Shown here: positions 1 to 64,000 of the stretch, piece by piece
How the letters are laid out: every line of letters starts with the position of its first letter
How positions within the stretch are numbered: position 1 is the first letter of the stretch
Virus record (IMG/VR): IMGVR_UViG_3300020154_000003
Span: 1 to 64,000 of that record
Length of the DNA stretch: 64,000 nt
Direction: 5' to 3' (one strand)
The notes under the pieces: generated by a model
Seen by the model: only the letters and a program-made list of their open reading frames with translations
Told to the model about the DNA's origin: nothing
Database searches by the model: none
Made by a program: the position numbers and the translations under genes

Positions 1-1422
1 TTTAGTCAAAAATTCACTTTTCATCTGCCTATCCAAATCTGAATCTAAAGAACCAGTAGTATTTTTAGTGATTGTTGCGTTAGGCTTCGAATGTTCGATA
101 CACCTAATCTCCAATGTATCATTATTAAAAATAGCATTCTCGAATTTGAAACCATCTTTAGCAAAACGTGCTTTCAAAATTTGCATGTTGGCTAAATTGT
201 CCTGTTTCTGTTCTGGTGAACGTGCAATCGACATCAAGAAGTGTGTTTTTTGTGCTCTCTTAATACTTCCACCCATTTGATCTGATTGAACAAACTCAGA
301 ACTAACTGAACTACGATTACCTTGCACTGCAGTCCAGCACGGAATTTTAAATTCAGCAGCCATCGATTCGAAGGCTTTGATAACTATCAATTCTCCTTTC
401 AAATCATCTCCACCCGTAGCTTTATGTGCTTCAACACAATCGATATAATCGAGAACGATCATATCAAATTTAATGCTGAAATTTTTCTGATAATTAAGAA
501 TCCAATTTTTAATATAAGGTATTGTAATGTCTTCCTGAGGAAGTTTCTTAACAATCAATTTACCACCCTTATTTCTATTTTGGTGCTCGATTACCTTCTC
601 TCTAACTTCATCAGAACGAGTATCGAATTGACTCAAAGGCACTTTAGACCATATTGCATAGTGCTTTCTCCGCACTTCATCAACCTTATCTTCGAATACT
701 ATTTGAAGCACATTCTTTTCAACTTCGAATGCAGTGTTTGCTATTTTTGTTAGGATAGTTGTTTTACCAACACCGAATGGTGCTAATATAATACCCATTT
801 CTTCCCTACCAAGACCACCACCCATTGCTTGATCAATAGCCTTAATCCCTGTTGGAATTGGATGTCTGAATTCTTTCTCTAGTGCAGAATCAATATCTTC
901 AAAGATGTCTTTACCGAAATCATCTTGAAGACCTAATTGACCGATACGCTTTATAGATTCTTCAAATTCATTAACATTTTCTTCTAATGAACCTGTTTTA
1001 ATTTTATCGTAAATCTTATCAGCAAATTTTTTATATTCTTGCTGTTTTACGAATAACCATACGTTTCGTTGAATTATTTCACCATCATCGTCAGTGGAAC
1101 CAGTATGAGTGGCTTTGTCCCATGCCATGATGCGTTTTACCGTACCGTGTAATTCTTCTTTTTCTGTTGCGCTGTAGTGTGAAGCATTAATTGCTTCAAC
1201 AATACTTCTGTTTGAAAGTTGAGGGACTTTCTTATTGGCTTCCAAATATTTTCTAACAATACTTAGAAGTTTCTTTTGAATTACAATGTCAAAATATTGA
1301 CTATTCAGGTTAGGTACGATCTCATTTCCAAATTCTGTATTTGTTAAGATTTGCCATAGAACTTTTAGTTGAAAAGATGGCCCTAAATAGCCAAGGGTTT
1401 CCTTGCTATTATTTTCACTCAT
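1..1422 (-). CDS. dnaB: Replicative DNA helicase, DnaB/T4 gp41-like (3' end runs off the window)
   Basis: Not in the ORF track; translated by hand from the ATG at 1422 (MSENNSKETLGYLG...). Open to position 1. Walker A APFGVGKTT, Walker B IVLDYIDC, then TAVQGNR and KARFAKDG, typical of SF4 helicases. Confidence 0.9.
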   Translation of the reverse strand, partial: MSENNSKETLGYLGPSFQLKVLWQILTNTEFGNEIVPNLNSQYFDIVIQKKLLSIVRKYLEANKKVPQLSNRSIVEAINASHYSATEKEELHGTVKRIMAWDKATHTGSTDDDGEIIQRNVWLFVKQQEYKKFADKIYDKIKTGSLEENVNEFEESIKRIGQLGLQDDFGKDIFEDIDSALEKEFRHPIPTGIKAIDQAMGGGLGREEMGIILAPFGVGKTTILTKIANTAFEVEKNVLQIVFEDKVDEVRRKHYAIWSKVPLSQFDTRSDEVREKVIEHQNRNKGGKLIVKKLPQEDITIPYIKNWILNYQKNFSIKFDMIVLDYIDCVEAHKATGGDDLKGELIVIKAFESMAAEFKIPCWTAVQGNRSSVSSEFVQSDQMGGSIKRAQKTHFLMSIARSPEQKQDNLANMQILKARFAKDGFKFENAIFNNDTLEIRCIEHSKPNATITKNTTGSLDSDLDRQMKSEFLTK

Positions 1423-1440
1423 ATCTAAATTTATTTAAGG

Positions 1441-2115
1441 TTATCCTGCAAACTCTGTTTGCTTATTATAATCGAATCGAACTTGCTCGACAAAATTATA
1501 ATCACCCTTGTTCTTTAGAAGTTCTTCTCTCCTTTCACGAGAAAGTTCTCTAACTTGTTGAATATTCAAATCAAATACGTTTATGAGTGTATGATCATCC
1601 CACATTTGATTTTTGTCAGTCTTCGCTAAATGGTTCGCCAAATTTTTAACAATCTCACGTACTGTTTTCATAAGTTCGATGGAGAATCTGGCTTCAGGAT
1701 TGTAATTATCCACATAGAAATTTCTTTCTACAATAGGATTATGGTTAATGTACAAACCGAATTTAAATTCAGTACCGCCTTTCATTGGATACGGCTTACC
1801 ACTAACAGGATTGTTTTTTTGGTGTTGTGCAGGCACTTTAAGTTTGAAGTAGCTGAGATCATTTACATCACAAAGCATTTTGTAATAGTTCAATGCGCTA
1901 GACCAACCGTCATTATTTTCAAATGTCAAATCTAAACTACCAGACTGTAGTACAGTTTGAATATCTGAAATAATACTAGGTATCATTTCACGAATATTTA
2001 CTGAATATCTAACTACTGGATTGTATTGATCTGCACTAAAAATTCTTTCCGCGATCACTTCGTTTCTCAAATATATACCAAACTTAAAGTTGTTCTCTTG
2101 TTTTCTTTCTTCCAT
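1441..2115 (-). CDS. Hypothetical phage protein with an internal duplicated motif
   Basis: 224-aa ORF in the replication block. FKFGIYLRNEVIAERIF recurs as FKFGLYINHNPIVERNF, and YNPVVRYS as YNPEARFS. Confidence 0.6.
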   Translation of the reverse strand: MEERKQENNFKFGIYLRNEVIAERIFSADQYNPVVRYSVNIREMIPSIISDIQTVLQSGSLDLTFENNDGWSSALNYYKMLCDVNDLSYFKLKVPAQHQKNNPVSGKPYPMKGGTEFKFGLYINHNPIVERNFYVDNYNPEARFSIELMKTVREIVKNLANHLAKTDKNQMWDDHTLINVFDLNIQQVRELSRERREELLKNKGDYNFVEQVRFDYNKQTEFAG

Positions 2116-2140
2116 AAAGATTATTAATTACTATCTACAG

Positions 2141-2148
2141 CAAAGTTA
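2141..2148 (-). promoter_or_regulatory. Bacteroidota-type -7 promoter element TAACTTTG(C)
   Basis: Exact TAnnTTTG match upstream of the 1441..2115 gene; no TTG at the expected -33 spacing. Confidence 0.4.
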
Positions 2149-2173
2149 TCAATTTATAATTCTATTGCTAGAA

Positions 2174-3223
2174 TTATTGATTATTTTTTTGATATAGTTT
2201 ATACTTTTCTTTTTCTTTCGCAATCACTGTGTAAAATGGTTCAACATAACTGTTGAAATTTCCGTAGTTTGAATACAATGATAAAAAATCATCTTGTTGC
2301 ATCAATTTAAAGAGGTTACTACTTCCTCTATTTTCATCTACCAACGGCATGTCTAGCTGTTCAAGAGCCTCATTAGCTTCATCACTTAAAAAAGGTTTGC
2401 TCAGGTTAATTAGTTGGTAATTAAGTTTTAATCTTTCGACTCCTTCAACAAGATTTTTTAATGCAGCAATTGGCTTTTTCTTACTATTTATTCTTTCCTT
2501 ATTTAAATTATCAGCCAACCCACACAAATCTCGAACACTCATTGGTTTAGTATGCAAGTCCGGGAAATATTTAAATAGTGTTGTTTCTTGCAAACCTTTA
2601 ATTCCTTGAATATTGTCACTTGTATCTCCACAAATAATTTTAAGTGTCAATGCATTCTTGTAATGGAACGGAAAATACATGAAAAAATTACCAGCACTAA
2701 TCAATGCTTTTTTGGAGTGTAACCTTATTTTAATTCCATAATCAAGCAATTGCAAAAAATCTTGATCATTTGTGAATAATATAATATCCTCCGTCTTGCA
2801 TTTCTTCATACAGTACGCTGCGATCAAATCATCAGCTTCAATATCGTCTACCTGTATCTGTCTGAGGTACAATTCTTCAGCATATGACTGTATCTTTACT
2901 TTTTGAAAAAGAATAGATTGTTGTTTTTCCTTTTCTCGCTGAATTTCCTCATCTGTCAACTCTATTTTTTCGTACCACGATTTATTCTTGCGATTGGCCT
3001 TATATTGATTGTCTAGTCTATGCCTATGAATACCACCATTCTCACCATCCCACACTAATACGACTTTATTGATTTGGTATTCCTTAATTAACATTCTTAC
3101 GGTTGTAAGAAAGCCATATAATCCACCCATGAAACCGGATTTAGTATAGGCATTCTTAGAACCGTCAAATGATCTCTTTAGGAGATAAGAACTGTCAATC
3201 AGTAAGGTTTTCGTTGAACTCAC
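2174..3223 (-). CDS. 5'-3' exonuclease / flap endonuclease (Pol I N-terminal, T4 RNase H-like)
   Basis: Motifs LLIDSSYLL, VWDG, YKANR, EADDLIA, TNDQDFLQL, GDTSDNIQGIKGL. Confidence 0.92.
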   Translation of the reverse strand: MSSTKTLLIDSSYLLKRSFDGSKNAYTKSGFMGGLYGFLTTVRMLIKEYQINKVVLVWDGENGGIHRHRLDNQYKANRKNKSWYEKIELTDEEIQREKEKQQSILFQKVKIQSYAEELYLRQIQVDDIEADDLIAAYCMKKCKTEDIILFTNDQDFLQLLDYGIKIRLHSKKALISAGNFFMYFPFHYKNALTLKIICGDTSDNIQGIKGLQETTLFKYFPDLHTKPMSVRDLCGLADNLNKERINSKKKPIAALKNLVEGVERLKLNYQLINLSKPFLSDEANEALEQLDMPLVDENRGSSNLFKLMQQDDFLSLYSNYGNFNSYVEPFYTVIAKEKEKYKLYQKNNQ

Positions 3224-3234
3224 TATTTGTTATT

Positions 3235-4302
3235 TTAATCGTTACTCTCAATATCAACCAATCTGGTCTCAATGTCTTCCGCATTAACATCCTTACCAAG
3301 TTTGTCTCTGAAGAAACTAATGTTTTGCTTCTTATAAGCATCAATATCAGCTTTCTCTGAACCAATAAAACCATGTGGTGTTGAAATTAATGATCCCTCC
3401 AATGAGATACCTCCTAGCGGGCCATCAACTTGATTCTTAAACACTGACACATTTGTTTTGATACCGTAAAGAATATCATTACCTGCGAACGTTGCACCAA
3501 TTGCTTTTGTACCGTGACCCATGATACCACCGTGGTGATAAATAAGTCTTGCACCGTATGCAAATGCTTCTCCACCTTTGTGCTTCACAGTAATCATAGG
3601 TGCTGAACCTTGAGTCCAGATTTTCTGAACTGCAATCATTGTGTTGGTATAAGGTTTATTTACTTTACGTGAATTCGGGATACGGTAGTTCACAAGAGAT
3701 TTGAACGCTCTTTCGAAAGCACCTGCGTTCCACATATTGTTCTGGTTGGTATCATTAGATTTTGCCTCAATTGTCATATTGCAATCAAGCGTACCCAATG
3801 AGTCAATCATGAACAACAAATCGAAAGGCAATTCACCAGCATCTTGAAGATCAAGTAAGTGGTGACATGCATCCGCAAGGTCTTCAATACTCGCTTCTTG
3901 CTTATCCTTTTTCTTTCTTCTACCGTAGTTTTCAAGAAGATAATCGTTGTCAATATCAATGTAATCTGCTTCCCAATTAAAACCAATGTTGGCTAATCGT
4001 TCACGACCAAGGTTATTTTCAGTATCGATCAAAATAGGTAACACACCCATTTTTTGGGCTGCAACTACTGCCTCACTTACTGATGTTGATTTACCAGTAT
4101 TTGTGAATCCTCTACTTAATGATACATATCCTTTAGGAAATCCGGGAAGTCCTGTTGCTTTTTGAAAAGCAGGTGAGCATTGGAACCATTCTAATGGTTT
4201 ATCTGGTACATCTGCACCATTTATTTTCTTTTTAAAATTCTCTAATGAAAATTGTTTTTTTGCTGTTGGTTTCTTTTGTAATTCCATGTAATTTACATGC
4301 AC
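3235..4302 (-). CDS. recA: RecA/UvsX-like recombinase
   Basis: Walker A GFTNTGKST, Walker B FMIDSLG, KGGEAFAY motif. The true start may be the second Met (MELQKK). Confidence 0.85.
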   Translation of the reverse strand: MHVNYMELQKKPTAKKQFSLENFKKKINGADVPDKPLEWFQCSPAFQKATGLPGFPKGYVSLSRGFTNTGKSTSVSEAVVAAQKMGVLPILIDTENNLGRERLANIGFNWEADYIDIDNDYLLENYGRRKKKDKQEASIEDLADACHHLLDLQDAGELPFDLLFMIDSLGTLDCNMTIEAKSNDTNQNNMWNAGAFERAFKSLVNYRIPNSRKVNKPYTNTMIAVQKIWTQGSAPMITVKHKGGEAFAYGARLIYHHGGIMGHGTKAIGATFAGNDILYGIKTNVSVFKNQVDGPLGGISLEGSLISTPHGFIGSEKADIDAYKKQNISFFRDKLGKDVNAEDIETRLVDIESND

Positions 4303-4317
4303 TAAAAATAAGATTAT

Positions 4318-4345
4318 GAAAAAGAAGGGAGCCTTTGCTCCCTTC
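4318..4345 (-). terminator. Rho-independent terminator after the SSB gene
   Basis: Perfect 9-bp stem GAAGGGAGC/GCTCCCTTC (4324-4345) with a 4-nt loop and a U-tract on the minus strand. Confidence 0.8.
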
Positions 4346-4370
4346 CTTATTTATTCTATGATTTACTCAA

Positions 4371-5642
4371 TTAGAAAGGTAGATCATCGTAGCTGTCATT
4401 CCCTGCAGCAATTGGTTGCTGTTGAGTTGTTTGTGGTTGCGCTGGTTGTTGTACTGGCGCAGCACCGATGTCACTTGAATTGTGATTGAAGGTTTTGACA
4501 TCTGCTTCAGTGATAGTTGTTATATCAGGCTTTGAACTTTCGTTCACAGTTGATATTGCAGCACCTGCGTATGATGAGTCATCTTCATCGTAGTTGCTAT
4601 ATTCATCTTCTGCATCCAAATTGTCATCTCTTCTATTAGCTGCGGCTTCAAGTTCAGGATGATTAGGGAAAACCCATCTCTTGTTATTGGAATCGCTATC
4701 ATCCCAATAAGGTGCATTACCCTCTGCTGCCAATTCCAAGAATTGCAACGGTGTAATACCTCTAGCTACTGCTGGTTTGAACACATCTCTCCATTCAGTT
4801 TTATCTTCGAGCCATTCTTTTTCCTTCATAGGATCAGTGCTCAATTTAGATGGGCCTCTTGCGATAACCGCAGACACATCCTTGTATGTATATGTTTTTC
4901 CGGGCATTTGACTGTCAACCACAATGATTGTGAAGTCAGTACCAGTATTAACATCGGTGAAATCTCCATGTTGTAATGAATATTCTTCAGTTACTGACAT
5001 GAGCGTATCGAATACTCCTTTGTTTTTGAAGTTGTGCTTAAATCTCCAGAATTTTTTACCGTCTTTTTCAACGCCTCTGTCGATACCACTAAGAATATAA
5101 AATTTCTTAGCTTCCATTTTGCTGGCTTCACTCCAAATTTCCTTATTCTTGTTGAATATTCTCAATTCGTCAGAAGTCAAATCTCTTTCAATTTGCTCTT
5201 TCTTTTTACCTTTTACTTTCGCTTGGATTGAACGATCTTGAGTAGCCAAATGTACTTTAGCTTTCTTACACAAAGGGCAATGTGCTGCAACCAAAACAGG
5301 TTTACCGTTCTGATCAACTACTGGTTGTCCGTTTTTGTCAATTGCTTGAACCTTAGGATCGTTGAATTGAGGACAGTAAATTTTTTTCCAGTTCTTACCT
5401 ACTTTTACTTCGTGGAAGTATGCAGGTTGGAAAAGTCTGTCGATGAGAGGAACTTTAATGTCCTTGTTAGTTGGGGGGAGGGGTCTAAAATATTCTTTAT
5501 CCCTTCTAGGAGTGAAGTATTTAGCTAATTTTTCTTCTTTAGAAACAAACTTTTTTACTTCTTTTCGCTTCTTGTAGTGAGCGAACATACTTTGTAAGTT
5601 CTCAGAGCCTTGCTGAGATGTTACTTCATTGCTATCTGCCAT
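4371..5642 (-). CDS. Single-stranded DNA-binding protein, T4 gp32-like
   Basis: Next to recA. YCP...HCPLC Zn-type motif, GTDFTI strand, acidic disordered tail ending YDDLPF. Confidence 0.75.
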   Translation of the reverse strand: MADSNEVTSQQGSENLQSMFAHYKKRKEVKKFVSKEEKLAKYFTPRRDKEYFRPLPPTNKDIKVPLIDRLFQPAYFHEVKVGKNWKKIYCPQFNDPKVQAIDKNGQPVVDQNGKPVLVAAHCPLCKKAKVHLATQDRSIQAKVKGKKKEQIERDLTSDELRIFNKNKEIWSEASKMEAKKFYILSGIDRGVEKDGKKFWRFKHNFKNKGVFDTLMSVTEEYSLQHGDFTDVNTGTDFTIIVVDSQMPGKTYTYKDVSAVIARGPSKLSTDPMKEKEWLEDKTEWRDVFKPAVARGITPLQFLELAAEGNAPYWDDSDSNNKRWVFPNHPELEAAANRRDDNLDAEDEYSNYDEDDSSYAGAAISTVNESSKPDITTITEADVKTFNHNSSDIGAAPVQQPAQPQTTQQQPIAAGNDSYDDLPF

Positions 5643-5674
5643 GATTTAATCTATTTATTATTTAATCGTTGTAT

Positions 5675-5707
5675 CGTAAACATATATGACTTTCATGTAA
5701 AAGTCAA
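5675..5707 (-). promoter_or_regulatory. Putative host-RNAP promoter TTG-N18-TATATGTTTACG upstream of SSB
   Basis: Same 12-mer and spacing as 37340-37372; resembles the Bacteroidota -33 TTG / -7 TAnnTTTG architecture. Confidence 0.55.
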
Positions 5708-5776
5708 CTTATTCACGCTATTTATTTTCTAATCCTTAATTAATTTTTAATCGTTCCGTACTGTATAAATACTGCT

Positions 5777-7159
5777 TTACGCAGAAAAAGCTTCATCATT
5801 TACAATGGTAAATCCGATAGGAGATTTTACACTAAAAATTGAATTATTTGACAATTTTAACTCTAAAAAATAATCCTGAGGAACTAACCAACTGGTATCC
5901 AACTCGAACTCATACCCTCTGAATGTTCTATTTACTTGAGTAAAGGGAATTATCTCCATATGAGTTCTACCACCTTGTTTAATGTACAATCTATATGAAA
6001 TATCTAACGGCAAATTGTCATCCTGACTACCATATAATTGTTTAATTAATACTTCAATCTTACGCTTGTCACCTCTTTTGAGATATTCGCCAGATTTTAA
6101 ACCGTGGTAGCTAAAATGGAAATTTTCAGGGTTAATAGTGTTCGACAGATCAAAACTGTAATACTTATCAGAATTAATTAAATAAAAATCCTGTGAGATG
6201 ACTTTAATTTTACTGTTCTGAATTATTGTCCATTGATCATTGAAAATAACTGCATCAGGATATACTGAAGAATCAACACTCAACTCTATTTTATAAACTC
6301 CCTTTTTAACTCTTGTGATATTGTCGCCTGTTATTGTTGTCAACACTTCACCTTCATAATCATAAATGGTTACTGCACTAACTGTCACGTCACCAGCACT
6401 ACTATATAAGTAAAGACTATTCGTCTTATCCATGTAGAAGTATTTTCTATCATCCGTAATTACGTCATCGACAATTGTTTCTATGTAAGGTTCAAATACT
6501 GTGTTAGTGTGACGTAAATGGAATGCTACTGCTTGTCTATATAATGTGGTTAATGCTTCAATGGCATCAGTGAATTTAATTCCTAAACCATAATTAGTTT
6601 CACCGCTGAACAGTATTGCATTTACATAATCAGTAACATCAATTGAAAAATCTTCATTTCCTTTAGGAAAAGATTGAGTCCCAATCACTGTTGATCCTGT
6701 ACTGTTGAATGCTCCTTCACTCTCCCATAACTGACCAGTCTTTCCAGAGTACCAGTTACTCGCCATTGGTGTGATACCAAAATTCATTAAGCTTTCATCA
6801 CTATAAAGCAAATCATAACCAGCACCTTCATCCCAATCCTCTGCTAACGTAAATAACTCAAGCTGGAAACTACTTGCTCGTTCAATTGCCTCACTATATG
6901 ATTTTTTACCTAATAAATCAGGTCTGTTAGCAATTGTATTTTTTAAAACTAATTTGTGTGATGTAATTTGAGATTCGGTAATGCCTTCATTGGATATTTT
7001 AGTAGTTAAGTCATCCAAACCTAATTTGAAGATGATTCTACTGACAGATGCATCAGCAGTACCGTAAGAAACTTCTCCAACAGGATTTTGAGAATTGTTA
7101 GATTCATTACCCTCTATAAGCGTATTGTTTTTCTCAAAATATGATCTGAAAATTGACAT
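5777..7159 (-). CDS. Putative virion structural protein
   Basis: 460 aa, beta-rich composition, GTATTTAT motif 16 nt upstream; no catalytic motif recognised. Confidence 0.55.
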   Translation of the reverse strand: MSIFRSYFEKNNTLIEGNESNNSQNPVGEVSYGTADASVSRIIFKLGLDDLTTKISNEGITESQITSHKLVLKNTIANRPDLLGKKSYSEAIERASSFQLELFTLAEDWDEGAGYDLLYSDESLMNFGITPMASNWYSGKTGQLWESEGAFNSTGSTVIGTQSFPKGNEDFSIDVTDYVNAILFSGETNYGLGIKFTDAIEALTTLYRQAVAFHLRHTNTVFEPYIETIVDDVITDDRKYFYMDKTNSLYLYSSAGDVTVSAVTIYDYEGEVLTTITGDNITRVKKGVYKIELSVDSSVYPDAVIFNDQWTIIQNSKIKVISQDFYLINSDKYYSFDLSNTINPENFHFSYHGLKSGEYLKRGDKRKIEVLIKQLYGSQDDNLPLDISYRLYIKQGGRTHMEIIPFTQVNRTFRGYEFELDTSWLVPQDYFLELKLSNNSIFSVKSPIGFTIVNDEAFSA

Positions 7160-7175
7160 CTATATTAGTTTTCTA

Positions 7176-7183
7176 ATAAATAC
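7176..7183 (-). promoter_or_regulatory. Putative late promoter GTATTTAT
   Basis: One of about 15 copies on the sense strand just upstream of structural genes. Confidence 0.6.
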
Positions 7184-7192
7184 TAAAATGGT

Positions 7193-7222
7193 TAAAATAA
7201 AACCGCACCCTTTACGGTGCGG
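7193..7222 (-). terminator. Rho-independent terminator
   Basis: Stem CCGCACC/GGTGCGG (7203-7222) followed by TTTTATTTTA on the minus strand. Confidence 0.75.
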
Positions 7223-7262
7223 AAGTGTTATTTAAGGTTATCTGGTATTCAGAACCTTCCAA

Positions 7263-8003
7263 TTAAAACTTATCGAAGCTATCTTTAACTTCGTATGGAG
7301 ATAATTTAGGAAGTTGATCAAAATCAGCCATATACCCACCATCCTGAGTCTTAACTATCCCTTTGCTATTCATACTATCCATTCTACCTTGGAATGTGTT
7401 GTTATTCCACATGTCATTTAAATTGAAGTAGTATGGGTGACTATCCATTTTTCTATTGTCAAATTTTTCAACATCAGTAGGTTCCTTAACCTTTTCAACT
7501 TCTTTTGAAAATTGAGCCAATTGTGAATTAAGACTTAAAACCAAACCTTCCAGTTCATCCATCTTTCTTGACATTCCTCTCATTGCGTCCAATTGATATT
7601 CCATTACCTTTTTCTGTAATTCTTCTTTGCTCGGCCCTAGATCAGGTGCTGGAGCAATTGGGGCAGATGTTGCATCCATTGCAGGAGCAGGGGAAGGTAC
7701 TGGTTCAGGTGCTGGCGCAGCAGTTGTTGCTGTTCCTTGAGGGGCAGCAGCAGGGTCAGGAGTAGGTTGTGTTGGTGCCGCAGTTCCCACAGGCTGTGCT
7801 GCAGGGTCTGGTGCTGTAGATGCTGACGTTTGACCAGAAGCAGGTGATATTGCGCCCTCAGCTTCCTTCATGTTCCATCCTTCAGGAATTGGATCAAATG
7901 ACTTGTCATCCATTACCGCACGATAAATCGGACTTTCATTTATAACATACTTACTTTTATAGAGCATTTTTTGAATATGCTCATTAAGTTCTGGCTTCTG
8001 CAT
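7263..8003 (-). CDS. Pro/Ala/Thr-rich late protein with coiled coil; candidate internal head or scaffold-like protein
   Basis: Low-complexity PAPA linker and heptad segment; N-terminus matches that of ORF 46364..47134. Confidence 0.5.
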   Translation of the reverse strand: MQKPELNEHIQKMLYKSKYVINESPIYRAVMDDKSFDPIPEGWNMKEAEGAISPASGQTSASTAPDPAAQPVGTAAPTQPTPDPAAAPQGTATTAAPAPEPVPSPAPAMDATSAPIAPAPDLGPSKEELQKKVMEYQLDAMRGMSRKMDELEGLVLSLNSQLAQFSKEVEKVKEPTDVEKFDNRKMDSHPYYFNLNDMWNNNTFQGRMDSMNSKGIVKTQDGGYMADFDQLPKLSPYEVKDSFDKF

Positions 8004-8014
8004 GTCAGAAATAA

Positions 8015-8191
8015 TTAATATTGTTCTCTCAATAATTGCTTACCATCTTTGGTTACAAAAACCTTGTCAACTCTTTCGATCAAACCTTCGCGGTCGCTCA
8101 ATATCATTTTCTTAGCGTTTTTCGCTTTTCTTTTTGAAGAGTCATTCAAGAAATTGTCCAAAGCATTAGTATTTTTTTCTACGTTGTCCAT
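8015..8191 (-). CDS. Small hypothetical late protein (58 aa), missed by the ORF track
   Basis: Hand translation MDNVEKNTNALDNFLNDSSKRKAKNAKKMILSDREGLIERVDKVFVTKDGKQLLREQY; GTATTTAT 14 nt upstream (8206-8213). Confidence 0.65.
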   Translation of the reverse strand: MDNVEKNTNALDNFLNDSSKRKAKNAKKMILSDREGLIERVDKVFVTKDGKQLLREQY

Positions 8192-8212
8192 AGTAATATT
8201 TTCTCATAAATA

Positions 8213-8818
8213 CTATGAAAATAAGAAAACAACAATACTACGCTTTAATAAGCCAAATTCGGGGAATAATTTATAGAACTTTTGGTATTCTGTAGAATCG
8301 TCCAGTAGGTGATTTTTGGACTTAGATACCATTACATTAATGATGTCATCCACATGATGACCTAAATATTCGTAGATAGATAATTTTAACCCACATATAA
8401 CATGGCCCTTGCGATAATATAGTATATCCTTTTTATAAACATACAAATCACCATTGGGTTTGAAGAAGTTATGAAGTTGTTCAACTGTGTATAGGTTGTG
8501 GAAAAATGGGTCGATATTAACATATTTGTATTTAGATATATAATACTCAGGAATCCTTTTTACAAAGTTTTCCAGTCCCTGCGAGTACTGAACAATATCC
8601 TCTTCCGGGGAAAACTCCCAATACCTTTGATTGACCATATTTTTGGTCAAAATATCAGCTTCGCCACCAGTATTTGTACTTTTGAAGTAATTCCAACCGA
8701 CAATTAAGGTGGGTAACTGGTTTCTAACCTCAGAAACGTCCTTGTAGTAATTAAGGAACTCAACTTCTTTATGATTTATCAGCCGTTCGGGAGAAACAAC
8801 GTTACCTATCTTGATCAT
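8213..8818 (-). CDS. Hypothetical protein, last gene of the glycosylation operon
   Basis: 201-aa ORF whose start overlaps the wecB stop codon by 1 nt. Confidence 0.6.
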   Translation of the reverse strand: MIKIGNVVSPERLINHKEVEFLNYYKDVSEVRNQLPTLIVGWNYFKSTNTGGEADILTKNMVNQRYWEFSPEEDIVQYSQGLENFVKRIPEYYISKYKYVNIDPFFHNLYTVEQLHNFFKPNGDLYVYKKDILYYRKGHVICGLKLSIYEYLGHHVDDIINVMVSKSKNHLLDDSTEYQKFYKLFPEFGLLKRSIVVFLFS

Positions 8819-9837
8819 TAAACTATTTTTGTCTTTTCCAGTATTTTAACAATTTTTTTAGCGGAAAATCCATCGCCAAAGGGACAAATACTATCCTTGA
8901 CCTCAAAATCGATCATCGTTTCCTTAATTAAGGATTCAAGATGTGCTGGTGAGGGGCATAAGGTACTGGTTTGACCCAAAGCTTCTGGCCTTTCCGTCTC
9001 TTTTCGACAAACTATGGTCTTTTTCTGAAAAAATGACGATTCTTCCTGCAATCCACCACTATCAGTCACGACAAATTTACATTTTACTAGAATATTAAGC
9101 AAATCTTCATGATTTAATGGTGGAATCACCTTCACATGAGTCAAAATATCACGATGCTTCATGACATTAGGGTTTGGATGGATCGGTAGAATAAATTCAT
9201 AGTCAGGATATGCTGCTGCGATCCTATTTATCTGTTCAAACCACACATCAATTGAATCGTGGTTCTCGCGCCTATGTAACGTAACCAGTACTTTGTTTGT
9301 ATATTCACACAAATCTTTAAAAGGTAATAAATTATCAAGCACCGTATTCCCCACAATCCATTTTTCACCTCCCACCTGCTCAGATACTAAATTCAGTTCA
9401 TTACTAGGCGTTGGACACAAATGAATGGAGGCTATTTTAGAAATCATCAACCTGTTTGCTTCCTCAGGGAAAGGGTTTTGAAGATCGAATGTGCGCAATC
9501 CAGCTTCAAGGTGAATTACTTTAATTCCGTTGTGAAACGCAGCCAAGGCGACACCTAAAGCAGATGTGGTATCCCCTTGTACCATCACATATTTGTAATC
9601 AAAGTCCTGAAACAATTTAGATGCAGCCACCATTACCGATGACAACACGTTAGTCAAGCGATCAACACGATGAGTTGGTGGTATGTGTAATGAAACATCC
9701 GCACGAACAACATTCAATAAATCCCTATGTTGACCAGTAAATAATGTCTCAAACAAAAATTTTTGATTTACTAATTCATCAATAACAGGCTTAACTTTCA
9801 ACCACTCCGGTCTAGTCCCAAACGCAATGAGAAGCAT
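8818..9837 (-). CDS. wecB: UDP-N-acetylglucosamine 2-epimerase (non-hydrolysing)
   Basis: GTRPE, TGQH, VQGDT, HLEAGLRT, PEEANR, TLHRREN, TDSGGLQEE, RPE, PFGDG motifs. Confidence 0.95.
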   Translation of the reverse strand: MLLIAFGTRPEWLKVKPVIDELVNQKFLFETLFTGQHRDLLNVVRADVSLHIPPTHRVDRLTNVLSSVMVAASKLFQDFDYKYVMVQGDTTSALGVALAAFHNGIKVIHLEAGLRTFDLQNPFPEEANRLMISKIASIHLCPTPSNELNLVSEQVGGEKWIVGNTVLDNLLPFKDLCEYTNKVLVTLHRRENHDSIDVWFEQINRIAAAYPDYEFILPIHPNPNVMKHRDILTHVKVIPPLNHEDLLNILVKCKFVVTDSGGLQEESSFFQKKTIVCRKETERPEALGQTSTLCPSPAHLESLIKETMIDFEVKDSICPFGDGFSAKKIVKILEKTKIV

Positions 9838-10319
9838 TATTCTTTTATAAATTTACCTTTATATGTTTCAATTATGTCACTACATATCCCCACTAAGGAT
9901 TCATTGAGAAAAGCATTATGTAGCTTATCGAAAGTCACGTTCTCGCTTTCAGGCAACACTGCAATACTATTTGCTACCGCACGATTGCCCGGATAAACCC
10001 AAACAAATCCTTTTGAAGTTATTGTATACCAATCCGTATTGTGCCAAAAATAATGGAATCGCTCACCGTTATTAACTAAGTAATTCAATGCCTCCTTATT
10101 TTTTGCGTGAATCCAGAAATGTGAATTAGATAAAAATTCAGGTGAGACTTCATATGTCGGTTCATCATGTCCTAAATAAGGCTTGTCCTTATGCAACCAC
10201 AAATCAATTTCAACATCATAACCTGCCATCAAAGCAGTTACGATATAGTTTGGGGAATTCTCCCAACCACTTTTCCCATTAATATTCCCGCGATGTGAAA
10301 TATATTTAAATTGTTCCAT
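9837..10319 (-). CDS. GDPD/PLC-like phosphodiesterase-fold protein
   Basis: SHRGN, EN(S)P, GYDVEIDLW, LGHD and WIHAKN motifs; short (160 aa). Confidence 0.7.
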   Translation of the reverse strand: MEQFKYISHRGNINGKSGWENSPNYIVTALMAGYDVEIDLWLHKDKPYLGHDEPTYEVSPEFLSNSHFWIHAKNKEALNYLVNNGERFHYFWHNTDWYTITSKGFVWVYPGNRAVANSIAVLPESENVTFDKLHNAFLNESLVGICSDIIETYKGKFIKE

Positions 10320-10650
10320 CTACCACATATTTATCATCTTGTACAGATGGGAGTTTAATCGCAACAATAGCTGCATCAGTTATTGCGCGGAACTCGATTA
10401 TTTCATTTTGAAAAACTTCAATAATATCACCCTCTCCAAAGATTTTATCATTCATTTGCACCTGTCCTGACACCACCACAGTATATTCTTTCGCTATCTT
10501 ATGATAATGTGCGTTATCGACATCGCCCTTCTGATAGTATTTTACAGCAATCTCAAAATCCTTACTATTAACCAGCACCGGATTAAAATTTCCCATGAAC
10601 CAGCCATTAGTAAAGTTTTTCAATTGATGTTTTAGCATATTATTTAACAA
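10306..10650 (-). CDS. Cupin-fold protein (sugar isomerase/epimerase-like)
   Basis: HYHKIAKEYTVVVSG cupin motif 1, followed by GDIIEV. Confidence 0.75.
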   Translation of the reverse strand: MLNNMLKHQLKNFTNGWFMGNFNPVLVNSKDFEIAVKYYQKGDVDNAHYHKIAKEYTVVVSGQVQMNDKIFGEGDIIEVFQNEIIEFRAITDAAIVAIKLPSVQDDKYVVDGTI

Positions 10651-10659
10651 ATATACAAT

Positions 10660-11403
10660 TTAATCTAATATTTTAGAGTGTTTTAAAAAATAGTCAAGGT
10701 CTTCGGGTACACCAATACCCCACATCTTTTTAACATCATAAACCGATATTTTATGATTTTCGGGAATAGCTTCATTATATACTGGTGCCACGTAAAATTC
10801 TCCGTTTACACGAATGTTTTTGTTGATCATTTGCTCCGCATATTTGACATAATCTCTTCCCTCTCTCCAAACATATATTCCAACCGTTGCAACTGTCGAT
10901 ATAGGTTCTTTTTCAGCAACCCTTTTTACAAGACCTTCATCGTTCAACTCCACAAAACTCCATTTAGGATGGGTCGATTCAAACGTTAGTACTACACCAC
11001 TTAATTTATTTGACTCGTCAAACTGTATTTCTAAGTAATTAAGGAACTTCGTTGAGTTATATTGAATAATTTGATCTGAATTGGCAATGATTAATGGTCG
11101 ATCATTATTAATATACTCTTTCGCAAGTAATGTTGTACAAGCTGCACCCTCAGTCAGTGAATCTACTACAACTATTGAGCATCCCGGCTTAATTAAATTC
11201 AAAACCATATCCAACTTATATTTTTCATGATGTTCTTTTTGAACTATAAAAACATAGTCACCATTAATAGATATGTTTTCAACAACAACCTGAATCATTG
11301 GCTTATTATTGATCGGTATTAATGGTTTGGGAAAAGTATAACCAGCATTGGCGAACCGTGAGCCTGCGCCAGCCATTGGGATGAGAATAATAGGTTTTTT
11401 CAT
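10660..11403 (-). CDS. Sugar-phosphate nucleotidyltransferase (GT2_BcE-like / NTP_transferase)
   Basis: IPMAGAGSRF, PKPLI, EGAACT, NSDQ, AEKEPIS, GEFYVAP, GVPEDL. Confidence 0.85.
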   Translation of the reverse strand: MKKPIILIPMAGAGSRFANAGYTFPKPLIPINNKPMIQVVVENISINGDYVFIVQKEHHEKYKLDMVLNLIKPGCSIVVVDSLTEGAACTTLLAKEYINNDRPLIIANSDQIIQYNSTKFLNYLEIQFDESNKLSGVVLTFESTHPKWSFVELNDEGLVKRVAEKEPISTVATVGIYVWREGRDYVKYAEQMINKNIRVNGEFYVAPVYNEAIPENHKISVYDVKKMWGIGVPEDLDYFLKHSKILD

Positions 11404-12044
11404 CTATAAAATCCCTTTGATGCTTGAATGTAATCCAAACGGAATTTTATTGGTTCGTAACGAATTTCACTACTATCTTTTACCTCATACAAATATGCTC
11501 CTGATTTTTTGGCAGCATCGATACCATATTTTGAATCTTCAAAAATCATTGTTTCAAGTGCATCACAACGACCTATTTCCATAGCCAATTCAAACATCTC
11601 AGGATCAGGTTTAGGGTGAATTACATTTTCATTTGAAAGATAATGATCTACATAATCCATCAAACCAGTCTTTTCAAGTGCTGCGCGAATAGTTGCATGT
11701 ATTGAATTTGATGCCACCATTATTTGATACCCATCTTCTTTCAATTTGCGTAATGCTTCGTTAACGTGTTCATCAGGTAATAGAGTGTCCTCAATTACTT
11801 GTGCTGTAATTGCTTGCTTACGATCCCAAACACGTTCATGTTCACTGAGTGGCAACCCTCTTTCCTCTGTAAGCATGTATAATTTTTGTTTTGTTGGAAG
11901 TCCATCATATCTACTTTCATGGTCTTCACGGTTGATGATGAATTTAGGATCAACTTCACCCAATGCCCGATTAAGTGCTTCATAGTGTACGTCCTTCAAT
12001 TCAATCAACGTACCATCCATATCAAATATTAATAATTTTATCAT
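11400..12044 (-). CDS. HAD-family phosphatase (beta-PGM/Gph-like)
   Basis: FDMDGTL (motif I), VASNS (II), KPDP (III), FEDS..G (IV). Confidence 0.9.
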   Translation of the reverse strand: MIKLLIFDMDGTLIELKDVHYEALNRALGEVDPKFIINREDHESRYDGLPTKQKLYMLTEERGLPLSEHERVWDRKQAITAQVIEDTLLPDEHVNEALRKLKEDGYQIMVASNSIHATIRAALEKTGLMDYVDHYLSNENVIHPKPDPEMFELAMEIGRCDALETMIFEDSKYGIDAAKKSGAYLYEVKDSSEIRYEPIKFRLDYIQASKGFYR

Positions 12045-12058
12045 TTGGTTAAATTTAA

Positions 12059-12784
12059 CTAACTATTAGTCCCTCTTGTATAAGGGTTAATTCCATATTT
12101 TTTAAACAATTCCTTCAACTCATTAGAATATTCATCAGTATTCCACTTACCCTTTACTACGGCAGTTGCTATATAGGGATATATCGAACTATCAAAATGA
12201 CTAGTACCCTTTCGTGAAGAGCCACCATCATCAATATAGTAACCGAAGATTTTTCTTTCTATACAAACTCGTTTTGCGTCAACCTCAAACTCCCATACGT
12301 TCCTACCTTTAGAATTATCATATACTTCTCTAAGTTTTTCAAAATTCCAGATTGTCGGTTGTATTGCGAACACACAATCAAACTTATTGGTGATTATTTT
12401 TAATTCAGGATAAGTCGCATCAGATAAGCCAAACGTAATCCCTCCTTTAATCAGTTTAACAAAATACTTATCCTCAATATTTGCTTTTAAATATTCAGTA
12501 AATACTTTAAGCTTATCATGGTTTGGAGTATCATACAAAAACATATCTTCATGTTGGAAAATACAATAATCGACAGTATTAATCTTTTTCAATGCTGATG
12601 ACATCCTTTCTCTATATGTGAGTTTATCATCATATAAAATAACTTCATAATTGATGGGAATACCAGCGACCCATTTATCTACTATGATGTAATGTTTATC
12701 CTCAGGGAAATACTTATTCATCTGACCAAAATATAATGGCCAAATGTCTTTGTAATCGCTATGAGTATAAACTATGAAATTCAT
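12059..12784 (-). CDS. Putative GT-A fold glycosyltransferase
   Basis: Cluster context; YCIFQHEDMFL acidic metal-binding-type motif; QPTIW and WEFE motifs. Confidence 0.55.
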   Translation of the reverse strand: MNFIVYTHSDYKDIWPLYFGQMNKYFPEDKHYIIVDKWVAGIPINYEVILYDDKLTYRERMSSALKKINTVDYCIFQHEDMFLYDTPNHDKLKVFTEYLKANIEDKYFVKLIKGGITFGLSDATYPELKIITNKFDCVFAIQPTIWNFEKLREVYDNSKGRNVWEFEVDAKRVCIERKIFGYYIDDGGSSRKGTSHFDSSIYPYIATAVVKGKWNTDEYSNELKELFKKYGINPYTRGTNS

Positions 12785-13440
12785 TGTTTTAATGTGTCTT
12801 TGGCTTTTCTACCCCAACCAAGATGTCTCACATAACCTTGATCAAATATAGCTGCACGGAAACCTAATTCACCATACTTGACACTAACCCAAGGCTCTCC
12901 ATCAAATTGTTCTATTGGTTTAATTAATTCATAATCACGTAATCTTCTCAAACCCGGATTGAAGCTAAACCCATTCCACACACTGAAGTAATGCATTGCA
13001 AGCAGTCTAAATTTCTTACCTCCAATGCTACTGGCATAGTATTGCGGATCAAGAGGATGTCCATTAGTATCATTGACTTCCCTCAACCATACTTGGATAA
13101 TTTTTTTATTAGACTCCAGAACTTCTAAACTGTCCTCAATGAACCCACTTCGATAAAATTCCCAATCTTCTTCACAATGAAAGATGTATTCAGTATCGAC
13201 ATGAGCATATGCCAAGTCAATAGATTTCATTTGACCTAGATTTTTAGGATTGTCAATCCACACAAAATTATGATCTTTATACTTCTCTTTTAAATGATCG
13301 TTAATATTTGGTTTACCTGAATCTTCAATTACCACATACTTTTTAATTGGATATGTGTTAAACTTGAAAAAGGAATCAAGAGTTTTTTCTAACAAGTCAG
13401 GTCTATTGCACGATGTCAAAACGAATGTTACTTCTTTCAT
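12781..13440 (-). CDS. Glycosyltransferase family 2
   Basis: TSCNRPDLLEKTL, IEDSG, NLGQ, YIFHCEEDWEF. Confidence 0.8.
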   Translation of the reverse strand: MKEVTFVLTSCNRPDLLEKTLDSFFKFNTYPIKKYVVIEDSGKPNINDHLKEKYKDHNFVWIDNPKNLGQMKSIDLAYAHVDTEYIFHCEEDWEFYRSGFIEDSLEVLESNKKIIQVWLREVNDTNGHPLDPQYYASSIGGKKFRLLAMHYFSVWNGFSFNPGLRRLRDYELIKPIEQFDGEPWVSVKYGELGFRAAIFDQGYVRHLGWGRKAKDTLKQ

Positions 13441-14180
13441 TAAATAACTGGTTTACTTTTAGTTAAATACTCATTGAAGGCTTTTGTTACTTCCTGATCT
13501 TCATAGAAATAGTGTCTACCAATACCAACTTTTCTATTTGCATCAGGTATTCGAGATTTCGATCTATGAACTTTAAATAGTAGATACTCTAAAGACAATC
13601 CTTTATAGTGTAATAATTTTAATCCACCATAAGCAGTAGCTTTCACATTCCCCTTGGGATCAGAATAGTGACATCCCATACCATAATCGATTTCATCTAA
13701 ATCGTCAGGGGAGAATATTACTTGCTTATCCATCATTTCAAATTTGCATCCGTTTTTTACTCGCTCAGTTAGCTGCAAATCTGGTTTAAATTCAGGAAAC
13801 ACGTTGCTATACATATTATATCCTTCTGGTTTGAAGATTGTTATTCCTGCCTTCTTTTTTTCATCCAAAAATTGATGAATATTCTCGTGGTATAAGAATT
13901 CATCCAAATCACAAACAATCACATAATCCACGTTCTGATTTTTAGAATCTTTCCATGCATTATTTTTTATTTTTGTGAACACAAGATCATCTTGTTTGTT
14001 ATTCGACTCATATTGTCTGATTTCATGATCTACACCAGAATTTTTGATGATCTCAATACTACTATCAGTGCTAAAATTGTCGTAGAAAAAGAACTTTGAT
14101 ACGAAAGTTCTGTAGTGATTTATAAAAAACGGAAGTAAATCTTCCTCGTTATAAAGAATTGTATATAGATGTATTTTCAT
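13440..14180 (-). CDS. Glycosyltransferase, GT2/GT92-like
   Basis: YNEEDLLPFFINHY, YDNFSTD, IVCDLDEFL (DxD), LLHY. Confidence 0.8.
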   Translation of the reverse strand: MKIHLYTILYNEEDLLPFFINHYRTFVSKFFFYDNFSTDSSIEIIKNSGVDHEIRQYESNNKQDDLVFTKIKNNAWKDSKNQNVDYVIVCDLDEFLYHENIHQFLDEKKKAGITIFKPEGYNMYSNVFPEFKPDLQLTERVKNGCKFEMMDKQVIFSPDDLDEIDYGMGCHYSDPKGNVKATAYGGLKLLHYKGLSLEYLLFKVHRSKSRIPDANRKVGIGRHYFYEDQEVTKAFNEYLTKSKPVI

Positions 14181-14986
14181 TAAACAAATTTTGATTTTTC
14201 ATATAATCCAACTCTCATAAAAAACCATTTATGATATAGATGATTGTTAATTATCTGCCAAGTAGGATATTTTATTAAGTTGGTTGTTTTTGTTGGTTGA
14301 AAAAATTCATTACTAAATTCATCGTTTGCATTACTGTCGGGCCAACCATTAATTAATGCCTTGTGGTATTCACTCCCAATTTTGAAGTCATGCATAGCAT
14401 GTTCTTGCATCATGATGAGAATATTCATATTTTTTGAATTAGAATAAAACCATTGATCAGCATACCCTGCATTCAATTGTGCCCACATTGAAGAATAAAT
14501 GTACTGCATATCGGCCTCAGGCATAAAATTCATTAAAGAAACATTATATCCTCTGTGCAAACCACTTCTATGTCCCAAATCAAAACGAGCAGTGACAACC
14601 ACATCATATTCAAAATCATATTCCAATTCGTGAGTATATTTAAATATGATTGACGCACCTCTACTGGTATAAAAGCTTAATGACGATTGGATAGTACAAT
14701 CTTTGAAGATTGTTTCTGATCTGTTGAAATCTTTATCAATATCACTTTGAGACAACCCCCTTTTTTTAGCTAAAGCTTCGAAGTCAGCTTGTTTATCGAA
14801 AACAGCAAATTTTGGATTATAAAGACCTCTAATTTTATCTTCATTCTCCAAATCCCATGAATGTATAAAGACATCAACGTTAGGATATTTAAGTATATTA
14901 TCCTTAATGTAATTATACCCCTTCATTCCAGCATTAGAATCTCCCTTATTGTTGAAGTACCCGTACAAACAAAGTGCTATTTTCAT
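14180..14986 (-). CDS. Uncharacterised glycosyltransferase-like protein
   Basis: IALCLYG, DVFIHSWD, YDVVVTARFDL and DQWFY motifs, of the kind seen in phage and giant-virus glyco-cluster proteins; cluster context. Confidence 0.5.
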   Translation of the reverse strand: MKIALCLYGYFNNKGDSNAGMKGYNYIKDNILKYPNVDVFIHSWDLENEDKIRGLYNPKFAVFDKQADFEALAKKRGLSQSDIDKDFNRSETIFKDCTIQSSLSFYTSRGASIIFKYTHELEYDFEYDVVVTARFDLGHRSGLHRGYNVSLMNFMPEADMQYIYSSMWAQLNAGYADQWFYSNSKNMNILIMMQEHAMHDFKIGSEYHKALINGWPDSNANDEFSNEFFQPTKTTNLIKYPTWQIINNHLYHKWFFMRVGLYEKSKFV

Positions 14987-15621
14987 ATTGTTCTATATTT
15001 TTTAAAAACATCAAATTCAGTCAAGTCTCTATATCCCAATCCATCATTTTCCCCAAGATCGGGCATAGACGCAGGGTAATTAAGCATTAACGTCAATCCC
15101 CTTGCAGCTTCTTCAGGAGTCATATAGAAATTATAACCAGTTAATTTGATATTATCTTCCATGTAATTCTTTTCAGAGCGTCCTTCATATCTCATCTGCT
15201 TGAACCATTCAATTGCATTCGGATCATCGAATAGTATAGCACCACCCTTACCGATTGGTAATTGTTTCTTTATGTGGAATGAGAGACACATCATTGATCC
15301 GGGGATATACATGTCTGAGGTAAGCCGCTTTGCACTATCGTAAATCGGATATGGATCAAGTCTATACAATCCACTCCATTCCATATCTTTAAAAACAGGT
15401 ATACCACCAGACAAAATCACAGCTTGCGCTACAGATAGATATGTGCGCTTAGGTACAATAACGTCCTTTCCTTGCACTTTATGATAAAGTAATGAGAGTA
15501 AGAGTGCGTTAGTACAACTATCTACTACAACACAATATGGTGCCCCTGTATACTCGCACAGTTCTTCCTCAAACATTTGATTAACTTTGAAAGGATTATG
15601 TTTTATACTTTTAAGTGACAT
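14983..15621 (-). CDS. DegT/DnrJ/EryC1/StrS PLP-dependent sugar aminotransferase (short form)
   Basis: SCTNAL, YDSA (PLP Asp), SFHIKK..IGKGG (catalytic Lys), GYNFYM; only 212 aa. Confidence 0.85.
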   Translation of the reverse strand: MSLKSIKHNPFKVNQMFEEELCEYTGAPYCVVVDSCTNALLLSLLYHKVQGKDVIVPKRTYLSVAQAVILSGGIPVFKDMEWSGLYRLDPYPIYDSAKRLTSDMYIPGSMMCLSFHIKKQLPIGKGGAILFDDPNAIEWFKQMRYEGRSEKNYMEDNIKLTGYNFYMTPEEAARGLTLMLNYPASMPDLGENDGLGYRDLTEFDVFKKYRTI

Positions 15622-16047
15622 TTATCTATTAACAATTTTATAATATTTGAATTCCTCATCCTGTCCAACTTGAGTAAAACCAGATGAAATAAACATTTTA
15701 TGACTTGGAATATTATTGTGTTTAACTTTGGCGACAGCGGTAGGGTGTACTTCCTTAATTTTATCTAACATAAAACTACCTACTCCTTTACCATGAATGT
15801 CAGGTATGACTGCGATTCGGATGTCGTTATCAACAACACCCACAAAACCTACTGGAATTTGATAATCAATACCTTCTAGGTGGGCCAAACAGATGAAATA
15901 ACCATCGTTATGCTTTTCCATGTAAGCATTCTGTTGTTCGACAGTTATTTTAACTTGTTCTACAAAAGAATCCTTTATTCGATCATCGCTTCTGAGCGTT
16001 CTTATGAAATCCCAATACTTTGGTTCATTTTTTACGAATTGTAACAT
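15622..16047 (-). CDS. GNAT-family N-acetyltransferase
   Basis: HGKGVG acetyl-CoA loop, NIPSHKMF...GF; directly after the aminotransferase. Confidence 0.8.
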   Translation of the reverse strand: MLQFVKNEPKYWDFIRTLRSDDRIKDSFVEQVKITVEQQNAYMEKHNDGYFICLAHLEGIDYQIPVGFVGVVDNDIRIAVIPDIHGKGVGSFMLDKIKEVHPTAVAKVKHNNIPSHKMFISSGFTQVGQDEEFKYYKIVNR

Positions 16048-16048
16048 T

Positions 16049-16816
16049 CTACCATATGCAAGTTTTTTTAAGTGATTCCCCGCCAGTTAAGTAACCTCTT
16101 AAACCCTTCATACCCATATATGGATTTAATGTTGTACCAATATCAATATATGTATTATCTGGTGCTATCTTAAAAAGTTCATACTGCAATACATTGCTCA
16201 ATGATGATGCTGAAAATAGGAAAATATGGTTTTTAATCTCATTATCCATCACCCATTTTTTCATCGTCTCAATGAGATCATAGTTATTTATTATGCAGTT
16301 TGCTCCTACTCTAAAATCTTTTTTTACTTTGAAAGGAAGTGTATCTAGGGTTGCATTTTCATTGACCACATACACAATACCGTCATTTTCTCTTTTCTTT
16401 AAAAGAGGAACAATGTGTTCCATGAAGAGAGGATAATTTGAATTAACCCACAAATTCGACCACGTTAGATTTTGATGATCGCCACCATACCAATCAACCA
16501 TTTCCTGAAAATCGCTATATCCAACGCAGCATCGACAACTCAGACCTACAAAATAATTATCAGCCTTGTGCTGGTATGATTGCATTAAATGATCGCTAAA
16601 AAATTTATGCTGTTTAGGGTGAAAGTGTTTATGATCTTCAGGAGCATATCTGCCCGGACTCTTTGAGTTACCTATCACAAAATGATCATCAGCTAACTTC
16701 AATTCTTGTTCTTGAAGTATTCTAAGTTCACCATCGCTAAAGCGTAGGAATGCGAAATTTTCTTTATTTGCAATCTTACCATGAAGCAACCAAAAATGTT
16801 TTTTAAAATCTTTCAT
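16049..16816 (-). CDS. GT-D fold (DUF1792-like) glycosyltransferase
   Basis: FAFLRFSDGE N-terminal signature and IDIG motif near the C-terminus. Confidence 0.6.
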   Translation of the reverse strand: MKDFKKHFWLLHGKIANKENFAFLRFSDGELRILQEQELKLADDHFVIGNSKSPGRYAPEDHKHFHPKQHKFFSDHLMQSYQHKADNYFVGLSCRCCVGYSDFQEMVDWYGGDHQNLTWSNLWVNSNYPLFMEHIVPLLKKRENDGIVYVVNENATLDTLPFKVKKDFRVGANCIINNYDLIETMKKWVMDNEIKNHIFLFSASSLSNVLQYELFKIAPDNTYIDIGTTLNPYMGMKGLRGYLTGGESLKKTCIW

Positions 16817-16817
16817 A

Positions 16818-17552
16818 TTAATGGTTTTTTATTATCCAACCATTATTACAACATTCCCGAACAATATGATCTCGAACATTATTATGATTGTTATTATGTA
16901 GCCAGCTTGCAGATGCATCATTACCGTGCTTAAATCCAAAAGCAGGATCACAACTCCATAAAGTAGTGTCATCTTCAGGATGAGGTGGAACCCATGTTTT
17001 TATTTTTCCATATTTTTGAAGTAAATATGAAAACATAATGTCCTCACCATTTTCCCAAGAAACAGGTTTTTCATACCACATGTATTTACTCCACGTTGAT
17101 TTCCAAAACCAAGCATGTCCTACCAGATCAACATCAGTAGGTATAGTACGTCTCACGCCATTCCACCCTATCTTTTGATTAGGGCCATACGAAGTAGTGT
17201 TAGGTAACACCACACCACTACCTCCAAGTAAACCATCGACTTGATCCATTGTCTCAAGGCAGTTTTTAAACCAATTTACTCCGGGCAGAACGTCATCGTC
17301 AAAGAGCGCAACATATTCAGTTTGCACCAACATTGCTGCAGCAAATCTGCCGTGGAATTTTGTATTTTGGTTACAAACAAAGATTCTATGACTAGAATTT
17401 TTAGGTGCAGCCTGCTTGGCAGTTCCTTTATTGTACCAAACCCATATATTTTCATCCCGTACTGGAACTGATTGATTCTTTATTGCCTCAATCTGAGCCT
17501 CAAGAGTATGTGCCCTGTTGTAAACATTCAAAATGACGGTTATCTCGCTCAC
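16818..17552 (-). CDS. Glycosyltransferase family 2
   Basis: ILNVYNR, EYVALFDDDVLPG, GEDIMFS. Confidence 0.8.
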   Translation of the reverse strand: MSEITVILNVYNRAHTLEAQIEAIKNQSVPVRDENIWVWYNKGTAKQAAPKNSSHRIFVCNQNTKFHGRFAAAMLVQTEYVALFDDDVLPGVNWFKNCLETMDQVDGLLGGSGVVLPNTTSYGPNQKIGWNGVRRTIPTDVDLVGHAWFWKSTWSKYMWYEKPVSWENGEDIMFSYLLQKYGKIKTWVPPHPEDDTTLWSCDPAFGFKHGNDASASWLHNNNHNNVRDHIVRECCNNGWIIKNH

Positions 17553-17565
17553 TACTACCTATCCT

Positions 17566-18219
17566 TTATATAAGATTATGCTTTCTCATCACTATCATCG
17601 GTGCTTCATTTTCATTATTTGCCAATGAAGTAATTCCTTCATCCAGATAATATGCATAAAACATATTATTCTCTCCACCGAGTGCTATTCCTTCATGACC
17701 GTTTTTAACCATGCTCAAATACATATCCCAATCTTGAAGTCTTTTCAATGATTCGTCAAATCTTGGAAATGCTTCACGCTTCATTAATGACATTGTTGAG
17801 ATGTAATTACCTCTTTTCAATTGAGTGCTATTGAACGCCAACGTAGGTATTTTAAAATTACCTCTCATTGGATGTGTTTGAGGATGAAGAACTATTCCAT
17901 GATAACCAGTATAGGCAAATGATTTATCGGGATTATCTTGTAATAAATTGAATAGATTTTCTAAATAATCTTTACGCAAGACAATATCATCATCACAAAA
18001 GAATATATATGGTTGTGTTGATAGATCAAAACCATCATTTCTTTTCTTAGGCGCACCACCTATATTGTCATTTACGATAATTTCTGCAGGTCTATTTGCC
18101 TCAAGCATGGGCAACACAATATTTTCAAAAAAATCCCTTCTCTTGGAACCTAATGGAACAATAAACGATACTGGTAAACAGTCATCAAAATCCTCAAATA
18201 ATTTATCAACCGTAATCAT
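17566..18219 (-). CDS. Glycosyltransferase family 2
   Basis: SFIVP, KRNDG, FFCDDDIVL, QDWDMYL. Confidence 0.85.
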   Translation of the reverse strand: MITVDKLFEDFDDCLPVSFIVPLGSKRRDFFENIVLPMLEANRPAEIIVNDNIGGAPKKRNDGFDLSTQPYIFFCDDDIVLRKDYLENLFNLLQDNPDKSFAYTGYHGIVLHPQTHPMRGNFKIPTLAFNSTQLKRGNYISTMSLMKREAFPRFDESLKRLQDWDMYLSMVKNGHEGIALGGENNMFYAYYLDEGITSLANNENEAPMIVMRKHNLI

Positions 18220-18950
18220 AGTATTATTTTTGCAGGCAAGTCATCTTTATATAATTCAACAAATAACTGTCTATTCTCTTCCCACTCTGAATTGGTCTCA
18301 CCAACTGATTTATGCATCACACTAATACGATCAACAACACCAATATTGCAGCCTTCCAAATAATTCCTAAAACAGAAAGAGATGTCGTATAAATGAAATC
18401 CCTTAAACCTTTCGTCAAACATCTCTGCGACAGTTCTACCATTAACAGCCATAAAAAGACCATCGATGGTAACAACTTCTTTAACCCCTGAGATTTTTTC
18501 TGAATATATGCTTTCCCATTCACGTAACCCGTTGGTGTGCCATACACGACCAAACATTTTACTGTGATTCATTTCCTTTCCATCAGGAGTTAGCCACCAA
18601 CATCCATGTGAATTAAGTTCAGTCGTACCAGCAATACCTATGATGTCGAAATATTGATATTTAAACAATCCAAGCAGTATGCGACCCCAATCTTTAGTTT
18701 TGAAAACAATATCATTGTGACAAAACACAATAATTCCATCGCCTCTACCAATTTCTTTGATATGGTTCCAACCTAAATTATAAGCTTCAGTCAAAGAGTA
18801 TTGACGTTTATTTACAATACAATGTACATAAACATCGACCTGACCGACTGTTTCTTTAACATGTTTAATGAATTCATTATTTTCATCATCGGAAAGATGA
18901 CTACTGAATATTATTGATAATTTACTTCTCATTGTTTGCCTTAAAAGCAA
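18216..18950 (-). CDS. Glycosyltransferase-like family 2 protein
   Basis: SLTEAYNLG, FCHNDI, DGLFMAV, FDERFKGFHLYDISF. Confidence 0.8.
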   Translation of the reverse strand: MLLRQTMRSKLSIIFSSHLSDDENNEFIKHVKETVGQVDVYVHCIVNKRQYSLTEAYNLGWNHIKEIGRGDGIIVFCHNDIVFKTKDWGRILLGLFKYQYFDIIGIAGTTELNSHGCWWLTPDGKEMNHSKMFGRVWHTNGLREWESIYSEKISGVKEVVTIDGLFMAVNGRTVAEMFDERFKGFHLYDISFCFRNYLEGCNIGVVDRISVMHKSVGETNSEWEENRQLFVELYKDDLPAKIIL

Positions 18951-18965
18951 ACATAGTTAAACTAT

Positions 18966-19277
18966 TTAAGATTCCATATATTTTCTTAAACTATTTTCAA
19001 AAATCATTTTCGCTTTCTCTAAAGGGAAAGGAATGCGAATAATAGTGCCATCAGGAATATCAAATTCACTGATATACTGCGGATTAGCATACATAATTAA
19101 AAAGTCATACATCGGACTACTGTAATAATCTGATGAAATAATATCCATTCTACTAAATCCTTCTCTCCATTCTTCATATTTATCTGAGGAACTAACTGGA
19201 ATATTTACAAAAGGAGGCATATCAATACTTCCATCGTTATTTTTTAGTATTTGGTATCTATCGTAATCTGCTTGCAT
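18966..19277 (-). CDS. Baseplate wedge protein, T4 gp53/LysM-like
   Basis: RMDIISSDYYSSPMYDFLIMYAN...IPDGTIIRIP matches the gp53/LysM-type pattern. Confidence 0.65.
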   Translation of the reverse strand: MQADYDRYQILKNNDGSIDMPPFVNIPVSSSDKYEEWREGFSRMDIISSDYYSSPMYDFLIMYANPQYISEFDIPDGTIIRIPFPLEKAKMIFENSLRKYMES

Positions 19278-19282
19278 CTTAA

Positions 19283-22198
19283 TTAAGGTTTAATGGCTTC
19301 AGTGTTAGCATTTGACTGACCACCTGTTTGAGATGAATCAGTTATTTTTGATCCATTATTGGCTTCTATTTGTGCGGATTCAGCGATTCTAGCAGTCTTG
19401 TAAACACCAACAGGATAATATGTCGAATTTGCGTAGTAGTTGAAACTTTCAGCATTCTGTAGAACATCAATGGCAGACTTCAACGATTGTCCACCAATTA
19501 CACGCATAGTAATGCTTATGTCAGCAATCATAAACTGCATACCCATGCCTTCAGGATTCATGTCCCAAGGAGCGTCAGTATAATCAAAATCAATACTATC
19601 AATGATCACCTTCGTGTGAAAGAAATCACCAATTCTCAACACGCATACTGGTGGTCTTCCGAATACTGAATTACGAGCAGCAGGAATACCCTGACTTTCG
19701 GTCGAATCCAATACTGTTGCGTTACCCTGACGTGTACACTGTTGTAAGAATGTTAATCTTCTATGAAAATCTTCGGGTGTCTGCGAATGAAATACTGGTG
19801 ACAGTGTGCGTTTTTCTGCAGCTTCGAATCCAGTATATTCTTTATCGTTAACATTTTTCAAAACAAACAACCCATCGTTGTTTTGGAAGTTTTCAGCTTC
19901 AGCAATTAATCTCTTATTTGCTTCAATCTGTTCAAGAATTTTATTTCTATCGTTTTTCTGTTGTTCAGTTAATTCAACCTCCTTATATCTAACCGCTCCG
20001 TTTCTAACCAGTACTACCTTTGCATTTCTCTCTGGTTTAACATCCGATGCATACGCAAATTCTGCTTGCGCACCTCTGTCTGAACCATTGGTTGAACCTG
20101 ATGCAACTTTAATTACTTTCACACCAGCTTCTTCCAGCGTTTTACCATGTTCAGTTTTAAACTTTGTTTGAATATATTCATACAACGCCTCAACCCTTCT
20201 TCTTGATAAATCTAAATTATATTGATACTGTTTTGTTTTATCCACATATAGTTTCGATGCAGAACCAACAAAATTTAATGTTACTAAGTCCAATTCACCA
20301 GTATTTGGGTTAAGTACTGATTGAACGAAGTCAGTCACTGTAGAATCGAAACCAACATTTAATCCATCATCGTTGGGTTCGTTACCATCGTCAGTACCGT
20401 TTTCATACGAGCCATCAGGATCAACAACATCCACGTCATTAGGGAAATAATACGTAACATATGTTCCAGATTTAATTACTGGTGTCTGTTGAATTTTATT
20501 TGGTGTAATGGTCTGTAATTGTGCCTCAAGCCTAGAATTTTCAACTTTCTTAGCTTCAATGTCAACGTTCTTCAACTCAGAAGCACTTAATCTACCACCG
20601 AAAGCAAAAAATTTAGCAGCCTCATTATGGCTTCTACCTCTAATCTGTGGTGGATAATCGATAATTAATTTAAATCCTAATCTTGCTATACGCTCTGATG
20701 AACTATATGTATATATAGGTTCACCTCTACCGATGAAGGTTGTAGTTTCATGCTTCGCAATCGAACTTTCACTTAATTGGATGCCGTAAGGAGGAAACCA
20801 CATCACTCTCCCCATATTTTCACCTACTTCGCTCAACGGAACTTTTGTTCCGAAGGCATCACCCAAATATCCTTTGCTGTTTAATCTAAATGCAAGGTTT
20901 TCGATACTAAACATCATGTTCCTGTTGTCGATAACATTTTTCTCTTTATCGAAAATTGGATGCATCTTAGGAATCACATATCTATTTATCACCGATTCTT
21001 TAGGCCCATCATAAATGTTGTTACCATTAAATCTGATCGCTTTTTTATAATTGTTGTAAGGGTCGATAATATTTTGCTGTCTTTCAGTACGAACGTTACC
21101 ATCATTGTCTCTTGTAAGTGGCGAACCATTGTACATAGGATTTCCGTCCTTGTCATACCACTTCTTTTTCGTCTGGTCGATAGATGAGTTACCACCTCTG
21201 GCTTGCATCAAGGCTCTGGTATAAGCCAGCATACCCGTTCTAATGCCGAATTTAGAGGCCATCGTATTTGCACCGTCTCTACCCCAAACAACCTGACCAT
21301 TGACGTTATCCACGCCAAAGCCATAGCTATTATCAACAAAGTCAAAATCTTTGTCCTTAGGTTGATTTGGTAAGTTCTGAGCAGTGTTTCCAACGTAGTT
21401 GGTAGTCTTACCCAACCTACTTTTGTGATTTGCACTACCATATTCAAGATTGTTCTGGCCTTCGATACTTTTAAGATCGGGTATTTGATATTCATCAACC
21501 ACCGTCATAGATGCCTCAAACCCGTTAGGGAAATTTTCAGGGTCATCAGTAGGAAATAATACACGCTCATACCATTCACGGCCAGCAGGGATTATTGACA
21601 AACCTTGACCGTTGGTTGTAGATATAAATGCACTATCACTAGGCTTATATAGGTTTTTATTTAAACTTTCATAAAGAAAATTCAACACCCCTTTACCTGT
21701 GTTTCTCACCAACTCGTTACGCATCATTCGGAATTCTTCGTTGGTTCTGGTTGGGCTTAATGGTGAGGTCACTCGTTGATTACCAGCAATTCTTTCAATG
21801 ATATTTTCAACTGTGGTATTATCCTCATCACGAGTAATACGATAATCTACACGTTTTGTAAATAATTTTGTATTTGGATTACCATCAAAAAGATTGTTGA
21901 AATTTATAGATGGTAAACCAGCAGTAAGGGCGTTTTGTGTCACTCTTTGAGCAAATTGCTTACCTAATTGCTCGATTCCGATCTGTGCAATAGGTGTATT
22001 TGGCCCAATCATCCTACCGATAACCGTATTTTTAAGGTCAAAAGACTTGGTTGGGTTGAAAACAGCAGAAATTCCGTTAATAGCCTTAATTAATAACGGG
22101 TTGTCAATCGCATAAGGATCATTTGGAGTGTATAAGTTTCTGGCTACCAAATTTTCCCTTAAATTTTTTAATTCTTGGCTGTCTTTTAATCCGGGCAT
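19283..22198 (-). CDS. Large baseplate / tube-initiator-like virion protein with an OmpA-like domain
   Basis: Tube-like segments (FIGRGEPIYTY; GRPPVCVLRIGDFFHTKVIIDSIDFDY) flank an OmpA_C-like stretch; late motif at 22215-22222. Confidence 0.6.
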   Translation of the reverse strand: MPGLKDSQELKNLRENLVARNLYTPNDPYAIDNPLLIKAINGISAVFNPTKSFDLKNTVIGRMIGPNTPIAQIGIEQLGKQFAQRVTQNALTAGLPSINFNNLFDGNPNTKLFTKRVDYRITRDEDNTTVENIIERIAGNQRVTSPLSPTRTNEEFRMMRNELVRNTGKGVLNFLYESLNKNLYKPSDSAFISTTNGQGLSIIPAGREWYERVLFPTDDPENFPNGFEASMTVVDEYQIPDLKSIEGQNNLEYGSANHKSRLGKTTNYVGNTAQNLPNQPKDKDFDFVDNSYGFGVDNVNGQVVWGRDGANTMASKFGIRTGMLAYTRALMQARGGNSSIDQTKKKWYDKDGNPMYNGSPLTRDNDGNVRTERQQNIIDPYNNYKKAIRFNGNNIYDGPKESVINRYVIPKMHPIFDKEKNVIDNRNMMFSIENLAFRLNSKGYLGDAFGTKVPLSEVGENMGRVMWFPPYGIQLSESSIAKHETTTFIGRGEPIYTYSSSERIARLGFKLIIDYPPQIRGRSHNEAAKFFAFGGRLSASELKNVDIEAKKVENSRLEAQLQTITPNKIQQTPVIKSGTYVTYYFPNDVDVVDPDGSYENGTDDGNEPNDDGLNVGFDSTVTDFVQSVLNPNTGELDLVTLNFVGSASKLYVDKTKQYQYNLDLSRRRVEALYEYIQTKFKTEHGKTLEEAGVKVIKVASGSTNGSDRGAQAEFAYASDVKPERNAKVVLVRNGAVRYKEVELTEQQKNDRNKILEQIEANKRLIAEAENFQNNDGLFVLKNVNDKEYTGFEAAEKRTLSPVFHSQTPEDFHRRLTFLQQCTRQGNATVLDSTESQGIPAARNSVFGRPPVCVLRIGDFFHTKVIIDSIDFDYTDAPWDMNPEGMGMQFMIADISITMRVIGGQSLKSAIDVLQNAESFNYYANSTYYPVGVYKTARIAESAQIEANNGSKITDSSQTGGQSNANTEAIKP

Positions 22199-22214
22199 GT
22201 AGTTTACTTTTCAC

Positions 22215-22222
22215 ATAAATAC
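22215..22222 (-). promoter_or_regulatory. Putative late promoter GTATTTAT heading the baseplate + glycosylation operon
   Basis: 16 nt upstream of the ATG at 22198. Confidence 0.6.
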
Positions 22223-22243
22223 TTGACTTATTTTTTAATAAAA

Positions 22244-22275
22244 TTTGCATTATTCAAATTCTTTAAATAAGATTG
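22244..22275 (+). promoter_or_regulatory. Putative Bacteroidota-type promoter TTTG-N20-TAAGATTG
   Basis: TTTG at 22244-22247 and a one-mismatch TAnnTTTG at 22268-22275, just before the first hairpin of the non-coding region. Confidence 0.4.
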
Positions 22276-22279
22276 CGAG

Positions 22280-22522
22280 ACATAGTGGGCGGGTAAACAC
22301 CATTGGCACTATGTGATTAGTTCAAAGTATGCTACCAAGGGGGAATTAAGATAAGCATACACCCACTCCTAAATCCTGAAGGGTTCTTAATCGGTAAATA
22401 GGAAATTATCGTAAGTAGCAGGAGAGAGTTTGATACCTATATACAAACTTGAATACGGATACCTCGTAATTCACAGGACTAACCTATAATAGAATATTAT
22501 ATATTTTTTTATAGGGGAGTCC
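22280..22522 (+). ncRNA. Candidate structured non-coding RNA or long leader upstream of rnhA
   Basis: Largest intergenic gap in the window. Three stems: ACATAGTG/CACTATGT, GTATGCT/AGCATAC, GGACT..CCTATAA/TTATAGG..AGTCC. No family recognised. Confidence 0.3.
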
Positions 22523-22587
22523 TACCTATGAAGCCGTTTCCTTTAATCCTTATTAATCTTATATAGTTATATAATACTCAAAAACAT

Positions 22588-23046
22588 ATGTTAAAAGTAT
22601 ATACTGATGGTTCTTGTTGGCCAAACACTGGTGAAGGTAATGGAACATATGGTTTTTTAGTTGTTGATAACAATGAAAACGTCATCCACTCGCACATTGA
22701 TGGTCGGGAGAAAACGACAAACAACCGAATGGAATTGCTTGGAATTATCTCGGCATTTAAATACTTAAATGCTAATCACGGAAGTGTATCAAACATAACG
22801 ATTTTTTCTGATTCGCAATATTGCGTAAAAGGATTCAACACTTGGTATTTTGGATGGATAAAATCTGAAACTAAATTAAGTAAAATTAAAAATTTGGATA
22901 TGTGGCATTATCTGCACGGCCTGCGTTCTCCAAACATTGAATTGAAATGGGTAAAAGGTCATGCATCAAATAAATTTAATAACCTTATCGATGAATTGAT
23001 AAGTGAAGAATTTGCGAAACGATATGGAACAAAACCTAAGTACTGA
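22588..23046 (+). CDS. rnhA: Ribonuclease HI
   Basis: YTDGSC, TNNRMEL, SDSQY, N.DMW, WVKGH, N..ID. Confidence 0.95.
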   Translation: MLKVYTDGSCWPNTGEGNGTYGFLVVDNNENVIHSHIDGREKTTNNRMELLGIISAFKYLNANHGSVSNITIFSDSQYCVKGFNTWYFGWIKSETKLSKIKNLDMWHYLHGLRSPNIELKWVKGHASNKFNNLIDELISEEFAKRYGTKPKY

Positions 23047-23332
23047 AAAAATATTTCGAAAGGTATTATTATCTGAAAAATTACCTCCTTTAGATAAATA
23101 TGTTCCCATGATTGATGATCATGATGAAATTATTATGTATAGAAGAATTGAAGTCCCTATACTTGGAAGTAGTAATATGTCAACTTTTTATAATATGCGA
23201 GATTTGGCAGGGGATAATACTCCACATGATAACCATCCGATGATTTATTGGCTTGAAGAAGTAACTATTGATGAGTTACTTACAACTTCCTCGCGGCTGA
23301 AGTACCTTGTTGATGTCTTACGGACTGAATAA
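23003..23332 (+). CDS. Hypothetical protein
   Basis: 109-aa ORF overlapping rnhA and the 3' end of the tape measure gene. Confidence 0.5.
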   Translation: MKNLRNDMEQNLSTEKIFRKVLLSEKLPPLDKYVPMIDDHDEIIMYRRIEVPILGSSNMSTFYNMRDLAGDNTPHDNHPMIYWLEEVTIDELLTTSSRLKYLVDVLRTE

Positions 23333-25793
23333 CTGCTTCCCTACCAATATCGAGAACCTTAACCAATCTTTCACGGTTAATCTCAAGAGTAATATCACTC
23401 TTAATTGAAACATTTTTATCCGCAAACTCAACTTGCAGAGGTTTGCTTAATAATGATTTTAACTCAGCGAACATGCTGTTGGAATCGATCTTAGTATTTG
23501 CAATATTTTTTATTGCACTTTCCACTTTTTCAAATTGTCCTGCATTAGCATTAAGAACGACACCGATGTTTTTGAAAGCATCGCCAACCCTTTCAATATT
23601 TTTAGCTTGTGTTCCGATTGCAAGTATCATTGCTAACGCACCTCCACCACCGATAGCACCTAAAATTCCACCAGCAGCTAATGACATTGTGGCAGCACCA
23701 ATCGCAGCAATACCTCCTGCAATTCCAAGTAATTGTTCACCACTTGTAGACTTCGAAAGATCGGCTAACCCTTTCGACATATATCCGATACCAGCACCAG
23801 CGATACCGATAGCAACGCCAATACCTAAGAGAGCACCAGTTATGATTGCAATACCGACCACAGATGTTTCTGCAGCCTTACCTAAAAGTACCAAGCTTAC
23901 AGCCATTAATGGTACTGCAATGCTAATTCCTATTATGGAAAATTTAAGTGCATCTAATTGTTCGGGATTTAAGTCCTTCAAGCTTTTCGCTAAAAATCCA
24001 AACCCTGCTGCGGCAGCACCAATTCCAATACCTGCACCAGCAGCAGCTAAACCAATTGCTTTAAGATTACCAGCCATTGCGCTACCGCCTTTACCAGCAA
24101 CTTTTTGCATACCTCCACCCATGAGACCGCCACCACCTGCAGGAGATGGTGAACTACCTCCTTTTGATTTAAGCATCCCACCGATACCACTCATCATCGG
24201 GCCAACGGTGTTGAATAACTTACCAGCAGCAAGTAAAGTGATCGCTGCACCACCGATGCCTTTGATCCAGCCTTCACCCATCCAATCCTTTAACTTATTG
24301 ATCTTTTGTAGAACCCAATTAACTCCCTCCAGTACAGGAAGAAGAACAGATTTCATTTCGAGCATAGTATTTTTCATCACTTCCTCGAAATTCTGTGAGT
24401 CAATACCTCTTTGTTCTAAAGTTTTTTGTTCTTGCTTTAAAAGTTTAATATCGGACGTAGCTAACTTTGAAATGTCTTTTTGCGCACCATTAACCATCGC
24501 AAAGAACTTACCAGTCTTACTATCGAATTTTGCAATACCTTCGATGTACTCTTGCTCATCCTTAGTTAAGTTCAAACCTAAAGTTTGCTTTTTCATGGCC
24601 TGAACCTGTGCGACTCTACGGGCAGATTCTGCTAAATTTTCATATGACACTCCGAGAGCATCAGCAGCCTGACGTAATCTGTCCTGATCCTGTGCAGTTA
24701 CTGCGAAATCGAATCCGTCTTCAGTTTTACGCATCGTAGCCATACCCTTTGTTAGTTGGGTCAACTTCTTAGCATATTCTGCAGGATCATTTCTTGAAAG
24801 GAATAGTAATTCAAATGGGTCTGACTTTGCAAACTCACCACCTAACACATTTAATTGTGAAGCCATCTCAATAGCACCTTCCAAGCTTCTGGCCATCTTT
24901 GCACTATTGATCGAATCATTAATATCTAGCTTGAATTTCTCTGAGTATTCACTCATTTTAGCCATACCTTTAATACCATCTCTGAAAGAGAACGTGTTAA
25001 GGGTTTTGAAGTTCTGACTTATATTTTTTAATACTTTGGTTGCATTAATACCTAGTCGCTCTGATGAGTCAACAACTCCTTGTACAAATTTTTGACTTCT
25101 TTCAATACTGACACCTAAATTATCAAATTGTCCAACAAGTTTTCCAGCTTGATCAACACCTAAGGCTGTACCCTTTCCAATACTTGAAACTAACTTGAAT
25201 TCTTTCTCAGAAAGTGCTACTGTTCTACTTGTTTCTTCTGAATATGCTGCTTGAGCCTTTGCTAATTCAGCAATAGAAACACCCAATCTTTGAGAATACG
25301 TTGCAGCATTCTGCATGTTTTGTCTTAAGTCGTCTGCCTTACCTGCTGACAACCCTAATTCAAGCGTTACACCTCTGATTGCTTTATCGGCATCCATGAT
25401 GTAACCAGTCATCGCACCAAAACCAAAGTTTCTATCTCCAAAACTGGCAATGGAGTTCTTTATATCTCCAACGACTTTTTCTTGTTTTCTATAAGTTTTT
25501 AGTTGGTTTTCTAGTTGCTTATCAAGACCTTTTGCAGCAATGATTTGCTGTTTTAGATTAGCTAAAGCAGTTTGAGATAGTTTACCCCTACCGCTAACGT
25601 GTCGATTTAATCTATTCTCTAACTTTTCAAGTTCTCTGGCGACTGATAGTCTTTCAAGTTCAGTATTGGCAATATTTTTCTGGAAACTACTCTCAAAGCC
25701 TAAGCTTTCGTTAATCTCCTTCATTATCCGTGCCTTTTCCTCCAACGCATTAGTTGATAGTGGAGTGCCTGAAACTTTTTGCTTTTTAGCCAT
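23280..25793 (-). CDS. Tail tape measure protein
   Basis: 837 aa, helical/coiled-coil, Gly/Ala-rich hydrophobic C-terminal half, downstream of tail chaperone genes, late motif at 25809-25816. Confidence 0.85.
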   Translation of the reverse strand: MAKKQKVSGTPLSTNALEEKARIMKEINESLGFESSFQKNIANTELERLSVARELEKLENRLNRHVSGRGKLSQTALANLKQQIIAAKGLDKQLENQLKTYRKQEKVVGDIKNSIASFGDRNFGFGAMTGYIMDADKAIRGVTLELGLSAGKADDLRQNMQNAATYSQRLGVSIAELAKAQAAYSEETSRTVALSEKEFKLVSSIGKGTALGVDQAGKLVGQFDNLGVSIERSQKFVQGVVDSSERLGINATKVLKNISQNFKTLNTFSFRDGIKGMAKMSEYSEKFKLDINDSINSAKMARSLEGAIEMASQLNVLGGEFAKSDPFELLFLSRNDPAEYAKKLTQLTKGMATMRKTEDGFDFAVTAQDQDRLRQAADALGVSYENLAESARRVAQVQAMKKQTLGLNLTKDEQEYIEGIAKFDSKTGKFFAMVNGAQKDISKLATSDIKLLKQEQKTLEQRGIDSQNFEEVMKNTMLEMKSVLLPVLEGVNWVLQKINKLKDWMGEGWIKGIGGAAITLLAAGKLFNTVGPMMSGIGGMLKSKGGSSPSPAGGGGLMGGGMQKVAGKGGSAMAGNLKAIGLAAAGAGIGIGAAAAGFGFLAKSLKDLNPEQLDALKFSIIGISIAVPLMAVSLVLLGKAAETSVVGIAIITGALLGIGVAIGIAGAGIGYMSKGLADLSKSTSGEQLLGIAGGIAAIGAATMSLAAGGILGAIGGGGALAMILAIGTQAKNIERVGDAFKNIGVVLNANAGQFEKVESAIKNIANTKIDSNSMFAELKSLLSKPLQVEFADKNVSIKSDITLEINRERLVKVLDIGREAVIQSVRHQQGTSAARKL

Positions 25794-25819
25794 TTAAACT
25801 CGTTTCAGATAAATACCTA

Positions 25820-25848
25820 TAAAAAAAATAACCACGATTAGTGGTTAT
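25820..25848 (-). terminator. Terminator after the tail chaperone genes
   Basis: Stem ATAACCAC/GTGGTTAT (25828-25848) followed by a long T-tract on the minus strand. Confidence 0.7.
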
Positions 25849-26042
25849 CTTCTTTTTTTCGAGAATCCAGTACTGGTTTGACTTTTCCTTCTGGCCTTTT
25901 CTAGTTCTTCCTTTTGTTTTTCGAATTCATCATTCAATTTATACAAATAGTATCTCCTTTTCCACGTAGGCATTTGTGCTACTTCATTTATCGAGCCTAT
26001 TTGTCCGTGTCTACTCAGATAATAAACCTCATCGGTTATCAT
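25845..26042 (-). CDS. Tail assembly chaperone C-terminal part (gpT / T4 gp51-like); probable -1 frameshift extension
   Basis: MPTWKRRYY motif; frame is open upstream to the T9 run at 26073-26081. Confidence 0.7.
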   Translation of the reverse strand: MITDEVYYLSRHGQIGSINEVAQMPTWKRRYYLYKLNDEFEKQKEELEKARRKSQTSTGFSKKRR

Positions 26043-26059
26043 CCTTTTGTATCTATCCG

Positions 26060-27010
26060 CTAAATGAAGGGGAAAAAAAAATCTACGCCTACGCTAATTT
26101 TAGCTTTAAATTTGTATCCATCTGCTGCAGTGAATTCATAATTCATATCAACGTCAGGAGTAACTTCTTGAATTCTTTTCTTCAATTCTGCAGAATCTCT
26201 AGCAGGCATTGCGTCAACGAAGCTTACGATGTAATCTTTTGTTCGATTTCCTGCAACTTCAACAATTTCAGCCTTTAATTTCAAAGAAGCGAATTGACTG
26301 TATGATTCGCTATAAGCGTCCTGTATTGCTTCAGCAGTTTTCAACACATGATTGATCTCTCTGTAGTTTAGGATTTTGAATTTAACCAATAATTTTCTGA
26401 CAGGTAACAAATATGAGAACTCGCCTCTTTCATCAGGTACATGTTTAATTTCCTTTGGTTTAAGTTGGGTTAAATCAACTTTATCAGGAAAACTATTGCC
26501 ATTTCTAGGGTCAGTAACATTTACCTCATACTCAGCACCATAGGATGACGCTCTAAGGAAAAGTAATATTGCGTTCCTATCACCAACGAGCAATTCATCA
26601 GTGTTTATACCCGGAGTCTTTATTTTTTGCTTCAATAAAATATCCAGTACCGTACCATTTTCGATCAAAGATGATGTTGAAAGAATGTCTTCATCTTTTG
26701 AAGTCATATATTCAACTGTTACTTCAGATATTTTATTGGAATAGTAAAGTCCTTTTGATGGTAATTGAACTATCTCATATCCTACGGTAAGGTTAGGATC
26801 AACATTAGTTTGCTGCGCTTGGGTTTGTTTTTGGAATGCTTCTTCAGACTTGAAGCCTGAGAGTGTTACTGGTTCAACAGCTTCTGGAGTGATAGCTTTG
26901 TTGATGGTTTGGTTAACATCCGCACCTGATTTATTAGCATAAAAATTATTCAATGCATCTTTCAGTGCTTTCTGTTCTATCGGGTCAACTACTTCTTTTC
27001 TATTTGCCAT
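26060..27010 (-). CDS. Tail/baseplate assembly chaperone (gpG / T4 gp26-like)
   Basis: LPSKGLYY, MTSKDEDIL, GDRNAILLFLR, ends GVDFFFP; upstream of the tape measure gene. Confidence 0.75.
   Translation of the reverse strand: MANRKEVVDPIEQKALKDALNNFYANKSGADVNQTINKAITPEAVEPVTLSGFKSEEAFQKQTQAQQTNVDPNLTVGYEIVQLPSKGLYYSNKISEVTVEYMTSKDEDILSTSSLIENGTVLDILLKQKIKTPGINTDELLVGDRNAILLFLRASSYGAEYEVNVTDPRNGNSFPDKVDLTQLKPKEIKHVPDERGEFSYLLPVRKLLVKFKILNYREINHVLKTAEAIQDAYSESYSQFASLKLKAEIVEVAGNRTKDYIVSFVDAMPARDSAELKKRIQEVTPDVDMNYEFTAADGYKFKAKISVGVDFFFPFI
26073..26081 (-). other. Slippery site for a programmed -1 ribosomal frameshift (GA TTT TTT TTT CCC)
   Basis: Nine T on the coding strand just before the TAG; the -1 frame reads PLHLADRYKR into the 25845..26042 ORF. 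Confidence 0.7.
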
Positions 27011-27125
27011 AATTATAATTTTTTATTATTCTTTATAATTAAATACAGTGTTTTTGAAATTTTTCTCTAAAAAATCAAGATTTCCCTGACTTTCCTGTAT
27101 AATACAGTAGGAGAATATTTTTTTA

Positions 27126-27866
27126 ATGGCTAAAAAAAGTAAGAAAAGTAGCGAGTCGTTCGAAATCTCGAAAATCGAGAAGAACGAACAAGAGAAAGAG
27201 AGGATTAATCAAATACTACATGAGAGAGTATCACTGAACGCCAAAAATGATAGTCAAAAAAGATTAATAAAGTCAATAAAAGAGAATCAAATAACCATTT
27301 GTAATGGTGTTGCTGGTTCTGGTAAGACAATATGCTCGATATACATGGCACTGTCACTACTGAAGGATGCTAACAATGCTTATCGCAAAATTTATTTAGT
27401 TAAATCAGTAACAACACTAAAAGGTGAGGAACTAGGATTTTTGAAAGGAGATTTGAGGGAGAAAGTTGACCCTTTTATTGAGAGTTTTAGAATTAATGCT
27501 GAAAAGTTATTTCACGTAACTAATGTAAAAGCATTATTTGAGACTAGCATTATTGAATTCTTACCGTTGGCTTACATCAGAGGAAGAAACTTTGATAATT
27601 GTATTGTTATCCTTGATGAGACTCAAAACGTCAGTATCGACAACACCAGAACCCTATTAACTAGGATTGGCGAAAGTTGTAAGATGATACTTCTAGGTGA
27701 TACTAATCAGATCGACTTGAAACTAAAGAAGGACAGTTCGTTAGAACCAGTGCTTCGCATCTTCAACGATGTTTCTGATATTGGTTGTGTTACAATGGAC
27801 GAAAACGAAGAAAATCTACGTAATCCAATCATTAAAACAATCGAAAGAAAGTTTAAAGAGTTATGA
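27126..27866 (+). CDS. phoH: PhoH-family ATPase
   Basis: GVAGSGKT, LGFLKG...EK..PF, PLAYIRGRNF, ILDETQN, GDTNQIDL, RNPII. Confidence 0.93.
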   Translation: MAKKSKKSSESFEISKIEKNEQEKERINQILHERVSLNAKNDSQKRLIKSIKENQITICNGVAGSGKTICSIYMALSLLKDANNAYRKIYLVKSVTTLKGEELGFLKGDLREKVDPFIESFRINAEKLFHVTNVKALFETSIIEFLPLAYIRGRNFDNCIVILDETQNVSIDNTRTLLTRIGESCKMILLGDTNQIDLKLKKDSSLEPVLRIFNDVSDIGCVTMDENEENLRNPIIKTIERKFKEL

Positions 27867-28159
27867 GTGAAAAAATAATTTTAGTGTTTTACATAGGTAT
27901 TGCTGATATGAATGAATATCAAGTTGCACAATACGTGCAACGTGTTCAGCAAAGATTCTTTACTGAAGAATTTATTAAATCTAATAATGCTGAAATAATT
28001 TTATTACCAACCAGAGAAACGAATAGTAGAATTGAATGTATTAATCCAAAATATATTAATGATGCTGAATTAATTAAAGAACATCAAGAAAAAATGACCA
28101 GCTACCATAATGAATTTCAAAAATTTGTTGAAGAGTATGGTTTTAAGAAAGCGGAATAA
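27863..28159 (+). CDS. Hypothetical protein
   Basis: 98-aa ORF with ATGA overlap on phoH. Confidence 0.6.
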   Translation: MSEKIILVFYIGIADMNEYQVAQYVQRVQQRFFTEEFIKSNNAEIILLPTRETNSRIECINPKYINDAELIKEHQEKMTSYHNEFQKFVEEYGFKKAE

Positions 28160-28162
28160 AAA

Positions 28163-28552
28163 ATGGATGAAGACGAATACAGAAGAAGGTTCGAAGAAGT
28201 AAACAAAAAAATTTCAGACCCTAAAATAAGTAAGAAGATAGATAATTTTCTGAAAAAAATTGCTGAATTGGTGGACTGTAATGTTGAGTTGAATTTTTCG
28301 ATAACACCACATATAGAACATTATGCGGAATTACAAGGTTCGGATGATTTTATAATTCCTGATGCACCAACAATGAAATTACAAGATTTTATGGAGCATT
28401 TGAGGAAGGAAGAAGGCCATAATTTCGATGTTTATATTGATCCAATTTATTTGAATAAGGGTGTTAATGAGATAATTGATGTGTTAATAAGTACGGTTGA
28501 CAACAAACTTATTGTTGTACCAATATCAAATAAAAAACAAGTAAAACTTTAA
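28163..28552 (+). CDS. Hypothetical protein
   Basis: 129-aa ORF in the operon. Confidence 0.55.
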   Translation: MDEDEYRRRFEEVNKKISDPKISKKIDNFLKKIAELVDCNVELNFSITPHIEHYAELQGSDDFIIPDAPTMKLQDFMEHLRKEEGHNFDVYIDPIYLNKGVNEIIDVLISTVDNKLIVVPISNKKQVKL

Positions 28553-28558
28553 AATAAA

Positions 28559-29305
28559 ATGAGTAAAAAAATAGTATTAGCGATAGACCTTGATGAAGTG
28601 ATCAGATCAAAATGGTTGCAATTCGATAGATTCTACGCACAAGAATTTGGTGAAGAAGGTATTAAAATGCCTTTTGATACATATGACCTAAGAAATCATT
28701 ATGAGTTCAATGATCGTACAGACATTGTAAATTATTTGAATGAAGACCTGCCTGATGATATTTCACCAATAGAATATATGTTGGATGAAAACGGTAATGC
28801 ACCTGTCGATCATGATGCATTCAGGAAAAAAGAAGAAAAAATGACCGCAGATGAGGCATTTAATAAATTCCTGTACGAAGATTTCCTTGTTGAAATTTTT
28901 GGTACTGCACCTCCACTTTATAGAGGACTTGACTTACATCTAAGAGAGTTTACACAGGAATTTGATCAATATGTTGAAATTGCAATTTTCTCAAAAGAGC
29001 AGAATCCAAGCATTTCTCCAACACTTTTTTTCCTTTCAAAACTTAGACCTACTGTTAGGACATATTTTTTCCCTAAAACTAATGAAGAGGTTTGGGAAAA
29101 GGCAGATATAGTAATTACTACTGACCCTGAAATTATTAAAATCGCCCCGAACAATAAAATGATTATTGTCTTGGATAGGCCGCATAATGCGGGTCTTGAT
29201 TGTGACTATTCTGCATTGAATTTTATTGATTTAATAAAAAATAATGAATTTAGAAGTGAGATCGGTGCTCCAGCATACGTAGAGAAAGAAAGTACAACCG
29301 AATAA
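28559..29305 (+). CDS. HAD-superfamily 5'(3')-nucleotidase-like protein
   Basis: LAIDLDEVI motif I, later DRPHN; motifs III/IV look degenerate. Confidence 0.55.
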   Translation: MSKKIVLAIDLDEVIRSKWLQFDRFYAQEFGEEGIKMPFDTYDLRNHYEFNDRTDIVNYLNEDLPDDISPIEYMLDENGNAPVDHDAFRKKEEKMTADEAFNKFLYEDFLVEIFGTAPPLYRGLDLHLREFTQEFDQYVEIAIFSKEQNPSISPTLFFLSKLRPTVRTYFFPKTNEEVWEKADIVITTDPEIIKIAPNNKMIIVLDRPHNAGLDCDYSALNFIDLIKNNEFRSEIGAPAYVEKESTTE

Positions 29306-29333
29306 TTTAAAGAAAATACATAAGAAAAATAAA

Positions 29334-30506
29334 ATGGCTCAAGAATCGGCTCCACAAGAATTATCTAACGAACAGAAATTACAAATTTCAATAGATAATA
29401 TTAAAAACAAGAAAAATAAGATTATGTTCTTCGTACCTGATCTCGGTAAAGTTCCATCAGGTGCTGTGTATGAGATTTATTCTCATGCAACATTAGTGAA
29501 ATCATTGGGATATGATGTAAAAGTTTTGTTAGAGACTACAAAATCTACCAAACCAGAATACGTAGAACCTGAATTGTTAAATCTTGAACACATCACAATG
29601 GAAACTGCAAAACTTACTGTTTCACCAGAAGATTTGCTGATTATCCCTGAGATTTTTACAAACGTTATGGAACAAGCTAAAACATTACCTTGTGGTAGAG
29701 TAGTATTGTTTCAATCGCTTGATAATGCTACCAGAGCACTTCTTCCCGGAACTGACTGGTCTAGCTTTGGAATTAAAGATGTGATTACAACAAGTAATAT
29801 TATGCAACTATTCATCGAAGAATTCTTCGGCAAGAATAAGTTCAATGTTCGCACTTATAATGTTCCTGTACCGGATTATTTCCAAAAAACTACCGAACTT
29901 AAGAGACCTGTTGTATCAGTGTTTGTTAGAAATGAAGGTGATCTTGAGAAAGTCATCAAGTTATTCTACAGCAAGTACCCTCAATACAGATGGATTACTT
30001 TTGAACCTATGCAAACTGATTCAAAGCCACCGCAATATTTGAGAAGAAGAGATTTTGCAGATAAGCTTGGTAAGAACTTCGCAGCTATTTGGATTGATCG
30101 ATTGGCAACTCACGCCCAATTTCCGCTTGAGTGTATGAGAGTTGGTACTATACCTATTGCATTGAAACCTGATGTAACTCCTGAGTACATTATTAAAGAT
30201 GATAAGTTTGTAGAAAATTCAGGAGTTTGGACATCTGATCTATATGCAATGCCTTCATTGCTTGCAGATACATTGAGACGATTCTTAGATGACGAAGTTC
30301 CGCAAGAGTTGTGGGATACTATGGATTCAATTGCAGCTAACTACACCACTGAAATTGCGAAAAAGCAATTAACTAAAATCTACAGAGATTTGATCGGTGA
30401 AAAACTGTTACTGTTGGAGAAAACTTTGGAAGCTATAACTCCTAAGGTTGAGACACCTGCAAGCGTAGATGAAGTTAAACCATTAACTGATCAATTATTA
30501 AGCTAA
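29334..30506 (+). CDS. GT-B fold (GT4-like) glycosyltransferase
   Basis: FFVPD...SGAVYEIYSHA..LGYDV, IIPEIF, FPLECM..G donor-binding-type motif. Confidence 0.7.
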   Translation: MAQESAPQELSNEQKLQISIDNIKNKKNKIMFFVPDLGKVPSGAVYEIYSHATLVKSLGYDVKVLLETTKSTKPEYVEPELLNLEHITMETAKLTVSPEDLLIIPEIFTNVMEQAKTLPCGRVVLFQSLDNATRALLPGTDWSSFGIKDVITTSNIMQLFIEEFFGKNKFNVRTYNVPVPDYFQKTTELKRPVVSVFVRNEGDLEKVIKLFYSKYPQYRWITFEPMQTDSKPPQYLRRRDFADKLGKNFAAIWIDRLATHAQFPLECMRVGTIPIALKPDVTPEYIIKDDKFVENSGVWTSDLYAMPSLLADTLRRFLDDEVPQELWDTMDSIAANYTTEIAKKQLTKIYRDLIGEKLLLLEKTLEAITPKVETPASVDEVKPLTDQLLS

Positions 30507-30534
30507 TTAATTTAAGAAGAAAATATATATAACA

Positions 30535-31362
30535 ATGAGTAATATAACAATTATTATACCTGTACACGAATTTAACGAAAAGGTTAAAGGGTATTTGACT
30601 AAAGCATTGGATTCTATTAAACTTCAAATAGGAGTTTCCATACCAAAAATTAAAGTAGTATACACAAATTCTGCCGAGGAAGGTGGAATATTGACTTTCT
30701 TATCTGAGTATGCTACATCATCAAACATTCAAATTGATTCGGTGAAGAATGAAGGTAAGACTGATTTTTGTGGTCAAATAAATTTTGGAGTTCAAAATAC
30801 TACAACAGATTATTTTTCAATCCTTGAATATGATGATGAATATAGTACTATCTATTTCAAGAATGTTGAAAAGCACATTGCCGCAATGCCAGAGGTTGGT
30901 ATGTTCCTACCCTTCACAATTGATGTCGATGATAAAACTTCAACTCCAGCACAAATCGTAAATCAAACCATATGGTCTAAAGGGTATGTTGGCGAAAATG
31001 GTGTGTTAGGATTTTTGAATGTTAAATCTCTTAACGATTATTCATTCTATACAATTGGTGGGTCGGTTCTAAAAAAATCTGAGTTTGAAGCTGTTGGTGG
31101 ATTGAAGTCTAATATTAAACTTGCTTTCACTTATGAGTTCATTTTGAGATTTCTTGAGAATACAAATAAAATATACTCACTACCTAAATTCGGTTACAAA
31201 CATATTATCAATCGTGAAGGTAGCTTATTTCAAAACTACAGTGTTTTGATGCCTAAGCATGAGAGAAAATTCTGGTTCGAAACAGCTAAAAAAGAATGTC
31301 ATTTTTGGAATGATAGAGTTATAGATACGAAAGCACTGAAGGGCACAATCGTGGAGGCTTAA
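30535..31362 (+). CDS. Glycosyltransferase family 2-like protein
   Basis: TIIIPVH, QINFGV, FSILEYDDEY, AVGGLK, YEFILR. Confidence 0.75.
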   Translation: MSNITIIIPVHEFNEKVKGYLTKALDSIKLQIGVSIPKIKVVYTNSAEEGGILTFLSEYATSSNIQIDSVKNEGKTDFCGQINFGVQNTTTDYFSILEYDDEYSTIYFKNVEKHIAAMPEVGMFLPFTIDVDDKTSTPAQIVNQTIWSKGYVGENGVLGFLNVKSLNDYSFYTIGGSVLKKSEFEAVGGLKSNIKLAFTYEFILRFLENTNKIYSLPKFGYKHIINREGSLFQNYSVLMPKHERKFWFETAKKECHFWNDRVIDTKALKGTIVEA

Positions 31363-31399
31363 TTAATAACCTTAAAAGTAATAGTGTGAGTTTCCAGAC

Positions 31400-32173
31400 A
31401 TGGCCAAAAAGAGTGTTAAGTTAAAAGATAATTATTTCGGTGAGATAGAAGAAATGGCTGTTATTGCATATAATAATGCAAAATCAATAGAAGAAAAACA
31501 TAGGATATACAACAGTATACTTAAGAAGCCTTTTGAAAAGATGGCTGAAATTGTGTACAAAAGGTATCGCTCAAGGGATAATAAGGGTGGATATGAAATA
31601 GAAGACATCATATCCAACGCCTTGGCTCATCTGATCGAGAATATGCATAAATATGACCCTAACCGAATTAATAAAAACGGTGTAAAAACAAAGGCATATA
31701 GTTATTATCAAACTGTAATTCATAACTACTATAAAGATCATGGTAGGAATAGTTACAAAGAAATGATTAATAATCTTGCGTTCGAAGATCATTTCGATGA
31801 AATAGAATCCAGAGAGGAAAATATGTATGAGATTGATGCAGTTAATGAGGCTGAAATGAATGAACAATTAATTGAATTAATTGTTGAGAAGTTCAGGCAT
31901 AGAATCGACACAGACACAAGCCTTAAGAAGAATGAAATAATTGTCGGTGAAGCAATCATCAATGTTCTAAAAAATTGGCACAGTCTATTCATGGAGGAAA
32001 CTGCTATAGGTAATTATAATAAGAAAATATCCAACAATTTCGCAAAAAATAAGATATTATTCTTCCTTAAAGAAATTACAAATCTTTCAACTAAGGAGAT
32101 ACGATCTTCAATGAAACAGTATAAAGACCTTTATTTTTTGGAAAAAAACCTATTCTTCAAGGAAGAATCCTAA
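31400..32173 (+). CDS. Sigma-70 family factor, T4 gp55-like (candidate late sigma)
   Basis: Region-2-like segment EDIISNALAHLIENMHKYDP...KAYSYYQTVIHN; no obvious region-4 HTH. Confidence 0.7.
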   Translation: MAKKSVKLKDNYFGEIEEMAVIAYNNAKSIEEKHRIYNSILKKPFEKMAEIVYKRYRSRDNKGGYEIEDIISNALAHLIENMHKYDPNRINKNGVKTKAYSYYQTVIHNYYKDHGRNSYKEMINNLAFEDHFDEIESREENMYEIDAVNEAEMNEQLIELIVEKFRHRIDTDTSLKKNEIIVGEAIINVLKNWHSLFMEETAIGNYNKKISNNFAKNKILFFLKEITNLSTKEIRSSMKQYKDLYFLEKNLFFKEES

Positions 32174-32212
32174 ATTTTCGCCCATCTACTATTTATAGTT
32201 AAAAATAACGGT

Positions 32213-32587
32213 ATGGCAAGAATTAAGCGTAAACGAATCAAATTTACTGAAGAAAGCCTTAATGAACTTTATCAAGAAGTTTATAACGACACATTCAACT
32301 TCAAAGCGAAGATTGAATCTCTGATCTCAAAATGGTCAATCCACATCAAAGATGAGGGTAATATCGCTGCATTGGGTAAGGAAATTGTAGCCTTAATGAA
32401 CGGTATAGGTAAAACAAATGATCAAAAAATAGTTCTTCTTAAAATCTTAAAGGATATTGTTTACAATAAGGATGGTAAACAATCCGAAACTAAAGATAAT
32501 GATGGACAAACATCAATTAGTGATGAGGCTAAGGAAGAATTAATGAGAATGGCTGAAGAAGCCAGAAAAGGCATGGAAAATAACTAA
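32213..32587 (+). CDS. Hypothetical late protein
   Basis: 124 aa; CTATTTAT 16 nt upstream (32189-32196). Confidence 0.6.
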   Translation: MARIKRKRIKFTEESLNELYQEVYNDTFNFKAKIESLISKWSIHIKDEGNIAALGKEIVALMNGIGKTNDQKIVLLKILKDIVYNKDGKQSETKDNDGQTSISDEAKEELMRMAEEARKGMENN

Positions 32588-32592
32588 TCAAA

Positions 32593-33888
32593 ATGGGCTT
32601 AATTGATGATAAAAAAAGTATTATTAAGCAAATCAGTGTCTTTAACTCGATGGGTAAGGAGGTTAATGTCGCTGAAGAGAATAATACATTACCATCAATA
32701 AACAATAAAAATGAACCCATACCATTCATGTTAGATACCCTAACGGTAATGGTGGGTAGCCAAGCCCTCGAAAGAGTTACAGGCCAAGTCATGACTGACT
32801 TTGTTAAAGGAGTTGAACCCCAACTCAAAACCAGCTTAATAAAGCAAAATACTACATTTAATTCCAACCAAATATTATCGTCTGGATTCGCTGCAGGATA
32901 CACAGTACCTGTGAGTGATATTGATTTATATGGGAAATTGAAAACTGATCCATCAAGTCAAACTGGTGGATTACTATATGGCGATGATGCAAATGATTTT
33001 GATAAAGCAGTATATAGTGCGATAAATGCCCCCGGAACTGATGTTACTGCAAGTAATGTCAAATTAAATTATAATGAGGTTACAGATGAAATAACCATTA
33101 CGCCACAGAACTCAAGTCAATCAATTGGAACTTTTGTTTCTCAATATGTCGATGGATTAACATTGATTAATGAAAAGGCATTTACAACCAGAATTGTTGA
33201 TTTAATATTTGGAACTGCATCGAAACAGCAAAATAAAACACTAAGTAATATTGAACTTGAACAGAAAATTACAAAACTCCTAAAGAAAATTAGTGATGAC
33301 GAGAGTGATCTTGAGTTTACGAAGGATGATTTGAATTTGATTGAGAAAGAGTCAGTAGAAAAATTAGAAGGAGTAAAAAAGGTAGATGTTGGGTGTAGCA
33401 TCATTGATAGTGATGTAAGTATTTCGGATTTAGAAAATTTAGTGATATTGAATAGTGGTAGCACTGACCCTGTAAAGGTTGGGCAAAATTTTGGTTCATT
33501 AATCGATAATAGCTTCGGTAAAAATTCTTCTCAAACTAATCCTACCAATAAAAATGCAATTAAAGATGGTTTCTTTAAAAGAATTATCGAAGCCATCCAA
33601 GCATCGTTAATTGAAGCAGTGACAGTAACACCTCAAATTAGGGTGTTATTAATAATTGTTAAGGGTTTGAAAAATGGTGATGTTATAGGATTAACAAATC
33701 CATTAGATGATATAAGAAATCAAAAAAACTTGGTAAAATGTTTATCTGATTCAGCGAAAGTATCGTTGAATGAATTCATATTCAATTTATTAAAGGCTGA
33801 ATTGATAAAGATATTAGTGCCTGTAACTAAAATCATATTACGAGAAAAACTTAAAGCGTTTATAAGTATTTTAAAATCATTAGTGTAA
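32593..33888 (+). CDS. Putative virion structural protein
   Basis: 431 aa, in the operon leading to the baseplate spike gene. Confidence 0.5.
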   Translation: MGLIDDKKSIIKQISVFNSMGKEVNVAEENNTLPSINNKNEPIPFMLDTLTVMVGSQALERVTGQVMTDFVKGVEPQLKTSLIKQNTTFNSNQILSSGFAAGYTVPVSDIDLYGKLKTDPSSQTGGLLYGDDANDFDKAVYSAINAPGTDVTASNVKLNYNEVTDEITITPQNSSQSIGTFVSQYVDGLTLINEKAFTTRIVDLIFGTASKQQNKTLSNIELEQKITKLLKKISDDESDLEFTKDDLNLIEKESVEKLEGVKKVDVGCSIIDSDVSISDLENLVILNSGSTDPVKVGQNFGSLIDNSFGKNSSQTNPTNKNAIKDGFFKRIIEAIQASLIEAVTVTPQIRVLLIIVKGLKNGDVIGLTNPLDDIRNQKNLVKCLSDSAKVSLNEFIFNLLKAELIKILVPVTKIILREKLKAFISILKSLV

Positions 33889-34295
33889 TGGCAGTAGATT
33901 TCGGGAATTTTACATCAATTTTAAATGGGATAAAATCCATTCTCAAAATCCAGAATGCTGGTGGTAATACGGTTGTGCCTACTCCTTTGATTTTGGTTGG
34001 TGCTCAAAAACGCCCCGGATTATCAGCAACAAAAATAGCTAGTGCTATCATTCAAAGAAAGAGTGAAGCAGGTCTACCTATAGGTGCATTACCTTCGGGA
34101 GGTGTTAGTCCCGATGAGATTATGGAAAGAATAAGGGTAGAAGAAATAATTAAAGCGATTCAGGAGGATGCTAAATTAACTATAGCAATACCTCCCGGCA
34201 CGACATTAAGTGCCTCAGGAGCCTCACCATCTGGCCCTGTAACCGTGTTTGGAAGCACGATAACTTTAACCACTGGATACGGTGTCATACAATAA
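33888..34295 (+). CDS. Putative baseplate-associated protein
   Basis: 135 aa with a C-terminal Gly/Thr-rich beta segment; TAATG coupling at both ends. Confidence 0.5.
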   Translation: MAVDFGNFTSILNGIKSILKIQNAGGNTVVPTPLILVGAQKRPGLSATKIASAIIQRKSEAGLPIGALPSGGVSPDEIMERIRVEEIIKAIQEDAKLTIAIPPGTTLSASGASPSGPVTVFGSTITLTTGYGVIQ

Positions 34296-34468
34296 TGGAC
34301 GTAGAATATTATACTTGGGATAGTTGGACTAGCTGTAATACATATAGTATTGCATATTTGAAAAAACATAAAATACAAAAAATTAAAACAAGCTTTGACG
34401 AATCAAAGGGAATGGTTCGTGTAGAGATTCAATACGAAAATGATGAGCAAAACGGAAGCGTTGGTTAA
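34295..34468 (+). CDS. Small hypothetical protein (57 aa), missed by the ORF track
   Basis: MDVEYYTWDSWTSCNTYSIAYLKKHKIQKIKTSFDESKGMVRVEIQYENDEQNGSVG; TAATG overlap with the previous gene. Confidence 0.5.
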   Translation: MDVEYYTWDSWTSCNTYSIAYLKKHKIQKIKTSFDESKGMVRVEIQYENDEQNGSVG

Positions 34469-34613
34469 GATTAATAGTTTAAAAACTAAGCATGAACTGC
34501 TTAAGAAAGAAATTATTGACCTGACTTATCAAATTGAAAATAAACAATCAGAACTCGCGGAAATTGAAGATGAGTACATTAAGCTGATTGAGATTTTAAC
34601 ACAGGACGAATAA
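34440..34613 (+). CDS. Small coiled-coil protein (57 aa), missed by the ORF track
   Basis: MMSKTEALVKINSLKTKHELLKKEIIDLTYQIENKQSELAEIEDEYIKLIEILTQDE; stop lies 1 nt before the next ATG. Confidence 0.6.
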   Translation: MMSKTEALVKINSLKTKHELLKKEIIDLTYQIENKQSELAEIEDEYIKLIEILTQDE

Positions 34614-34614
34614 C

Positions 34615-35487
34615 ATGGAACCTAAATATATTCAAACCAGTAGACCATACAGTAAAGATACGAATAAGGAAACTTCTATTCGTAATATTTACTATGGTGA
34701 GGTTGTGAGTATTGATGATCAATATGATGGCGGTAGAATAAAAGTAAGAATTGCTGATCTTGACAATAAAACAATCGACAACAACTTACCGTATGCGTAT
34801 CCTGCAATTCCAAAATTCATGCATATCTATCCACAGGTAGGTGAAATTGTTAGAGTGTTAATTGAAGATGTACGATACCCTCAAAGAGGAAGACATTGGA
34901 TTGGTAGTGTAATTTCACAACTACATAAGATTGGTAGAGATGGTTATTTAACTGCATTATCAACAACAAATGTTGGTTTAAGTACGCCCGATAAAGCACC
35001 ATCAACATATCCTGATGCCGCAGGAGTATTCCCTTCAATTAATGATATTGGTTTAATTGGTAGAGATAATACCGATATTCTTTTAAAGGAAAGACAGGTT
35101 ATGATTCGTGCAGGTAAACACGAAGTTGGTAATATTCTTTCGTTGAATAAAAAGAATCCAGCTACAATTCAGTTGGATATAAATAAAACAGGTGATCGTT
35201 CATCAATCATCCAACTTGCGGACAAAATTGCTTTGATCTCGCATGAGGGCAATCCGAAATTACCTACAATAAATTATGACGAAGAAACAATTACAAAACT
35301 ATTCAATGAAGCACATCCATTGGGAAGAGGGGACGTAATTGTACAGGCTCTCGAATTATTAAGAAAAGCAATTATTCAACATATACATGCTTACTCTGGA
35401 ATGCCAGTCGATAAGAGCGGTGTGATTATTGATTTGGAAAAAGTGGATTTCACACAAATACTACAAAATAATATTAGAATAAATTAA
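34615..35487 (+). CDS. Baseplate central spike (gp5/gpV/VgrG-like OB-fold N-terminus)
   Basis: GEVVSIDDQYDGGRIKVRI, PQVGEIV.V, WIG motifs, followed by beta-strand repeats. Confidence 0.75.
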   Translation: MEPKYIQTSRPYSKDTNKETSIRNIYYGEVVSIDDQYDGGRIKVRIADLDNKTIDNNLPYAYPAIPKFMHIYPQVGEIVRVLIEDVRYPQRGRHWIGSVISQLHKIGRDGYLTALSTTNVGLSTPDKAPSTYPDAAGVFPSINDIGLIGRDNTDILLKERQVMIRAGKHEVGNILSLNKKNPATIQLDINKTGDRSSIIQLADKIALISHEGNPKLPTINYDEETITKLFNEAHPLGRGDVIVQALELLRKAIIQHIHAYSGMPVDKSGVIIDLEKVDFTQILQNNIRIN

Positions 35488-35494
35488 CTTATTC

Positions 35495-35695
35495 ATGGGC
35501 AGAACATGGAAAGATAGCCAAGGGAACGCTAAACGTAAGGCGAAACACATCCCGTATGGTGGAAAAAGGGGAGAAACCTTCCCTATGATTAAAGAAAATG
35601 ACTTAATTAAGGAGGGATCAGCAATTCCGGTCAATAAAAGAGGGGAAAGACAAAAAAATAGAATAGATTTGCGAGATATTGAATTTGATGACTAA
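35495..35695 (+). CDS. Small basic hypothetical protein
   Basis: 66-aa Lys/Arg-rich ORF. Confidence 0.45.
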   Translation: MGRTWKDSQGNAKRKAKHIPYGGKRGETFPMIKENDLIKEGSAIPVNKRGERQKNRIDLRDIEFDD

Positions 35696-36542
35696 TATCG
35701 AAATTCCAGTACCTGCGGAGATTTATTATAAATTCAATGGAATTAAATTCCATGATGATATACATAAGTATTATGTTGGAGAAAAAAATTTAATTTCCGT
35801 AACAACAATACTTCATGCATATGAGCAGCCTTTTGATGATGCTTATTGGGCAGAAATTAAAGGCAATGAATATGGTATGTCTCAGCTTGATGTAATGGAA
35901 ATGTGGGGTGCTTGGAATTTGAAGTCTCAAATCAGAGGTTCTGCCGTTCACAATTATGCTGAATTATTATTCAACAATAAGATATATAAAATATCACAGG
36001 ATGAAATTGATCAGAAGCTAGGGCCACGAAACATTGAAATTCTCAAAACATATCCTAGAAAATATCAACACCTTTTAGAGAGCGGAATTATGTCCAAGAT
36101 GGAAGGTTACACCATCATGGAAGAATATGAAACGCTGAAAGGATATGTTCAAAATTTTTATCGGGATACCTATAACAGGTTAATTCCGATTCGAACCGAG
36201 TATGTCATGTATGACGAACTTTGGGGTTTGTCAGGGATGCTTGATATTTTGTTTTGGAATGTAAAAAAGCAGTGCTTTCAAATTTGGGATTACAAAACCA
36301 ATAAAGAATTGCGGAAAAGCAGTGACTTCGGTACTAAGATGAAATATCCATTAAATAAGCTAGATAATTGCGAGTATAATACGTATTCTTTACAATTGTC
36401 AGCCTATAAGACTATTTTGGAGAGAAATCTACCCATTAAAATTGAAGGAATGTATCTTATTTGGCTTCATGAAGGAAATCCAAATTATGAAATCATCGAA
36501 TGTCAGGATTTAAGCACGGAAATCCTTAAAATTATGCAGTAG
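35679..36542 (+). CDS. PD-(D/E)XK (RecB-family) exonuclease
   Basis: H.Y...ISVTTIL, RGSAVH, SGMLDIL, IWDYKT, YSLQLSAY. Confidence 0.85.
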   Translation: MNLMTNIEIPVPAEIYYKFNGIKFHDDIHKYYVGEKNLISVTTILHAYEQPFDDAYWAEIKGNEYGMSQLDVMEMWGAWNLKSQIRGSAVHNYAELLFNNKIYKISQDEIDQKLGPRNIEILKTYPRKYQHLLESGIMSKMEGYTIMEEYETLKGYVQNFYRDTYNRLIPIRTEYVMYDELWGLSGMLDILFWNVKKQCFQIWDYKTNKELRKSSDFGTKMKYPLNKLDNCEYNTYSLQLSAYKTILERNLPIKIEGMYLIWLHEGNPNYEIIECQDLSTEILKIMQ

Positions 36543-36601
36543 GATTCCCTTAATTTAGTATTTATATATGAAATAAGCTGAATTTTGTATATTTTAGGGT
36601 A

Positions 36602-37327
36602 ATGGTAGAGAAGCGTAATTACAAACTTGATCATAAATTAAAGATTAAACAAGATGATCCTCTATATTACCTACTTGAAGGTGATTTAGACTTAAAATCC
36701 AATCATATTTATCTTTTCGGAATTGAAACTTACGGTTACGGTGCTGGTGCTGATGGTGGAATTGAACCCGGAGTGGAATATGCAATGGCAAACCGCTTTA
36801 TCCGAAATATCAATCTTTGCATGAGAGTTAATCCTGAGACTCCATTGCTCATCCATATGAAAACTAATGGTGGTGACTGGAATGAAGGGATGGCTATATA
36901 CGATGCGATACGCTCATTTCCTTGGCCTGTAACGATACTTAACTATACCCACGCTAGATCGATGTCATCTTTGATCTTCCAAGCCGCTAACAAGCGTGTA
37001 ATGATGCCACACAGTACATTCATGTTTCATGATGGTACTATGGAAATCGGTGGTACTGGAAAACAGGTTAGTTCCTACGTCAAATTCAGCCGGAAAACTG
37101 CCGATAAAATCATGCTTGAAATTTACGCAAAGTCAATGCGTGAAGCAGGTAAGCTATCCGATAAGAGTCAGGAATACATAAAAAGATGGCTTAGAAACAG
37201 GATGGATAAGGAGGAAGATGTTTACTTAACTGCCAAAGAAGCAGTAGATTACGGTCTTGCGGATGAAATCTTTGATGCCGACTGGAAAAACCTTACAGAT
37301 TATACTCCGGCCCAACTCGAAAGATAA
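36602..37327 (+). CDS. clpP: ClpP-like serine protease
   Basis: TNGGD, ARSMSS (Ser), MPHSTFMFHD (His), EEDVYLTAKEAVDYGLAD (Asp). Confidence 0.88.
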   Translation: MVEKRNYKLDHKLKIKQDDPLYYLLEGDLDLKSNHIYLFGIETYGYGAGADGGIEPGVEYAMANRFIRNINLCMRVNPETPLLIHMKTNGGDWNEGMAIYDAIRSFPWPVTILNYTHARSMSSLIFQAANKRVMMPHSTFMFHDGTMEIGGTGKQVSSYVKFSRKTADKIMLEIYAKSMREAGKLSDKSQEYIKRWLRNRMDKEEDVYLTAKEAVDYGLADEIFDADWKNLTDYTPAQLER

Positions 37328-37339
37328 TCGGCCAAAAAC

Positions 37340-37372
37340 TTGCATTTCTTGAATAAGTTATATATGTTTACG
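37340..37372 (+). promoter_or_regulatory. Putative host-RNAP promoter TTG-N18-TATATGTTTACG
   Basis: Same 12-mer and spacing as the promoter upstream of SSB. Confidence 0.55.
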
Positions 37373-37403
37373 TTTTAACGTTTAATAAAAAAACATATAT
37401 TTT

Positions 37404-37625
37404 ATGAGAAAAAACAATGTAAAGGCACTGCCTAAACAACAAAAGGTATTGACTTACCTTCAGAACAATAAGGGTAAAACTCTTACCCCGACAACAGCAA
37501 AAACTCGTTTTAACGTTGGTAATTTGAGAGCAACTGTATCTGATCTTCGTGATCTTTATGGTAGCGACATCATTACCACAACTAAGAATACTAAAGGTGT
37601 GCTTGCGTACACTTACGGTAAATAA
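37404..37625 (+). CDS. Small winged-HTH DNA-binding protein
   Basis: QQKVLTYLQ...LTPTTAKTRFNVGNLRATVSDLR helix pattern with a C-terminal wing. Confidence 0.6.
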   Translation: MRKNNVKALPKQQKVLTYLQNNKGKTLTPTTAKTRFNVGNLRATVSDLRDLYGSDIITTTKNTKGVLAYTYGK

Positions 37626-37640
37626 GTTTAGAATAGAGAT

Positions 37641-37675
37641 AAAAAATAAGGGTTACGGTCACACGTAACCCTTTA
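37641..37675. terminator. Bidirectional terminator between convergent genes
   Basis: 10-bp stem AAGGGTTACG/CGTAACCCTT (37648-37673). Confidence 0.75.
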
Positions 37676-37715
37676 AGGTTTCTAAGGTAAAAATCTTAAT
37701 ATTTTTGAATTATGA

Positions 37716-38204
37716 TTAGTAATTCAAAATACATCTCCAAGGCTGGAGAGTAAGAGTAACTGTTTGTACTTCATCATCATCTTGTGCGTTATCGCCAAAG
37801 TCGATGTTAGTGATCATACACTGCTGAAGAACCCATTTTTCAACTTCAACACCAGTAGGATCGAGTGCCTTGATAGTTACAGTTTTCTTGTAACCTGCAG
37901 CATAACCCATTCTACCTGTTAATGATTCTGCGTGTAAACGTACCCACTCCATCAATTTGGTTGATGTTGATGGGCCGATAGTGTCGATGAAAGTTACTTC
38001 AACTGGTTCCCACTTATATTTACCAGCAACGTAGTTAACTTCATTCAACCAATGAATTTCAACAGGGTTGATACTCATTTTTGGTCTTGCGATGGTTTGA
38101 ACTTTCCATACTTCAATTCCAAGTTCATCAGCGAATTCCACAAAGAATCTATTCTTCTTTTTTGGTTCGTAATCGAAAGGGATGCCTCTTAATAAATCAG
38201 CCAT
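37716..38204 (-). CDS. Tail tube protein (T4 gp19-like)
   Basis: 162 aa, NRFFVEF, YVAGKYKWEP, YKKTVTIKALDPTG...EKW; downstream of the sheath gene. Confidence 0.85.
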   Translation of the reverse strand: MADLLRGIPFDYEPKKKNRFFVEFADELGIEVWKVQTIARPKMSINPVEIHWLNEVNYVAGKYKWEPVEVTFIDTIGPSTSTKLMEWVRLHAESLTGRMGYAAGYKKTVTIKALDPTGVEVEKWVLQQCMITNIDFGDNAQDDDEVQTVTLTLQPWRCILNY

Positions 38205-38304
38205 TTTTCTTATATTTTTTTAAATAATTTTATCTCGTTTCTTGTAAATACTTAAATCTTGATATTTGTCTATATTTCAGACTAAATCATTTTCTAATAA
38301 ATAC

Positions 38305-38337
38305 TTGAAATAATGGAAATTTCTTATAATATTTACG
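38305..38337 (+). promoter_or_regulatory. Putative host-RNAP promoter TTG-N18-ATAATATTTACG
   Basis: Third instance of TTG with identical spacing to a TTTACG element, upstream of ORF 38359. Confidence 0.4.
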
Positions 38338-38358
38338 CTTTCCAAAACCCCACAAAAA

Positions 38359-38763
38359 ATGGTATATAAAAGTAAGTTTGCAGTACTTCTCGATGATGAA
38401 GCAGTACTTTTCAATAATGAGGGTGATTTTAAATACTCACCAGATTATAATAATGTTGTTGTTTACATAAAAGATAATGCACTTCTTTTTGAAGGGTATA
38501 GATATAAAAAACAAAGATTGACTGATAAAAGATATTATATTGATAATATCACTGACATGAATGAATTGGGTGAATTCGTTTATTTGGATTACTATTTTGT
38601 TCGTAAAAAAGAGTTCTTTTCAAAGAAAGAGTACTACAAAGCAAAGGGTTGTTGGGTAGATGATTTTGCTGAAATCAAACAAACGACTCTTATCAAAAAG
38701 TATTTGCCCAACTTCAAAATAACATATATTGGAGAGGCATTAGAAATTCTCGAAAAGCATTAA
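38359..38763 (+). CDS. Hypothetical protein inserted between tube and sheath genes
   Basis: 134-aa ORF on the opposite strand with its own promoter-like element and terminator. Confidence 0.55.
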   Translation: MVYKSKFAVLLDDEAVLFNNEGDFKYSPDYNNVVVYIKDNALLFEGYRYKKQRLTDKRYYIDNITDMNELGEFVYLDYYFVRKKEFFSKKEYYKAKGCWVDDFAEIKQTTLIKKYLPNFKITYIGEALEILEKH

Positions 38764-38767
38764 AAAA

Positions 38768-38803
38768 TAAAAAAAAGCCTCTTTTTTAAGGAGGCTTTTT
38801 TTT
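38768..38803. terminator. Bidirectional terminator
   Basis: A-tract, GCCTC/GAGGC stem (38777-38795), T-tract. Confidence 0.8.
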
Positions 38804-38822
38804 GAAAGGAGAGGGTGATTAA

Positions 38823-41546
38823 TTAGTTCTCGAAAGAAGCACCTGAAGGAGAGATTGTGAAGTTCAATCCAATGTATTCTACTGATTTAGTAGGTACGAT
38901 TGAGATTTCGCCATACAATTCATTTCTGTCTCTGCTCTCAGGGGTATTATTAGTATCATCCATTTTAACTTGGAATTGCTCTAATCCTCTTTCTCTCTTA
39001 ACAGTATCCAATATTGGATTAACTTTGTTCAAGAAGCTGTCGATTGTAGTTTGATCATTTTGTTCGAAAACAAGTCTAACCGCGATGTTAGAGATCAATA
39101 CTTTCAATTGCAACAACAATCTTCTAACGTTAACTCTGTCAAGAGCAGATTGTCTCTTTTGTAATGTCTTCTGTCCGAAGATAGCAACGCCAGTTTCAGG
39201 GAATGTTGCCATAGGGTTAATTCTACCGTTGTAAAGCGTGTCTCTTTCTTCAAGAGAAAGTTTTCTTCTTGCTCTCTTAGCATCGGTAACACCTCTTTGT
39301 AAACCTGCAGGAGCGAACCAAGGGAATGCAATGTTGTCATTGAATGCGATTGATTTAACAACCTCAGCAGTTGGAGGAATGTATACGTTTTGATTATTTG
39401 TTGTATCTCTAATTTGAATCCAAGGATAGTAGATTGCAGCGTAGCTAGAATCAATATCTGCAGCATCAAGTAAGTCAACAATGTCTTCAGCTAAAGTAGC
39501 TGTATCAGGCTGATCAGGAGCATCAATGATGTACAATGAGTCTGCTCTTCTTTCTTCAACCAATTCGATACCTGAATTAATAAGTGATAAGTTATCACTG
39601 AAGTTAATACCCGGAGTTGCGAATAAGTTGATAGTTACTTGCTCAGGATTTGCAAAAGTTTCAATTGCATTTGCCCATGCTTGGTAATCAGTAGCTACAG
39701 CAGATGCACTTGCAGCACCGTCATAAATCTGACCACTTGCGTAAAGGTCACCATTGCTTCTTCTTACTCTATGTTCATCCCAACCATCGAAACCACCATA
39801 AGGTACGAAAGTGAATTTTCTACTATTTTTAGCGAAGTATGCGTTTGAATTATCAGCCACATCACTTGCAGTTTGGAATGCTGATTCACCAACTTCGAAT
39901 TCACCGATGATTGTTGCACCATCAGAATATGAACCAGTTGCACCTGAATCTAAGTGGAAACCTTTTGTTTTAAGATAGCCACTAGGAGCGTTACCATTGC
40001 TAGTGCTAATATCTAAACCAGCAAAATTGAATAAGTTTTGGTTGATGCCAGTACCTTCCAAGTTTGCTGCATCATAAGCTTTTTCAGACACACCAAGATA
40101 AGTTCTGTTAACTCTGTCAGTAGTTTCGTAAGATGTTTTATAGAACATTGCAGGTGCTTTAGCGTCACTTCCAAAAGAAGTTGCAGAAGCTGCGAAATCG
40201 TAATAAACATATCCTTCAAAACCAGCAGGGAACGCATCGTTAGGAGCATTAGCATCAAGTTCAAGCATGATGAAATTGCTCTGAATATCGAAATCACCAT
40301 CCGATGTACCGATTCTGTTACCAATATAGTTGTTTAAACCTTTCTGCATTGAGCATCTTAAGAATGACTCAAGAGGCACCATATTATCGTCAGTATCATT
40401 GAAATCACGGACAATAATGTCGAATTCTTTTGAAACTGGATCGATGTTTTGGATTGAAATTTTAATCTCTCTGTTAGCTGCGTTACCGTCAGAAATAGAG
40501 ATGAATTTGAATAATCTCTCAACAGTGTTACCACGCAATTCAGAAACAACCCAAGGAGTCTCAGGAGTTTTAAATGCATCTCTGTAATCTGTGAAGGCTG
40601 AAGATGTTGCTTTAACAAGGGTGCTAGAAACACCATATGCAACGCCATCAGCATCTAATTTCTTAATTAAATCAGGAAATACTGATTCAACATATATTTT
40701 TGTGTTTTTACCTTTTGGTTTATTACCAAGTACATTCGAGATGAAGTCTCTTGAATCAGGATTCAATGATACTACATATTCTTCAGAGCCATCAGCACCA
40801 GTTGCAGTGATTGTGAATTTACCAAACAAGTCACCAGTGCCTGTGTTGGTTGCATTTGAAGTAATTGTTACTGCACTCGCATCAAAAGTTGTTTCAGGAG
40901 AAGCATCTTCAACATCTTCAACAGATGCTCTTGATCTGATGAGAGCAACTACCATGTTTTCGTAGTCAGAAAGAGTGTTAGCAGTAATTGTTCTTGTGAA
41001 ATCTGTAACAGTTCCGCTACCACTAGAGTAAGTAAGAACACTTATTTCGTGTTGGACTGTAGTGAAAAAGCTTCCAGTTTTTGTGTAACCAGTATTAACA
41101 ATGCCAGTCTCTCCAGTTGCTGTGATAGACATACCCAAATATGAGCCATTACTATATGCTTCAACTGTTGATCCTGTTGCTGTTTGTCCTGTTGTTGATG
41201 TGTCAACACCTGCACTAAGCGTTACTGCCCATGCTGGCCCTGCCTGATAACCAGACAAACCAAGAACTCTAGTAACGTAAAGTTGATTTGATTGATCCAA
41301 ATAAGAATTTGCCACATAAGGTAGTTGATATTTCAAATCACCTGAAGGGAATTTCTCAATAGATTGTTCACCAAATCTCGCTCTAAATTGTCCTTTGTCC
41401 TCAATCGCTACTGGTTGAAATGCTGGCCCTTTAGGAGTTTCGCCAACCAAACCAAGGGTGGTTACACCAACTGTTTTGGTTACGAATGATAAGTCTTGTT
41501 CTCTAAATTTTACTCCGGGGCTAACGAATACAAAGTTATTTGCCAT
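38823..41546 (-). CDS. Contractile tail sheath protein (T4 gp18-like) with insertion domains
   Basis: FVSPGVKFRE, GETPKGP, YYPW, IPPTAEV, WFAPAG..RG, NGRINP, GQKT, DRVNVRRL, FEQND. Confidence 0.95.
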   Translation of the reverse strand: MANNFVFVSPGVKFREQDLSFVTKTVGVTTLGLVGETPKGPAFQPVAIEDKGQFRARFGEQSIEKFPSGDLKYQLPYVANSYLDQSNQLYVTRVLGLSGYQAGPAWAVTLSAGVDTSTTGQTATGSTVEAYSNGSYLGMSITATGETGIVNTGYTKTGSFFTTVQHEISVLTYSSGSGTVTDFTRTITANTLSDYENMVVALIRSRASVEDVEDASPETTFDASAVTITSNATNTGTGDLFGKFTITATGADGSEEYVVSLNPDSRDFISNVLGNKPKGKNTKIYVESVFPDLIKKLDADGVAYGVSSTLVKATSSAFTDYRDAFKTPETPWVVSELRGNTVERLFKFISISDGNAANREIKISIQNIDPVSKEFDIIVRDFNDTDDNMVPLESFLRCSMQKGLNNYIGNRIGTSDGDFDIQSNFIMLELDANAPNDAFPAGFEGYVYYDFAASATSFGSDAKAPAMFYKTSYETTDRVNRTYLGVSEKAYDAANLEGTGINQNLFNFAGLDISTSNGNAPSGYLKTKGFHLDSGATGSYSDGATIIGEFEVGESAFQTASDVADNSNAYFAKNSRKFTFVPYGGFDGWDEHRVRRSNGDLYASGQIYDGAASASAVATDYQAWANAIETFANPEQVTINLFATPGINFSDNLSLINSGIELVEERRADSLYIIDAPDQPDTATLAEDIVDLLDAADIDSSYAAIYYPWIQIRDTTNNQNVYIPPTAEVVKSIAFNDNIAFPWFAPAGLQRGVTDAKRARRKLSLEERDTLYNGRINPMATFPETGVAIFGQKTLQKRQSALDRVNVRRLLLQLKVLISNIAVRLVFEQNDQTTIDSFLNKVNPILDTVKRERGLEQFQVKMDDTNNTPESRDRNELYGEISIVPTKSVEYIGLNFTISPSGASFEN

Positions 41547-41601
41547 TTGCTATTGATATTTTAGTTTATAATTATAATTTGCTTAGTTTGAAACTTTTTT
41601 T

Positions 41602-41652
41602 ATAAATACTATTCTTTCCGTCAAAATCAATATTTTTCGACATTGTATTTAT
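41602..41652. promoter_or_regulatory. Back-to-back divergent late promoters (ATAAATAC 41602-41609; GTATTTAT 41645-41652)
   Basis: The motif appears once on each strand, each pointing into a structural gene. Confidence 0.6.
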
Positions 41653-41674
41653 AAAAAATAATAAGTACTCATTT

Positions 41675-43813
41675 ATGGGAAATAAGTCATACAGGATAAA
41701 AACTACCGCAGGTGGTAGTGATAAATACTTGAAAGTTAAGCTAGAGCAAGAAACTGACCTCGTAGAAATTTTATCGTTGAAAATAACCCAAAAGGACATT
41801 TACGCTAGTTTTAACGCTGATTTTGGGGTTCTGGTCGGTAGAGTGCTTGCAAATGGAGGAATAGGGATTCCGAATGCCAAAATTTCAATTTTTATACCGA
41901 TTACGGATGACGATAAGACCAATTCAGAAATAGCTTCAATTTACCCATATACCAATCCAAGGGATAAAAATGCTGATGGGGTTCGATATAATCTTCTTCC
42001 ACGGGTTGCAGTTAATAACCCATTCAATACCGCAGGTCAATTCACACCAGCCGTGCCAGTAGGTACTTTCCCTACAAAAGAGGAAATCACGACAAATGAG
42101 ACATTCTTAGAGGTTTACAAGAAGTATTTTAAATACACCACCGTAACTAACACCTCAGGAGATTATATGATCTACGGGGTTCCTGTGGGCCTCCACACAG
42201 TTCATATGTCTGTGGATGTAACTGACATTGGGGATTATTCAATGACTCCCGGAACTATGGTGAGCCAGCTTGGTTATTCGCCAGTACTGTTCGAAAATAA
42301 TAAGGTAAAGTTCAGTACTGACTTAGATACTATACCAAATATTGAAACCCAAAATATAAGTGTGGACATTCGACCTTTTTGGGGTGATCGAGATAATTTC
42401 GAGATTGGTATAACCAGACAAGATTTTAAAATTCGTGCTACGTTGGTTTCAAGCGTGACAGTATTTGGTGCTGGATTCACCGATAATTTTTATGCTTCAT
42501 ATGGTAGAGACGATTATTTTGGGGATAGAGATGATTCAGCATCAGCGATGTCTCAAAATGAAGGGGAATATCCTCAACCTGCTAGTGGTGATGCTGGCGT
42601 TCGTGATGGTGTTAAGTATAACGTTGGTGTTGCATCAAGAAGAAATGGATTATTTGAGATTGAAGTGTATACAATTCCAAATACTGTCACGATGAATGAA
42701 ATTCAGAGTGGTGATTTTAATACGACAACGGACATACAGCTATTAGATAAGTCTCAATATAATGAAATTTTAGATGATGGTATGTTTATTCTAACATTAC
42801 CTTGCAATAGAGCCAAAAAAGTAGTAAATGAGTTTGGTGAGTTGGTTGATACAACTGATGATGATCCTAATGGTATTTTTACGCAATTCGTTGGTATGTT
42901 TATTATTGATTATGGGCCAGAATTGTCACAATATCAAATAAATAATGTGACTGATAGAAGTCAAAGAAGTAGACAAGACAGAACAAGAATTAAAATTCCT
43001 CAATCTGCTCCAGACCCTGTGTTGGAGGAAATTTTTGGACTTACTTTTGAAGCTTCAGACACGTTTTCCACTGAAAGAGATGGAAATTTTGGTGGAAAAA
43101 CTAAAGAACAACGAATAGAATTGAATGAGCGATGGAGAAAACAAGCATTCAATTTTGAGGGAGGTAAAATATATAGTGTTGCAAAATTCTATGGAACTGC
43201 TTACGAAGATCAGGCTGGTGCTAGAGTTAGATACTCGATGACTGGCGATACTACAAATAAAAATCTTGACGTTTGGAGAAATGCTGGTGGCTTACCTCAA
43301 TTAAGTAGTGGCGACACGGCGCAGGAATTTCCATATAACGTTACTAATGCGACATACAATTTTAATTGGAGTAATGCTCCTGAGCCATTAATATCAAACG
43401 TAAAAACTTTTGCTGGTGAATGGTTAAATATGTGTATTTATTTCCCGCAAATATTTAATTATACTGGTGGTGAACAAGATGTTACACGTATGTTAACTAC
43501 TGATTATGCTGGTCATACCGATATGACTATTGAAAATACTTACAATGTGGTAGGTACAAGAAAAGATACGTCTTACTTCTTGAGATCGGACATTCATCAA
43601 TCAACATTTATTGAAGTACCTAAAGCGGATTTAGTTAATATAATTCAGAATGCACCCGATAAAAAAGGATTTACTAGTGCTGATCCTGAATTTCTTTCAA
43701 ATCCATTAAGTGGTTCATACCAAGGATTGGCCGACACAAAATACTTTTATCGAGGTTTACATGATGCTGATGTTATCACATTTTTGCAACAAAATGGTAT
43801 TATATCGGCATAA
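41675..43813 (+). CDS. Putative virion structural protein with an N-terminal carboxypeptidase-regulatory-like beta domain
   Basis: GVLVGRVLANGGIGIPNAKISIF and TNTSGDYMIYGVPVG pattern; late motif upstream. Confidence 0.55.
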   Translation: MGNKSYRIKTTAGGSDKYLKVKLEQETDLVEILSLKITQKDIYASFNADFGVLVGRVLANGGIGIPNAKISIFIPITDDDKTNSEIASIYPYTNPRDKNADGVRYNLLPRVAVNNPFNTAGQFTPAVPVGTFPTKEEITTNETFLEVYKKYFKYTTVTNTSGDYMIYGVPVGLHTVHMSVDVTDIGDYSMTPGTMVSQLGYSPVLFENNKVKFSTDLDTIPNIETQNISVDIRPFWGDRDNFEIGITRQDFKIRATLVSSVTVFGAGFTDNFYASYGRDDYFGDRDDSASAMSQNEGEYPQPASGDAGVRDGVKYNVGVASRRNGLFEIEVYTIPNTVTMNEIQSGDFNTTTDIQLLDKSQYNEILDDGMFILTLPCNRAKKVVNEFGELVDTTDDDPNGIFTQFVGMFIIDYGPELSQYQINNVTDRSQRSRQDRTRIKIPQSAPDPVLEEIFGLTFEASDTFSTERDGNFGGKTKEQRIELNERWRKQAFNFEGGKIYSVAKFYGTAYEDQAGARVRYSMTGDTTNKNLDVWRNAGGLPQLSSGDTAQEFPYNVTNATYNFNWSNAPEPLISNVKTFAGEWLNMCIYFPQIFNYTGGEQDVTRMLTTDYAGHTDMTIENTYNVVGTRKDTSYFLRSDIHQSTFIEVPKADLVNIIQNAPDKKGFTSADPEFLSNPLSGSYQGLADTKYFYRGLHDADVITFLQQNGIISA

Positions 43814-43840
43814 AAAAAAAGCCTCCATATGGAGGCTTTT
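43812..43840. terminator. Bidirectional terminator
   Basis: AAAAGCCTCC-ATAT-GGAGGCTTTT perfect hairpin between convergent genes. Confidence 0.85.
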
Positions 43841-43859
43841 CGGTTTAGGTCTGGTTAGG

Positions 43860-44360
43860 TTATTTTAATGTGAATGTCATGACAACCTTCTCAACGTCTT
43901 GAAGCCGCATACCCGAATTAACTTGTACGGTCTTCTTACTTAAATCTTTTGCTGGTGTTATGATCTCGAATTCCCATCCATTACTTGTGGTGACCAGTAA
44001 CTTTCCGTTGGTTTCCTTCACTTCATATGTTGATTCTACAGTTTTCGATTGACAATTTAATATTTGTGATGCTTTTGCACCTGCAGCAAATTTAAAGTCA
44101 ATATCTTCAAGGTTGGCTTTTACTGCTTGAGGAAAGCCTGTTTCATCACAACCTCCATTGAAGGTGTAATCAACGGAATTATCGGTAACTACAATGGATT
44201 GAAGTTCCCATGTTCCAATAATCCCTTCTTTCACCAATTCCAGATTGGTTTTAGTAGGTTCTTTTGGTTGCGGGTCTTCCGACTCATCTCCACACGAAGT
44301 GAAAGACAGGGCTACAACGGCCAAAACCATTGTAAAAAGGCTGAATTTAAGGTTTTTCAT
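43860..44360 (-). CDS. Bacteroidota-type lipoprotein, lipocalin-like
   Basis: Signal peptide II MKNLKFSLFTMVLAVVALSFTS-C, acidic GDESED after Cys, then IIGTWELQS lipocalin-like start. Confidence 0.75.
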   Translation of the reverse strand: MKNLKFSLFTMVLAVVALSFTSCGDESEDPQPKEPTKTNLELVKEGIIGTWELQSIVVTDNSVDYTFNGGCDETGFPQAVKANLEDIDFKFAAGAKASQILNCQSKTVESTYEVKETNGKLLVTTSNGWEFEIITPAKDLSKKTVQVNSGMRLQDVEKVVMTFTLK

Positions 44361-44460
44361 AATATTAAAGTTTATTTAAGTGTCTGTTAATCAATTATAC
44401 GTAAATAAGTTAAAAATGTTTTGGTTTATTGAAAAAATCATTTATTAGCTATTTATACGT

Positions 44461-45603
44461 ATGAATGAGCCAATTCAGATTCAGTTAGGAAGTAGTAGAA
44501 GTGTAAACAGTATAAATGTTGACGAATACGTAAATATAGGTCTTCAAAGTAATGAAGTCACGATTTTACCATATAGTCAAACCTCAGTTATAAATGTGGC
44601 TGAAATATTTGATAACGAAAGACAGGCGAGTTTAAATTATAGAATATATGGTGACGTGGATTTTTTGAGTGTTGTTAATGGATTGTTAAAAACTTATACA
44701 AAAGTCTCTGATTTTTTCACAAGGCCATTAATAGGATCGGAACAGCTTGGGCTAACACGGAATCTTTTGAATTGTTTTGATATTTATCTTTGTAAATTAT
44801 CAACTGGTCATACTTCGGGTGCATCGTCATTATATAATACAAGATACGAAATTTTAACAAATCTATCTGACATTGAACTTTACAATTCAGGTTACGGTAA
44901 GAATATCTTCAACGATCAAAAGTATTCCTTTAATTTTAATATAGACGTTGATGTTACTGATATGTGGGACAGTTTCGGTAAACCGATAATGAATCTTTAT
45001 CTGTTCTTTAATTTTAAGCCTGTGATTGAAAAAGGAGAAACAGTTTCAAAAAAATTCTTCATACCTTCTGCTCCAGATCAACCAATAACGTATCAAGTTT
45101 ATAGTAAAGGTGACGTTGTAGATGGTGATTTGGTTTTTTATGAAAAATCGAATTTTGAAGAAGTTCTCATTGAAAGGCAAGAATATTTTGTCACTTTCCC
45201 TTGTACCGATGTGGGCATAAACGTCTTACAATTTAAATATTATCCTTTTGTTCCAGTAAAGTTAAGAGATTTTTCAGATGTTATTGTGAGTGCCAATATT
45301 AGTGGAACTAGTATAAACGATACTGAAATACCTTCATATGCAGTGAAAATCGATAATGATGGTAATTATATTTGGAAAAACATTTTAGAAAATGGATATA
45401 TTGACCCCATCTCAAACTTGGGTGTTAATCATCCCTTTGTTAACAACACACACTATGTATTTACTAATGTAATACTGGATTTAGTACCTGATTTAGACAA
45501 CTCATTTACTCAAACTGCATTTACTAACATTAAGTTTGGCCCGAATACTTTACTTAACAGCAAGCCAATAACTTCACTTAACAACCTTGGGACAAAATGT
45601 TAA
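44461..45603 (+). CDS. Putative virion structural protein
   Basis: 380 aa; CTATTTAT immediately upstream. Confidence 0.5.
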   Translation: MNEPIQIQLGSSRSVNSINVDEYVNIGLQSNEVTILPYSQTSVINVAEIFDNERQASLNYRIYGDVDFLSVVNGLLKTYTKVSDFFTRPLIGSEQLGLTRNLLNCFDIYLCKLSTGHTSGASSLYNTRYEILTNLSDIELYNSGYGKNIFNDQKYSFNFNIDVDVTDMWDSFGKPIMNLYLFFNFKPVIEKGETVSKKFFIPSAPDQPITYQVYSKGDVVDGDLVFYEKSNFEEVLIERQEYFVTFPCTDVGINVLQFKYYPFVPVKLRDFSDVIVSANISGTSINDTEIPSYAVKIDNDGNYIWKNILENGYIDPISNLGVNHPFVNNTHYVFTNVILDLVPDLDNSFTQTAFTNIKFGPNTLLNSKPITSLNNLGTKC

Positions 45604-46331
45604 AATATAATGTTCGTATATCGCCAGTTGGTAATGATTTAAATTTAACATTTCCCCTTTCCAGTAAATCAAACTTGAGTGGGTTAAGTCAGGATATTCA
45701 AGACCTTGTGACTGATCAGTCGGATAACAGTATTAATTTAGGTACGGATGGAGAAAAAACTCGGTTTACTCCTAACGGATTTACAGGTATCACATTTTGG
45801 AATGGTATTATGACTGGTTTTACCACGTTAGAAGTTAAAACTCAAGCATATGTTAATAGTTTCTTCATCATTCAAATCTATGATACACCAGTAAGCGATA
45901 CTCAAACCTTGCTGCATACCAGTTTCATTAATGGTTATTATTTTACAACAGGAGTGACTGCCATTTTTGATTGGACGAACGTGTTTGAATACACTGACCT
46001 TCACATACCTACTGATTATTTGGCAACTTTTTCAGGTAATACTGTTAATGTATATTGTAAAACTAATTTTTATAATGCTAAATTAGGTAAAATTGATCCG
46101 TTTTACGATGTGTATGCAACTGGCAATACAGAATCGAAACTTTATAAAATGATGACTTTGAATAAAACGAATAGAACCTATTCAATTACTGGAAATATGC
46201 ATTTTGCCAAGATCAATAATCCAGAATATGTAGAATTGATCAATGACAGCATTGAATCCTTTAATGTTGAGAAGCCAACTTACCCTACAGGGAATACTTT
46301 CAATCCAAACGGTACGTATACAATCATTTAA
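45597..46331 (+). CDS. Putative virion structural protein, Thr-rich
   Basis: 244 aa, overlaps the previous gene; six [ST]-G-x-T motifs. Confidence 0.5.
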   Translation: MLKYNVRISPVGNDLNLTFPLSSKSNLSGLSQDIQDLVTDQSDNSINLGTDGEKTRFTPNGFTGITFWNGIMTGFTTLEVKTQAYVNSFFIIQIYDTPVSDTQTLLHTSFINGYYFTTGVTAIFDWTNVFEYTDLHIPTDYLATFSGNTVNVYCKTNFYNAKLGKIDPFYDVYATGNTESKLYKMMTLNKTNRTYSITGNMHFAKINNPEYVELINDSIESFNVEKPTYPTGNTFNPNGTYTII

Positions 46332-46363
46332 GAAAGTTTTAGTATTTATTATAAAGTATTTTT

Positions 46364-47134
46364 ATGGAAAAAAAGTCACTAAATGAGCATATTGATAGAA
46401 TGATAAAAATTTCGGAATACAAAATTCCTGAAACCAAAAGAACTTTGGTTGAAATGTCGTTACCTATCGGTGAAGTGGCCCCAATGGGACAACAACCACA
46501 GCAACAAAATCCTGCTCAGGTAGATCAAGCCTTCGAAAGAGAGGTTGATGCAGCACTTAATCAAATAATGCAGACTTTACCACAAGAATTACAGAAAATA
46601 GCGACCACACAAGGTGATAAAGACGGTCAAATTGAACCAATAGGTCAGGAAAATCAACAACCTGCTGCCCAACCACAAGGTAATCCTGTAGCTGAAGCTG
46701 AATTAAATGAAGCAGTGGGAGCACTGATCGCAGGTGGAGCCTTGGCATTGCCCGCAATAGGTAATTTAGTAGGAAAAGCGATCTCTTTTTTAGGTAAAAG
46801 AGCCGATAGTCAAGTAATTCAAAAGATGGGTGATCGTGTAACCCATGCTGCGGAGCATTTACATCATAAATATGAATCTATTATTGATAGAATTCTCAGT
46901 CCCTTAACGAAAAATCTCGATCCAAACACCAGAAAGTTAATTAACAAAGGCGTTTTTTACGCGATTGTTGCTGCTTTAGGTGGTGCTGGTGCAATTGGAG
47001 CCACACACGCAGTACAAGGAGGTAACATTGGCCTTGCTGCCGTTGAAGGTGGATTGACAGGAGTGAAAGCCAGCGAGTTAGTTGCTGCAGCCCGCACAAT
47101 TATCCCAAGAATTTTGAGCCAAGTAGTTGCGTAA
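46364..47134 (+). CDS. Late protein with Gln/Pro linker and Gly/Ala-rich hydrophobic helices; candidate internal/ejected protein
   Basis: GTATTTAT 14 nt upstream; leader shared with ORF 7263..8003. Confidence 0.5.
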   Translation: MEKKSLNEHIDRMIKISEYKIPETKRTLVEMSLPIGEVAPMGQQPQQQNPAQVDQAFEREVDAALNQIMQTLPQELQKIATTQGDKDGQIEPIGQENQQPAAQPQGNPVAEAELNEAVGALIAGGALALPAIGNLVGKAISFLGKRADSQVIQKMGDRVTHAAEHLHHKYESIIDRILSPLTKNLDPNTRKLINKGVFYAIVAALGGAGAIGATHAVQGGNIGLAAVEGGLTGVKASELVAAARTIIPRILSQVVA

Positions 47135-47157
47135 TTGTTAACTTTTGTTAGATTTGC
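47127..47157 (+). promoter_or_regulatory. Bacteroidota consensus promoter TTG-N19-TAGATTTGC
   Basis: Exact match to the -33/-7 consensus; the -7 element lies within an inverted repeat. Confidence 0.65.
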
Positions 47158-47177
47158 TATTCTAACAAAGTTAAATA

Positions 47178-47867
47178 ATGAAATATGTATCCATTGACAT
47201 CGAAACTACTGGTCTCGATGAAAATCAACATCAAATACTTGAATTTGCTGCAATAATTGAGGACACTCAACTTAATCTTTCCTACGAAGACATCCCTAAA
47301 TTCAGAAGGGTAATTATCAATCCAGATGATAAATATGTTTTTTCTTCATATGCATGTAGTTTAAATACACGTCTCGTTAAAATTATATCGAGAATTGTCG
47401 AAAATAATTCTTTTGATAAAATTAATCTCCCTAACATGGATGATGGGTATTGTTATCCCGACAATCTAATTGTTTCATTTGCAGATTTTTTAACATCTAA
47501 TGATGATAAATGGGCAAGATCGTTTCAAAAAGAAATTATTCCAGTAGGGAAAAATTTTAAAGGCTTTGACCAGAAATTTATTACACGATTGAAGCACTTC
47601 AACGAGTTTATAAAGTTTGAATATAGAACCTTAGACCCTGCCTCACTTTTTGTTAATTGGGATGAAGACGCTTCAGTACCATCTACGAGTACATGTAAAA
47701 AAAGAGCGGGATTAGGAAATTCAGTATCTCACGAAGCATTGGCAGATGCTTGGGATGTAATTCAATTATTTCGGTTCGACAGAGAACAAAAAAATGAATT
47801 CAAAAGATTAAAAAAATTGAATGAACCTAATTTTGATGTGTATAATGGTAAAACACTATTGGGATGA
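47178..47867 (+). CDS. DEDDh 3'-5' exonuclease (DnaQ/oligoribonuclease-like)
   Basis: IDIETTGL (ExoI), GKN..GFD (ExoII), HEALADA (ExoIII). Confidence 0.88.
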   Translation: MKYVSIDIETTGLDENQHQILEFAAIIEDTQLNLSYEDIPKFRRVIINPDDKYVFSSYACSLNTRLVKIISRIVENNSFDKINLPNMDDGYCYPDNLIVSFADFLTSNDDKWARSFQKEIIPVGKNFKGFDQKFITRLKHFNEFIKFEYRTLDPASLFVNWDEDASVPSTSTCKKRAGLGNSVSHEALADAWDVIQLFRFDREQKNEFKRLKKLNEPNFDVYNGKTLLG

Positions 47868-48103
47868 AAGCAATAATTCACAAACCAACGGGTAGTTGGG
47901 TACAATTCGTAGGATTAGAAGTAGGTATTTCCGAACTACCACAGTTATTTCCAACTTCTTCATCTTTAGAAGGATTGGTAGAATACAATAAAGTCTTCAA
48001 TCACGAATTGGACATCACTGACCTTGAAATGATTGATGTGGTTATCGTCACGAAGAGTGAATACGATAGATTAAGGAGCAATTGCAGCCCAAGTTCCACC
48101 TAA
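47864..48103 (+). CDS. Hypothetical protein
   Basis: 79-aa ORF with ATGA overlap. Confidence 0.5.
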   Translation: MKAIIHKPTGSWVQFVGLEVGISELPQLFPTSSSLEGLVEYNKVFNHELDITDLEMIDVVIVTKSEYDRLRSNCSPSST

Positions 48104-51010
48104 TGCAACGTCAACCCATGATGTAGTTGATATAGCAACCAATGTCATCGTGTTTCCAATTGTATTACTGATCAAATATCCTGCTGGTTCAGTAACAATA
48201 CCGCCACTCCTAACAGTTTGACCTGTATTTCCTTTCACCCTCAAGTTTTGATTTGCAACAATATAGAAAGTATATGTCATACCAATATCACTACTAGTTA
48301 TTACTGGCAAGTTATATGTTTCCGTACCAGTAGCACCTGAGTTTGTAAATATTTTTCCAATGTCATTAAATGTTAAGGTTTTACCTAAAACGTTTTCAAC
48401 GATTCTCTTTTTAGGTTTATTTGCATATGCCTTATCAACTAATGAACGATCACTATAATTGTCTGCAAAATCATATGCATATTGAATGCCTGTAAATTGT
48501 AAAGGATCGCCTAATACAGAAATACTGTTTTCACTAAAATAAATAGAACTTTCGTTACCATTTGTTGCACTTAAGTACCCAATTGCAATAGAGGAACTAA
48601 ATCCAAAAACTGCACCACCATCTCGTGATACTGCAACACCATCACCCTCCCCAATATTCCAGTTTGTTGATCCTAAATTAATGTCGGTGTCCTGAGTTAT
48701 TGTTGTGATACCATTACTTTTCCAAAAACTATCTGATGTAATTGACTTAACTTTTCTACTTGATGCTTCATACACAAGAATTCTATCCGTAGACGACCCA
48801 CCTGTTGGTGTATTCCAAAGAACTAAGCTAGGAACTGCAACGTGATCCACATATGATGTGCCTGTTAATTTGATTCTGTTACCACCAATAATGGCAGCAC
48901 GAGTATTACCAACTGCAATATGGTGATCATCACCACCAAGAATTGCGGAATAGTCAGCAATAGCACCATGTCCTGTTTCCTGTGTCCCACTCGTTCTTGA
49001 AAAGTTGAATGAGGATATACCCGCTGCTAAAGTGTTTTTTATGTCAAAACCAGTACCTCCTGCGAATGAAGAATTTCCTGAAGCAACTGACCAAGTACCA
49101 ATTGCAGTTGAAGATTGTCCATAGGCTCTACTTTGAAAGTTTTGTGCGTGAGAGTAATTTCCAATTGCTTGAGTTCCTGAATTTTGTGCAAATGATAAAG
49201 TACCGATTGCTTTAGAATTGTTAAAAGCGGCTGACGAGGAACCAGATGCTGCTGAACCAGTCCCACTTGCAAATGAATCAGAACCAGCAGCTTTATTTGC
49301 TCTACCCAAAGTGGAGCCATATTCACCAGTTACTATATTTCCAAGTCCTGAAGAAAATGTATAATTATTTCTACTCTCATTTCCTCTACCAAAAATTGCA
49401 TTATAGTTTCCGACTGAAATTAAAGTAGAACCATATACAATGGACGTGTTTCCTGTAGTACCAACTAATGACCCGCCACCAAATGCATATGTGCCTTGAA
49501 CTTTAACGCTTGATCCCATTGCAGTTGAATTTGTTCCACCTGTAACTACATTATTCTCATCATGAATTTTAAATCTTCTATTATTTACATCATATACAAA
49601 TCTACTACTCCCTTCAAAACTGCTATTGTTTTTTAGTTGTATTGAACCTTGTTCACCTGTAGGTAGTTTGGCAGATAGGTCAACATATTTTTTAGTGGGT
49701 ATTAAAGTGTCTGCTGTTGATAATGGTTCGGAATTATAATGTAAACCAGTTTTACTGAAAATTATTCCCGATGTTGAATTGAATATATTTACAACACCAA
49801 CTCCGCTTGATGCAGTGATTCTACCAACTAAGAATGTACCACTACCAATATTACTTCCAGTGCCAACATATAAAACTCTATCAGAAGTTGTTGGATTACC
49901 ATTAACATAATTACTTATTGCTCCGGTATATTGATTTCGCATTATGTTTAAGTCGAATTTACTTATACCATCACTAATAGAAGTTCCGTATATGGTATTT
50001 GATTCACTATCATATATCGGTGCGTTGATGGCAGATAATTTAAATACATCACCACTATAATTTCCTGATGTGTTGGAATATCTTGTTCCGACATTAGTTA
50101 ATGTGTTTAATTTCCAATATCCACCCAAACTACCACTAACATGTGATAACCATAACTCATCTCCAATAGGTAGTAAATAACCAGCACCACTAATGGGGAT
50201 CACGTCACCAGTATAATTCCCTGAAGAAGCGTTATATAATACAACATTTGATTGGTCATCCATTCTAAATAATGCAGAAGTTGTTAAAAGCCACGTATAA
50301 CCATTCAAACTAACAACGTCTCTTCCATTATTTGTCAATGCAGCACCAGTATAATTACCTGAAGTTGAAGTATATCTTGTAACTACATTTGTTATTGTAT
50401 TAAATTTTATAAAACCTTGTGTGCTTGAACCAAACCAAATATGAATACCATCACTATCAACATTTGCAGATGTAAATGCGATGGCAGGTAATGTATCACC
50501 ACTGTAATTGGACGTTAAATTAGTATAGTCTACAGCAACGTTACTATCAATATTGAATTTAGTAAAACCGAATAATGAGCTGCTAGTAAGATATAGATGT
50601 CCATTTAAATATACACCAGTAATTAAATTATTTTGAATTAATCCTTCAGAATCATCATAATTTCCGCTAGTAGCATTATAAGTTATTGGAGTAAAAAATA
50701 GAAAATCTGCCTTCCATAATCCACCACCGAAAGTAATAAAAAATAAAGTAAAATCGTCTATAGGTATAATTTTTCTAACATTATTACTTGGTAAAAGGTC
50801 ACCATTCATGAAACTAAAAACAGATTCGAAACTGCTTCCTAATGATGTGGTGTCTATAGTATCATAAGCATTAGAAATGATGTCATCATTTTTAATACTT
50901 AATGTTTTACCTGTGTATGTTCCTAAATATGTTGAACCAGATAAATTTAATGCTTTATTATTTTCTTGAAAAAATTTACTATTTTCTAGCTGTTGTCTTG
51001 TTCTTAACAT
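48071..51010 (-). CDS. Tail fibre / adhesin-like virion protein with N-terminal repeat domain and YadA-head-like repeats
   Basis: Five YxxxSGNYxGD-type repeats, then 14-residue A.G..S.A.G repeats and AILGG..H repeats. Confidence 0.7.
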   Translation of the reverse strand: MLRTRQQLENSKFFQENNKALNLSGSTYLGTYTGKTLSIKNDDIISNAYDTIDTTSLGSSFESVFSFMNGDLLPSNNVRKIIPIDDFTLFFITFGGGLWKADFLFFTPITYNATSGNYDDSEGLIQNNLITGVYLNGHLYLTSSSLFGFTKFNIDSNVAVDYTNLTSNYSGDTLPAIAFTSANVDSDGIHIWFGSSTQGFIKFNTITNVVTRYTSTSGNYTGAALTNNGRDVVSLNGYTWLLTTSALFRMDDQSNVVLYNASSGNYTGDVIPISGAGYLLPIGDELWLSHVSGSLGGYWKLNTLTNVGTRYSNTSGNYSGDVFKLSAINAPIYDSESNTIYGTSISDGISKFDLNIMRNQYTGAISNYVNGNPTTSDRVLYVGTGSNIGSGTFLVGRITASSGVGVVNIFNSTSGIIFSKTGLHYNSEPLSTADTLIPTKKYVDLSAKLPTGEQGSIQLKNNSSFEGSSRFVYDVNNRRFKIHDENNVVTGGTNSTAMGSSVKVQGTYAFGGGSLVGTTGNTSIVYGSTLISVGNYNAIFGRGNESRNNYTFSSGLGNIVTGEYGSTLGRANKAAGSDSFASGTGSAASGSSSAAFNNSKAIGTLSFAQNSGTQAIGNYSHAQNFQSRAYGQSSTAIGTWSVASGNSSFAGGTGFDIKNTLAAGISSFNFSRTSGTQETGHGAIADYSAILGGDDHHIAVGNTRAAIIGGNRIKLTGTSYVDHVAVPSLVLWNTPTGGSSTDRILVYEASSRKVKSITSDSFWKSNGITTITQDTDINLGSTNWNIGEGDGVAVSRDGGAVFGFSSSIAIGYLSATNGNESSIYFSENSISVLGDPLQFTGIQYAYDFADNYSDRSLVDKAYANKPKKRIVENVLGKTLTFNDIGKIFTNSGATGTETYNLPVITSSDIGMTYTFYIVANQNLRVKGNTGQTVRSGGIVTEPAGYLISNTIGNTMTLVAISTTSWVDVALGGTWAAIAP

Positions 51011-51037
51011 TATATTTTAATTTAAATATTTTTCTTA

Positions 51038-53026
51038 TTATGAAATAAAACCTGAACCTATCCAATTAAAGCCGTTATAGACAAATAATAATGTACCATA
51101 ATTACTGTCTATTAATGCAGTGGAATTACCATTGATTGTTTTTCCATTACCATAAACGGTTATATTATTTGTAAATGCATTTCCCTTTGCATCCGATACA
51201 ACTATTTGTTGTCTGTCTTTAGGAGATGCTGGCAAGTATATATTACCTGCGGTGCTCCCGGAGTAATGTATGTAATGAGAATCTGTCGTTGCAGTGATGG
51301 AACTACTAGTAACCAAATCCAATCCAACCTGATTTGAAGATGAACCTCCCGTAATGTCTGAAACGTATGCTAATGTTTTTATTTCTGTTCCAGTTGAAAC
51401 ACGGAAGACCCCATCTGTCGTATTATACCAAATATCACCACCAATTGTCGCAGCAATACCTATATCGGAAGTTATTCTACCAACGTTTAAACCCACAACA
51501 CCATCACCACCCTGTTTTCTAGGACTAAACATATGTCTACCAAAACTATAAGTCTTAGCTTCCAAAACATAATTTTTGTTAACTAGTGCTTGACCACTAC
51601 TTCCAGTTGTGATGGTTCCAGTAAATAGAATTGGAGCATCAGTTCCGATTCCTGAATCGTTGAACTTCAAAGTATTTCCATTTGGGGCTTTAATATTAAA
51701 TTCATTAGCCCAACTTTCTATTTTAAGTCCGTACCAACTTGTACCTGTGTTTGCGTAAATACCAACAATACCATCTGTCTTAGCACGTATACCTGCATCG
51801 ACTTCACTACTTCCATCATTTAGGAAAATTAAACTTCCGAATGTATTTTCAACCGTTACGTCAGAACTCAAAGAAGTACTACCCGTTGTTTTCCAAAAAC
51901 TCCCCACACTGCCAATTGTCGAAGCTTGTCTGATCTCAATTTCACCCGTACTAGGGTTTCTAACAAGGACATTATCGTTTGAATTGTTTGTTACAGTTGT
52001 TGCACCAGTACCTAAACCGAATCTAATTTTAGGGAAGTGTGCAGTATACTGTACTCCTGAACCAACCTTTATCCCTCTACCACCAAGGATTGCTGACCAA
52101 GGAGCATTGGCCGGTATATTATGATCTTGTCCACCAAGAATTGCTGTACGAGCACCTAACGCACCATGTCCTAGAGTTTGAAACGTAGTGTTGACGGAGA
52201 AATTAAATGAAGCTTCACCAGATGCTTTAATTCTTTTGTCGAAACCAGTACCGACACTACCCCAACCACCAGCAAAAGATTTATTACCGGATGCTAAAGT
52301 CTGCATCCCCATAGCGAATGATTGAGCACCACTGGCTTGTGAGAAAAAACCACAAGCGAATGATGTCTGACCGTTTGCAATAGAACTACCACCAAAGGCA
52401 GTTCCGAAATTGGTTGCATATGATTTATTACCAAAACTTATTGAAAACAAACCTCTTGCTGTATTAGTAACTATTTTAAAAGGATATGTTCCAGTTGCAC
52501 CAGTAAATATATTATTACCAGTACTAATAATTGCACCACCAGCTAAAAGCTGTCTCTCTGAGAACACTTCCAGTATTGTTGCTTGAGTAGCCGATTGAAA
52601 TGATGATAAATCAATTCTATATGAAACGTTATTGGAGTCAACAACATGCATTGAATACCAATATGATAAACCAAGACCTGTTGTCGCATCAAGAAAATTA
52701 GTACCATTACCAAGGACTGTTGCAGAACCATTAGTTAAAGTAACAAGACCTTCACCAACAATATCGACATTTGATTTTATGGCTCGTACTGCATCATTAT
52801 GTTCTGTAGCTTTGATTAGTCCTACATAATCATTTAACCCTGCTTGGCTAACTATTTTTGTCGTGCCAGTACCGCCAGTCTGTACAATTTGATCATACAT
52901 AACGGCACTATCCACTAAATCATTTATAAGGTTGTAAACCCTAGTCTTCGTATTTCTACCTTTTCTGGTTTCATTACGTAGTATAAGTGCATTTTCTTTT
53001 TGTTGTTCTCTACTAGTTTGGCTCAT
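51038..53026 (-). CDS. Tail fibre protein with YadA-head-like repeats
   Basis: ASGAQSFAMG-type repeats, AILGG..H repeats, C-terminal fibre-tip-like domain. Confidence 0.7.
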   Translation of the reverse strand: MSQTSREQQKENALILRNETRKGRNTKTRVYNLINDLVDSAVMYDQIVQTGGTGTTKIVSQAGLNDYVGLIKATEHNDAVRAIKSNVDIVGEGLVTLTNGSATVLGNGTNFLDATTGLGLSYWYSMHVVDSNNVSYRIDLSSFQSATQATILEVFSERQLLAGGAIISTGNNIFTGATGTYPFKIVTNTARGLFSISFGNKSYATNFGTAFGGSSIANGQTSFACGFFSQASGAQSFAMGMQTLASGNKSFAGGWGSVGTGFDKRIKASGEASFNFSVNTTFQTLGHGALGARTAILGGQDHNIPANAPWSAILGGRGIKVGSGVQYTAHFPKIRFGLGTGATTVTNNSNDNVLVRNPSTGEIEIRQASTIGSVGSFWKTTGSTSLSSDVTVENTFGSLIFLNDGSSEVDAGIRAKTDGIVGIYANTGTSWYGLKIESWANEFNIKAPNGNTLKFNDSGIGTDAPILFTGTITTGSSGQALVNKNYVLEAKTYSFGRHMFSPRKQGGDGVVGLNVGRITSDIGIAATIGGDIWYNTTDGVFRVSTGTEIKTLAYVSDITGGSSSNQVGLDLVTSSSITATTDSHYIHYSGSTAGNIYLPASPKDRQQIVVSDAKGNAFTNNITVYGNGKTINGNSTALIDSNYGTLLFVYNGFNWIGSGFIS

Positions 53027-53028
53027 TC

Positions 53029-53880
53029 TTAACTGAAGGTTTCATCAAATGTCGAGTCGAACGTATTTCCACCTGTGGCTTTAGTTTGGTTGACATCTAA
53101 TTTCATATTATTTTTACTTACTGCAAGACCAACTGATAATTTTGGTACTCTTGAAGTTTTAACTATTTCAAAGTTTTTTTCATTTTGTACAAAAGCAAGC
53201 ACCTTCAACTGGTATACATTAACGTACATTCTATCTCCCTTAATATCCTGAATGTGTTCTTCCTCTAATGTATCACAATGAATTGCGAAAGGATTACCTT
53301 TAATCCAGCAATATGATTGTCTGCTTGAAAAAATATCCAATACTAATTCATCAAGAAGATTCATGTCGTTCTGATATTTTGAGAATAAGCGAACTTCGTA
53401 TGTCATATCGACTGAAGTTGGTTGTGGTACTTTAAATCTAAGATTAACTACTTGTCCATCATCAAAGATGGGAACATCTAAATATGTGAATCTTTTATGT
53501 TGGGCAACCGTATATTTCTTATTACCCATTCTCGTCCCAAACTCCCTTTTAATTCTTCTAACCGTCATGTACGGGGTGAGAACGTTTTGATCATTATCAG
53601 TGAATTGCCATGTTTTTGCGAATTCACCCCATCTTTCCTTTGTCAAATAAAATACTGGAACGTCTTTTCCATCAAGTATTAATTTCATATCTTTGTTTTT
53701 GACAAAATCAAACATTGCAGCATCTATATCCCTAAGTTTGATAGTTCTTGGTAAATAGTTTGTCTTTTGATTGGTTTTGAGCATAAGTTCCTCAATACGG
53801 TCTAAACCGTATTTTAAGTACTCATTTCCTACTTTTATAGGGTTCAAAACCAGATCAATCTTCTTTTTTGGAAGTGCCAT
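53029..53880 (-). CDS. Tail completion / sheath stabiliser protein (T4 gp15-like)
   Basis: Position among tail genes; TPYMTVRR, P.SVDMTYEV pattern; late motif at 53893-53900. Confidence 0.6.
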   Translation of the reverse strand: MALPKKKIDLVLNPIKVGNEYLKYGLDRIEELMLKTNQKTNYLPRTIKLRDIDAAMFDFVKNKDMKLILDGKDVPVFYLTKERWGEFAKTWQFTDNDQNVLTPYMTVRRIKREFGTRMGNKKYTVAQHKRFTYLDVPIFDDGQVVNLRFKVPQPTSVDMTYEVRLFSKYQNDMNLLDELVLDIFSSRQSYCWIKGNPFAIHCDTLEEEHIQDIKGDRMYVNVYQLKVLAFVQNEKNFEIVKTSRVPKLSVGLAVSKNNMKLDVNQTKATGGNTFDSTFDETFS

Positions 53881-53908
53881 GATAATTTTATTATAAATAC
53901 GAATAGAT

Positions 53909-54262
53909 ATGATATTAGAAAGAAAAGAAACAAAGAAGGATAATGGAGATATTGTGATTGAGGGGTATTATGATTCGAGCAATATAATCAAAACAATGTA
54001 CGTCCCAAGTCAAAACCACTTATTCATTTTTTTCAAGAATAAGCATGTTTATTCTTATTCCGGGATCGATAAGCAATTGTTTGAAAATTTTGAAAAGGCT
54101 GAGTCCCAAGGAAAATTTTTCATCAGTGAAATCAGGAATAAGTCCAAGGAATACAATTATTTCCGCGAGTATAAATTGTATGATTTTGAGCAGCAGGACA
54201 TTATGGATATTATCGAACAGTTGAAGTCTACCGAAAAGCCAGAGAATAAGAACATTTTATAG
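53909..54262 (+). CDS. KTSC domain protein
   Basis: SSNIIKTMY....LFIFFKN..VYSY.......FEKAESQGKFF...IR. Confidence 0.8.
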   Translation: MILERKETKKDNGDIVIEGYYDSSNIIKTMYVPSQNHLFIFFKNKHVYSYSGIDKQLFENFEKAESQGKFFISEIRNKSKEYNYFREYKLYDFEQQDIMDIIEQLKSTEKPENKNIL

Positions 54263-54298
54263 AAATCTGCGTATAAGTGGGTAAATAGGAAGATTTTT

Positions 54299-54667
54299 AT
54301 GGAAAGTACTATAAAGAAAAGTATCTTAATTAAGGAATTCAAACATCAAATAAAAAACAAAAAAACTGTAGATTTACGCAAACTCGATAAGTCCTTTTTT
54401 GCAATAGTAAACAGGGTTTATAGGAATAAGCCACTTGATCTGAAGTTTCACATTACCAAAAGCAATACCATCGCATTTAACATTGAATACCCGGACGATA
54501 AGAACGTGTATTTGGAGCATTTCATAGATAAAACTCCGAACACGTTACTGTCATTCAGTATGAGAAACGATAATTTCGATACCCAAGATGATTTATTTCA
54601 TGGGGATTTGGACATTGCACTGGATAAAATTGATCAAAATTTAGTAAGAAGGAATGTCCCAAATTAA
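54299..54667 (+). CDS. Hypothetical protein
   Basis: 122-aa ORF in the plus-strand accessory run. Confidence 0.55.
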   Translation: MESTIKKSILIKEFKHQIKNKKTVDLRKLDKSFFAIVNRVYRNKPLDLKFHITKSNTIAFNIEYPDDKNVYLEHFIDKTPNTLLSFSMRNDNFDTQDDLFHGDLDIALDKIDQNLVRRNVPN

Positions 54668-54926
54668 AGAAAATATTAATTCGCTCTTGTTGAAATGTGC
54701 CGAATTTTATTCGGATGAAAGTAACTACGAGAAAAAACTAGCAAACAATCAAAGCCAAATTGATCTGGATAAGGGTTTCGTTGCAAAAGAGACTATTAAA
54801 ATGGTTAAGCTTTTAATGGAACAGGAAGAGAAATTTGATCAACTTGCCAGCCAGCTAGAGGAAGATGGTTCCCCTGAAGATTTGTTGAAGCAAATTGAAG
54901 ACATAACAAGTAAATATGGGAGGTAA
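54654..54926 (+). CDS. Hypothetical protein
   Basis: 90-aa helical ORF overlapping its neighbours. Confidence 0.55.
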   Translation: MSQIKENINSLLLKCAEFYSDESNYEKKLANNQSQIDLDKGFVAKETIKMVKLLMEQEEKFDQLASQLEEDGSPEDLLKQIEDITSKYGR

Positions 54927-55932
54927 TTTATTTAAGGTCGGTAGAGTTTCAAAGGAACGGTATCTCGAAATTGTCGCTTCGTTACAACCCTTCCTTGATA
55001 AGCATTTTACTGAAAAGGATTTAGGAGGTGAATTTAAGCAGCACTATCGAATTCCTTCTGCTTATCGCAGCAAGCCTGACTATGGGGATGTAGACGTTAT
55101 TTTGAATGCAACCTACCTTCAAAACCGAGAATGGGTTGAACCCTTAATTAAGGATTTAGGTATAACGAAGGTAAAAAAGGTTGGAAATGTTGTCTCGACC
55201 TTGTATATGGATTTTCAGGTTGATTTCTTTACTGTTGGTCAAGGAAGATTTGAGTCCACATACACATTTATGAGTTACAACATCCTTGGTAATCTGTTGG
55301 GTAGAATCTTTCATAAGTTCAATTTGAAGTATGGTCAGGATGGATTGCACTATGTTCTTCGCGGTTTTAATAACCATATCTCAAAACAAATCGTACTCAC
55401 TAGAGACATTAAACAATCGCTCGAATTTCTTGAACTTGATTATGTAAGATGGGTTCAAGGGTTTGACACACTTGAAGAGATTTTTGAATATGTAATATCC
55501 TGCAAGTACTTCTGTTCTAATTCTTACTTGAACGACTATTTCAACGTAAGAAAAAGAGCAACGGAACGGCCAGACTTCAACAAATTTTTGGATTACCTTC
55601 ACGAGCGAAACATTAATAAGAATTATCCTTTCCTAAAGGATAAATCAGTATACGTTCCGATGATAGAATCCTATTTTCCTGAGAGTAAATTATGCAGGCG
55701 AGTTAATGAACATCAGGCACTGCAAATCAAACTCGAAAAAATATCCGAGAAATTTAACGGCAGGATTGTGATGTCCTTACTTAATTATGAGGGTGAAGTA
55801 TTGGGTAGATTCATCGGTATGTTCAAAGCTTTCTATGGTAAGAGGTTTGACGATCTTATTCTTAATTCAACACAAGAAGCCATCAATGACGCAATAGTAA
55901 ATTTTAATGAACAATATTTCTTCGCAAAATGA
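54916..55932 (+). CDS. DNA polymerase X / pol-beta-like nucleotidyltransferase
   Basis: YGDVDVIL (G-D-x-D), QVDF third Asp, GNLLGRIFHKFNLKYGQDGL thumb-like segment. Confidence 0.65.
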   Translation: MGGNLFKVGRVSKERYLEIVASLQPFLDKHFTEKDLGGEFKQHYRIPSAYRSKPDYGDVDVILNATYLQNREWVEPLIKDLGITKVKKVGNVVSTLYMDFQVDFFTVGQGRFESTYTFMSYNILGNLLGRIFHKFNLKYGQDGLHYVLRGFNNHISKQIVLTRDIKQSLEFLELDYVRWVQGFDTLEEIFEYVISCKYFCSNSYLNDYFNVRKRATERPDFNKFLDYLHERNINKNYPFLKDKSVYVPMIESYFPESKLCRRVNEHQALQIKLEKISEKFNGRIVMSLLNYEGEVLGRFIGMFKAFYGKRFDDLILNSTQEAINDAIVNFNEQYFFAK

Positions 55933-56381
55933 AAACCATGACAGTATCACATCTTATCTTAATTGGAACATTACTCATTGTAACGGCAATTGCAATTATC
56001 GCAATCAGAACCCTTAAAGAAAAACTAAGAAGGGCTGAATTGACGAATGAATGGTATTCTAATAAGTATCTTCGTAAAGCAGGATACACCGCATTGTGGA
56101 GCGGTAGCGATGGTCTGAATTATGATCTTCGTTCCTTCGATGGAGGCAAAACATGGTATGCCATTGATCATAAAAGTACAATAGATTTCGATAAGGTGGT
56201 TATTTTGGGGAAGGCTGAAGAGGTGTATCCGGGCCTCATTGAATCGATGGAGGCAGTCGATAGACTAGTTGACTATGCAAAAAAGAATGGGCCTATTGGC
56301 TCCAAAATGACTCCAGAACTAGAAACCTTAATTGAGGATGTGAATGAGTCTGAATCATTACTTAAATTTGAGAAAAAGTAA
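55929..56381 (+). CDS. Hypothetical membrane-anchored protein
   Basis: N-terminal hydrophobic helix LILIGTLLIVTAIAIIAI. Confidence 0.55.
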   Translation: MKTMTVSHLILIGTLLIVTAIAIIAIRTLKEKLRRAELTNEWYSNKYLRKAGYTALWSGSDGLNYDLRSFDGGKTWYAIDHKSTIDFDKVVILGKAEEVYPGLIESMEAVDRLVDYAKKNGPIGSKMTPELETLIEDVNESESLLKFEKK

Positions 56382-56411
56382 CATTTTTCAGTCTTTTCCG
56401 TATAAATTTGT

Positions 56412-56939
56412 ATGAAAGTGAGAACCATAACACATTATAACCCTGATTTAGTTGTAAAAGCAATCAAACTTGCAACGACAGGCCACATTGAAAGCAACCA
56501 TCGCTATGGTGATTTTTCGTATGTTGTTCATTTGGCACATGTCGTTGATGTTCTCTATCGATATATAGATTTGGTGCCAGTACAATCCAGACCAGATGTT
56601 ATTGCTGCAGGATGGTTACACGACAGCATTGAGGATGCTAGATTGTCCTACAATGACGTTAAAAAGGGGACAAACAAGAATGTTGCGGAAATGGTTAGAG
56701 CCGTTACCAACTATACCCGTGGACGTAACAGAATGGAACGGATGCCTGATTTCGTGTACGAAGATATTCGTAATACTGACGGTGCAACATTTCTTAAATT
56801 AGGTGATAGAATCGCCAATATCGAAAGTGGAGGTAAGAGTGAAATGTATAAAAAAGAACAACCTCACTTTAAGGAATTACTTTATAATGCTCAATATGAT
56901 GTAATGTTCGATTATATTGAAACGCTTTTTTTAGAATAA
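56412..56939 (+). CDS. HD-domain hydrolase of RelA/SpoT type (small alarmone hydrolase-like)
   Basis: H...HRY..SYVVHL..V, AAGWLHDSIED, LKLGDRIAN. Confidence 0.8.
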   Translation: MKVRTITHYNPDLVVKAIKLATTGHIESNHRYGDFSYVVHLAHVVDVLYRYIDLVPVQSRPDVIAAGWLHDSIEDARLSYNDVKKGTNKNVAEMVRAVTNYTRGRNRMERMPDFVYEDIRNTDGATFLKLGDRIANIESGGKSEMYKKEQPHFKELLYNAQYDVMFDYIETLFLE

Positions 56940-56947
56940 GAAATTGA

Positions 56948-57145
56948 ATGGATGAAAGTAAACCTGTAGAGGTAAATGAAAAAATAGAAAACGCTGATGT
57001 AATTTGTAACAATTGTACTTGCGAGTTTCAGGAAGAAAGAATCAAAAATCAAGCCCATGTTTTTAATTTAAAGCTGTTTAAAAAATGGCGATTTAGATCA
57101 AAGTGCGGGTTCATTTCTAAAGAGTATATAACCAAACTAAAATAA
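56948..57145 (+). CDS. Small hypothetical protein
   Basis: 65 aa with a CNNCTC motif. Confidence 0.45.
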   Translation: MDESKPVEVNEKIENADVICNNCTCEFQEERIKNQAHVFNLKLFKKWRFRSKCGFISKEYITKLK

Positions 57146-57146
57146 A

Positions 57147-57830
57147 ATGTCACATTATCATTCTGCACGTATCGGTAGAAGCAACAGTACCTACAATAGC
57201 GAATTCATGACCAAAGTTTATGGTTGGATGACGTTCGCTTTGTTTATCACGGGCTTCGTTTCAATTTTTGTGTCAGCAACACCCGTGATCATGAATACTC
57301 TCATTGAGAATACATGGTTATTTTATGGTCTCTTGATTGGAGAAATTATTCTTGTAATTTATCTTGCTGCCAGCATTGATGATCTTTCATATGAAAGTGC
57401 ATTCATGCTATTTTTCATATACTCAGCATTGAATGGTGTTACGTTATCGATAGTTTTTCTGATCTATACTGCAGAATCAGTTGCAACGACTTTCTTCATT
57501 ACGGGAGGGACGTTCGGGGCAATGTCGCTATGGGGTTTGACCACAAAACAAGATTTAAGTTCGTGGGGTAATATTCTATTTATGGGTCTGATAGGACTGA
57601 TAATTGCTGGTGTGGCAAACGTCTTTATTGGTAGCGAAACCTTTCAATATGTAATCTCATTCATTGGTGTAATCGTGTTCGTAGCTTTGACTGCATATGA
57701 TACCCAAAAGATAAAAAATCTAAGTCATAATGGAGATTCTAAAGACGCTCTAATGGGTGCGCTGACATTGTACTTGGACTTCATCAATTTATTCCTTTAT
57801 TTGTTGAGGTTTTTAGGAAATAAAAAATAA
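57147..57830 (+). CDS. Bax inhibitor-1 / YccA family membrane protein
   Basis: Seven hydrophobic segments, FMTKVYGWM, TAYDTQKIK, ALTLYLDFINLF. Confidence 0.92.
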   Translation: MSHYHSARIGRSNSTYNSEFMTKVYGWMTFALFITGFVSIFVSATPVIMNTLIENTWLFYGLLIGEIILVIYLAASIDDLSYESAFMLFFIYSALNGVTLSIVFLIYTAESVATTFFITGGTFGAMSLWGLTTKQDLSSWGNILFMGLIGLIIAGVANVFIGSETFQYVISFIGVIVFVALTAYDTQKIKNLSHNGDSKDALMGALTLYLDFINLFLYLLRFLGNKK

Positions 57831-58234
57831 TGGAATTAGAATTCTTTAAGAATATGGACAACCCGATACTGGAACTGTACGCAGTCAGAAACAAAGAAGG
57901 TAAATACTTCCGTTCAAAAGGATATGGAGGTTACGGACAAACATGGGTAGATGATCTCAAGTCTGCAAAAATATATGCAAAGCTTGGACAGGCGAGAGCG
58001 AGAGTGACGTGGTTTAGTTCCAACTATCCTGAGTATGGAATTCCAGATGTTTGTCTATTAACTGTAACCACGGTGACGGTACTGGATGAAACAAAACGTG
58101 TACAAAGGGCCATCAAAAATAAGGAGGCTGCGAAACAAAAAAGAGAAGTTAGACACAGAAAATGGCAACTTGAAAGAGCACAACGTGAGTTACAAGCTGC
58201 ACAAGAAAACTTGGAGAAATTAACTAAAGAATAA
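57830..58234 (+). CDS. Hypothetical phage protein
   Basis: 134 aa with a C-terminal coiled coil; TAATG coupling. Confidence 0.6.
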   Translation: MELEFFKNMDNPILELYAVRNKEGKYFRSKGYGGYGQTWVDDLKSAKIYAKLGQARARVTWFSSNYPEYGIPDVCLLTVTTVTVLDETKRVQRAIKNKEAAKQKREVRHRKWQLERAQRELQAAQENLEKLTKE

Positions 58235-58237
58235 ACT

Positions 58238-58612
58238 GTGGAATTCTTGTCTATAAAGATAGATGATGATCATAGCTTTGAATTTGCACACTTGAAAGAC
58301 CCATCCTTTTGGGCCAAGCAACAGGTGGTCAATAGCAGGTATCCTGAACTTATCAGTAGACCAATATTTCCTCATGACTATTACGTGTACACTCATTTCG
58401 AAGTAATTCCATACTACGAAAGTAACCTCTTCAAATTTTTACCTGACGAGACTAAAATGAGTGATGCGATCTTAGATAGAATCGCGGTTAAATTTTACGT
58501 TAAAGATAATTGTGTTGCTGAACGAACATTAAACATTGAATGGAAAGAAGGGTTTGAGTATCGGATTGTTTATGAAATTGAAAAAATACTATACAGGGAT
58601 TTGACACTATGA
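58238..58612 (+). CDS. Hypothetical protein
   Basis: 124-aa ORF with a GTG start. Confidence 0.5.
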   Translation: MEFLSIKIDDDHSFEFAHLKDPSFWAKQQVVNSRYPELISRPIFPHDYYVYTHFEVIPYYESNLFKFLPDETKMSDAILDRIAVKFYVKDNCVAERTLNIEWKEGFEYRIVYEIEKILYRDLTL

Positions 58613-59817
58613 GTTACCTTACCAAAAAATATACACAACAATTTGTGCAGGATAACAACCTGTTTCTGGCTAAGGTTATTATTGGCTCACATGCCTTTGG
58701 ACTGGAAACTCCAAAGTCTGACATCGATCTGTATGGTATTTACTACATGCAGAAGGATGACTTCTATTCACTTCATTATCGTACCGATGCATCCTACAAA
58801 GATGTTGTTGAGAAGCAGAGACCCGAAGATCAGGACATAACCTTCATGGAAATAGGTAAGTTCATGCAATTACTTGCCAATGGTAATCCAAATGCCCTTG
58901 AAATTCTTGCTTCCTTTAGCGAACCCAAAAATGTTGTTACTATTGATCCGCTCGTACAAGACATCGACATCAATAGAGTCTTAAGTAAGAAGTGTCACAA
59001 ATCCTTTGGTGAATACGCAGTAGCCCAAATTAAAAAGGCTCGTGGATTGAATAAAAAAATTGTCAATCCTGTGGCACCTGAACGCAAAACTCCCATTGAT
59101 TTCTGTTACATGATGGAAGAGGGCAGAACAAAGAAATTGAGAACATGGTTGGAAAAACACGGGTATGATCAAAAGTTTTGTGGTGCTGTAGCATTAACAA
59201 ATGCAAGAGATTCATATGGTCTTTATTATGATCGAGTATCGTTTGATTTGTTTGGTAACCCGAATTTGGCTGAATGGGATGTTGAAAATATGAAATCTCA
59301 TCGTAGGGAGAAAGGTTTGCCAATGGGTTATGGATTTAAAGGTATTGAACTGGAAAATTCTAATGAAATACGACTATCTTCTGTCCCCAAACTAGGCAGC
59401 ACCCCTGACGAAATCGAATATTTGGGCACTATTTCCTATAATAAAGACGGATATGTCAAACATTGTAAAGATTACAGGGAATATTGGGAATGGGTTGAAA
59501 AACGCAACCAGAACCGTTATGAGAACAATCTGAAGCAGAACTACGATACCAAGAACATATCACATTGTATAAGGCTTTTAAGTGTGGCTAGAGAGATCGG
59601 GGAAGGCAAGGGTCTAATCCTACATAGAACCCATGATCGTCAATTCCTGCTCGATATAAAGCTTGGAAATGTTGAATATGACGTGGCGATGGAATATGCT
59701 GAAAAGATTACAAATTCCTTGGATGAATTATATAATAATAGTACCTTGCCAGACGAACCAGATTTCCAATATCTGAACGATAAACTTATTGAAATTAGAC
59801 ACAATTTATACAAATGA
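58609..59817 (+). CDS. Pol-beta superfamily nucleotidyltransferase (RlaP/YcgL-like)
   Basis: GSHAFGL.T..SDIDLYG, GNPNALEIL, YDTKNISHCIRLL, FLLDIK.G, LPDEPD. Confidence 0.82.
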   Translation: MSYLTKKYTQQFVQDNNLFLAKVIIGSHAFGLETPKSDIDLYGIYYMQKDDFYSLHYRTDASYKDVVEKQRPEDQDITFMEIGKFMQLLANGNPNALEILASFSEPKNVVTIDPLVQDIDINRVLSKKCHKSFGEYAVAQIKKARGLNKKIVNPVAPERKTPIDFCYMMEEGRTKKLRTWLEKHGYDQKFCGAVALTNARDSYGLYYDRVSFDLFGNPNLAEWDVENMKSHRREKGLPMGYGFKGIELENSNEIRLSSVPKLGSTPDEIEYLGTISYNKDGYVKHCKDYREYWEWVEKRNQNRYENNLKQNYDTKNISHCIRLLSVAREIGEGKGLILHRTHDRQFLLDIKLGNVEYDVAMEYAEKITNSLDELYNNSTLPDEPDFQYLNDKLIEIRHNLYK

Positions 59818-60986
59818 AGCACATTTTACCTTACCAGATCAGCTATTATGAAATTCTGGTAAACCTTATAAACAACCCCGATAAAGAAATTACCTCACGA
59901 GTAGGCGATGTAAGAAGTAGATTTTCTGAAAAAATTAAGGTTGACCTGAAAAAGGAGTTTCCTTTGATGGACATAAAACAAACATCTTTTAAGAATATTG
60001 CCGTTGAACTTATTTGGTTCATCAATGGTGAAACCAACATCAAATATCTCGTGGATAACAAATGCTTCATCTGGAATGATGATGCCTTTCGTTGGTATAA
60101 TGAAAAGTATGTTCCGCTTGGTGCTCCTACAATTACAAAGGAAGAATTTATTGAAAAAGTTAAAGTAGGGGAAATATTCCGATATGATGACAAGTTCGAT
60201 CAAACTGGTTTGAAGTTATCACATTATACCTATGGTGATCTTGACATCGTTTATGGTCGCCAATGGAGAAGTTTCGGTGGTAAAGTTGATCAGTTGAAAG
60301 ATATGATCAATATGCTCAGGAAGAACCCCGATGATCGTAGGATGATTGTGTTGGGTCATAATCCCGCAGATATTAAAGATGGTAACGTAGGTCTTCCTGC
60401 ATGTCACAATTACATGCAAGTTTATACTCAACCCATCACGGTTAATAGGAGGGCTGAAATTGCTCTCGAAAGAGGTTTGCTTGAAGGCGAATTGAAAGAT
60501 TTAGTTGATGCCAACATCTTCTATAAGAAGGGATACGGTATTCAAATCTCAAAAGACACTCTTAAAGATATTGATGCTCGATTGGATGCACTCGGTATTG
60601 AAAAAAGATACCTCTCATGTTTCCTAAACATTCGAAGCAATGACTTCTTTTTGGGTAATCCATATAACGTTGCTTCTTACGCATTACTCACCAAGATGAT
60701 TGCACAATGCGTAGGTATGCTACCGAATATCCTTTCAATCGAAATGGTTGATTGTCATTTGTATACCCCACATTTGGAAGCTGCTCATGAATGGATTGCT
60801 CGATTTGAGGCAAAATTAGAAGAGAATAACAGTCACAATCCTGCACAGGTTGATAAGACATTCTTCTGTAAGTCTGAAGTTGAACTGAATCCAAGCATCA
60901 AAGAAATTGATGAGTTTATTCTATCTGATTTGAAAATTATAAATTATAGTCACTTAGGTAAAATTCAAGCACCTTTATTGACGTAA
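59814..60986 (+). CDS. thyA: Thymidylate synthase ThyA with two insertions
   Basis: ELIWFI.G, IWNDDA, VYG.QWR, DDRR, LPACH, RSND, GNPYNVASY, DCHLY.PH. Confidence 0.92.
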   Translation: MKHILPYQISYYEILVNLINNPDKEITSRVGDVRSRFSEKIKVDLKKEFPLMDIKQTSFKNIAVELIWFINGETNIKYLVDNKCFIWNDDAFRWYNEKYVPLGAPTITKEEFIEKVKVGEIFRYDDKFDQTGLKLSHYTYGDLDIVYGRQWRSFGGKVDQLKDMINMLRKNPDDRRMIVLGHNPADIKDGNVGLPACHNYMQVYTQPITVNRRAEIALERGLLEGELKDLVDANIFYKKGYGIQISKDTLKDIDARLDALGIEKRYLSCFLNIRSNDFFLGNPYNVASYALLTKMIAQCVGMLPNILSIEMVDCHLYTPHLEAAHEWIARFEAKLEENNSHNPAQVDKTFFCKSEVELNPSIKEIDEFILSDLKIINYSHLGKIQAPLLT

Positions 60987-61003
60987 AAAAATGAAAACTT
61001 ACA

Positions 61004-61330
61004 ATGTTAGAACTAATATTGGTTGGCGTAATTCTATGCTGCGTTGTATGTTTATATATCGTTAAAAGGAAAAAAGATAATGCTGAGGCAAAAATTGAAT
61101 CCTTATTAGGTGAAATTGAAACTTTAAAAAAGTTAATTCCATCTGATAAGGATTTACAATTTCTTGAATTTACTGTGGATATGTATATCAAGTATGCAAA
61201 GGACTTTGGTATCCATTCGGAAACACAACATGAAAAAATTGTTACAGAGTTGACCAGAGTTCGAGACCAGTACTTGATTAAGAGTTCTTCATCAATCCAA
61301 CAACATCCTCATGAACAGGAGTCGCAGTAA
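61004..61330 (+). CDS. Hypothetical membrane-anchored coiled-coil protein
   Basis: N-terminal hydrophobic helix followed by a basic cluster and heptads. Confidence 0.5.
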   Translation: MLELILVGVILCCVVCLYIVKRKKDNAEAKIESLLGEIETLKKLIPSDKDLQFLEFTVDMYIKYAKDFGIHSETQHEKIVTELTRVRDQYLIKSSSSIQQHPHEQESQ

Positions 61331-61817
61331 TTTTCTTCCAATAAGGTTTAAATCCACCACGGCTTCTGGCAGTAGTATCTGAAACATTGTCTGCTGACGT
61401 AATTTCGAAAAACCTTTCCTTTTCTCCAGAGAAGTTAAATGAAACGTAATTACCTGCATTCATGTCAACACCTTTTTCGGTTAATTCCTCAAGATAAATT
61501 CCAAAAACCATATCGCCAGAATCTTCTCGCGCAATACCATCTTCACCGAAGTATTTTCTTTCACCTTCTTCAACGTCAAGCATGACCGCTAACTCCACAA
61601 CTGGTAGGAATTTCTTATCTGCAGGCTTTGCTTCACCATAAAGATCGTCAACATTAGATTTAAGTACATCAACACGATAATATTTAACTCGGAAGGGAGA
61701 ATCAGTATTCAAATACTCACGACCATACATAACGTCAAGATTAAAACTGTTCTCACTCATGAACAATCCGTATCTTTGTTCTTCCAGATCAATATTTTGC
61801 TTTTTCTTTTTAGCCAT
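61278..61817 (-). CDS. Neck / head closure protein (T4 gp14-like)
   Basis: DDLYGE...F, E..KYFGE.G motifs; adjacent to the neck gene. Confidence 0.65.
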   Translation of the reverse strand: MAKKKKQNIDLEEQRYGLFMSENSFNLDVMYGREYLNTDSPFRVKYYRVDVLKSNVDDLYGEAKPADKKFLPVVELAVMLDVEEGERKYFGEDGIAREDSGDMVFGIYLEELTEKGVDMNAGNYVSFNFSGEKERFFEITSADNVSDTTARSRGGFKPYWKKITATPVHEDVVGLMKNS

Positions 61818-61818
61818 C

Positions 61819-62937
61819 TTATGCGGTCATAATAGGGAACATTGGAGGTTGGAAACCTCTCTCTTTATTTACGTTTGCAGCAATTTCTGCTCTATCTCTA
61901 GTCAATTGAACAAGCGACAATTTATTCAAGGATTCAGTGATCTTAAGAATGGTCTCATCTTTCAACTGCTTGCCTTCTTCCAATAAATGTCTGTAATCCA
62001 TCGTCAATTCCTTCTGCGTTGCACCAACTTCACCACTGTAAAAACCTCTAATTCCACCGATTGCCATTTTACATTTAGCAATAAATAAATCTCTAATCTG
62101 AACTTTGGCAACACTGTTTAATTTTTCCCATTTAATGATGTCGATGGGAGCATCGCTAGGAAGTTTCACAACATCATTATTGGCTTCCAAGCACTTATCT
62201 CTTCCGATATTGTTGGTATTGTAGTAAAAATACCAGACTTTGGTTCCTTCCATCGATTTACTGAAACCGTTGCTGATTTCATTTCTTTCTCCCGGAACAG
62301 GATACAAATACAACAGTTTGGTTCCATTAGGGCCACCTGTTACACGGTATGTTAATTCAGACTGAAGAATACGTCTTTTTGTGCCCCTATCCTGCGCTGA
62401 AAGCAACAATGAGTATGTGGGCTGTGCGTATTGGGCTGGTCTACCTAAATAACTCCATCCGAAGCTATTGGCGTTCCAATTCGACAATGCGAAAGGATCG
62501 ACCAAACCACTGTCTATTTGAGGCGGGGTAGTCCAGAGCACTTCGTTGATCTCTCTATTGGCTGGAATTATGTAAACTTGGGTGTTTGCTGAGATCGTGA
62601 CATAATCCCTATGGAGAACCCAAGAATCGCCAGATGGAGCGTTCATTCCAAGGCCAACCTGCTTAGAGTAGGCGTAGGTGAAACTCTCCATAAAGTCCGT
62701 AGATTTCGTTGTATAGGCTTCAAAGAAATTGGAGCCATCGACCTGTAAACCTTGCAGGGATACCCACTGCTGCTCTATGAGCCAGTTGTTTACGATCATG
62801 CTGTAGTCCTCAACCACCATTTCAAGATAGGAGTCAAGTTGTTCAGTTTTAAGTTCAAAGGGGCGCAATGGATACCCCAATTCGTGTTTAACTTGTTTGT
62901 ATAATTTTTCTTTATCTACCTTTGAAATCAGTGACAT
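61819..62937 (-). CDS. Neck protein (T4 gp13-like head-tail adaptor)
   Basis: LGYPLRPFEL..EQL, ELTMDY..LLEEG, C-terminal PP.FP; late motif at 62953-62960. Confidence 0.7.
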   Translation of the reverse strand: MSLISKVDKEKLYKQVKHELGYPLRPFELKTEQLDSYLEMVVEDYSMIVNNWLIEQQWVSLQGLQVDGSNFFEAYTTKSTDFMESFTYAYSKQVGLGMNAPSGDSWVLHRDYVTISANTQVYIIPANREINEVLWTTPPQIDSGLVDPFALSNWNANSFGWSYLGRPAQYAQPTYSLLLSAQDRGTKRRILQSELTYRVTGGPNGTKLLYLYPVPGERNEISNGFSKSMEGTKVWYFYYNTNNIGRDKCLEANNDVVKLPSDAPIDIIKWEKLNSVAKVQIRDLFIAKCKMAIGGIRGFYSGEVGATQKELTMDYRHLLEEGKQLKDETILKITESLNKLSLVQLTRDRAEIAANVNKERGFQPPMFPIMTA

Positions 62938-62969
62938 AATTCGTTATTTTACATAAATACTAAAAAAGT

Positions 62970-63446
62970 ATGTTTTCATTTGAATATAATATAACTACTA
63001 ATGAGCACGGAAGGCCGATAATTGACATTTCCGATAAAACTTTAAAGGAACTCGATTCTATCGAACATAAATTCATGGCATTAGAGATGAGTCGAACTAT
63101 TATAGAAACTTCTGTTATTGCCAATCAGAAAAAACCAGTACTCAGTGAGGAAGAGTTTAATGAGTTAAAATCAGTATTGTTTGGATTACGTAAGATTTCT
63201 GATATATTTGCGCTCACGATAAAAAATCAAAACGCACTCCTAAACACCGTTTGGGACAACTTCGATGTAGAAGTTAAGACAATGGATGATCTTTATAAGT
63301 TAAATTATAATGGGTTCTTCTATAAAGATAGAATCTTCTCCCGGAAGATAGGTCTGAGAGTCAGAGTTATTGAAAACGGAAACGTGTATGAATTGAAGGA
63401 TGGTATTGATAACCAACATTGGGTAGATGTCACAAAAAAAGAATAA
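62970..63446 (+). CDS. Hypothetical protein
   Basis: 158-aa ORF divergent from the neck genes. Confidence 0.55.
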   Translation: MFSFEYNITTNEHGRPIIDISDKTLKELDSIEHKFMALEMSRTIIETSVIANQKKPVLSEEEFNELKSVLFGLRKISDIFALTIKNQNALLNTVWDNFDVEVKTMDDLYKLNYNGFFYKDRIFSRKIGLRVRVIENGNVYELKDGIDNQHWVDVTKKE

Positions 63447-63452
63447 TCTTAA

Positions 63453-64000
63453 ATGAGCGAAGAATTAGCACAACCACAAATAACACATGATTACGATCCT
63501 AGATCAACGGAGGAACAAGTAACAATATACAATTGGGTAGAATATGGTGAAGGTAATTTAGTAATCAGAGCACGGGCTGGTGCTGGTAAAACAACAACAT
63601 TGGTTGAAATCGCAAAGCTATTACCTGCTGATGCTTCAACCACATTTTTAGCATTCAACGTTCACATTAAGGATGAACTTAAGACCAAGCTTCCAAAAAA
63701 CGTATTTTGCTACACCACACACGGCTTAGGATACTCCGCTATCAAGCGAAAATATAAGGATGCTGAGGTTGATAATTTTAAGGCTGATAAGGTCATTGGT
63801 AAGCAAGCTAAAAAGTGGAATCTCGATGGAATCGACAATAAGCTTGATTACATGACCAACATGAAAAAATTGGTCAGCTTAATTCGATTGTCATTAACTC
63901 ATGATAAAAAGTATGTCCCGGACATTTGTGAACGCCATGATATAAAATTTGATGGTGAAGACATTAATCGTGCATTTCAAGTACTGGAAGAAATGTATAA
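63453..64000 (+). CDS. UvrD/Rep-family (SF1) helicase, 5' part (runs off the window)
   Basis: Not in the ORF track; hand translation MSEELAQPQ...TEEQ...GNLVIRARAGAGKTTTL...LAFN...YTTHGLG. Confidence 0.85.
   Translation, partial: MSEELAQPQITHDYDPRSTEEQVTIYNWVEYGEGNLVIRARAGAGKTTTLVEIAKLLPADASTTFLAFNVHIKDELKTKLPKNVFCYTTHGLGYSAIKRKYKDAEVDNFKADKVIGKQAKKWNLDGIDNKLDYMTNMKKLVSLIRLSLTHDKKYVPDICERHDIKFDGEDINRAFQVLEEMY

What the first reader, a model, noticed from the sequence alone, without database searches (positions are those of the whole stretch)
5765..62960. Recurrent putative late promoter GTATTTAT, the reverse complement of the T4 late element, plus a gp55-like sigma
Seen: [G/C]TATTTA[T/A/C] occurs on the sense strand upstream of nearly every structural gene or operon. 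Copies are at 7176, 8206, 22215, 25809, 27039, 32189, 36558, 38244, 38297, 41602, 41645, 44449, 46342, 53893 and 62953 (also 5765). Eight lie 12-16 nt before the ATG, and orientation always follows the gene strand. Established: T4 gp55 recognises TATAAATA on the non-template strand. Here the sense strand carries TATTTAT, the opposite orientation. Inference: the sigma-like ORF 31400..32173 reads a different late promoter.
Basis: partly seen in the sequence, partly recalled or inferred. Interest (0 to 1): 0.65.

Follow-up and report, generated by a model that had tools for sequence, protein, structure and literature searches.

The report
Late promoter of Flavobacteria-type giant phages
An eight-base signal, GTATTTAT, sits just in front of the particle-building genes of this 366-kb soil phage and its relatives, and is most likely a late promoter read by a phage-made sigma factor resembling that of phage T4, a system not yet described for phages of Flavobacterium-like bacteria.

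Summary
The window is the first 64 kb of a 366-kb phage genome from a soil metagenome. GTATTTAT is the commonest 8-mer upstream of genes genome-wide: 47 sense copies in 19 kb of upstream gaps, against 1.6 expected. Orientation is 38:2 in co-directional gaps and there are no copies in convergent gaps. No -35-like element accompanies it. An A lies 5 nt downstream in 45 of 49 sites, and about seven genes have their ATG exactly there. This places the likely start site there and the motif at -12 to -5.

Identified downstream genes are terminase, portal, proteases, sheath, tube and baseplate hub. The motif is kept upstream of orthologous genes in three metagenomic relatives. Cultured Flavobacterium phage immuto carries it as (C/A)TATTTAT.

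ORF 31400-32173 has a sigma region-2 fold whose most complete low-rmsd match is T4 gp55. A model docks it on Flavobacterium beta-prime clamp helices. However, it is not a gp55 family member by sequence, and it has an extra C-terminal domain. The genome also encodes two ECF sigmas with their own promoter classes.

The "reverse complement" idea is a red herring: TATTTATA matches TATAAATA at 6 of 8 positions in the same orientation. I rate it a new variant of a known kind. The sigma-promoter link is inferred, not shown.

The parts
31400..32173 (+). Candidate late sigma factor (257 aa): an N-terminal sigma region-2 domain (about residues 11-141) plus a conserved C-terminal domain of unassigned fold
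   Evidence: Sigma70_r2 at 19.5 bits and TIGR02937 at 28.4 bits, both below cut-off. More than 560 metagenomic homologues. AF2 model matched to gp55 7d7d_F at Z 10.5 and to many sigma-2 domains. Docking on Flavobacterium beta-prime clamp helices scored 0.66 against controls of 0.00.
27075..27103 (+). Bipartite ECF-type promoter candidate (AAG-N16-TGTA, class B-like) heading the PhoH-to-sigma operon 27126-32173; not a GTATTTAT promoter
   Evidence: The block TCAAGAT-N-(C/T)GTA(A/T)A is conserved in four phages (coordinates). It resembles class B sites elsewhere in the genome.
7176..7183 (-). GTATTTAT, 16 nt before the ATG of gene 5777-7159; preceded by a terminator-like hairpin
8206..8213 (-). 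GTATTTAT, 14 nt before the ATG of small ORF 8015-8191
22215..22222 (-). GTATTTAT, 16 nt before the ATG of the 971-aa gene 19283-22198, which probably heads the leftward gene string running down to about 8213
25809..25816 (-). GTATTTAT, 15 nt before the ATG of the 837-aa gene 23280-25793; follows a hairpin and T-run. The motif is kept in three relatives
27039..27046 (-). GTATTTAA variant, 28 nt before the baseplate hub gene 26060-27010; relatives have GTATTTAT here
32189..32196 (+). CTATTTAT, 16 nt before gene 32213-32587, directly downstream of the sigma gene; relatives carry CTATTTAT or GTATTTAT here and immuto TATTTAT
36558..36565 (+). GTATTTAT, 36 nt before the ClpP-like prohead protease gene 36602-37327
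   Evidence: A diverged strain keeps CAGTATTTATATG in otherwise different flanks (table 7).
38244..38251 (-). GTATTTAC variant, 39 nt before the tail tube gene 37716-38204
38297..38304 (-). GTATTTAT, 92 nt before the tail tube gene (a second, upstream copy)
41602..41609 (-). GTATTTAT, 55 nt before the tail sheath gene 38823-41546
41645..41652 (+). GTATTTAT, 22 nt before the 712-aa gene 41675-43813 (divergent from the sheath promoter)
44449..44456 (+). CTATTTAT, exactly 4 nt before the ATG of 44461-45603 (leaderless class)
46342..46349 (+). GTATTTAT, 14 nt before gene 46364-47134
53893..53900 (-). GTATTTAT, 12 nt before gene 53029-53880, which heads the string 53880 to 48071
62953..62960 (-). 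GTATTTAT, 15 nt before gene 61819-62937
5765..5772 (-). GTATTTAT, 122 nt before gene 4371-5642; weakest assignment, because another motif (ATATATGTTTACG at 5675-5687) lies closer to the gene

Best explanation
GTATTTAT (fuller consensus a-GTATTTAT-w-w-w-a-A-A) is the single-element late promoter of this phage and of a large clade of mostly uncultivated myoviruses of Flavobacteriia-type hosts.

It lies on the non-template strand at about -12 to -5. That is where Flavobacterium sigma-A reads its '-7 box' and roughly where T4 gp55 reads TATAAATA. No -35 element accompanies it. Transcription most likely starts at the conserved A five nucleotides downstream. This gives very short leaders, mostly about 7-13 nt, and a subset of leaderless mRNAs whose AUG begins at +1.

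The host core RNA polymerase is directed to these sites by the phage protein encoded at 31400-32173. This is a divergent sigma whose N-terminal region-2 domain binds the beta-prime clamp helices and recognises the melted -10-like element, as gp55 does in T4.

The sigma gene itself sits in an operon headed by an ECF-type promoter. The phage also encodes two ECF sigmas with matching bipartite promoter classes. The programme therefore looks like a sigma cascade that ends in the late class.

Shown: the motif, its statistics, position, orientation, conservation and gene class; the sigma fold; the absence of a recognisable phage RNA polymerase. Inferred: the start site, the pairing of this sigma with this motif, and the order of the cascade.
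For: Motif statistics and orientation.

Position matrix of 49 sites: no conserved -35 region, A at motif position 13 in 45 of 49 and at position 14 in 40 of 49. The spacer to the ATG peaks at 11-17 nt. A separate class has exactly 4 nt: six GTATTTAT sites in the genome, the CTATTTAT copy at 44449 in the window and one site in immuto.

Downstream genes:
- terminase large subunit
- portal, a gp21-type protease and a protein with a lysin domain
- ClpP-type protease, tail tube and baseplate hub
- sheath
- a scaffold-like gene followed by the gp23-type capsid gene

Of the 61 non-coding copies, 53 lie in the two genome arms (0-120 kb and 280-366 kb). Only 8 lie in the central 160 kb.

Conservation:
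- Three relatives have a sigma 55-61% identical and 26-33% GC. They keep GTATTTAT upstream of orthologous genes, with 3, 5 and 6 sense and 0 antisense copies, against about 0.13 expected.
- Flavobacterium phage immuto has a 23%-identical sigma homologue, gp118, next to a PhoH-like gene. It has (C/A)TATTTAT(A/T) before terminase, portal, sheath, tail spike and other genes: 13 sense and 0 antisense copies, against 0.55 expected.

Sigma protein. The complex model places residues 64-80 and 120-131 on beta-prime residues 274-319 of F. johnsoniae RpoC. Score 0.66, best control 0.00. The mark was reached by 58 of 80 solved complexes and 2 of 110 mismatched pairs. Runs agree in at least 65% of contacts and the partner pLDDT is at least 72.

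No beta or beta-prime domain was found in the genome. The search for a T7-type polymerase was uninformative.

The two ECF sigmas have their own AAC...CGT-type promoter classes. The promoter of the sigma operon is of that type and is conserved.

The Flavobacterium -7 box occupies -12 to -5 (PMC9723704). gp55 recognises A-12, A-9 and A-8 through its region-2 domain and needs no -35 element (PMC7892883).
Against: - No transcript 5' ends are available. The metatranscriptome-labelled runs hold only contigs of related strains and say nothing about start sites.
- The sigma-motif pairing is by exclusion and co-occurrence only.
- The protein is not detectably gp55-like in sequence.
- Its conserved C-terminal half has no clear fold match. 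It could be a -35- or DNA-binding module whose target I did not detect.
- With the start at motif position 13, the element sits 2 nt closer to +1 than TATAAATA does in T4.
- A few motif copies precede non-structural genes: ribonucleotide reductase at 108 nt, a glycosyltransferase, and a 1405-aa protein with tRNA nucleotidyltransferase and RNA-ligase domains. Most downstream proteins have no annotation.
- My gene calls are crude longest-ORF calls.
- The docking pass may reflect memory of solved sigma-core complexes.
Confidence: 0.6

Rival explanations
1. The motif is a genuine late promoter, but it is read by another factor: the host primary sigma (perhaps altered by a phage protein), or one of the two phage ECF sigmas. 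ORF 31400 would then do something else.
For: - The element occupies exactly the -12 to -5 slot of the Flavobacterium sigma-A box (PMC9723704).
- Shifted by one base, TATTTATw matches TAnnTTTG at 4 of its 6 specified positions.
- Two other sigma genes exist in the genome.
- No direct link between ORF 31400 and the motif was tested.
Against: - There is no -33 TTTG partner.
- The G at position 1 and the A at position 7 are essentially invariant, yet they do not fit TAnnTTTG.
- The ECF sigmas have region 4 and well-matched bipartite AAC...CGT promoter classes of their own.
- The motif and the 31400 family co-occur in all four relatives examined, including a 23%-identical cultured one.
Confidence: 0.17
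2. The motif is not a promoter core. It is a binding site for a phage regulator, or an RNA-level signal such as a translation enhancer for Shine-Dalgarno-less mRNAs or a processing site.
For: - Most copies lie 11-17 nt from the ATG.
- The host group lacks Shine-Dalgarno sequences; only 48 of 587 genes here have an SD-like 4-mer (PMC6847099, abstract as listed).
- AT-rich leaders favour initiation in that group.
Against: - Spacing to the ATG ranges from 4 to more than 90 nt, whereas the conserved A stays fixed 5 nt after the motif.
- The motif marks only the heads of gene strings, not every gene.
- None occur in convergent gaps.
- With 4-17 nt to the ATG there is no room for another -10-type element downstream, and nothing is conserved upstream.
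- Some copies directly follow terminator-like hairpins.
Confidence: 0.1
3. The motif is the promoter of a phage-encoded RNA polymerase too divergent to detect, as in phiKZ- or AR9-type jumbo phages. The 31400 protein would be that polymerase's specificity subunit.
For: - The genome has jumbo size.
- The model also resembles a chain of the AR9 non-virion polymerase holoenzyme (7s01_A, Z 9.0).
- Short promoters close to the start site are typical of such enzymes.
Against: - No beta or beta-prime Pfam domain at E <= 1 in six-frame searches, with positive controls in all 14 reference genomes.
- The virion genes are T4-like: gp23, gp20-type portal, gp19, T4_baseplate and T4-type terminase.
- The 160-kb relative immuto is annotated without any RNA polymerase in the roughly 90 kb inspected.
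- The protein docks on a host-type beta-prime.
Confidence: 0.05

Closest known systems
Bacteriophage T4 late transcription (gp55 with the TATAAATA late promoter, co-activator gp33 and sliding clamp gp45)
   Same: - A single -10-like AT-rich 8-mer on the non-template strand, with no -35 element, in front of virion genes.
- A small phage sigma whose region-2 domain is the recognition module; gp55 is the most complete low-rmsd structural match.
- 6 of 8 motif positions are identical in the same orientation, including the two adenines that gp55 buries in deep pockets (PMC7892883).
- The phage belongs to the T4-like structural superfamily.
   Different: - The two central bases are TT instead of AA, and a conserved G precedes the motif.
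- The element appears to sit 2 nt closer to the start site.
- The sigma is 257 aa against 185 aa, with an extra conserved C-terminal domain.
- There is no significant sequence similarity to gp55.
- No gp45-like clamp was found, and gp33 was not searched for.
- Many leaders are extremely short or absent.
Bacteroidota primary sigma-A promoters (-7 box TAnnTTTG at -12 to -5, with -33 TTTG)
   Same: - The same slot relative to the inferred start site (PMC9723704).
- A T-rich core beginning with TA.
- The same translation context without Shine-Dalgarno sequences.
   Different: - No -33 element.
- The invariant bases (G1, A7, T8) do not fit TAnnTTTG.
- Restricted to the phage's late and structural gene strings.
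Phage sigma cascades (Bacillus phage SPO1 gp28 then gp33/34; ECF-like sigmas of phiEco32- and 7-11-type phages)
   Same: Several phage-encoded sigmas, each with its own promoter class, redirect the host core polymerase. The late sigma gene lies behind a promoter of an earlier class.
   Different: - Two ECF-type sigmas are combined with a region-2-only-type late sigma.
- The likely host is a member of the Bacteroidota.
- The order of the cascade is inferred and untested.

Membership tests
T4 gp55 late-sigma family | Detectable sequence homology to gp55 | tested here: not met
   hhalign of the 30-sequence family profile against T4 gp55: E 0.27, probability under 1%. The PHROGs scan hits only a generic sigma family at 4e-4. 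A shared N-terminal K-x-K-x-N-Y...A-(I/V)-I pattern is visible but is anecdotal.
T4 gp55 late-sigma family | Sigma region-2 fold that binds the beta-prime clamp helices | tested here: met
   VIA-align gives gp55 (7d7d_F) Z 10.5, rmsd 3.1 A over 117 of 137 residues. Many sigma-2 domains score Z 7-9.5. Chain identity was confirmed. The docking model contacts beta-prime residues 274-319, score 0.66 against 0.00 for the best control. These are predictions only.
T4 gp55 late-sigma family | No region 4; the body ends in a helix-loop-helix and a flexible clamp-binding tail | tested here: inconclusive
   No Sigma70_r4 hit. However, there is a conserved 115-residue C-terminal domain (helix, helix, beta-hairpin, helix, helix). 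Folded alone (pLDDT 80) its best match is Z 6.0, with sigma-4 and MarR-like rows at Z 5-5.6. The C-terminal DLYFLEK..FF..EE loosely recalls gp55's SLDFLYEAND, but it is predicted helical and is not kept in immuto.
T4 gp55 late-sigma family | Partners gp45 sliding clamp and gp33 co-activator encoded by the phage | tested here: not met
   No match to Pfam gp45-slide_C or DNA_PPF, or to the T4 gp45 protein. These searches are weak negatives. gp33 was not searched for.
T4-type late promoter | A single -10-like element without a -35 element, upstream of late (virion) genes | tested here: met
   Position matrix of 49 sites. Downstream gene identities.
T4-type late promoter | Consensus TATAAATA | tested here: not met
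   The consensus is GTATTTAT(A/T). TATAAATA itself occurs on the sense strand only as the reverse complement of oppositely oriented copies.
Bacteroidota sigma-A promoter | TAnnTTTG at -12 to -5 together with TTTG near -33 | tested here: not met
   The position is the same, but the sequence does not fit and nothing is conserved near -33 (PMC9723704).
ECF sigma factors (for ORF 31400) | Regions 2 and 4 both present; bipartite AAC / CGT promoter | tested here: not met
   Only region 2 is detected and the score is below the family cut-off. The two other phage sigmas meet both criteria.
Experimentally defined promoter | A mapped transcription start and dependence on the factor | not testable with these tools
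   Only contigs of related strains were available from RNA-labelled runs.

The most novel reading that the evidence does not exclude
A very large, almost wholly uncultivated clade of big phages of Flavobacteriia-type hosts (more than 560 sigma homologues, on contigs up to 366 kb) runs its late genes with its own sigma family. That family is distinct from gp55 or only anciently related to it. Its new C-terminal domain would replace the gp33/gp45 clamp-activation apparatus of T4. It would read a GTATTTAT element placed so close to the start that many late mRNAs are leaderless. It would sit at the end of a three-sigma cascade with two ECF sigmas.
Probability: 0.35. Interest if true: 0.72.

Novelty: new variant of a known kind. 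Interest (0 to 1): 0.6.

Why it matters
Transcription in Bacteroidota is unusual, with an odd primary sigma and no Shine-Dalgarno sequences. Almost nothing is known about how their phages time gene expression.

This finding gives three things:
- a precise, testable late-promoter consensus;
- a candidate sigma family for a widespread group of soil and aquatic phages;
- a cultured member, Flavobacterium phage immuto, on which it can be tested.

It would provide a natural comparison for the T4 gp55 paradigm: the same logic, a different motif, an extra domain and perhaps no clamp. The motif could mark late genes in hundreds of metagenomic phage genomes whose proteins have no annotation. It could also supply orthogonal promoter-sigma parts for genetic tools in Flavobacteria.

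Tried and rejected
- Megablast of 20 kb against the phage collection found no match.
- The search for related loci with the single sigma protein found nothing. Relatives were reached through the word search and contig look-ups instead. One look-up returned no DNA.
- Sequence search of the sigma profile against the PDB gave only chance hits.
- Foldseek against the PDB gave nothing at E <= 0.001, although the weak rows are mostly sigma factors.
- hhalign against T4 gp55 was not significant.
- The C-terminal domain folded alone gave no convincing fold match.
- Searches for a gp45 clamp were empty.
- The T7-type RNA polymerase search was uninformative, because it rang in no control genome.
- Public reads: only one DNA run holds the stretch. 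The metatranscriptome-labelled runs hold contigs of 90-95% similar strains that cover genes and spacers alike, so there is no evidence on starts or expression.
- Terminator immediately upstream as a general feature: only 4 of 55 motifs have a perfect-stem hairpin plus T-run, against 11 of 585 controls. This is suggestive only.
- Literature searches for the motif, for Flavobacterium phage late promoters and for immuto found no description of this element.
- I rejected the 'reverse-complement of T4' reading because the direct-orientation alignment is closer to the mechanism.

Full report
**What the window is.** The 64-kb window is the first part of a single 366,038-bp virus record (36% GC). CheckV rates it complete. 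It comes from a soil metagenome.

It is a myovirus with T4-type virion genes:
- sheath, tube, T4-type baseplate hub and ClpP-like protease in the window;
- gp20-type portal, gp21-type protease, T4-type large terminase and a gp23-type capsid protein just beyond it.

It carries 54 tRNA genes. Only 48 of my 587 crude ORF calls have a Shine-Dalgarno-like 4-mer. The only cultured phages with a homologue of the sigma-like ORF infect Flavobacterium. The host is therefore probably a member of the Bacteroidota; this is an inference.

**Check of the observation.** Every listed copy exists on the strand of the gene it precedes, and eight have 12-16 nt to the ATG. In the window GTATTTAT occurs 14 times against 5.5 +/- 2.6 expected.

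In the whole genome the signal is unambiguous:
- 62 of 87 copies lie in the 8% of non-coding sequence.
- It is the most frequent 8-mer in the 60 nt upstream of genes, 48 sense against 10 antisense.
- There are 47 sense copies in 19 kb of upstream gaps, against 1.6 +/- 1.2 in 500 dinucleotide shuffles.
- Co-directional gaps hold 38 sense and 2 antisense copies. Convergent gaps hold none.
- Only CTATTTAT is an enriched variant.

**Anatomy.** Aligning 49 sites gives a-GTATTTAT-w-w-w-a-A-A, with nothing conserved where a -35 element would lie.

The A at motif position 13 is present in 45 of 49 sites and the A at position 14 in 40 of 49. The distance to the ATG peaks at 11-17 nt. A distinct set of genes has exactly 4 nt, so that the A of the ATG is position 13. 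One gene of phage immuto shows the same spacing.

The simplest reading is that transcription starts at position 13. The motif then lies at -12 to -5, most leaders are about 7-13 nt, and a subset of mRNAs is leaderless. In Flavobacterium psychrophilum the sigma-A box TAnnTTTG occupies -12 to -5, the median leader is 24 nt, and 5.5% of mRNAs are leaderless (PMC9723704). The phage element therefore sits in the slot where a region-2 domain reads DNA in this host group. Its sequence does not fit the host consensus, and it lacks the -33 partner.

**Which genes.** Where the downstream gene can be named, it is a virion or packaging gene: terminase, portal, two proteases, a scaffold-like gene followed by the capsid gene, sheath, tube, baseplate hub and a protein with a lysin domain.

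Of the 61 non-coding copies, 53 lie in the two genome arms that hold these genes. Only 8 lie in the central 160 kb.

There are exceptions: a copy 108 nt before ribonucleotide reductase, one before a glycosyltransferase, and one before a 1405-aa RNA-repair-like protein. Most downstream proteins have no annotation. 'Late' is thus an inference from gene class.

**Conservation.** The sigma-like ORF has more than 560 homologues of about 250 aa in metagenomes, on contigs of up to 366 kb. Three syntenic relatives (sigma 55-61% identical, 26-33% GC) keep GTATTTAT upstream of the orthologous 837-aa gene, hub, tube, sheath, 712-aa gene and the gene after the sigma, while the flanks have diverged. Counts are 3, 5 and 6 sense and 0 antisense copies, against about 0.13 expected.

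In Flavobacterium phage immuto the 23%-identical homologue is gp118. It lies, as here, just downstream of a PhoH-like gene and before baseplate genes. There (C/A)TATTTAT(A/T) precedes terminase, portal, sheath, tail spike and others: 13 sense and 0 antisense copies, against 0.55 expected.

**The sigma.** ORF 31400-32173 gives only sub-threshold sigma hits, covering region 2 and no region 4. An AlphaFold model (pLDDT 78) has an N-terminal domain whose structural neighbours are almost all sigma factors. The most complete low-rmsd match is T4 gp55 (Z 10.5, rmsd 3.1 A, 117 residues), tied on Z with others.

A complex model with the first 450 residues of F. johnsoniae beta-prime places residues 64-80 and 120-131 of the protein on beta-prime residues 274-319, the clamp helices. 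The score is 0.66 against a best control of 0.00. That mark was reached by 58 of 80 solved complexes and 2 of 110 mismatched pairs. The runs agree in at least 65% of contacts and the partner pLDDT is at least 72. The pass may reflect memory of solved sigma-core complexes.

Sequence comparison with gp55 is not significant. The highly conserved C-terminal 115 residues have no convincing fold match. No gp45-type clamp was found. No beta or beta-prime domain is detectable, and the search for a T7-type polymerase was uninformative. The host core polymerase is therefore the likely enzyme.

**Other sigmas and promoter classes.** The genome has two genuine ECF sigmas, at 175356-175919 and 300487-301059. 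It also has two bipartite promoter classes of ECF type:
- Class A: GTAACCTT-N(about 15)-CCGTTAA, clustered at 158-176 kb and 203-208 kb.
- Class B: AAAC(A/T)TTT-N-TTTACGTATAAT.

The operon that contains the late sigma (27126-32173) is headed by a class-B-like element, AAG-N16-(C/T)GTA, that is conserved in all four phages. It is not headed by GTATTTAT. By architecture and by exclusion, the region-2-only sigma pairs with the -35-less motif, and a cascade is plausible. This pairing is the main untested step. How the very first genes are transcribed is unclear, because host-type promoters are few.

**The 'reverse complement' idea.** TATTTATA is indeed the reverse complement of TATAAATA. The template strand of the T4 P23 scaffold even reads GAGTATTTATAC (PMC7892883). 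But promoters are read directionally on the non-template strand.

In the same orientation the two motifs share 6 of 8 positions. The adenines that gp55 inserts into deep pockets, at -12 and -8, coincide with the two A's here. The base in the shallow pocket, at -9, is one of the two that differ (PMC7892883). The relation is better described as a two-base variant of a T4-type -10-like element than as an inverted one.

**Verdict.** The motif is real, directional, conserved and tied to virion genes; my confidence that it is a promoter element is about 0.9. That the 31400 protein reads it with host core polymerase is the best explanation (about 0.6), but it is inferred. I found no description of this element in the searched literature.

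Noticed in passing
G000 158-176 kb and 203-208 kb (outside the window); sigma genes at G000 175356-175919 (+) and 300487-301059 (-): Two genuine ECF sigma genes, plus two ECF-type bipartite promoter classes. Class A is GTAACCTT-N(about 15)-CCGTTAAtAtAC, placed before strings of small genes. Class B is aAAC(a/t)TTT-N-TTTACGTATAAT. The first ECF gene has a class-A site just upstream. Which sigma reads which class, and what transcribes the first genes, is open.
   Followed up: partly
window 44394-44408 (-), 5675-5687 (-), 37360-37372 (+), 38325-38337 (+): Class-B-type or related TTTACG-containing elements upstream of non-structural-looking genes inside the window. TTATTTACGTATAAT lies before 43860-44360. 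ATATATGTTTACG lies before 4371-5642 and 37404-37625. TATAATATTTACG lies before 38359-38763.
   Followed up: partly
window 26069-26081 (-), at the junction of the baseplate hub gene 26060-27010 and ORF 25845-26042: A T9-C4 run at the very end of the hub gene, conserved in all three relatives (T9 + C4 in each). The frame of the downstream 65-aa ORF is open back to this run in the window and, checked by hand, in one relative (L006). A programmed frameshift or transcriptional slippage could therefore fuse the two products. The run also encodes a conserved ...DFFFPF C-terminus, which may be the whole explanation.
   Followed up: partly
G000 89-126 kb (outside the window); tRNA(CUA) at 123540-123613 and 125586-125659: 54 tRNA genes by ARAGORN, including two with anticodon CTA (amber suppressor type, labelled Pyl by the program). 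The window's genes read through normally with the standard code. I did not examine TAG usage.
   Followed up: no
window 22588-23046 (+); L005 1364-1813; L005 17651-18271; L006 16078-16788: Small genes on the opposite strand are inserted between late operons. In relatives the equivalent places hold HNH, GIY-YIG and LAGLIDADG homing-endonuclease genes. The window ORF was not tested.
   Followed up: no
window 32213-32587 (+) and its counterparts (L005 10808-11194, L007 10860-11255, immuto gp117): A gene of about 125 aa always lies directly after the sigma gene and is always headed by the late motif. It has no family hit. It could be a structural protein or a partner of the sigma.
   Followed up: no
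L031 (immuto 58-78 kb): The early-looking region of phage immuto carries a different, highly repeated upstream element, TATATTTAGGTATCAATAATTAAAAC. It may be its early promoter class. Papers listed report 7-deazaguanine DNA modification in this phage, which could matter for recognition of G-containing motifs.
   Followed up: no
window 41721-41728 (-) and 43434-43441 (+): Two exact GTATTTAT copies inside the coding sequence of 41675-43813. They may be chance copies or internal promoters.
   Followed up: no

What the first reader, a model, noticed from the sequence alone, without database searches (positions are those of the whole stretch)
7935..47134. Two unrelated late proteins share a position-exact 23-aa N-terminal leader (candidate capsid-targeting sequence)
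Seen: ORF 7263..8003 begins MQKPELNEHIQKMLYKSKYVINE and ORF 46364..47134 begins MEKKSLNEHIDRMIKISEYKIPE. The consensus is M-x-K-x-x-L-N-E-H-I-x-[KR]-M-x-x-x-S-x-Y-x-I-x-E. The genes are about 38 kb apart, dissimilar elsewhere, and both lie behind GTATTTAT. Established: T4 internal proteins carry a short N-terminal capsid-targeting sequence removed by the prohead protease at L/I-x-E sites; both leaders contain LNE and I-x-E. Inference: this is a packaging and processing signal marking proteins loaded into the head, and it could be used to find all such cargo.
Basis: partly seen in the sequence, partly recalled or inferred. Interest (0 to 1): 0.65.

Follow-up and report, generated by a model that had tools for sequence, protein, structure and literature searches.

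The report
Detachable prohead tag copied from scaffold
Two unrelated late proteins of an uncultured 366-kb T4-like jumbo phage start with the same short helix, which also ends the phage's presumed scaffolding protein and one large protein, so it is most likely a removable tag that loads proteins into the growing phage head.

Summary
ORF A (7263-8003, minus) and ORF B (46364-47134, plus) share 12 of 23 N-terminal residues and nothing else. About 30 homologues of each family conserve the leader, and profile comparison aligns only the leader (E 5e-7).

The genome is a T4-like jumbo phage. It has a Gp23-type capsid protein, an S77 (gp21-type) prohead protease and a Portal_T4 portal just outside the window. 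GTATTTAT behaves as a late-promoter motif.

In both families an invariant Glu, preceded by an aliphatic residue, follows the helix. The capsid protein carries the same -INE|S- at its predicted maturation site.

The motif is not only an N-terminal leader:
- It also forms the extreme C-terminus of the protein encoded between protease and capsid genes, in 12 genomes of the clade.
- It also ends an 874-aa protein family.
- Pairwise profile E-values run from 2e-6 to 7e-4; controls give 0.4-0.7.
- In these proteins a conserved aliphatic-x-Glu lies on the body side of the helix.

Best reading: a detachable docking helix, borrowed from the scaffold tail, that loads A, B and the large protein into proheads and is then cut off.

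Packaging, cleavage and the binding partner are all inferred; none was tested.

The parts
7263..8003 (-). ORF A, 246 aa. Leader helix, then a conserved segment to about residue 48, a Pro/Ala-rich disordered linker, a long helix (126-172) and a strongly conserved C-terminal region. Acidic (pI 4.7).
   Evidence: At least 108 related loci in IMG/VR. No Pfam, PHROG or PDB match.
7935..8003 (-). Leader of A, residues 1-23. Predicted helix 4-17, ending in V-I-N-E23 followed by S-P. Y19, E23, P25 and Y27 are invariant in the 33-member family.
46364..47134 (+). ORF B, 256 aa. Leader helix, then a Gln/Pro-rich disordered linker, helix 50-84, a second linker, and a helical bundle (108-255) with two hydrophobic Gly/Ala-rich segments (114-144, 193-217). 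A nearly invariant ..LNE116|A lies just before the bundle.
   Evidence: No Pfam, PHROG or PDB sequence match and no fold match.
46364..46453 (+). Leader of B, residues 1-30. Predicted helix 4-17, then a short basic stretch and the family-invariant Glu30 (L-V-E|M here; mostly N-E|S in relatives).
   Evidence: hhalign to the scaffold tail covers B residues 8-31.
46342..46349 (+). GTATTTAT, late-promoter-like motif 14 nt upstream of the B start codon.
8206..8213 (-). GTATTTAT upstream of the 58-aa ORF; the probable promoter of the 58-aa ORF plus A unit.
8015..8191 (-). Conserved 58-aa ORF immediately upstream of A, probably co-transcribed with it.
   Evidence: orthologues lie at the same position in 7 relatives, with a near-identical C-terminal half.
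8213..8818 (-). 201-aa ORF, syntenic with A across the clade; function unknown.
5777..7159 (-). 460-aa ORF downstream of A with its own GTATTTAT. It is syntenic with A across the clade and 47-69% identical over the aligned parts, more conserved than A. Function unknown.

Best explanation
The shared leader is a short, detachable prohead-docking helix. Its core is roughly [L/I]-N-E-[H/Q]-[I/L/V]-x-[K/R]-[M/I]-x-x-x-x-x-Y, often followed by a small basic patch. It is the same element that ends the phage's own presumed scaffolding protein.

Proposed mechanism:
1. Scaffolding proteins use their terminal helix to hold on to the inside of the assembling shell. Proteins that carry a copy of that helix are co-assembled into the prohead core. 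These are A and B (N-terminal copies) and an 874-aa protein (C-terminal copy).
2. The T4-type S77 prohead protease then cuts after a conserved Glu on the body side of the helix. The sites are V-I-N-E23|S in A and L-V-E30|M in B, with aliphatic-x-Glu just before the helix in the C-terminal copies. This frees the mature proteins inside the head, as the protease frees the capsid protein at ..MINE60|S61.
3. Mature B, with two hydrophobic Gly/Ala-rich helices, would be an internal or ejected membrane-active protein.
4. Mature A (linker, coiled coil, conserved C-domain) would be an accessory core or internal protein.

Shown by computation: the motif, its conservation, its terminal positions in four protein families, the flanking conserved Glu, the T4-type head genes and the late-promoter context.

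Inferred: prohead targeting, cleavage, and the identity of the partner. The capsid protein's unusually conserved N-terminal propeptide is my first guess for the partner.
For: Motif and conservation:
- Leader conserved in both families.
- hhalign A versus B aligns only the leader, E 5e-7.
- Both leaders fold as helix 4-17 followed by disorder, with an amphipathic hydrophobic moment of 0.38-0.50.

T4-type head module just outside the window:
- Gp23 capsid protein, S77 protease, portal and terminase.
- Gene order is protease, then a 497-aa acidic protein, then the capsid protein, as in T4 genes 21-22-23.

Same motif at C-termini:
- A leader-only profile hits the last 40 residues or so of orthologous 865-1700-aa proteins in 8 relatives, and the last 25 residues or so of the scaffold-position protein in 2.
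- The G000 orthologue of the large protein (283295-285919, minus) ends with the motif.
- Scaffold tails of 12 genomes share it.
- Profile-profile E-values: large-protein plus scaffold tails versus leaders 7.6e-7; scaffold versus leaders 2e-5; scaffold versus whole B family 1.6e-5, hitting only residues 8-31; scaffold versus whole A family 6.7e-4; large-protein tail versus A 1.6e-5, versus B 8e-5, versus scaffold 1.7e-6.
- Negative controls give 0.4-0.7.
- A combined HMM picks exactly these four proteins in G000 before noise.

Cleavage context:
- Invariant E23 in A and E30 in B.
- An invariant Glu lies before the helix in scaffold tails, and [I/V]-N-E at the start of the large-protein tails.
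- The capsid propeptide ends ..MINE|S in all 13 genomes.
- B-family members with a different, longer N-terminus keep the invariant Glu.

Modularity: a further, unrelated 364-aa protein in G003 starts with a leader-like sequence.

Late expression: GTATTTAT context.

Precedents:
- T4 CTS and L/I-x-E processing (PMC9026906, PMC5694885).
- The 80alpha scaffold and SaPI1 CpmB share a C-terminal helix-and-hook that binds the capsid protein (PMC5644958).
Against: - No experimental data exist. The clade is uncultured, and A and B have no tblastn match in 50,697 phage records.
- The 497-aa protein is called a scaffold only from gene position, acidity and coiled-coil-like composition. It has no similarity to T4 gp22.
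- In G000 itself the two C-terminal copies are diverged. A leader-only profile does not find them at E <= 1. They rest on family-level profile comparisons and on an HMM that contained them.
- In a leave-out scan of G003, the scaffold tail (E 0.19) and the 364-aa protein (E 1.1) sit among noise.
- Aliphatic-x-Glu is a weak motif. The scaffold-position protein alone has 33 such sites.
- A is not in the head module. It lies beside replication and recombination genes.
- The complex prediction (protease with the A leader) could not be run.
Confidence: 0.6

Rival explanations
1. The helix does not dock on the shell. It pairs with other copies of itself or with the scaffold body, as a coiled-coil-type association. 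A, B and the 874-aa protein then join the core by binding scaffold tails rather than the capsid protein. The outcome is still packaging and cleavage, but with a different partner.
For: The motif is an amphipathic helix. A and the scaffold-position protein are coiled-coil-rich. T4 CTS-bearing proteins are said to associate with the scaffolding core (PMC3012670, PMC5694885).
Against: Nothing discriminates this from shell docking. In the one system solved at near-atomic resolution, the shared scaffold tail binds the capsid protein (PMC5644958).
Confidence: 0.15
2. The motif is a recognition element (exosite ligand or degron) for the prohead protease rather than a targeting signal. It marks proteins for processing, and they enter the prohead by other means.
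For: Every copy is flanked by, and usually begins with, an aliphatic-x-Glu site such as L-N-E or I-N-E. All presumed bearers are plausible protease substrates.
Against: The capsid protein, the main substrate, has the -INE|S- site but not the helix. T4 gp21 needs only a very short motif (PMC9026906). The extreme-terminus position in a scaffold-position protein is typical of shell-binding tails (PMC5644958).
Confidence: 0.12
3. The helix has nothing to do with heads. It could be, for example, an amphipathic membrane-association helix or a binding site for a host chaperone or a tail assembly factor. B would then be a membrane protein, such as a lysis or exclusion protein, made late.
For: B has two membrane-span-like segments and lies next to tail-region genes. 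A lies among replication genes.
Against: This does not explain why the motif ends the protein encoded between the prohead protease and the capsid protein in 12 genomes. It also does not explain the invariant flanking Glu that matches the capsid maturation site.
Confidence: 0.08
4. The resemblance is a relic of recombination or chance and has no common function.
For: The motif is short. Single-sequence scores for the C-terminal copies are weak.
Against: Conservation holds across families at 30% overall identity, while the adjacent linkers are unalignable. All six family-to-family profile comparisons are significant and three controls are null.
Confidence: 0.03

Closest known systems
Capsid targeting sequence (CTS) of phage T4 internal proteins IPI-III and Alt (Mullaney & Black 1996, as reviewed in PMC9026906, PMC5694885, PMC3012670)
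   Same: A short N-terminal propeptide shared by otherwise unrelated late proteins. It ends at an aliphatic-x-Glu site, in a phage with a gp21-type (S77) prohead protease and a Gp23 capsid protein, and is proposed to bind the prohead core and be cut off. In T4 itself the scaffold gp22 also begins with a CTS-like sequence (..QLIAE|A against ..EFIAE|A).
   Different: - About 20-30 residues with a 14-residue helix, against 10 residues in T4.
- No evident sequence resemblance to the T4 CTS.
- Also found at C-termini, including the scaffold-position protein's tail.
- Only two N-terminal bearers per genome.
- Function not demonstrated.
C-terminal helix-and-hook of the 80alpha scaffolding protein, shared with SaPI1 CpmB (PMC5644958)
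   Same: A short amphipathic helix plus a small basic tail at the extreme C-terminus of the scaffold. A copy on another internal protein uses the same site on the capsid protein. Here the scaffold tails end ..helix..GKKII and B continues ..helix..GKK...
   Different: - Different phage lineage and no sequence relation.
- Here copies sit at N-termini as well.
- The motif is coupled to proteolytic removal.
- The bearers belong to the phage itself rather than to a satellite.
- Binding to the capsid protein is untested.
Propeptides of ejection and inner-body proteins of phiKZ-like giant phages (SPN3US gp47, gp53/54; PMC5694885)
   Same: N-terminal propeptides removed after Glu by a gp21-related protease. 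Identical N-termini occur on diverged proteins. SPN3US gp47 has a propeptide followed by a transmembrane segment, like B.
   Different: Those propeptides are mostly over 100 residues, the cleavage motif is A/S-x-E, the conserved N-termini belong to paralogues, and no link to a scaffold tail is known.
Encapsulin cargo-loading peptides (own knowledge, not checked here)
   Same: It works alike: a short terminal peptide, N- or C-terminal, that docks cargo on the inner face of an HK97-fold shell.
   Different: No sequence relation, no proteolytic release, and a bacterial compartment rather than a virus.

Membership tests
T4-type capsid targeting sequence (CTS) | Short propeptide at the extreme N-terminus, shared by proteins otherwise unrelated | tested here: met
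   Residues 1-23/30 of A and B. Only the leader aligns.
T4-type capsid targeting sequence (CTS) | Phage encodes a gp21-type (Peptidase_S77) prohead protease and a Gp23-type shell | tested here: met
   PF03420 E 6.9e-23 at G000:69088-69567. PF07068 E 6.6e-63.
T4-type capsid targeting sequence (CTS) | Propeptide ends in an L/I-x-E site | tested here: met
   I-N-E23 in A and L-V-E30 in B, both with a family-invariant Glu. This tests sequence context only.
T4-type capsid targeting sequence (CTS) | Sequence related to the T4 CTS (MKTYQEFIAE) | tested here: inconclusive
   T4 IPII/IPIII, gp22, gp24, gp67 and gp68 N-termini were read. No resemblance by eye beyond the terminal aliphatic-x-Glu, and 10 residues are too few for a test.
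T4-type capsid targeting sequence (CTS) | Actual cleavage by the protease, and presence of the mature protein in heads | not testable with these tools
   Uncultured phage, no proteomics.
T4-type capsid targeting sequence (CTS) | Leader sufficient to carry a foreign protein into the head | not testable with these tools
   Needs a fusion experiment.
Scaffold C-terminal shell-binding tail (80alpha SP / CpmB type) | Motif at the extreme C-terminus of the scaffolding protein | tested here: met
   Last 20-25 residues or so of the protein encoded directly upstream of the capsid gene, in 12 genomes. The scaffold identity itself rests on position and composition.
Scaffold C-terminal shell-binding tail (80alpha SP / CpmB type) | The same motif on other internal proteins | tested here: met
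   hhalign of scaffold tail against leaders 2e-5, B 1.6e-5, A 6.7e-4 and large-protein tail 1.7e-6; controls 0.4-0.7.
Scaffold C-terminal shell-binding tail (80alpha SP / CpmB type) | Amphipathic helix followed by a short hook | tested here: inconclusive
   A helix is predicted for the two leaders, with amphipathic moment 0.38-0.50. The scaffold tail itself was not folded. A basic GKK(II) patch follows in most tails.
Scaffold C-terminal shell-binding tail (80alpha SP / CpmB type) | Binds the capsid protein N-arm in procapsids | not testable with these tools
   Needs cryo-EM or binding assays.
Encapsulin cargo-loading peptide | Consensus cargo-loading peptide and an encapsulin shell gene | not tested
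   Analogy only, from my own knowledge. No comparison with the encapsulin consensus was run. The shell here is a Gp23 phage capsid protein.

The most novel reading that the evidence does not exclude
A clade of about 320-370-kb T4-like jumbo phages uses one portable terminal helix, derived from the scaffold's own shell-binding tail, as a universal encapsidation tag. The tag works at either end of a protein and is clipped off by the prohead protease. Cargo sets evolve by moving this tag: A and the 874-aa protein appear in all complete genomes searched, B in some, and a 364-aa protein in G003. The T4 CTS may be the same principle, since gp22 begins with a CTS-like sequence. If so, the tag would give a sequence rule for predicting packaged and injected proteins in uncultured phages, and a handle for loading foreign proteins.
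Probability: 0.4. Interest if true: 0.75.

Novelty: new variant of a known kind. Interest (0 to 1): 0.6.

Why it matters
It is hard to know which proteins a phage packs into its head and injects with its DNA when the phage cannot be grown. Such proteins include anti-defence factors, membrane-active pilots and polyvalent enzymes. A recognisable tag that also ties the cargo to the scaffold's own docking tail would have three uses:
- It would let head cargo be predicted from metagenomic sequence.
- It would suggest how T4-type capsid targeting sequences arose, namely by mimicking a scaffold terminus.
- It would offer a candidate tag for loading foreign proteins into large capsids.

The idea is directly testable with recombinant capsid protein, scaffold, protease and leader-reporter fusions.

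Tried and rejected
- Cultured relatives: megablast of 7 kb around A, and tblastn of A, B and two distant homologues against 50,697 phage records, found nothing.
- Annotation: Pfam, PHROGs and PDB sequence searches gave nothing useful for A, B, their neighbours, the 874-aa protein, the scaffold-position protein or the G003 364-aa protein. The only hits were coiled-coil noise.
- ESM Atlas gave only unnamed viral clusters.
- Foldseek of the B model against PDB and BFVD gave no match below E 0.3. The A model was too poor to search (pTM 0.20).
- I considered A as the gp22-position scaffold, because the neighbouring ORF sizes (201, 246, 460 and 423 aa) mimic T4 genes 21-24. I rejected this because the true Gp23/S77 module lies at 65.7-69.7 kb.
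- An all-against-all N-terminal comparison of 606 ORFs found no other shared leader. It found only paralogue N-domains of three large proteins.
- I considered the 1405-aa polyvalent protein as a third leader bearer because its N-terminus ends ..IINE|T. The helix is not detectably related, and the N-terminus is not conserved in G001.
- A pattern scan of IMG/VR with the 4-leader alignment confirmed nothing.
- The Logan contig carrying a leaderless B homologue could not be searched as a genome.
It gives no verdict either way.
- The large protein-representative search and the sequencing-read tools were not used.

Full report
**1. What is in the window**

The window is bases 1-64000 of a 366,038-bp IMG/VR virus record, rated 100% complete by CheckV's estimate, with about 35% G+C. 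It encodes:
- a 907-aa contractile tail sheath, 38823-41546 minus;
- a DnaB-type helicase, a UvsX-like recombinase, exonucleases and a thymidylate synthase.

Just outside the window lies a T4-type head module:
- a Gp23-family major capsid protein (MCP), 65670-67340 minus, PF07068 E 6.6e-63;
- a 497-aa acidic protein, 67410-68903 minus;
- a Peptidase_S77 (gp21-type) prohead protease, 68995-69729 minus, PF03420 E 6.9e-23;
- a Portal_T4 portal and a T4-type large terminase.

The order protease, 497-aa protein, MCP is that of T4 genes 21-22-23. The MCP is only about 30% identical to its nearest phage records: uncultured huge phages, Microcystis phage Mel-JY01 and Salicola SCTP-2. The phage is therefore a deep-branching, uncultured T4-like jumbo phage.

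**2. The observation**

- BLASTP aligns residues 1-24 (12 identical, 17 similar) and nothing else of note.
- LNEHI occurs nowhere else in the six-frame translation of the genome.
- A leader HMM finds only these two ORFs: E 4e-7 and 2e-6, with the next hit at 0.69.
- The word search gave 29 B-family and 33 A-family proteins, all from metagenomes.
- In both alignments the N-terminus is among the best conserved parts, while the adjacent Pro/Ala- or Gln/Pro-rich linkers cannot be aligned.
- hhalign of the two family alignments aligns only the first 25 columns: probability 92%, E 5e-7.
- AlphaFold2 predicts a helix at residues 4-17 followed by disorder in both proteins.

**3. Late expression**

- GTATTTAT occurs 14 times in the window, against 5.5 +/- 2.6 in shuffles.
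- Genome-wide, 48 of 87 copies lie within 80 nt upstream of an ORF in the right orientation, mostly 10-25 nt from the start codon. Sixteen lie in the wrong orientation.
- The motif precedes the sheath, the 497-aa protein, the protease, the portal, the terminase and several very large ORFs.
- B has a copy 14 nt upstream of its start codon.
- A has none. The copy at 8206-8213 precedes a conserved 58-aa ORF that ends 11 nt before A.

"Late gene" is therefore a reasonable inference for both. For A it depends on co-transcription with the 58-aa ORF.

**4. Cleavage context**

- In A, Y19, E23, P25 and Y27 are invariant. The site reads [V/I]-[I/V]-[N/S]-E|[S/T]-P across the A-family sequences, including about 70 further loci recovered from IMG/VR.
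E30 is invariant: L-V-E|M here, mostly x-N-E|S in relatives.
- Four B-family members replace the leader with a longer, unrelated N-terminus yet keep that Glu. This fits a removable pro-region.
- The MCP has ..Y-M-I-N-E60|S61, 12 residues before the segment that aligns to residue 29 of mature T4 gp23. Its pro-region aligns with that of T4 gp23. The stretch is identical in all 13 genomes examined.
- The MCP N-terminal 60 residues are more conserved than the rest of the protein. By my own count, G000 and G010 share about 85% identity there, against 75% overall.
- T4 gp21 cleaves after Glu in L/I-x-E (PMC9026906).

Cleavage of A and B after E23 and E30 is therefore plausible, but it is inferred. 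Aliphatic-x-Glu is a weak motif: the 497-aa protein has 33 such sites.

**5. The motif is not only an N-terminal leader**

I built a profile of 22 leaders and searched 16 related IMG/VR genomes.
- It found the A orthologue in every genome, at E about 1e-11 to 1e-14 in 13 of them and about 1e-5 in two. In the 23%-complete fragment G017 only the B orthologue was hit.
- It found B orthologues in three genomes.
- Unexpectedly, it hit the extreme C-terminus of orthologous 865-1700-aa proteins in eight genomes (E 3e-4 to 0.015 per genome).
- It also hit the C-terminus of 540-561-aa proteins in two genomes. Those proteins lie directly upstream of the MCP gene, so they are the counterparts of the 497-aa protein.

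I then read the tails of the scaffold-position protein in 12 genomes. They share ..[N/D]-x-H-[I/L]-x-[K/R]-M-x-x-[L/I]-I-x-[Y/T].., followed in most by G-K-K-I-I and the stop codon. The G000 and G001 tails are more diverged versions.

G000 has an orthologue of the large protein (283295-285919 minus, 874 aa). Its last 30 residues carry the motif.

Profile-profile comparisons:

| Comparison | E-value | Note |
|---|---|---|
| Large-protein + scaffold tails vs leaders | 7.6e-7 | probability 92% |
| Scaffold tails vs leaders | 2e-5 | |
| Scaffold tails vs whole B family | 1.6e-5 | only hit is B residues 8-31, including the basic patch after the helix |
| Scaffold tails vs whole A family | 6.7e-4 | only hit is the leader |
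| Large-protein tails vs A | 1.6e-5 | |
| Large-protein tails vs B | 8e-5 | |
| Large-protein tails vs scaffold tails | 1.7e-6 | |
| Negative controls (two unrelated families) | 0.4-0.7 | three comparisons |

An HMM built from all instances picks out four G000 proteins before noise: A 2e-11, B 7e-9, the 874-aa tail 5e-5 and the 497-aa tail 0.022, with the next hit at 0.79.

Caveats:
- That HMM contained the four sequences.
- A leader-only profile does not reach the two C-terminal copies in G000 at E <= 1.
- In a leave-out scan of the whole G003 genome, the scaffold tail scores only 0.19.
- The C-terminal link is therefore solid at family level and weak for single sequences.

**6. Geometry**

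In the N-terminal copies the conserved Glu lies just after the helix. In the C-terminal copies a conserved aliphatic-x-Glu lies just before it or at its first turn:
- [V/I]-[V/I]-E about seven residues upstream of the helix in scaffold tails;
- [I/V]-N-E at the start of the large-protein tails.

In every case a cut would separate the helix from the body of the protein.

**7. Interpretation**

In the phage system where this has been seen at near-atomic resolution (80alpha), the last 16 residues of the scaffold form an amphipathic helix plus a short hook. This binds the capsid protein N-arm, and the satellite protein CpmB carries a copy of the same tail and uses the same site (PMC5644958).

In T4, short N-terminal capsid targeting sequences bring internal proteins into the scaffolding core and are removed by gp21 (PMC9026906, PMC3012670, PMC5694885).

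The simplest account of the data here combines the two. The helix is the scaffold's docking tail, and copies of it load A, B and the 874-aa protein into the prohead. The S77 protease then detaches them.

The likely nature of the bearers:
- B: its body has two hydrophobic Gly/Ala-rich segments (114-144, 193-217) preceded by a nearly invariant ..LNE116|A. It resembles SPN3US gp47, which has a propeptide followed by a transmembrane segment and is an ejection protein (PMC5694885). It is a candidate internal or ejected membrane-active protein.
- A: it is found in at least 108 IMG/VR loci and always sits in the cluster 339 aa, 201 aa, 58 aa, A, 460 aa. Its architecture is scaffold-like: linker, 47-residue helix and a highly conserved C-terminal region. 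It may be an accessory core protein.

The partner of the helix is unknown. The MCP's unusually conserved pro-region is my first guess. Pairing with scaffold tails, or binding to the protease, are the main alternatives.

Further hints of modularity:
- A 364-aa protein of another family in G003 begins with a leader-like sequence ending ..V-I-L-E|N. It scores in the noise in a single-genome scan.
- In T4 itself the scaffold gp22 begins ..QLIAE|A, much like the IPII/IPIII CTS ..EFIAE|A. This is too short to test statistically, so it is only a lead. It suggests that copying a scaffold terminus may be general in T4-type targeting.

**8. Known or new**

The concept is known from the T4 CTS, from scaffold-tail sharing in 80alpha/SaPI1, and from giant-phage propeptides. 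The following were not described in any paper my three full-text searches returned:
- this particular motif;
- its presence at both N- and C-termini;
- its identity with the scaffold-position protein's tail;
- its occurrence in an uncultured clade of roughly 320-370-kb T4-like phages.

I rate it a new variant of a known kind.

**9. Limits**

- Nothing here shows that A, B or the 874-aa protein are in virions, that they are cleaved, or what the helix binds.
- The scaffold assignment rests on gene order, acidity (pI 4.9) and coiled-coil-like composition. There is no similarity to T4 gp22.

Noticed in passing
window 5765-5772, 7176-7183, 8206-8213, 22215-22222, 25809-25816, 36558-36565, 38297-38304, 41602-41609, 41645-41652, 46342-46349, 53893-53900, 62953-62960 and others: GTATTTAT is enriched: 14 copies against 5.5 expected in the window. 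It sits 10-25 nt upstream of many ORFs, including the sheath, protease, portal and terminase genes. It is a likely late-promoter element, differing from T4's TATAAATA.
   Followed up: partly
window 8015-8191 (-): A 58-aa ORF just upstream of A is conserved in 7 relatives, with a near-identical C-terminal half (..EREGLIERVDKV.VTKDGKQLLREQY). Function unknown.
   Followed up: partly
window 4371-9837 (-): The gene cluster 339 aa, 201 aa, 58 aa, A, 460 aa, 423 aa is syntenic across the clade. Apart from the 339-aa ORF (phrog_29538, function unknown) none has a Pfam or PHROG match, and profiles of the 201- and 460-aa families find nothing in the PDB. The ORF sizes mimic T4 genes 21-24, but there is no detectable similarity. 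The 460-aa protein is the most conserved.
   Followed up: partly
G000:139695-139805, 146624-146917 (one TAA inside), 122002-122082 (outside the window): Short Gp23-like fragments are scattered far from the real capsid gene. One sits in a 204-aa ORF that repeats the ..FPV[I/V]R[R/K]VFA.. segment.
   Followed up: no
G000:323214-327431 (-) (outside the window): A 1405-aa polyvalent protein behind a late-promoter motif. It combines an ART-PolyVal ADP-ribosyltransferase, a 2H/Acb1-like phosphoesterase and a poly(A)-polymerase/CCA-type nucleotidyltransferase. Its N-terminus ends ..IINE|T, like the capsid maturation site. It is a candidate packaged and injected protein without the helix motif. The N-terminus is not conserved in G001.
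   Followed up: partly
window 48071-51010 (-); G000:342695-346447 and 346477-350835: Three large ORFs (979, 1250 and 1452 aa) share only their first 40-70 residues or so. This is probably a common attachment domain of fibre-like proteins.
   Followed up: no
G003:149248-150342 (-), locus L152:526-1617: A 364-aa protein of an unrelated, unannotated family starts with a leader-like sequence (..KLKKILYLTEY..KKVILE|N). It may be an additional cargo in that phage. The score is not above noise in a whole-genome scan.
   Followed up: partly
proteins P0024-P0027; locus L010:6001-6846: A B-family subgroup has a longer, unrelated N-terminal extension but keeps the invariant Glu. In that 260-kb contig the gene lies about 4.8 kb downstream of the large terminase gene, with four ORFs in between.
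   Followed up: partly
T4 NC_000866: loci L137:8118-8207 and L172:2827-2916, 2130-2219: T4 scaffold gp22 begins MLKEQLIAE|A, resembling the IPII/IPIII capsid targeting sequence MKTYQEFIAE|A. gp24 and gp68 have similar ..L[L/I]xE| starts.
   Followed up: no
window 59814-60986 (+): The thymidylate synthase is 390 aa and matches the 266-position Pfam model in two stretches, which suggests an insertion.
   Followed up: no
protein P0009 / locus L095:3001-3768: The database start of this B homologue is probably mis-called. The upstream ATG restores a leader (MDKHIKRILEMSNY..YINE|S).
   Followed up: yes

What the first reader, a model, noticed from the sequence alone, without database searches (positions are those of the whole stretch)
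8818..22222. Fifteen-gene glycosylation cluster wired into a late baseplate operon: candidate phage virion-glycosylation system
Seen: from the GTATTTAT at 22215, two baseplate genes run into 15 sugar-related genes on one strand, with gaps of at most 15 nt or overlaps and no terminator hairpin noticed. The set is about eight GT/GT-like genes, a DegT aminotransferase, a GNAT, a HAD phosphatase, a nucleotidyltransferase, a cupin, a GDPD-like protein and WecB. No Wzx/Wzy/Wzz, Kps or ABC export gene and no undecaprenyl-phosphate priming transferase is present, and the enzymes lack evident membrane anchors. Established: glycosylated virions are known in giant viruses and some actinophages, where they can shield the particle. 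Inference: a soluble cytoplasmic pathway made with virion parts that builds a complex glycan on capsid or tail proteins, rather than host serotype conversion.
Basis: partly seen in the sequence, partly recalled or inferred. Interest (0 to 1): 0.82.

Follow-up and report, generated by a model that had tools for sequence, protein, structure and literature searches.

The report
Phage sugar-gene island behind tail genes
An uncultured 366-kb phage carries 15 sugar-building genes that appear to be transcribed together with two tail-tip genes, an arrangement kept across its whole lineage; it probably puts a sugar coat on a phage-made target, perhaps the virus particle, but the target is not shown.

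Summary
From a GTATTTAT motif at 22215-22222 (minus strand), 18 genes run head-to-tail to 8213. They are a 971-aa and a 103-aa protein, 15 sugar-related genes and a 201-aa unknown. Gaps are at most 15 nt, no cluster protein has a membrane segment, and there is no export or priming gene.

The motif behaves like a promoter for structural genes. It precedes the tail sheath, tail tube, prohead protease and a tape-measure-like gene, and never a replication gene in this window.

Nine related jumbo-phage lineages keep the same unit: motif, 971-aa gene, 103-aa gene, glycosyltransferase (GT) island, and, where the fetched DNA reaches that far, the 201-aa gene and a second motif. Four proximal GTs are conserved. 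The distal genes vary like an O-antigen locus.

"Baseplate" rests on synteny, a LysM-like fold signature and an OmpA-like domain. It is plausible but not proven.

The target of the sugars is unresolved. A conserved initiating GT, late-class wiring and soluble enzymes favour a phage-encoded acceptor such as virion protein. Remodelling of host surface glycan, the usual reading of jumbo-cyanophage sugar clusters, is not excluded. DNA glycosylation has no support in the gene neighbourhood.

Verdict: a new variant of a known kind, moderately interesting.

The parts
22215..22222 (-). GTATTTAT promoter-like motif, 16 nt upstream of the ATG of the 971-aa gene
   Evidence: Over-represented in the window (14 against 5.5 expected). 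It lies upstream of the sheath, tube, prohead protease and tape-measure-like genes. It is conserved before the 971-aa homolog in all nine related lineages.
19283..22198 (-). 971-aa putative tail-tip/baseplate protein with an OmpA-like peptidoglycan-binding domain (about residues 565-700)
   Evidence: Family profile against the PDB hits OmpA-like 6u83 (E = 0.002). It follows a tape-measure-like 837-aa gene and a T4_baseplate (gp26-like) gene. There is no Pfam or PHROG hit. The AF2 model is poor (pLDDT 40).
18966..19277 (-). 103-aa LysM-like small tail/baseplate protein
   Evidence: hhalign probability 93-95% to the syntenic small proteins of Flavobacterium phage immuto and Microcystis phage Mel-JY01. 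A weak match falls on the LysM-like region of T4 gp53.
18216..18950 (-). GT2_5 glycosyltransferase, conserved in every lineage (candidate initiating GT)
   Evidence: Pfam PF13712, E = 2.7e-22. Present in 9 of 9 related loci at 44-67% identity. At least 148 orthologs, several on contigs of 290-370 kb.
17566..18219 (-). GT2 glycosyltransferase (core)
   Evidence: Pfam PF00535, E = 7.9e-11. Present in 7 of 9 loci.
16818..17552 (-). GT2 glycosyltransferase (core)
   Evidence: Pfam PF00535, E = 4.9e-8. Present in 8 of 9 loci.
16049..16816 (-). GT-D-fold glycosyltransferase (core), with a DGE (DXE) motif at residues 28-30
   Evidence: Atlas feature score 0.95-0.98 and TM 0.8-0.9 to clusters carrying PF08759/PF22882. 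Weak NCBIfam hit to the SP_1767 family. Present in 8 of 9 loci.
15622..16047 (-). GNAT N-acetyltransferase
   Evidence: Pfam PF00583, E = 6e-6. Fused to the short DegT in L004/L011.
14983..15621 (-). Shortened (212-aa) DegT-family PLP aminotransferase
   Evidence: Pfam PF01041, E = 4e-29. It aligns to PseC 2fn6 residues 32-106 and 176-251 only, and the Lys of SFHIKK is kept. Homologs of similar length (about 210-245 aa) occur in L002 and L006.
14180..14986 (-). 268-aa protein of a virus-rich unannotated family (near DUF7796)
   Evidence: Atlas result. No Pfam or NCBIfam hit.
13440..14180 (-). GT2_4 glycosyltransferase
   Evidence: Pfam PF13704, E = 1.2e-11.
13451..13470 (-). Possible internal promoter variant: GTATTTAA followed by AAAAGTAAAC, 10 nt upstream of the ATG at 13440
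   Evidence: It shares the 10-mer AAAAGTAAAC with the leader of the 971-aa gene. Its function was not tested.
12781..13440 (-). GT2 glycosyltransferase
   Evidence: Pfam PF00535, E = 4.8e-11.
12059..12784 (-). 241-aa protein of a large unannotated family, possibly GT-A-like (HED motif)
   Evidence: 454 homologs, none with a Pfam domain. The family profile finds nothing in the PDB. The DXD-like motif aligns with that of the GT2_4 protein, but not significantly.
11400..12044 (-). HAD hydrolase/mutase of the beta-phosphoglucomutase family
   Evidence: Pfam HAD_2, E = 8.7e-30. TIGR02009, E = 1e-24.
10660..11403 (-). Sugar-1-phosphate nucleotidyltransferase
   Evidence: Pfam PF00483, E = 7.8e-14. 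rmlA_long, E = 3.8e-17, below its cut-off.
10306..10650 (-). 114-aa cupin
   Evidence: Weak Pfam cupin hits. Canonical cupin motif 1 read from the sequence.
9837..10319 (-). 160-aa protein with a GDPD-like N-terminal motif (weak lead)
   Evidence: The only PDB hit is a glycerophosphodiester phosphodiesterase, E = 0.27.
8818..9837 (-). WecB, non-hydrolysing UDP-GlcNAc 2-epimerase (makes UDP-ManNAc)
   Evidence: Pfam PF02350, E = 8e-72. TIGR00236 scores 244 bits, above its cut-off of 210.
8213..8818 (-). 201-aa conserved last gene of the unit, function unknown
   Evidence: 18 homologs, all without annotation. The AF2 model is good (pLDDT 91.5) but has no significant PDB fold match. It is followed directly by the next GTATTTAT in the window and in L006, L007 and L012.
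8206..8213 (-). Next GTATTTAT motif, marking the start of the following unit (58-aa ORF 8015-8191, then the 246-aa gene)
7203..7222 (-). First strong intrinsic-terminator hairpin downstream of the unit

Best explanation
This is a lineage-wide, cytoplasmic glycan-assembly island. It is transcribed from a promoter of the structural-gene class as the 3' part of a tail-tip/baseplate operon.

Proposed mechanism:
- Supply of activated sugars. WecB makes UDP-ManNAc. A HAD mutase, a nucleotidyltransferase and a cupin make an NDP-hexose. The short DegT and the GNAT make an N-acetylated amino sugar.
- Assembly. Soluble GT-A and GT-D transferases then add the sugars one at a time, with no lipid carrier, flippase or polymerase.
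- Core and periphery. A conserved four-GT core (GT2_5, two GT2 and a GT-D) would build an inner oligosaccharide on an acceptor that the phage itself encodes. A variable outer gene set would diversify the distal sugars.
- Acceptor. The most likely acceptor is one or more virion proteins made at the same time.

Shown here: the gene content, the wiring, its conservation and the absence of export genes. Inferred: the timing, the sugar identities and the acceptor.
For: - Tight same-strand packing with no significant terminator.
- GTATTTAT is enriched. It sits before the sheath, tube, prohead protease, tape-measure-like and 971-aa genes, often right after a terminator hairpin, and never before the PhoH, polymerase, ThyA, UvsX or exonuclease genes.
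- The motif is conserved before the 971-aa homolog in nine related lineages, and again directly after the 201-aa homolog in L006, L007 and L012.
- The same synteny holds in 11 fetched loci plus two further 327-338 kb contigs.
- The proximal GTs are present in 7-9 of 9 lineages at 44-70% identity. They are as conserved as, or more conserved than, the 971-aa and 837-aa proteins. The distal genes are lineage-specific: GDP-mannose dehydratase, SDR enzymes, a GT4, FkbM-type methyltransferases and homing endonucleases.
- The minimal form is a two-domain GT alone (L007).
- There are no membrane segments and no export or priming domains.
- A GT-D fold enzyme belongs to the core.
- There is no 5mYOX, C5-MT or hydroxymethylase next to the GTs, which is the rule for DNA-glycan clusters (preprint 10.1101/2023.12.21.572611). 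The window's ThyA-type enzyme passes the thymidylate-synthase cut-off and keeps the uracil-specifying Asn.
- Weak support: contigs from four runs labelled metatranscriptomic bridge the 971/103 and 103/GT2_5 junctions. None covers 22339-22500, upstream of the motif.
Against: - There is no expression, proteomic or glycan data.
- The runs are flagged as probably DNA. Their contigs come from a 90-95% similar strain and have no direction.
- The 971-aa protein has no detectable similarity to T4 gp6, gp7, gp27, gp48 or gp54, and its model is unusable. 'Baseplate' is therefore synteny-based.
- No Ser/Thr-rich or otherwise obvious acceptor region stands out in structural proteins of the window.
- Anchor-less GTs are also normal in lipid-linked O-antigen synthesis.
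- Similar clusters in jumbo cyanophages are read as host-surface modification (PMC7824862, PMC12801897).
- Only 64 kb of the 366-kb genome was examined.
Confidence: 0.42

Rival explanations
1. Host surface-glycan remodelling. The phage GTs and sugar-nucleotide enzymes act on the host's undecaprenyl-linked O-antigen, capsule or glycoprotein precursors at the inner face of the membrane. They rely on the host's priming transferase, flippase and ligase. The altered cell surface blocks superinfection, or stops progeny adsorbing to debris or infected cells.
For: - Published reading of comparable 15-gene, polymorphic sugar/GT clusters in P-SSM2-type jumbo cyanophages (PMC7824862) and of 22 cell-wall-related genes in S-SCSM2R (PMC12801897).
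- WecB and RmlA-like, DegT, GNAT and GT2 enzymes are standard O-antigen/ECA-type enzymes.
- The island varies between relatives as O-antigen loci do.
- O-antigen GTs are normally peripheral proteins without membrane segments (general knowledge).
Against: - There is no priming transferase, flippase, polymerase, ligase or ABC transporter.
- The island sits behind a promoter class that otherwise serves virion genes. That is late for changing a surface before lysis.
- The initiating-side GTs stay conserved across lineages whose structural proteins have diverged to 34% identity. That fits a conserved phage acceptor better than varied host glycans.
- The minimal island is just two GT domains.
Confidence: 0.28
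2. DNA hypermodification. The GTs build an oligosaccharide on a modified base of the phage genome to evade restriction and CRISPR.
For: - Phage GT-A and GT-B enzymes, sometimes paired with a sugar epimerase, install mono- to multi-sugar glycans on 5hmC (10.1101/2023.12.21.572611).
- The enzymes here are soluble and cytoplasmic.
- A ThyA-family enzyme with a roughly 55-aa insertion lies elsewhere in the window.
- The acceptor would be conserved, which would match the conserved proximal GTs.
Against: - No 5mYOX/TET, C5-methyltransferase or hydroxymethylase is adjacent, contrary to the rule in those clusters.
- The ThyA-type enzyme passes the thymidylate-synthase equivalog cut-off and keeps Asn in PYNVAS, so it is not a dCMP hydroxymethylase.
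- DNA-modifying enzymes are usually early or middle genes placed among replication genes. Here the wiring is with tail genes.
- Six or more GTs plus amino-sugar synthesis exceeds the number of GTs per cluster in the DNA-glycan passages I read.
Confidence: 0.1
3. A passenger hot-spot. The site after the 103-aa gene is simply a permissive insertion point where sugar genes and homing endonucleases accumulate. Co-transcription with tail genes would be incidental, and the products would serve unrelated or several ends, such as metabolic takeover of nucleotide-sugar pools or a secreted or storage glycan.
For: - Gene content turns over strongly, and GIY-YIG and LAGLIDADG endonucleases lie inside the islands of relatives.
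- A block of eight genes (14986-9837) is unique to this phage among the fetched loci.
- A possible internal promoter variant lies at 13451-13470.
Against: - The four proximal GTs and WecB are kept at 44-70% identity across the lineage, in fixed order.
- The unit boundaries (motif ... 201-aa gene, motif) are conserved.
- At least 148 GT2_5 orthologs are known.
- This is the pattern of a core function rather than drift.
Confidence: 0.12

Closest known systems
Sugar/GT clusters of jumbo cyanomyoviruses (P-SSM2 15-gene cluster; S-SCSM1, S-SCSM2R), as described in PMC7824862 and PMC12801897
   Same: Both are multi-gene clusters in large T4-related myophages. They combine nucleotide-sugar synthesis (nucleotidyltransferase, cupin isomerase, HAD, epimerases) with several GT families. 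Both are polymorphic between related phages and have no experimentally shown target.
   Different: - Here the island has a fixed place directly behind post-tape-measure tail genes, inside one promoter-to-promoter unit.
- It has a conserved four-GT core that includes a GT-D fold enzyme.
- The core GTs have no tblastn match in 50,697 phage records.
- No PfkB kinase is present.
- SDR dehydratases occur only in relatives.
Virion glycosylation of mycobacteriophages (Freeman et al. 2023, as summarised in PMC12619734; otherwise from my own knowledge)
   Same: Phage-encoded soluble GTs with no export machinery. The proposed cytoplasmic glycosylation of capsid or tail proteins would work like this system.
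   Different: - Those systems have 2-4 genes in actinophages, and the glycans were shown by mass spectrometry on the C-termini of capsid and tail-tube proteins.
- Here there are 15 genes, including sugar-nucleotide synthesis, in a jumbo myophage probably of a diderm host.
- Nothing has been shown on virions.
Glycosylation gene clusters of giant viruses (Mimivirus/Megavirinae fibrils, chlorovirus capsid glycans; from my own knowledge)
   Same: The virus encodes both the sugar-nucleotide enzymes (aminotransferase, N-acetyltransferase, UDP-GlcNAc 2-epimerase) and the GTs. The clusters are clade-specific and variable, and they decorate the particle without host ER/Golgi-type or Wzx/Wzy-type machinery.
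   Different: The host is eukaryotic and the virus realm is different. No homology beyond the shared enzyme superfamilies was tested here.
Cytoplasmic O-glycosylation of serine-rich-repeat adhesins (Fap1/PsrP pathway, with the GT-D enzyme dGT1/DUF1792; from my own knowledge)
   Same: Soluble GTs act sequentially and directly on a protein before export. A GT-D fold enzyme with a DXE motif is present (D28-G29-E30 here).
   Different: No GtfA/GtfB-type GT-B initiating pair, no serine-rich acceptor and no accessory Sec system is present. The GT-D assignment rests on predicted fold and language-model features, not on Pfam.
'Moraphages', freshwater jumbo phages with four core glycosyltransferase orthogroups (PMC12619734)
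   Same: Jumbo, T4-related core genes (gp19, gp25, gp6, sheath, PhoH, prohead protease, sigma-like factor). The tape measure was not recognisable. Four core GT orthogroups were found and hosts were predicted as Bacteroidota. The lineage studied here likewise has four conserved GTs.
   Different: - Membership was not tested, because none of their genomes was available here.
- Their genomes reach 307 kb, while this contig is 366 kb and its source runs are labelled soil metagenome.
- The paper does not describe the island, its position or its promoter, and it leaves the GT function open.
DNA-glycan biosynthetic clusters of phages (Pyle et al., 10.1101/2023.12.21.572611)
   Same: Phage GT-A-type enzymes, sometimes with a partner sugar epimerase, build glycans in the cytoplasm.
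   Different: Those GTs sit beside 5mYOX/C5-MT or hydroxymethylase genes and replication genes. None is found in or next to this island.

Membership tests
Phage virion-glycosylation system (mycobacteriophage type) | Phage-encoded glycosyltransferases without export machinery | tested here: met
   Five Pfam GT2-type enzymes and one GT-D-fold enzyme. No membrane segments and no Wzx/Wzy/ABC or priming domains.
Phage virion-glycosylation system (mycobacteriophage type) | Expression together with virion structural genes | tested here: inconclusive
   The promoter-like motif is shared with the sheath, tube, protease and tape-measure-like genes, and the unit boundaries are conserved. There is no real expression data, and one search is ambiguous.
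Phage virion-glycosylation system (mycobacteriophage type) | Glycans physically attached to capsid or tail proteins | not testable with these tools
   This needs purified particles and mass spectrometry.
Jumbo-cyanophage sugar/LPS-type cluster (P-SSM2-like) | A cluster combining nucleotide-sugar synthesis enzymes with several GT families, polymorphic among relatives | tested here: met
   compared with the description in PMC7824862.
Jumbo-cyanophage sugar/LPS-type cluster (P-SSM2-like) | One to four NAD-dependent epimerase/dehydratase paralogs and PfkB sugar kinases | tested here: not met
   None is found in the window's 15 genes. SDR dehydratases do occur in relatives L002, L005 and L015.
Jumbo-cyanophage sugar/LPS-type cluster (P-SSM2-like) | Sequence relatedness of the GTs to those of cyanophages | tested here: not met
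   tblastn of the GT2_5, the GT2 at 16818-17552 and the GT-D against 50,697 phage records gave no match.
Wzx/Wzy- or ABC-dependent O-antigen/capsule locus | Priming (undecaprenyl-phosphate) transferase | tested here: not met
   No such Pfam or NCBIfam hit and no membrane protein in the unit.
Wzx/Wzy- or ABC-dependent O-antigen/capsule locus | Flippase/polymerase/chain-length regulator, or ABC exporter | tested here: not met
   Same calls. The remaining roughly 300 kb of the genome was not examined.
DNA-glycan hypermodification cluster | GT adjacent to 5mYOX/TET, C5-MT or a pyrimidine hydroxymethylase | tested here: not met
   There are no such domains in 5777-27010. The ThyA-type enzyme at 59814-60986 passes the TIGR03284 cut-off and keeps Asn.
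DNA-glycan hypermodification cluster | Glycosylated bases in virion DNA | not testable with these tools
   This needs nucleoside LC-MS or native long reads.
GT-D (DUF1792) glycosyltransferases | GT-D fold with an N-terminal DXE metal-binding motif | tested here: met
   Atlas TM 0.80-0.86 to clusters carrying PF08759/PF22882 and feature score 0.95-0.98. DGE at residues 28-30. Pfam itself gave no hit, so this is fold-level evidence only.
T4-type baseplate proteins | Detectable homology of the 971-aa protein to gp6, gp7, gp27, gp48 or gp54 | tested here: not met
   hhalign of the family profile against the T4 proteins gave probability below 1%.
T4-type baseplate proteins | Position after the tape measure and hub genes, with a LysM-like small partner | tested here: met
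   The gene order is T4_baseplate (gp26-like), then an 837-aa protein with a hydrophobic segment, then the 971-aa and 103-aa genes. The 103-aa protein matches syntenic small proteins in phages immuto and Mel-JY01.
Moraphage lineage (PMC12619734) | Clustering with the 25 published genomes on marker-gene trees or AAI | not tested
Only the shared descriptive features are noted.

The most novel reading that the evidence does not exclude
A widespread lineage of uncultured jumbo phages carries a 'virion serotype' locus. A conserved four-glycosyltransferase core, transcribed with tail-tip genes, plants an oligosaccharide on a particle protein. A fast-turning-over outer gene set (amino sugars, methylations, extra GTs) diversifies that oligosaccharide between strains, just as O-antigen loci diversify bacteria. 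The coat would shield or disguise the particle, or tune its adhesion.
Probability: 0.33. Interest if true: 0.8.

Novelty: new variant of a known kind. Interest (0 to 1): 0.55.

Why it matters
Large sugar-gene clusters in big phages have been known for twenty years. They are routinely read as host-surface modification, without any test.

This lineage offers an unusually clean test case:
- The island has fixed borders.
- Its promoter class is shared with virion genes.
- It has a conserved inner set of transferases and a variable outer set.
- In some relatives it is reduced to a minimal two-domain form.

If the acceptor is a virion protein, complex and strain-variable particle glycosylation would extend from actinophages and giant viruses to environmental jumbo phages of Gram-negative hosts. 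That would bear on phage-host recognition, particle stability and immune or defence evasion.

If the acceptor is the host surface, the late-class wiring would need explaining.

In both cases the four core enzymes and the 971-aa and 103-aa proteins are defined, clonable candidates.

Tried and rejected
- Nucleotide search of 8000-23000 against 50,697 phage records gave no match. Protein searches of the 971-aa protein, the GT2_5, a core GT2 and the GT-D against the same records also gave none.
- Pfam, PHROGs, NCBIfam and PDB sequence searches of the 971-, 103-, 201-, 241-, 268- and 160-aa proteins gave nothing significant. The only results were an OmpA-like domain (971 aa) and a weak GDPD hit (160 aa).
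- AF2 of the 971-aa protein with a 7-sequence alignment gave pLDDT 40. That is too poor for a fold search, so none was run.
- AF2 of the 201-aa protein was good (pLDDT 91.5). Foldseek found no PDB fold; the best match was a DEDD-exonuclease-like protein at E = 0.05. In BFVD it matched only an uncharacterised myovirus protein.
- hhalign of the 971-aa family against T4 gp6, gp7, gp27, gp48 and gp54 found nothing.
- T4's late motif TATAAATA is not enriched (8 against 8.8 expected). The sigma-70-type promoter scan was below expectation (76 against 84).
- A search for Ser/Thr-rich acceptor-like segments in the window's structural proteins found nothing striking. The Pro/Ala-rich linker of the 246-aa protein (7263-8003) is not conserved in composition among relatives, so I dropped it as a candidate acceptor.
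- I considered whether the short DegT is a frameshifted gene continued in the next ORF, and rejected it. The next ORF belongs to a family of its own, and short DegT homologs recur in relatives.
- The WecB context in 'Microcystis phage MaAM05' looks like bacterial sequence and was uninformative.
- Rfam found nothing in the window. The conserved 330-nt non-coding stretch upstream of the motif does not fold better than shuffles (z = -1.1).
- No gene interrupted by an in-frame stop was found in the unit. I read nothing through a stop.

Full report
**What the window is.** The 64-kb window is part of IMGVR_UViG_3300020154_000003, a 366-kb viral contig.
- It encodes a T4-related contractile tail: sheath at 38823-41546, gp19-like tube at 37716-38204, and a gp26-like 'T4_baseplate' protein at 26060-27010.
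- It also encodes a prohead protease, PhoH, a sigma-region-2-like protein, a ThyA-type enzyme, and a UvsX-like recombinase with an exonuclease.
- There are no tRNAs in the window.
- Nothing in 50,697 deposited phage genomes is close at the DNA level. The best protein relatives of the sheath are Microcystis phage Mel-JY01 and an uncultured 484-kb phage, at about 32% identity.
- The DNA runs that hold it are labelled soil metagenome.

**The observation.** On the minus strand an uninterrupted file of genes runs from 22198 to 8213. Junctions are -14 to +15 nt.

The enzyme calls are mostly right:
- Five GT2-type glycosyltransferases.
- A GNAT.
- A DegT aminotransferase.
- A HAD enzyme of the beta-phosphoglucomutase family.
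- A sugar-1-phosphate nucleotidyltransferase.
- A small cupin with a canonical metal-binding motif.
- A WecB that passes the curated cut-off for the non-hydrolysing UDP-GlcNAc 2-epimerase.

The 255-aa 'unknown' (16049-16816) has the GT-D fold and a DGE motif at residues 28-30. That makes six verified GTs. The 268-aa and 241-aa proteins belong to large, virus-rich, unannotated families, and I could not show that they are GTs. The 'GDPD-like' label for the 160-aa protein rests on an E = 0.27 hit.

No protein of the unit has a membrane-spanning segment, and no export, polymerase or priming domain was found. Terminator-like sites are no more frequent than in shuffled sequence, and those inside the unit are weak and intragenic. 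The first convincing hairpin is at 7222-7203.

**The promoter-like motif.** GTATTTAT occurs 14 times against 5.5 expected (0 of 100 shuffles).
- Ten copies lie within 60 nt upstream of a same-strand start codon, and two more lie within 125 nt.
- Two copies directly follow terminator hairpins.
- The genes served are the sheath, tube, prohead protease, the 837-aa tape-measure-like gene, the 971-aa gene and several large unknowns next to them.
- None precedes PhoH, the polymerase-region genes, ThyA, UvsX or the exonuclease.
- T4's own late motif is not enriched.

By analogy with T4, where a minimal sigma factor reads a single -10-like octamer, I read GTATTTAT as the promoter of the structural, probably late, class. 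This is an inference from association, not from expression data.

No exact copy lies between 8214 and 22214. The next copy (8206-8213) overlaps the stop codon of the 201-aa gene and opens a new unit: a 58-aa ORF, a 246-aa gene and then the terminator. A variant, GTATTTAA followed by AAAAGTAAAC, lies 10 nt before the ATG at 13440. It shares that 10-mer with the 971-aa leader and may be an internal promoter.

**Relatives.** Eleven further viral contigs encode a homolog of the 971-aa protein at 34-63% identity (46% over the partial copy in L012), and some of them are near-duplicates. Two more long contigs (327 and 338 kb) were reached through the GT2_5 protein.

All keep this order: gp26-like protein, an ~835-aa protein, the ~1000-aa protein, the ~103-aa protein, GT2_5, and then further sugar genes. 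Where the fetched DNA reaches far enough (L006, L007, L012), the 201-aa gene comes next, followed by the homologs of 7263-8003; in the L007 group this continues through 5777-7159, 4371-5642, UvsX and the exonuclease.

GTATTTAT precedes the ~1000-aa gene in every lineage. It recurs immediately after the 201-aa homolog in L006, L007 and L012. The transcription-unit borders are therefore conserved even where protein identity has fallen to about a third.

Inside the borders the content varies.
- GT2_5 is present in 9 of 9 lineages compared. The next three GTs, including the GT-D, are present in 7-8 of 9 at 32-70% identity. WecB is present wherever the locus reaches that far.
- The rest turns over: GDP-mannose 4,6-dehydratase, SDR enzymes, a GT4, extra GT2s, FkbM-type methyltransferases, and GIY-YIG and LAGLIDADG endonucleases.
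- In the L007 group the island shrinks to one 498-aa protein with GT2_5 and GT2 domains.
- The eight genes from 14986 to 9837 are unique to this phage among the fetched loci.
- The GT2_5 family has at least 148 members, several on contigs of 290-370 kb.

**Are the first two genes baseplate genes?** Probably tail-tip or baseplate, but this is not proven.
- The 837-aa upstream protein has the single strong hydrophobic segment typical of tape measures. It sits where Flavobacterium phage immuto has its annotated tape measure.
- In immuto and in Mel-JY01 the tape-measure region is followed by a large protein and then a ~100-aa protein. The 103-aa family matches both small proteins (hhalign 93-95%) over a LysM-like 'tail protein X' type motif, and it matches weakly the equivalent part of T4 gp53.
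- The 971-aa family carries an OmpA-like peptidoglycan-binding domain (E = 0.002).
- It shows no detectable similarity to T4 gp6, gp7, gp27, gp48 or gp54. Its predicted structure is unusable.

**What the enzymes would make (inference from family knowledge).**
- WecB gives UDP-ManNAc.
- The HAD beta-phosphoglucomutase-type enzyme, the nucleotidyltransferase and the cupin resemble a split mutase/pyrophosphorylase/isomerase route to an NDP-hexose.
- The DegT and GNAT pair would give an N-acetylated amino sugar. The two are fused in L004/L011. In L002 the short DegT sits next to a GDP-mannose dehydratase, which would suit a perosamine-type route.
- The DegT is only 212 aa. It aligns to residues 32-106 and 176-251 of H. 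pylori PseC and keeps the Schiff-base lysine, but it lacks about 70 internal residues and the C-terminal domain. Its recurrence at 38-60% identity argues that it is functional in some way.

**Which acceptor?** The data cannot decide this, but they give a ranking.

For a phage-encoded acceptor:
- The transferases nearest the tail genes are at least as conserved as the structural proteins, while the distal ones vary. This is the pattern expected when a conserved acceptor carries a diversifying outer glycan.
- The wiring is with virion genes.
- There are no lipid-carrier or export functions.
- A GT-D enzyme belongs to the core. To my knowledge, the characterised members of that fold extend protein-linked O-glycans in the cytoplasm.

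Against DNA as that acceptor:
- Published DNA-glycan clusters sit beside 5mYOX/C5-MT or hydroxymethylase genes, and none is present here.
- The ThyA-type enzyme scores as a thymidylate synthase and keeps the uracil-specifying Asn.

For the host surface:
- This is the standing interpretation of the 15-gene P-SSM2-type clusters and of the 22 cell-wall-related genes of S-SCSM2R.
- Anchor-less GTs are normal in O-antigen synthesis.

Four runs labelled metatranscriptomic contain contigs 90-95% like the stretch. These contigs bridge the 971/103 and 103/GT2_5 junctions and leave 22339-22500 uncovered. However, the runs are flagged as probably DNA, and contigs do not prove single transcripts. I give this little weight.

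**Relation to the literature.** A 2025 paper describes 'moraphages': freshwater jumbo phages with T4-like core genes, an unrecognisable tape measure, a sigma-like factor, Bacteroidota hosts and four core glycosyltransferase orthogroups. It leaves their role open between DNA, serotype and virion (PMC12619734). The lineage studied here may be the same or a sister group, but I could not test that. That paper does not describe the island, its borders or its promoter.

**Verdict.** It belongs to the known kind 'sugar/GT clusters of large phages', but as a distinct variant:
- It has fixed borders inside a tail-gene transcription unit.
- It has a conserved four-GT core including a GT-D.
- It has a hypervariable periphery.

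Virion glycosylation is the best single reading (about 0.4). It is followed by host-surface remodelling (about 0.3), an incidental insertion hot-spot (about 0.1) and DNA modification (about 0.1).

Noticed in passing
window 14983-15621 (-); L004:18673-19725; L006:17099-17758: A 'mini' DegT-family aminotransferase of 212 aa. It keeps the PLP-lysine motif (SFHIKK) but lacks about 70 internal residues and the whole C-terminal domain relative to PseC (2fn6). It is conserved at 38-60% identity in relatives and is fused to a GNAT in L004/L011.
   Followed up: partly
window 22225-22560 (between the RNase H gene and the GTATTTAT motif); L002:8480-8890: A non-coding stretch of about 330 nt upstream of the operon promoter shares several conserved blocks with L002 (for example GGACTCCCCTA, TTAGGAGTGGGT, TGGTGTTTACCC) but not with L003. 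It has no Rfam hit, and its folding is no better than shuffles (z = -1.1).
   Followed up: partly
window 22588-23046 (+): An RNase H gene (Pfam E = 6e-29) lies on the opposite strand between the tape-measure-like gene and the 971-aa gene. No homolog occupies this position in any fetched relative, so it looks like a lineage-specific insertion.
   Followed up: partly
window 13451-13470 (-): GTATTTAA followed by AAAAGTAAAC lies inside the island, 10 nt before the ATG of the GT2 gene 12781-13440. The same 10-mer follows the GTATTTAT of the 971-aa gene. It may be an internal promoter, or a footprint of how the unique middle block was acquired.
   Followed up: partly
window 59814-60986 (+): A ThyA-type thymidylate synthase of 390 aa with an insertion of about 55 residues between the two conserved halves. 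It passes the TIGR03284 cut-off and keeps the catalytic Cys (ACH) and Asn (PYNVAS).
   Followed up: partly
window 30535-31362 (+) and 31400-32173 (+): A further GT2 glycosyltransferase lies outside the island, in a plus-strand block without the GTATTTAT motif. Next to it is a 257-aa protein with weak sigma-70 region 2 similarity, a candidate for the factor that reads GTATTTAT.
   Followed up: no
window 7263-8003 (-) and 8015-8191 (-): The unit after the island encodes a 58-aa ORF and a 246-aa protein. The 246-aa protein has a Pro/Ala/Thr-rich low-complexity linker of about 80 residues followed by a coiled-coil-like segment. The linker is present in relatives but differs in composition.
   Followed up: partly
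L004:14238-15368; L016:12180-13070: Homing-endonuclease genes (GIY-YIG and LAGLIDADG) sit inside the sugar islands of relatives. This suggests how cassettes may move in and out.
   Followed up: no
window 8213-8818 (-): The conserved 201-aa last gene of the unit folds confidently (pLDDT 91.5) into an alpha/beta domain with no significant match in the PDB. Its faint best matches are DEDD-type exonuclease domains.
   Followed up: yes
window 16800-22500: Four 2025 runs labelled metatranscriptomic (soil) hold short contigs of a 90-95% similar strain. They cover the 971-aa, 103-aa and GT2_5 genes, and several contigs end at 22175-22194, just inside the ATG at 22198. This would fit transcript 5' ends, but the runs are flagged as probably DNA.
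   Followed up: partly
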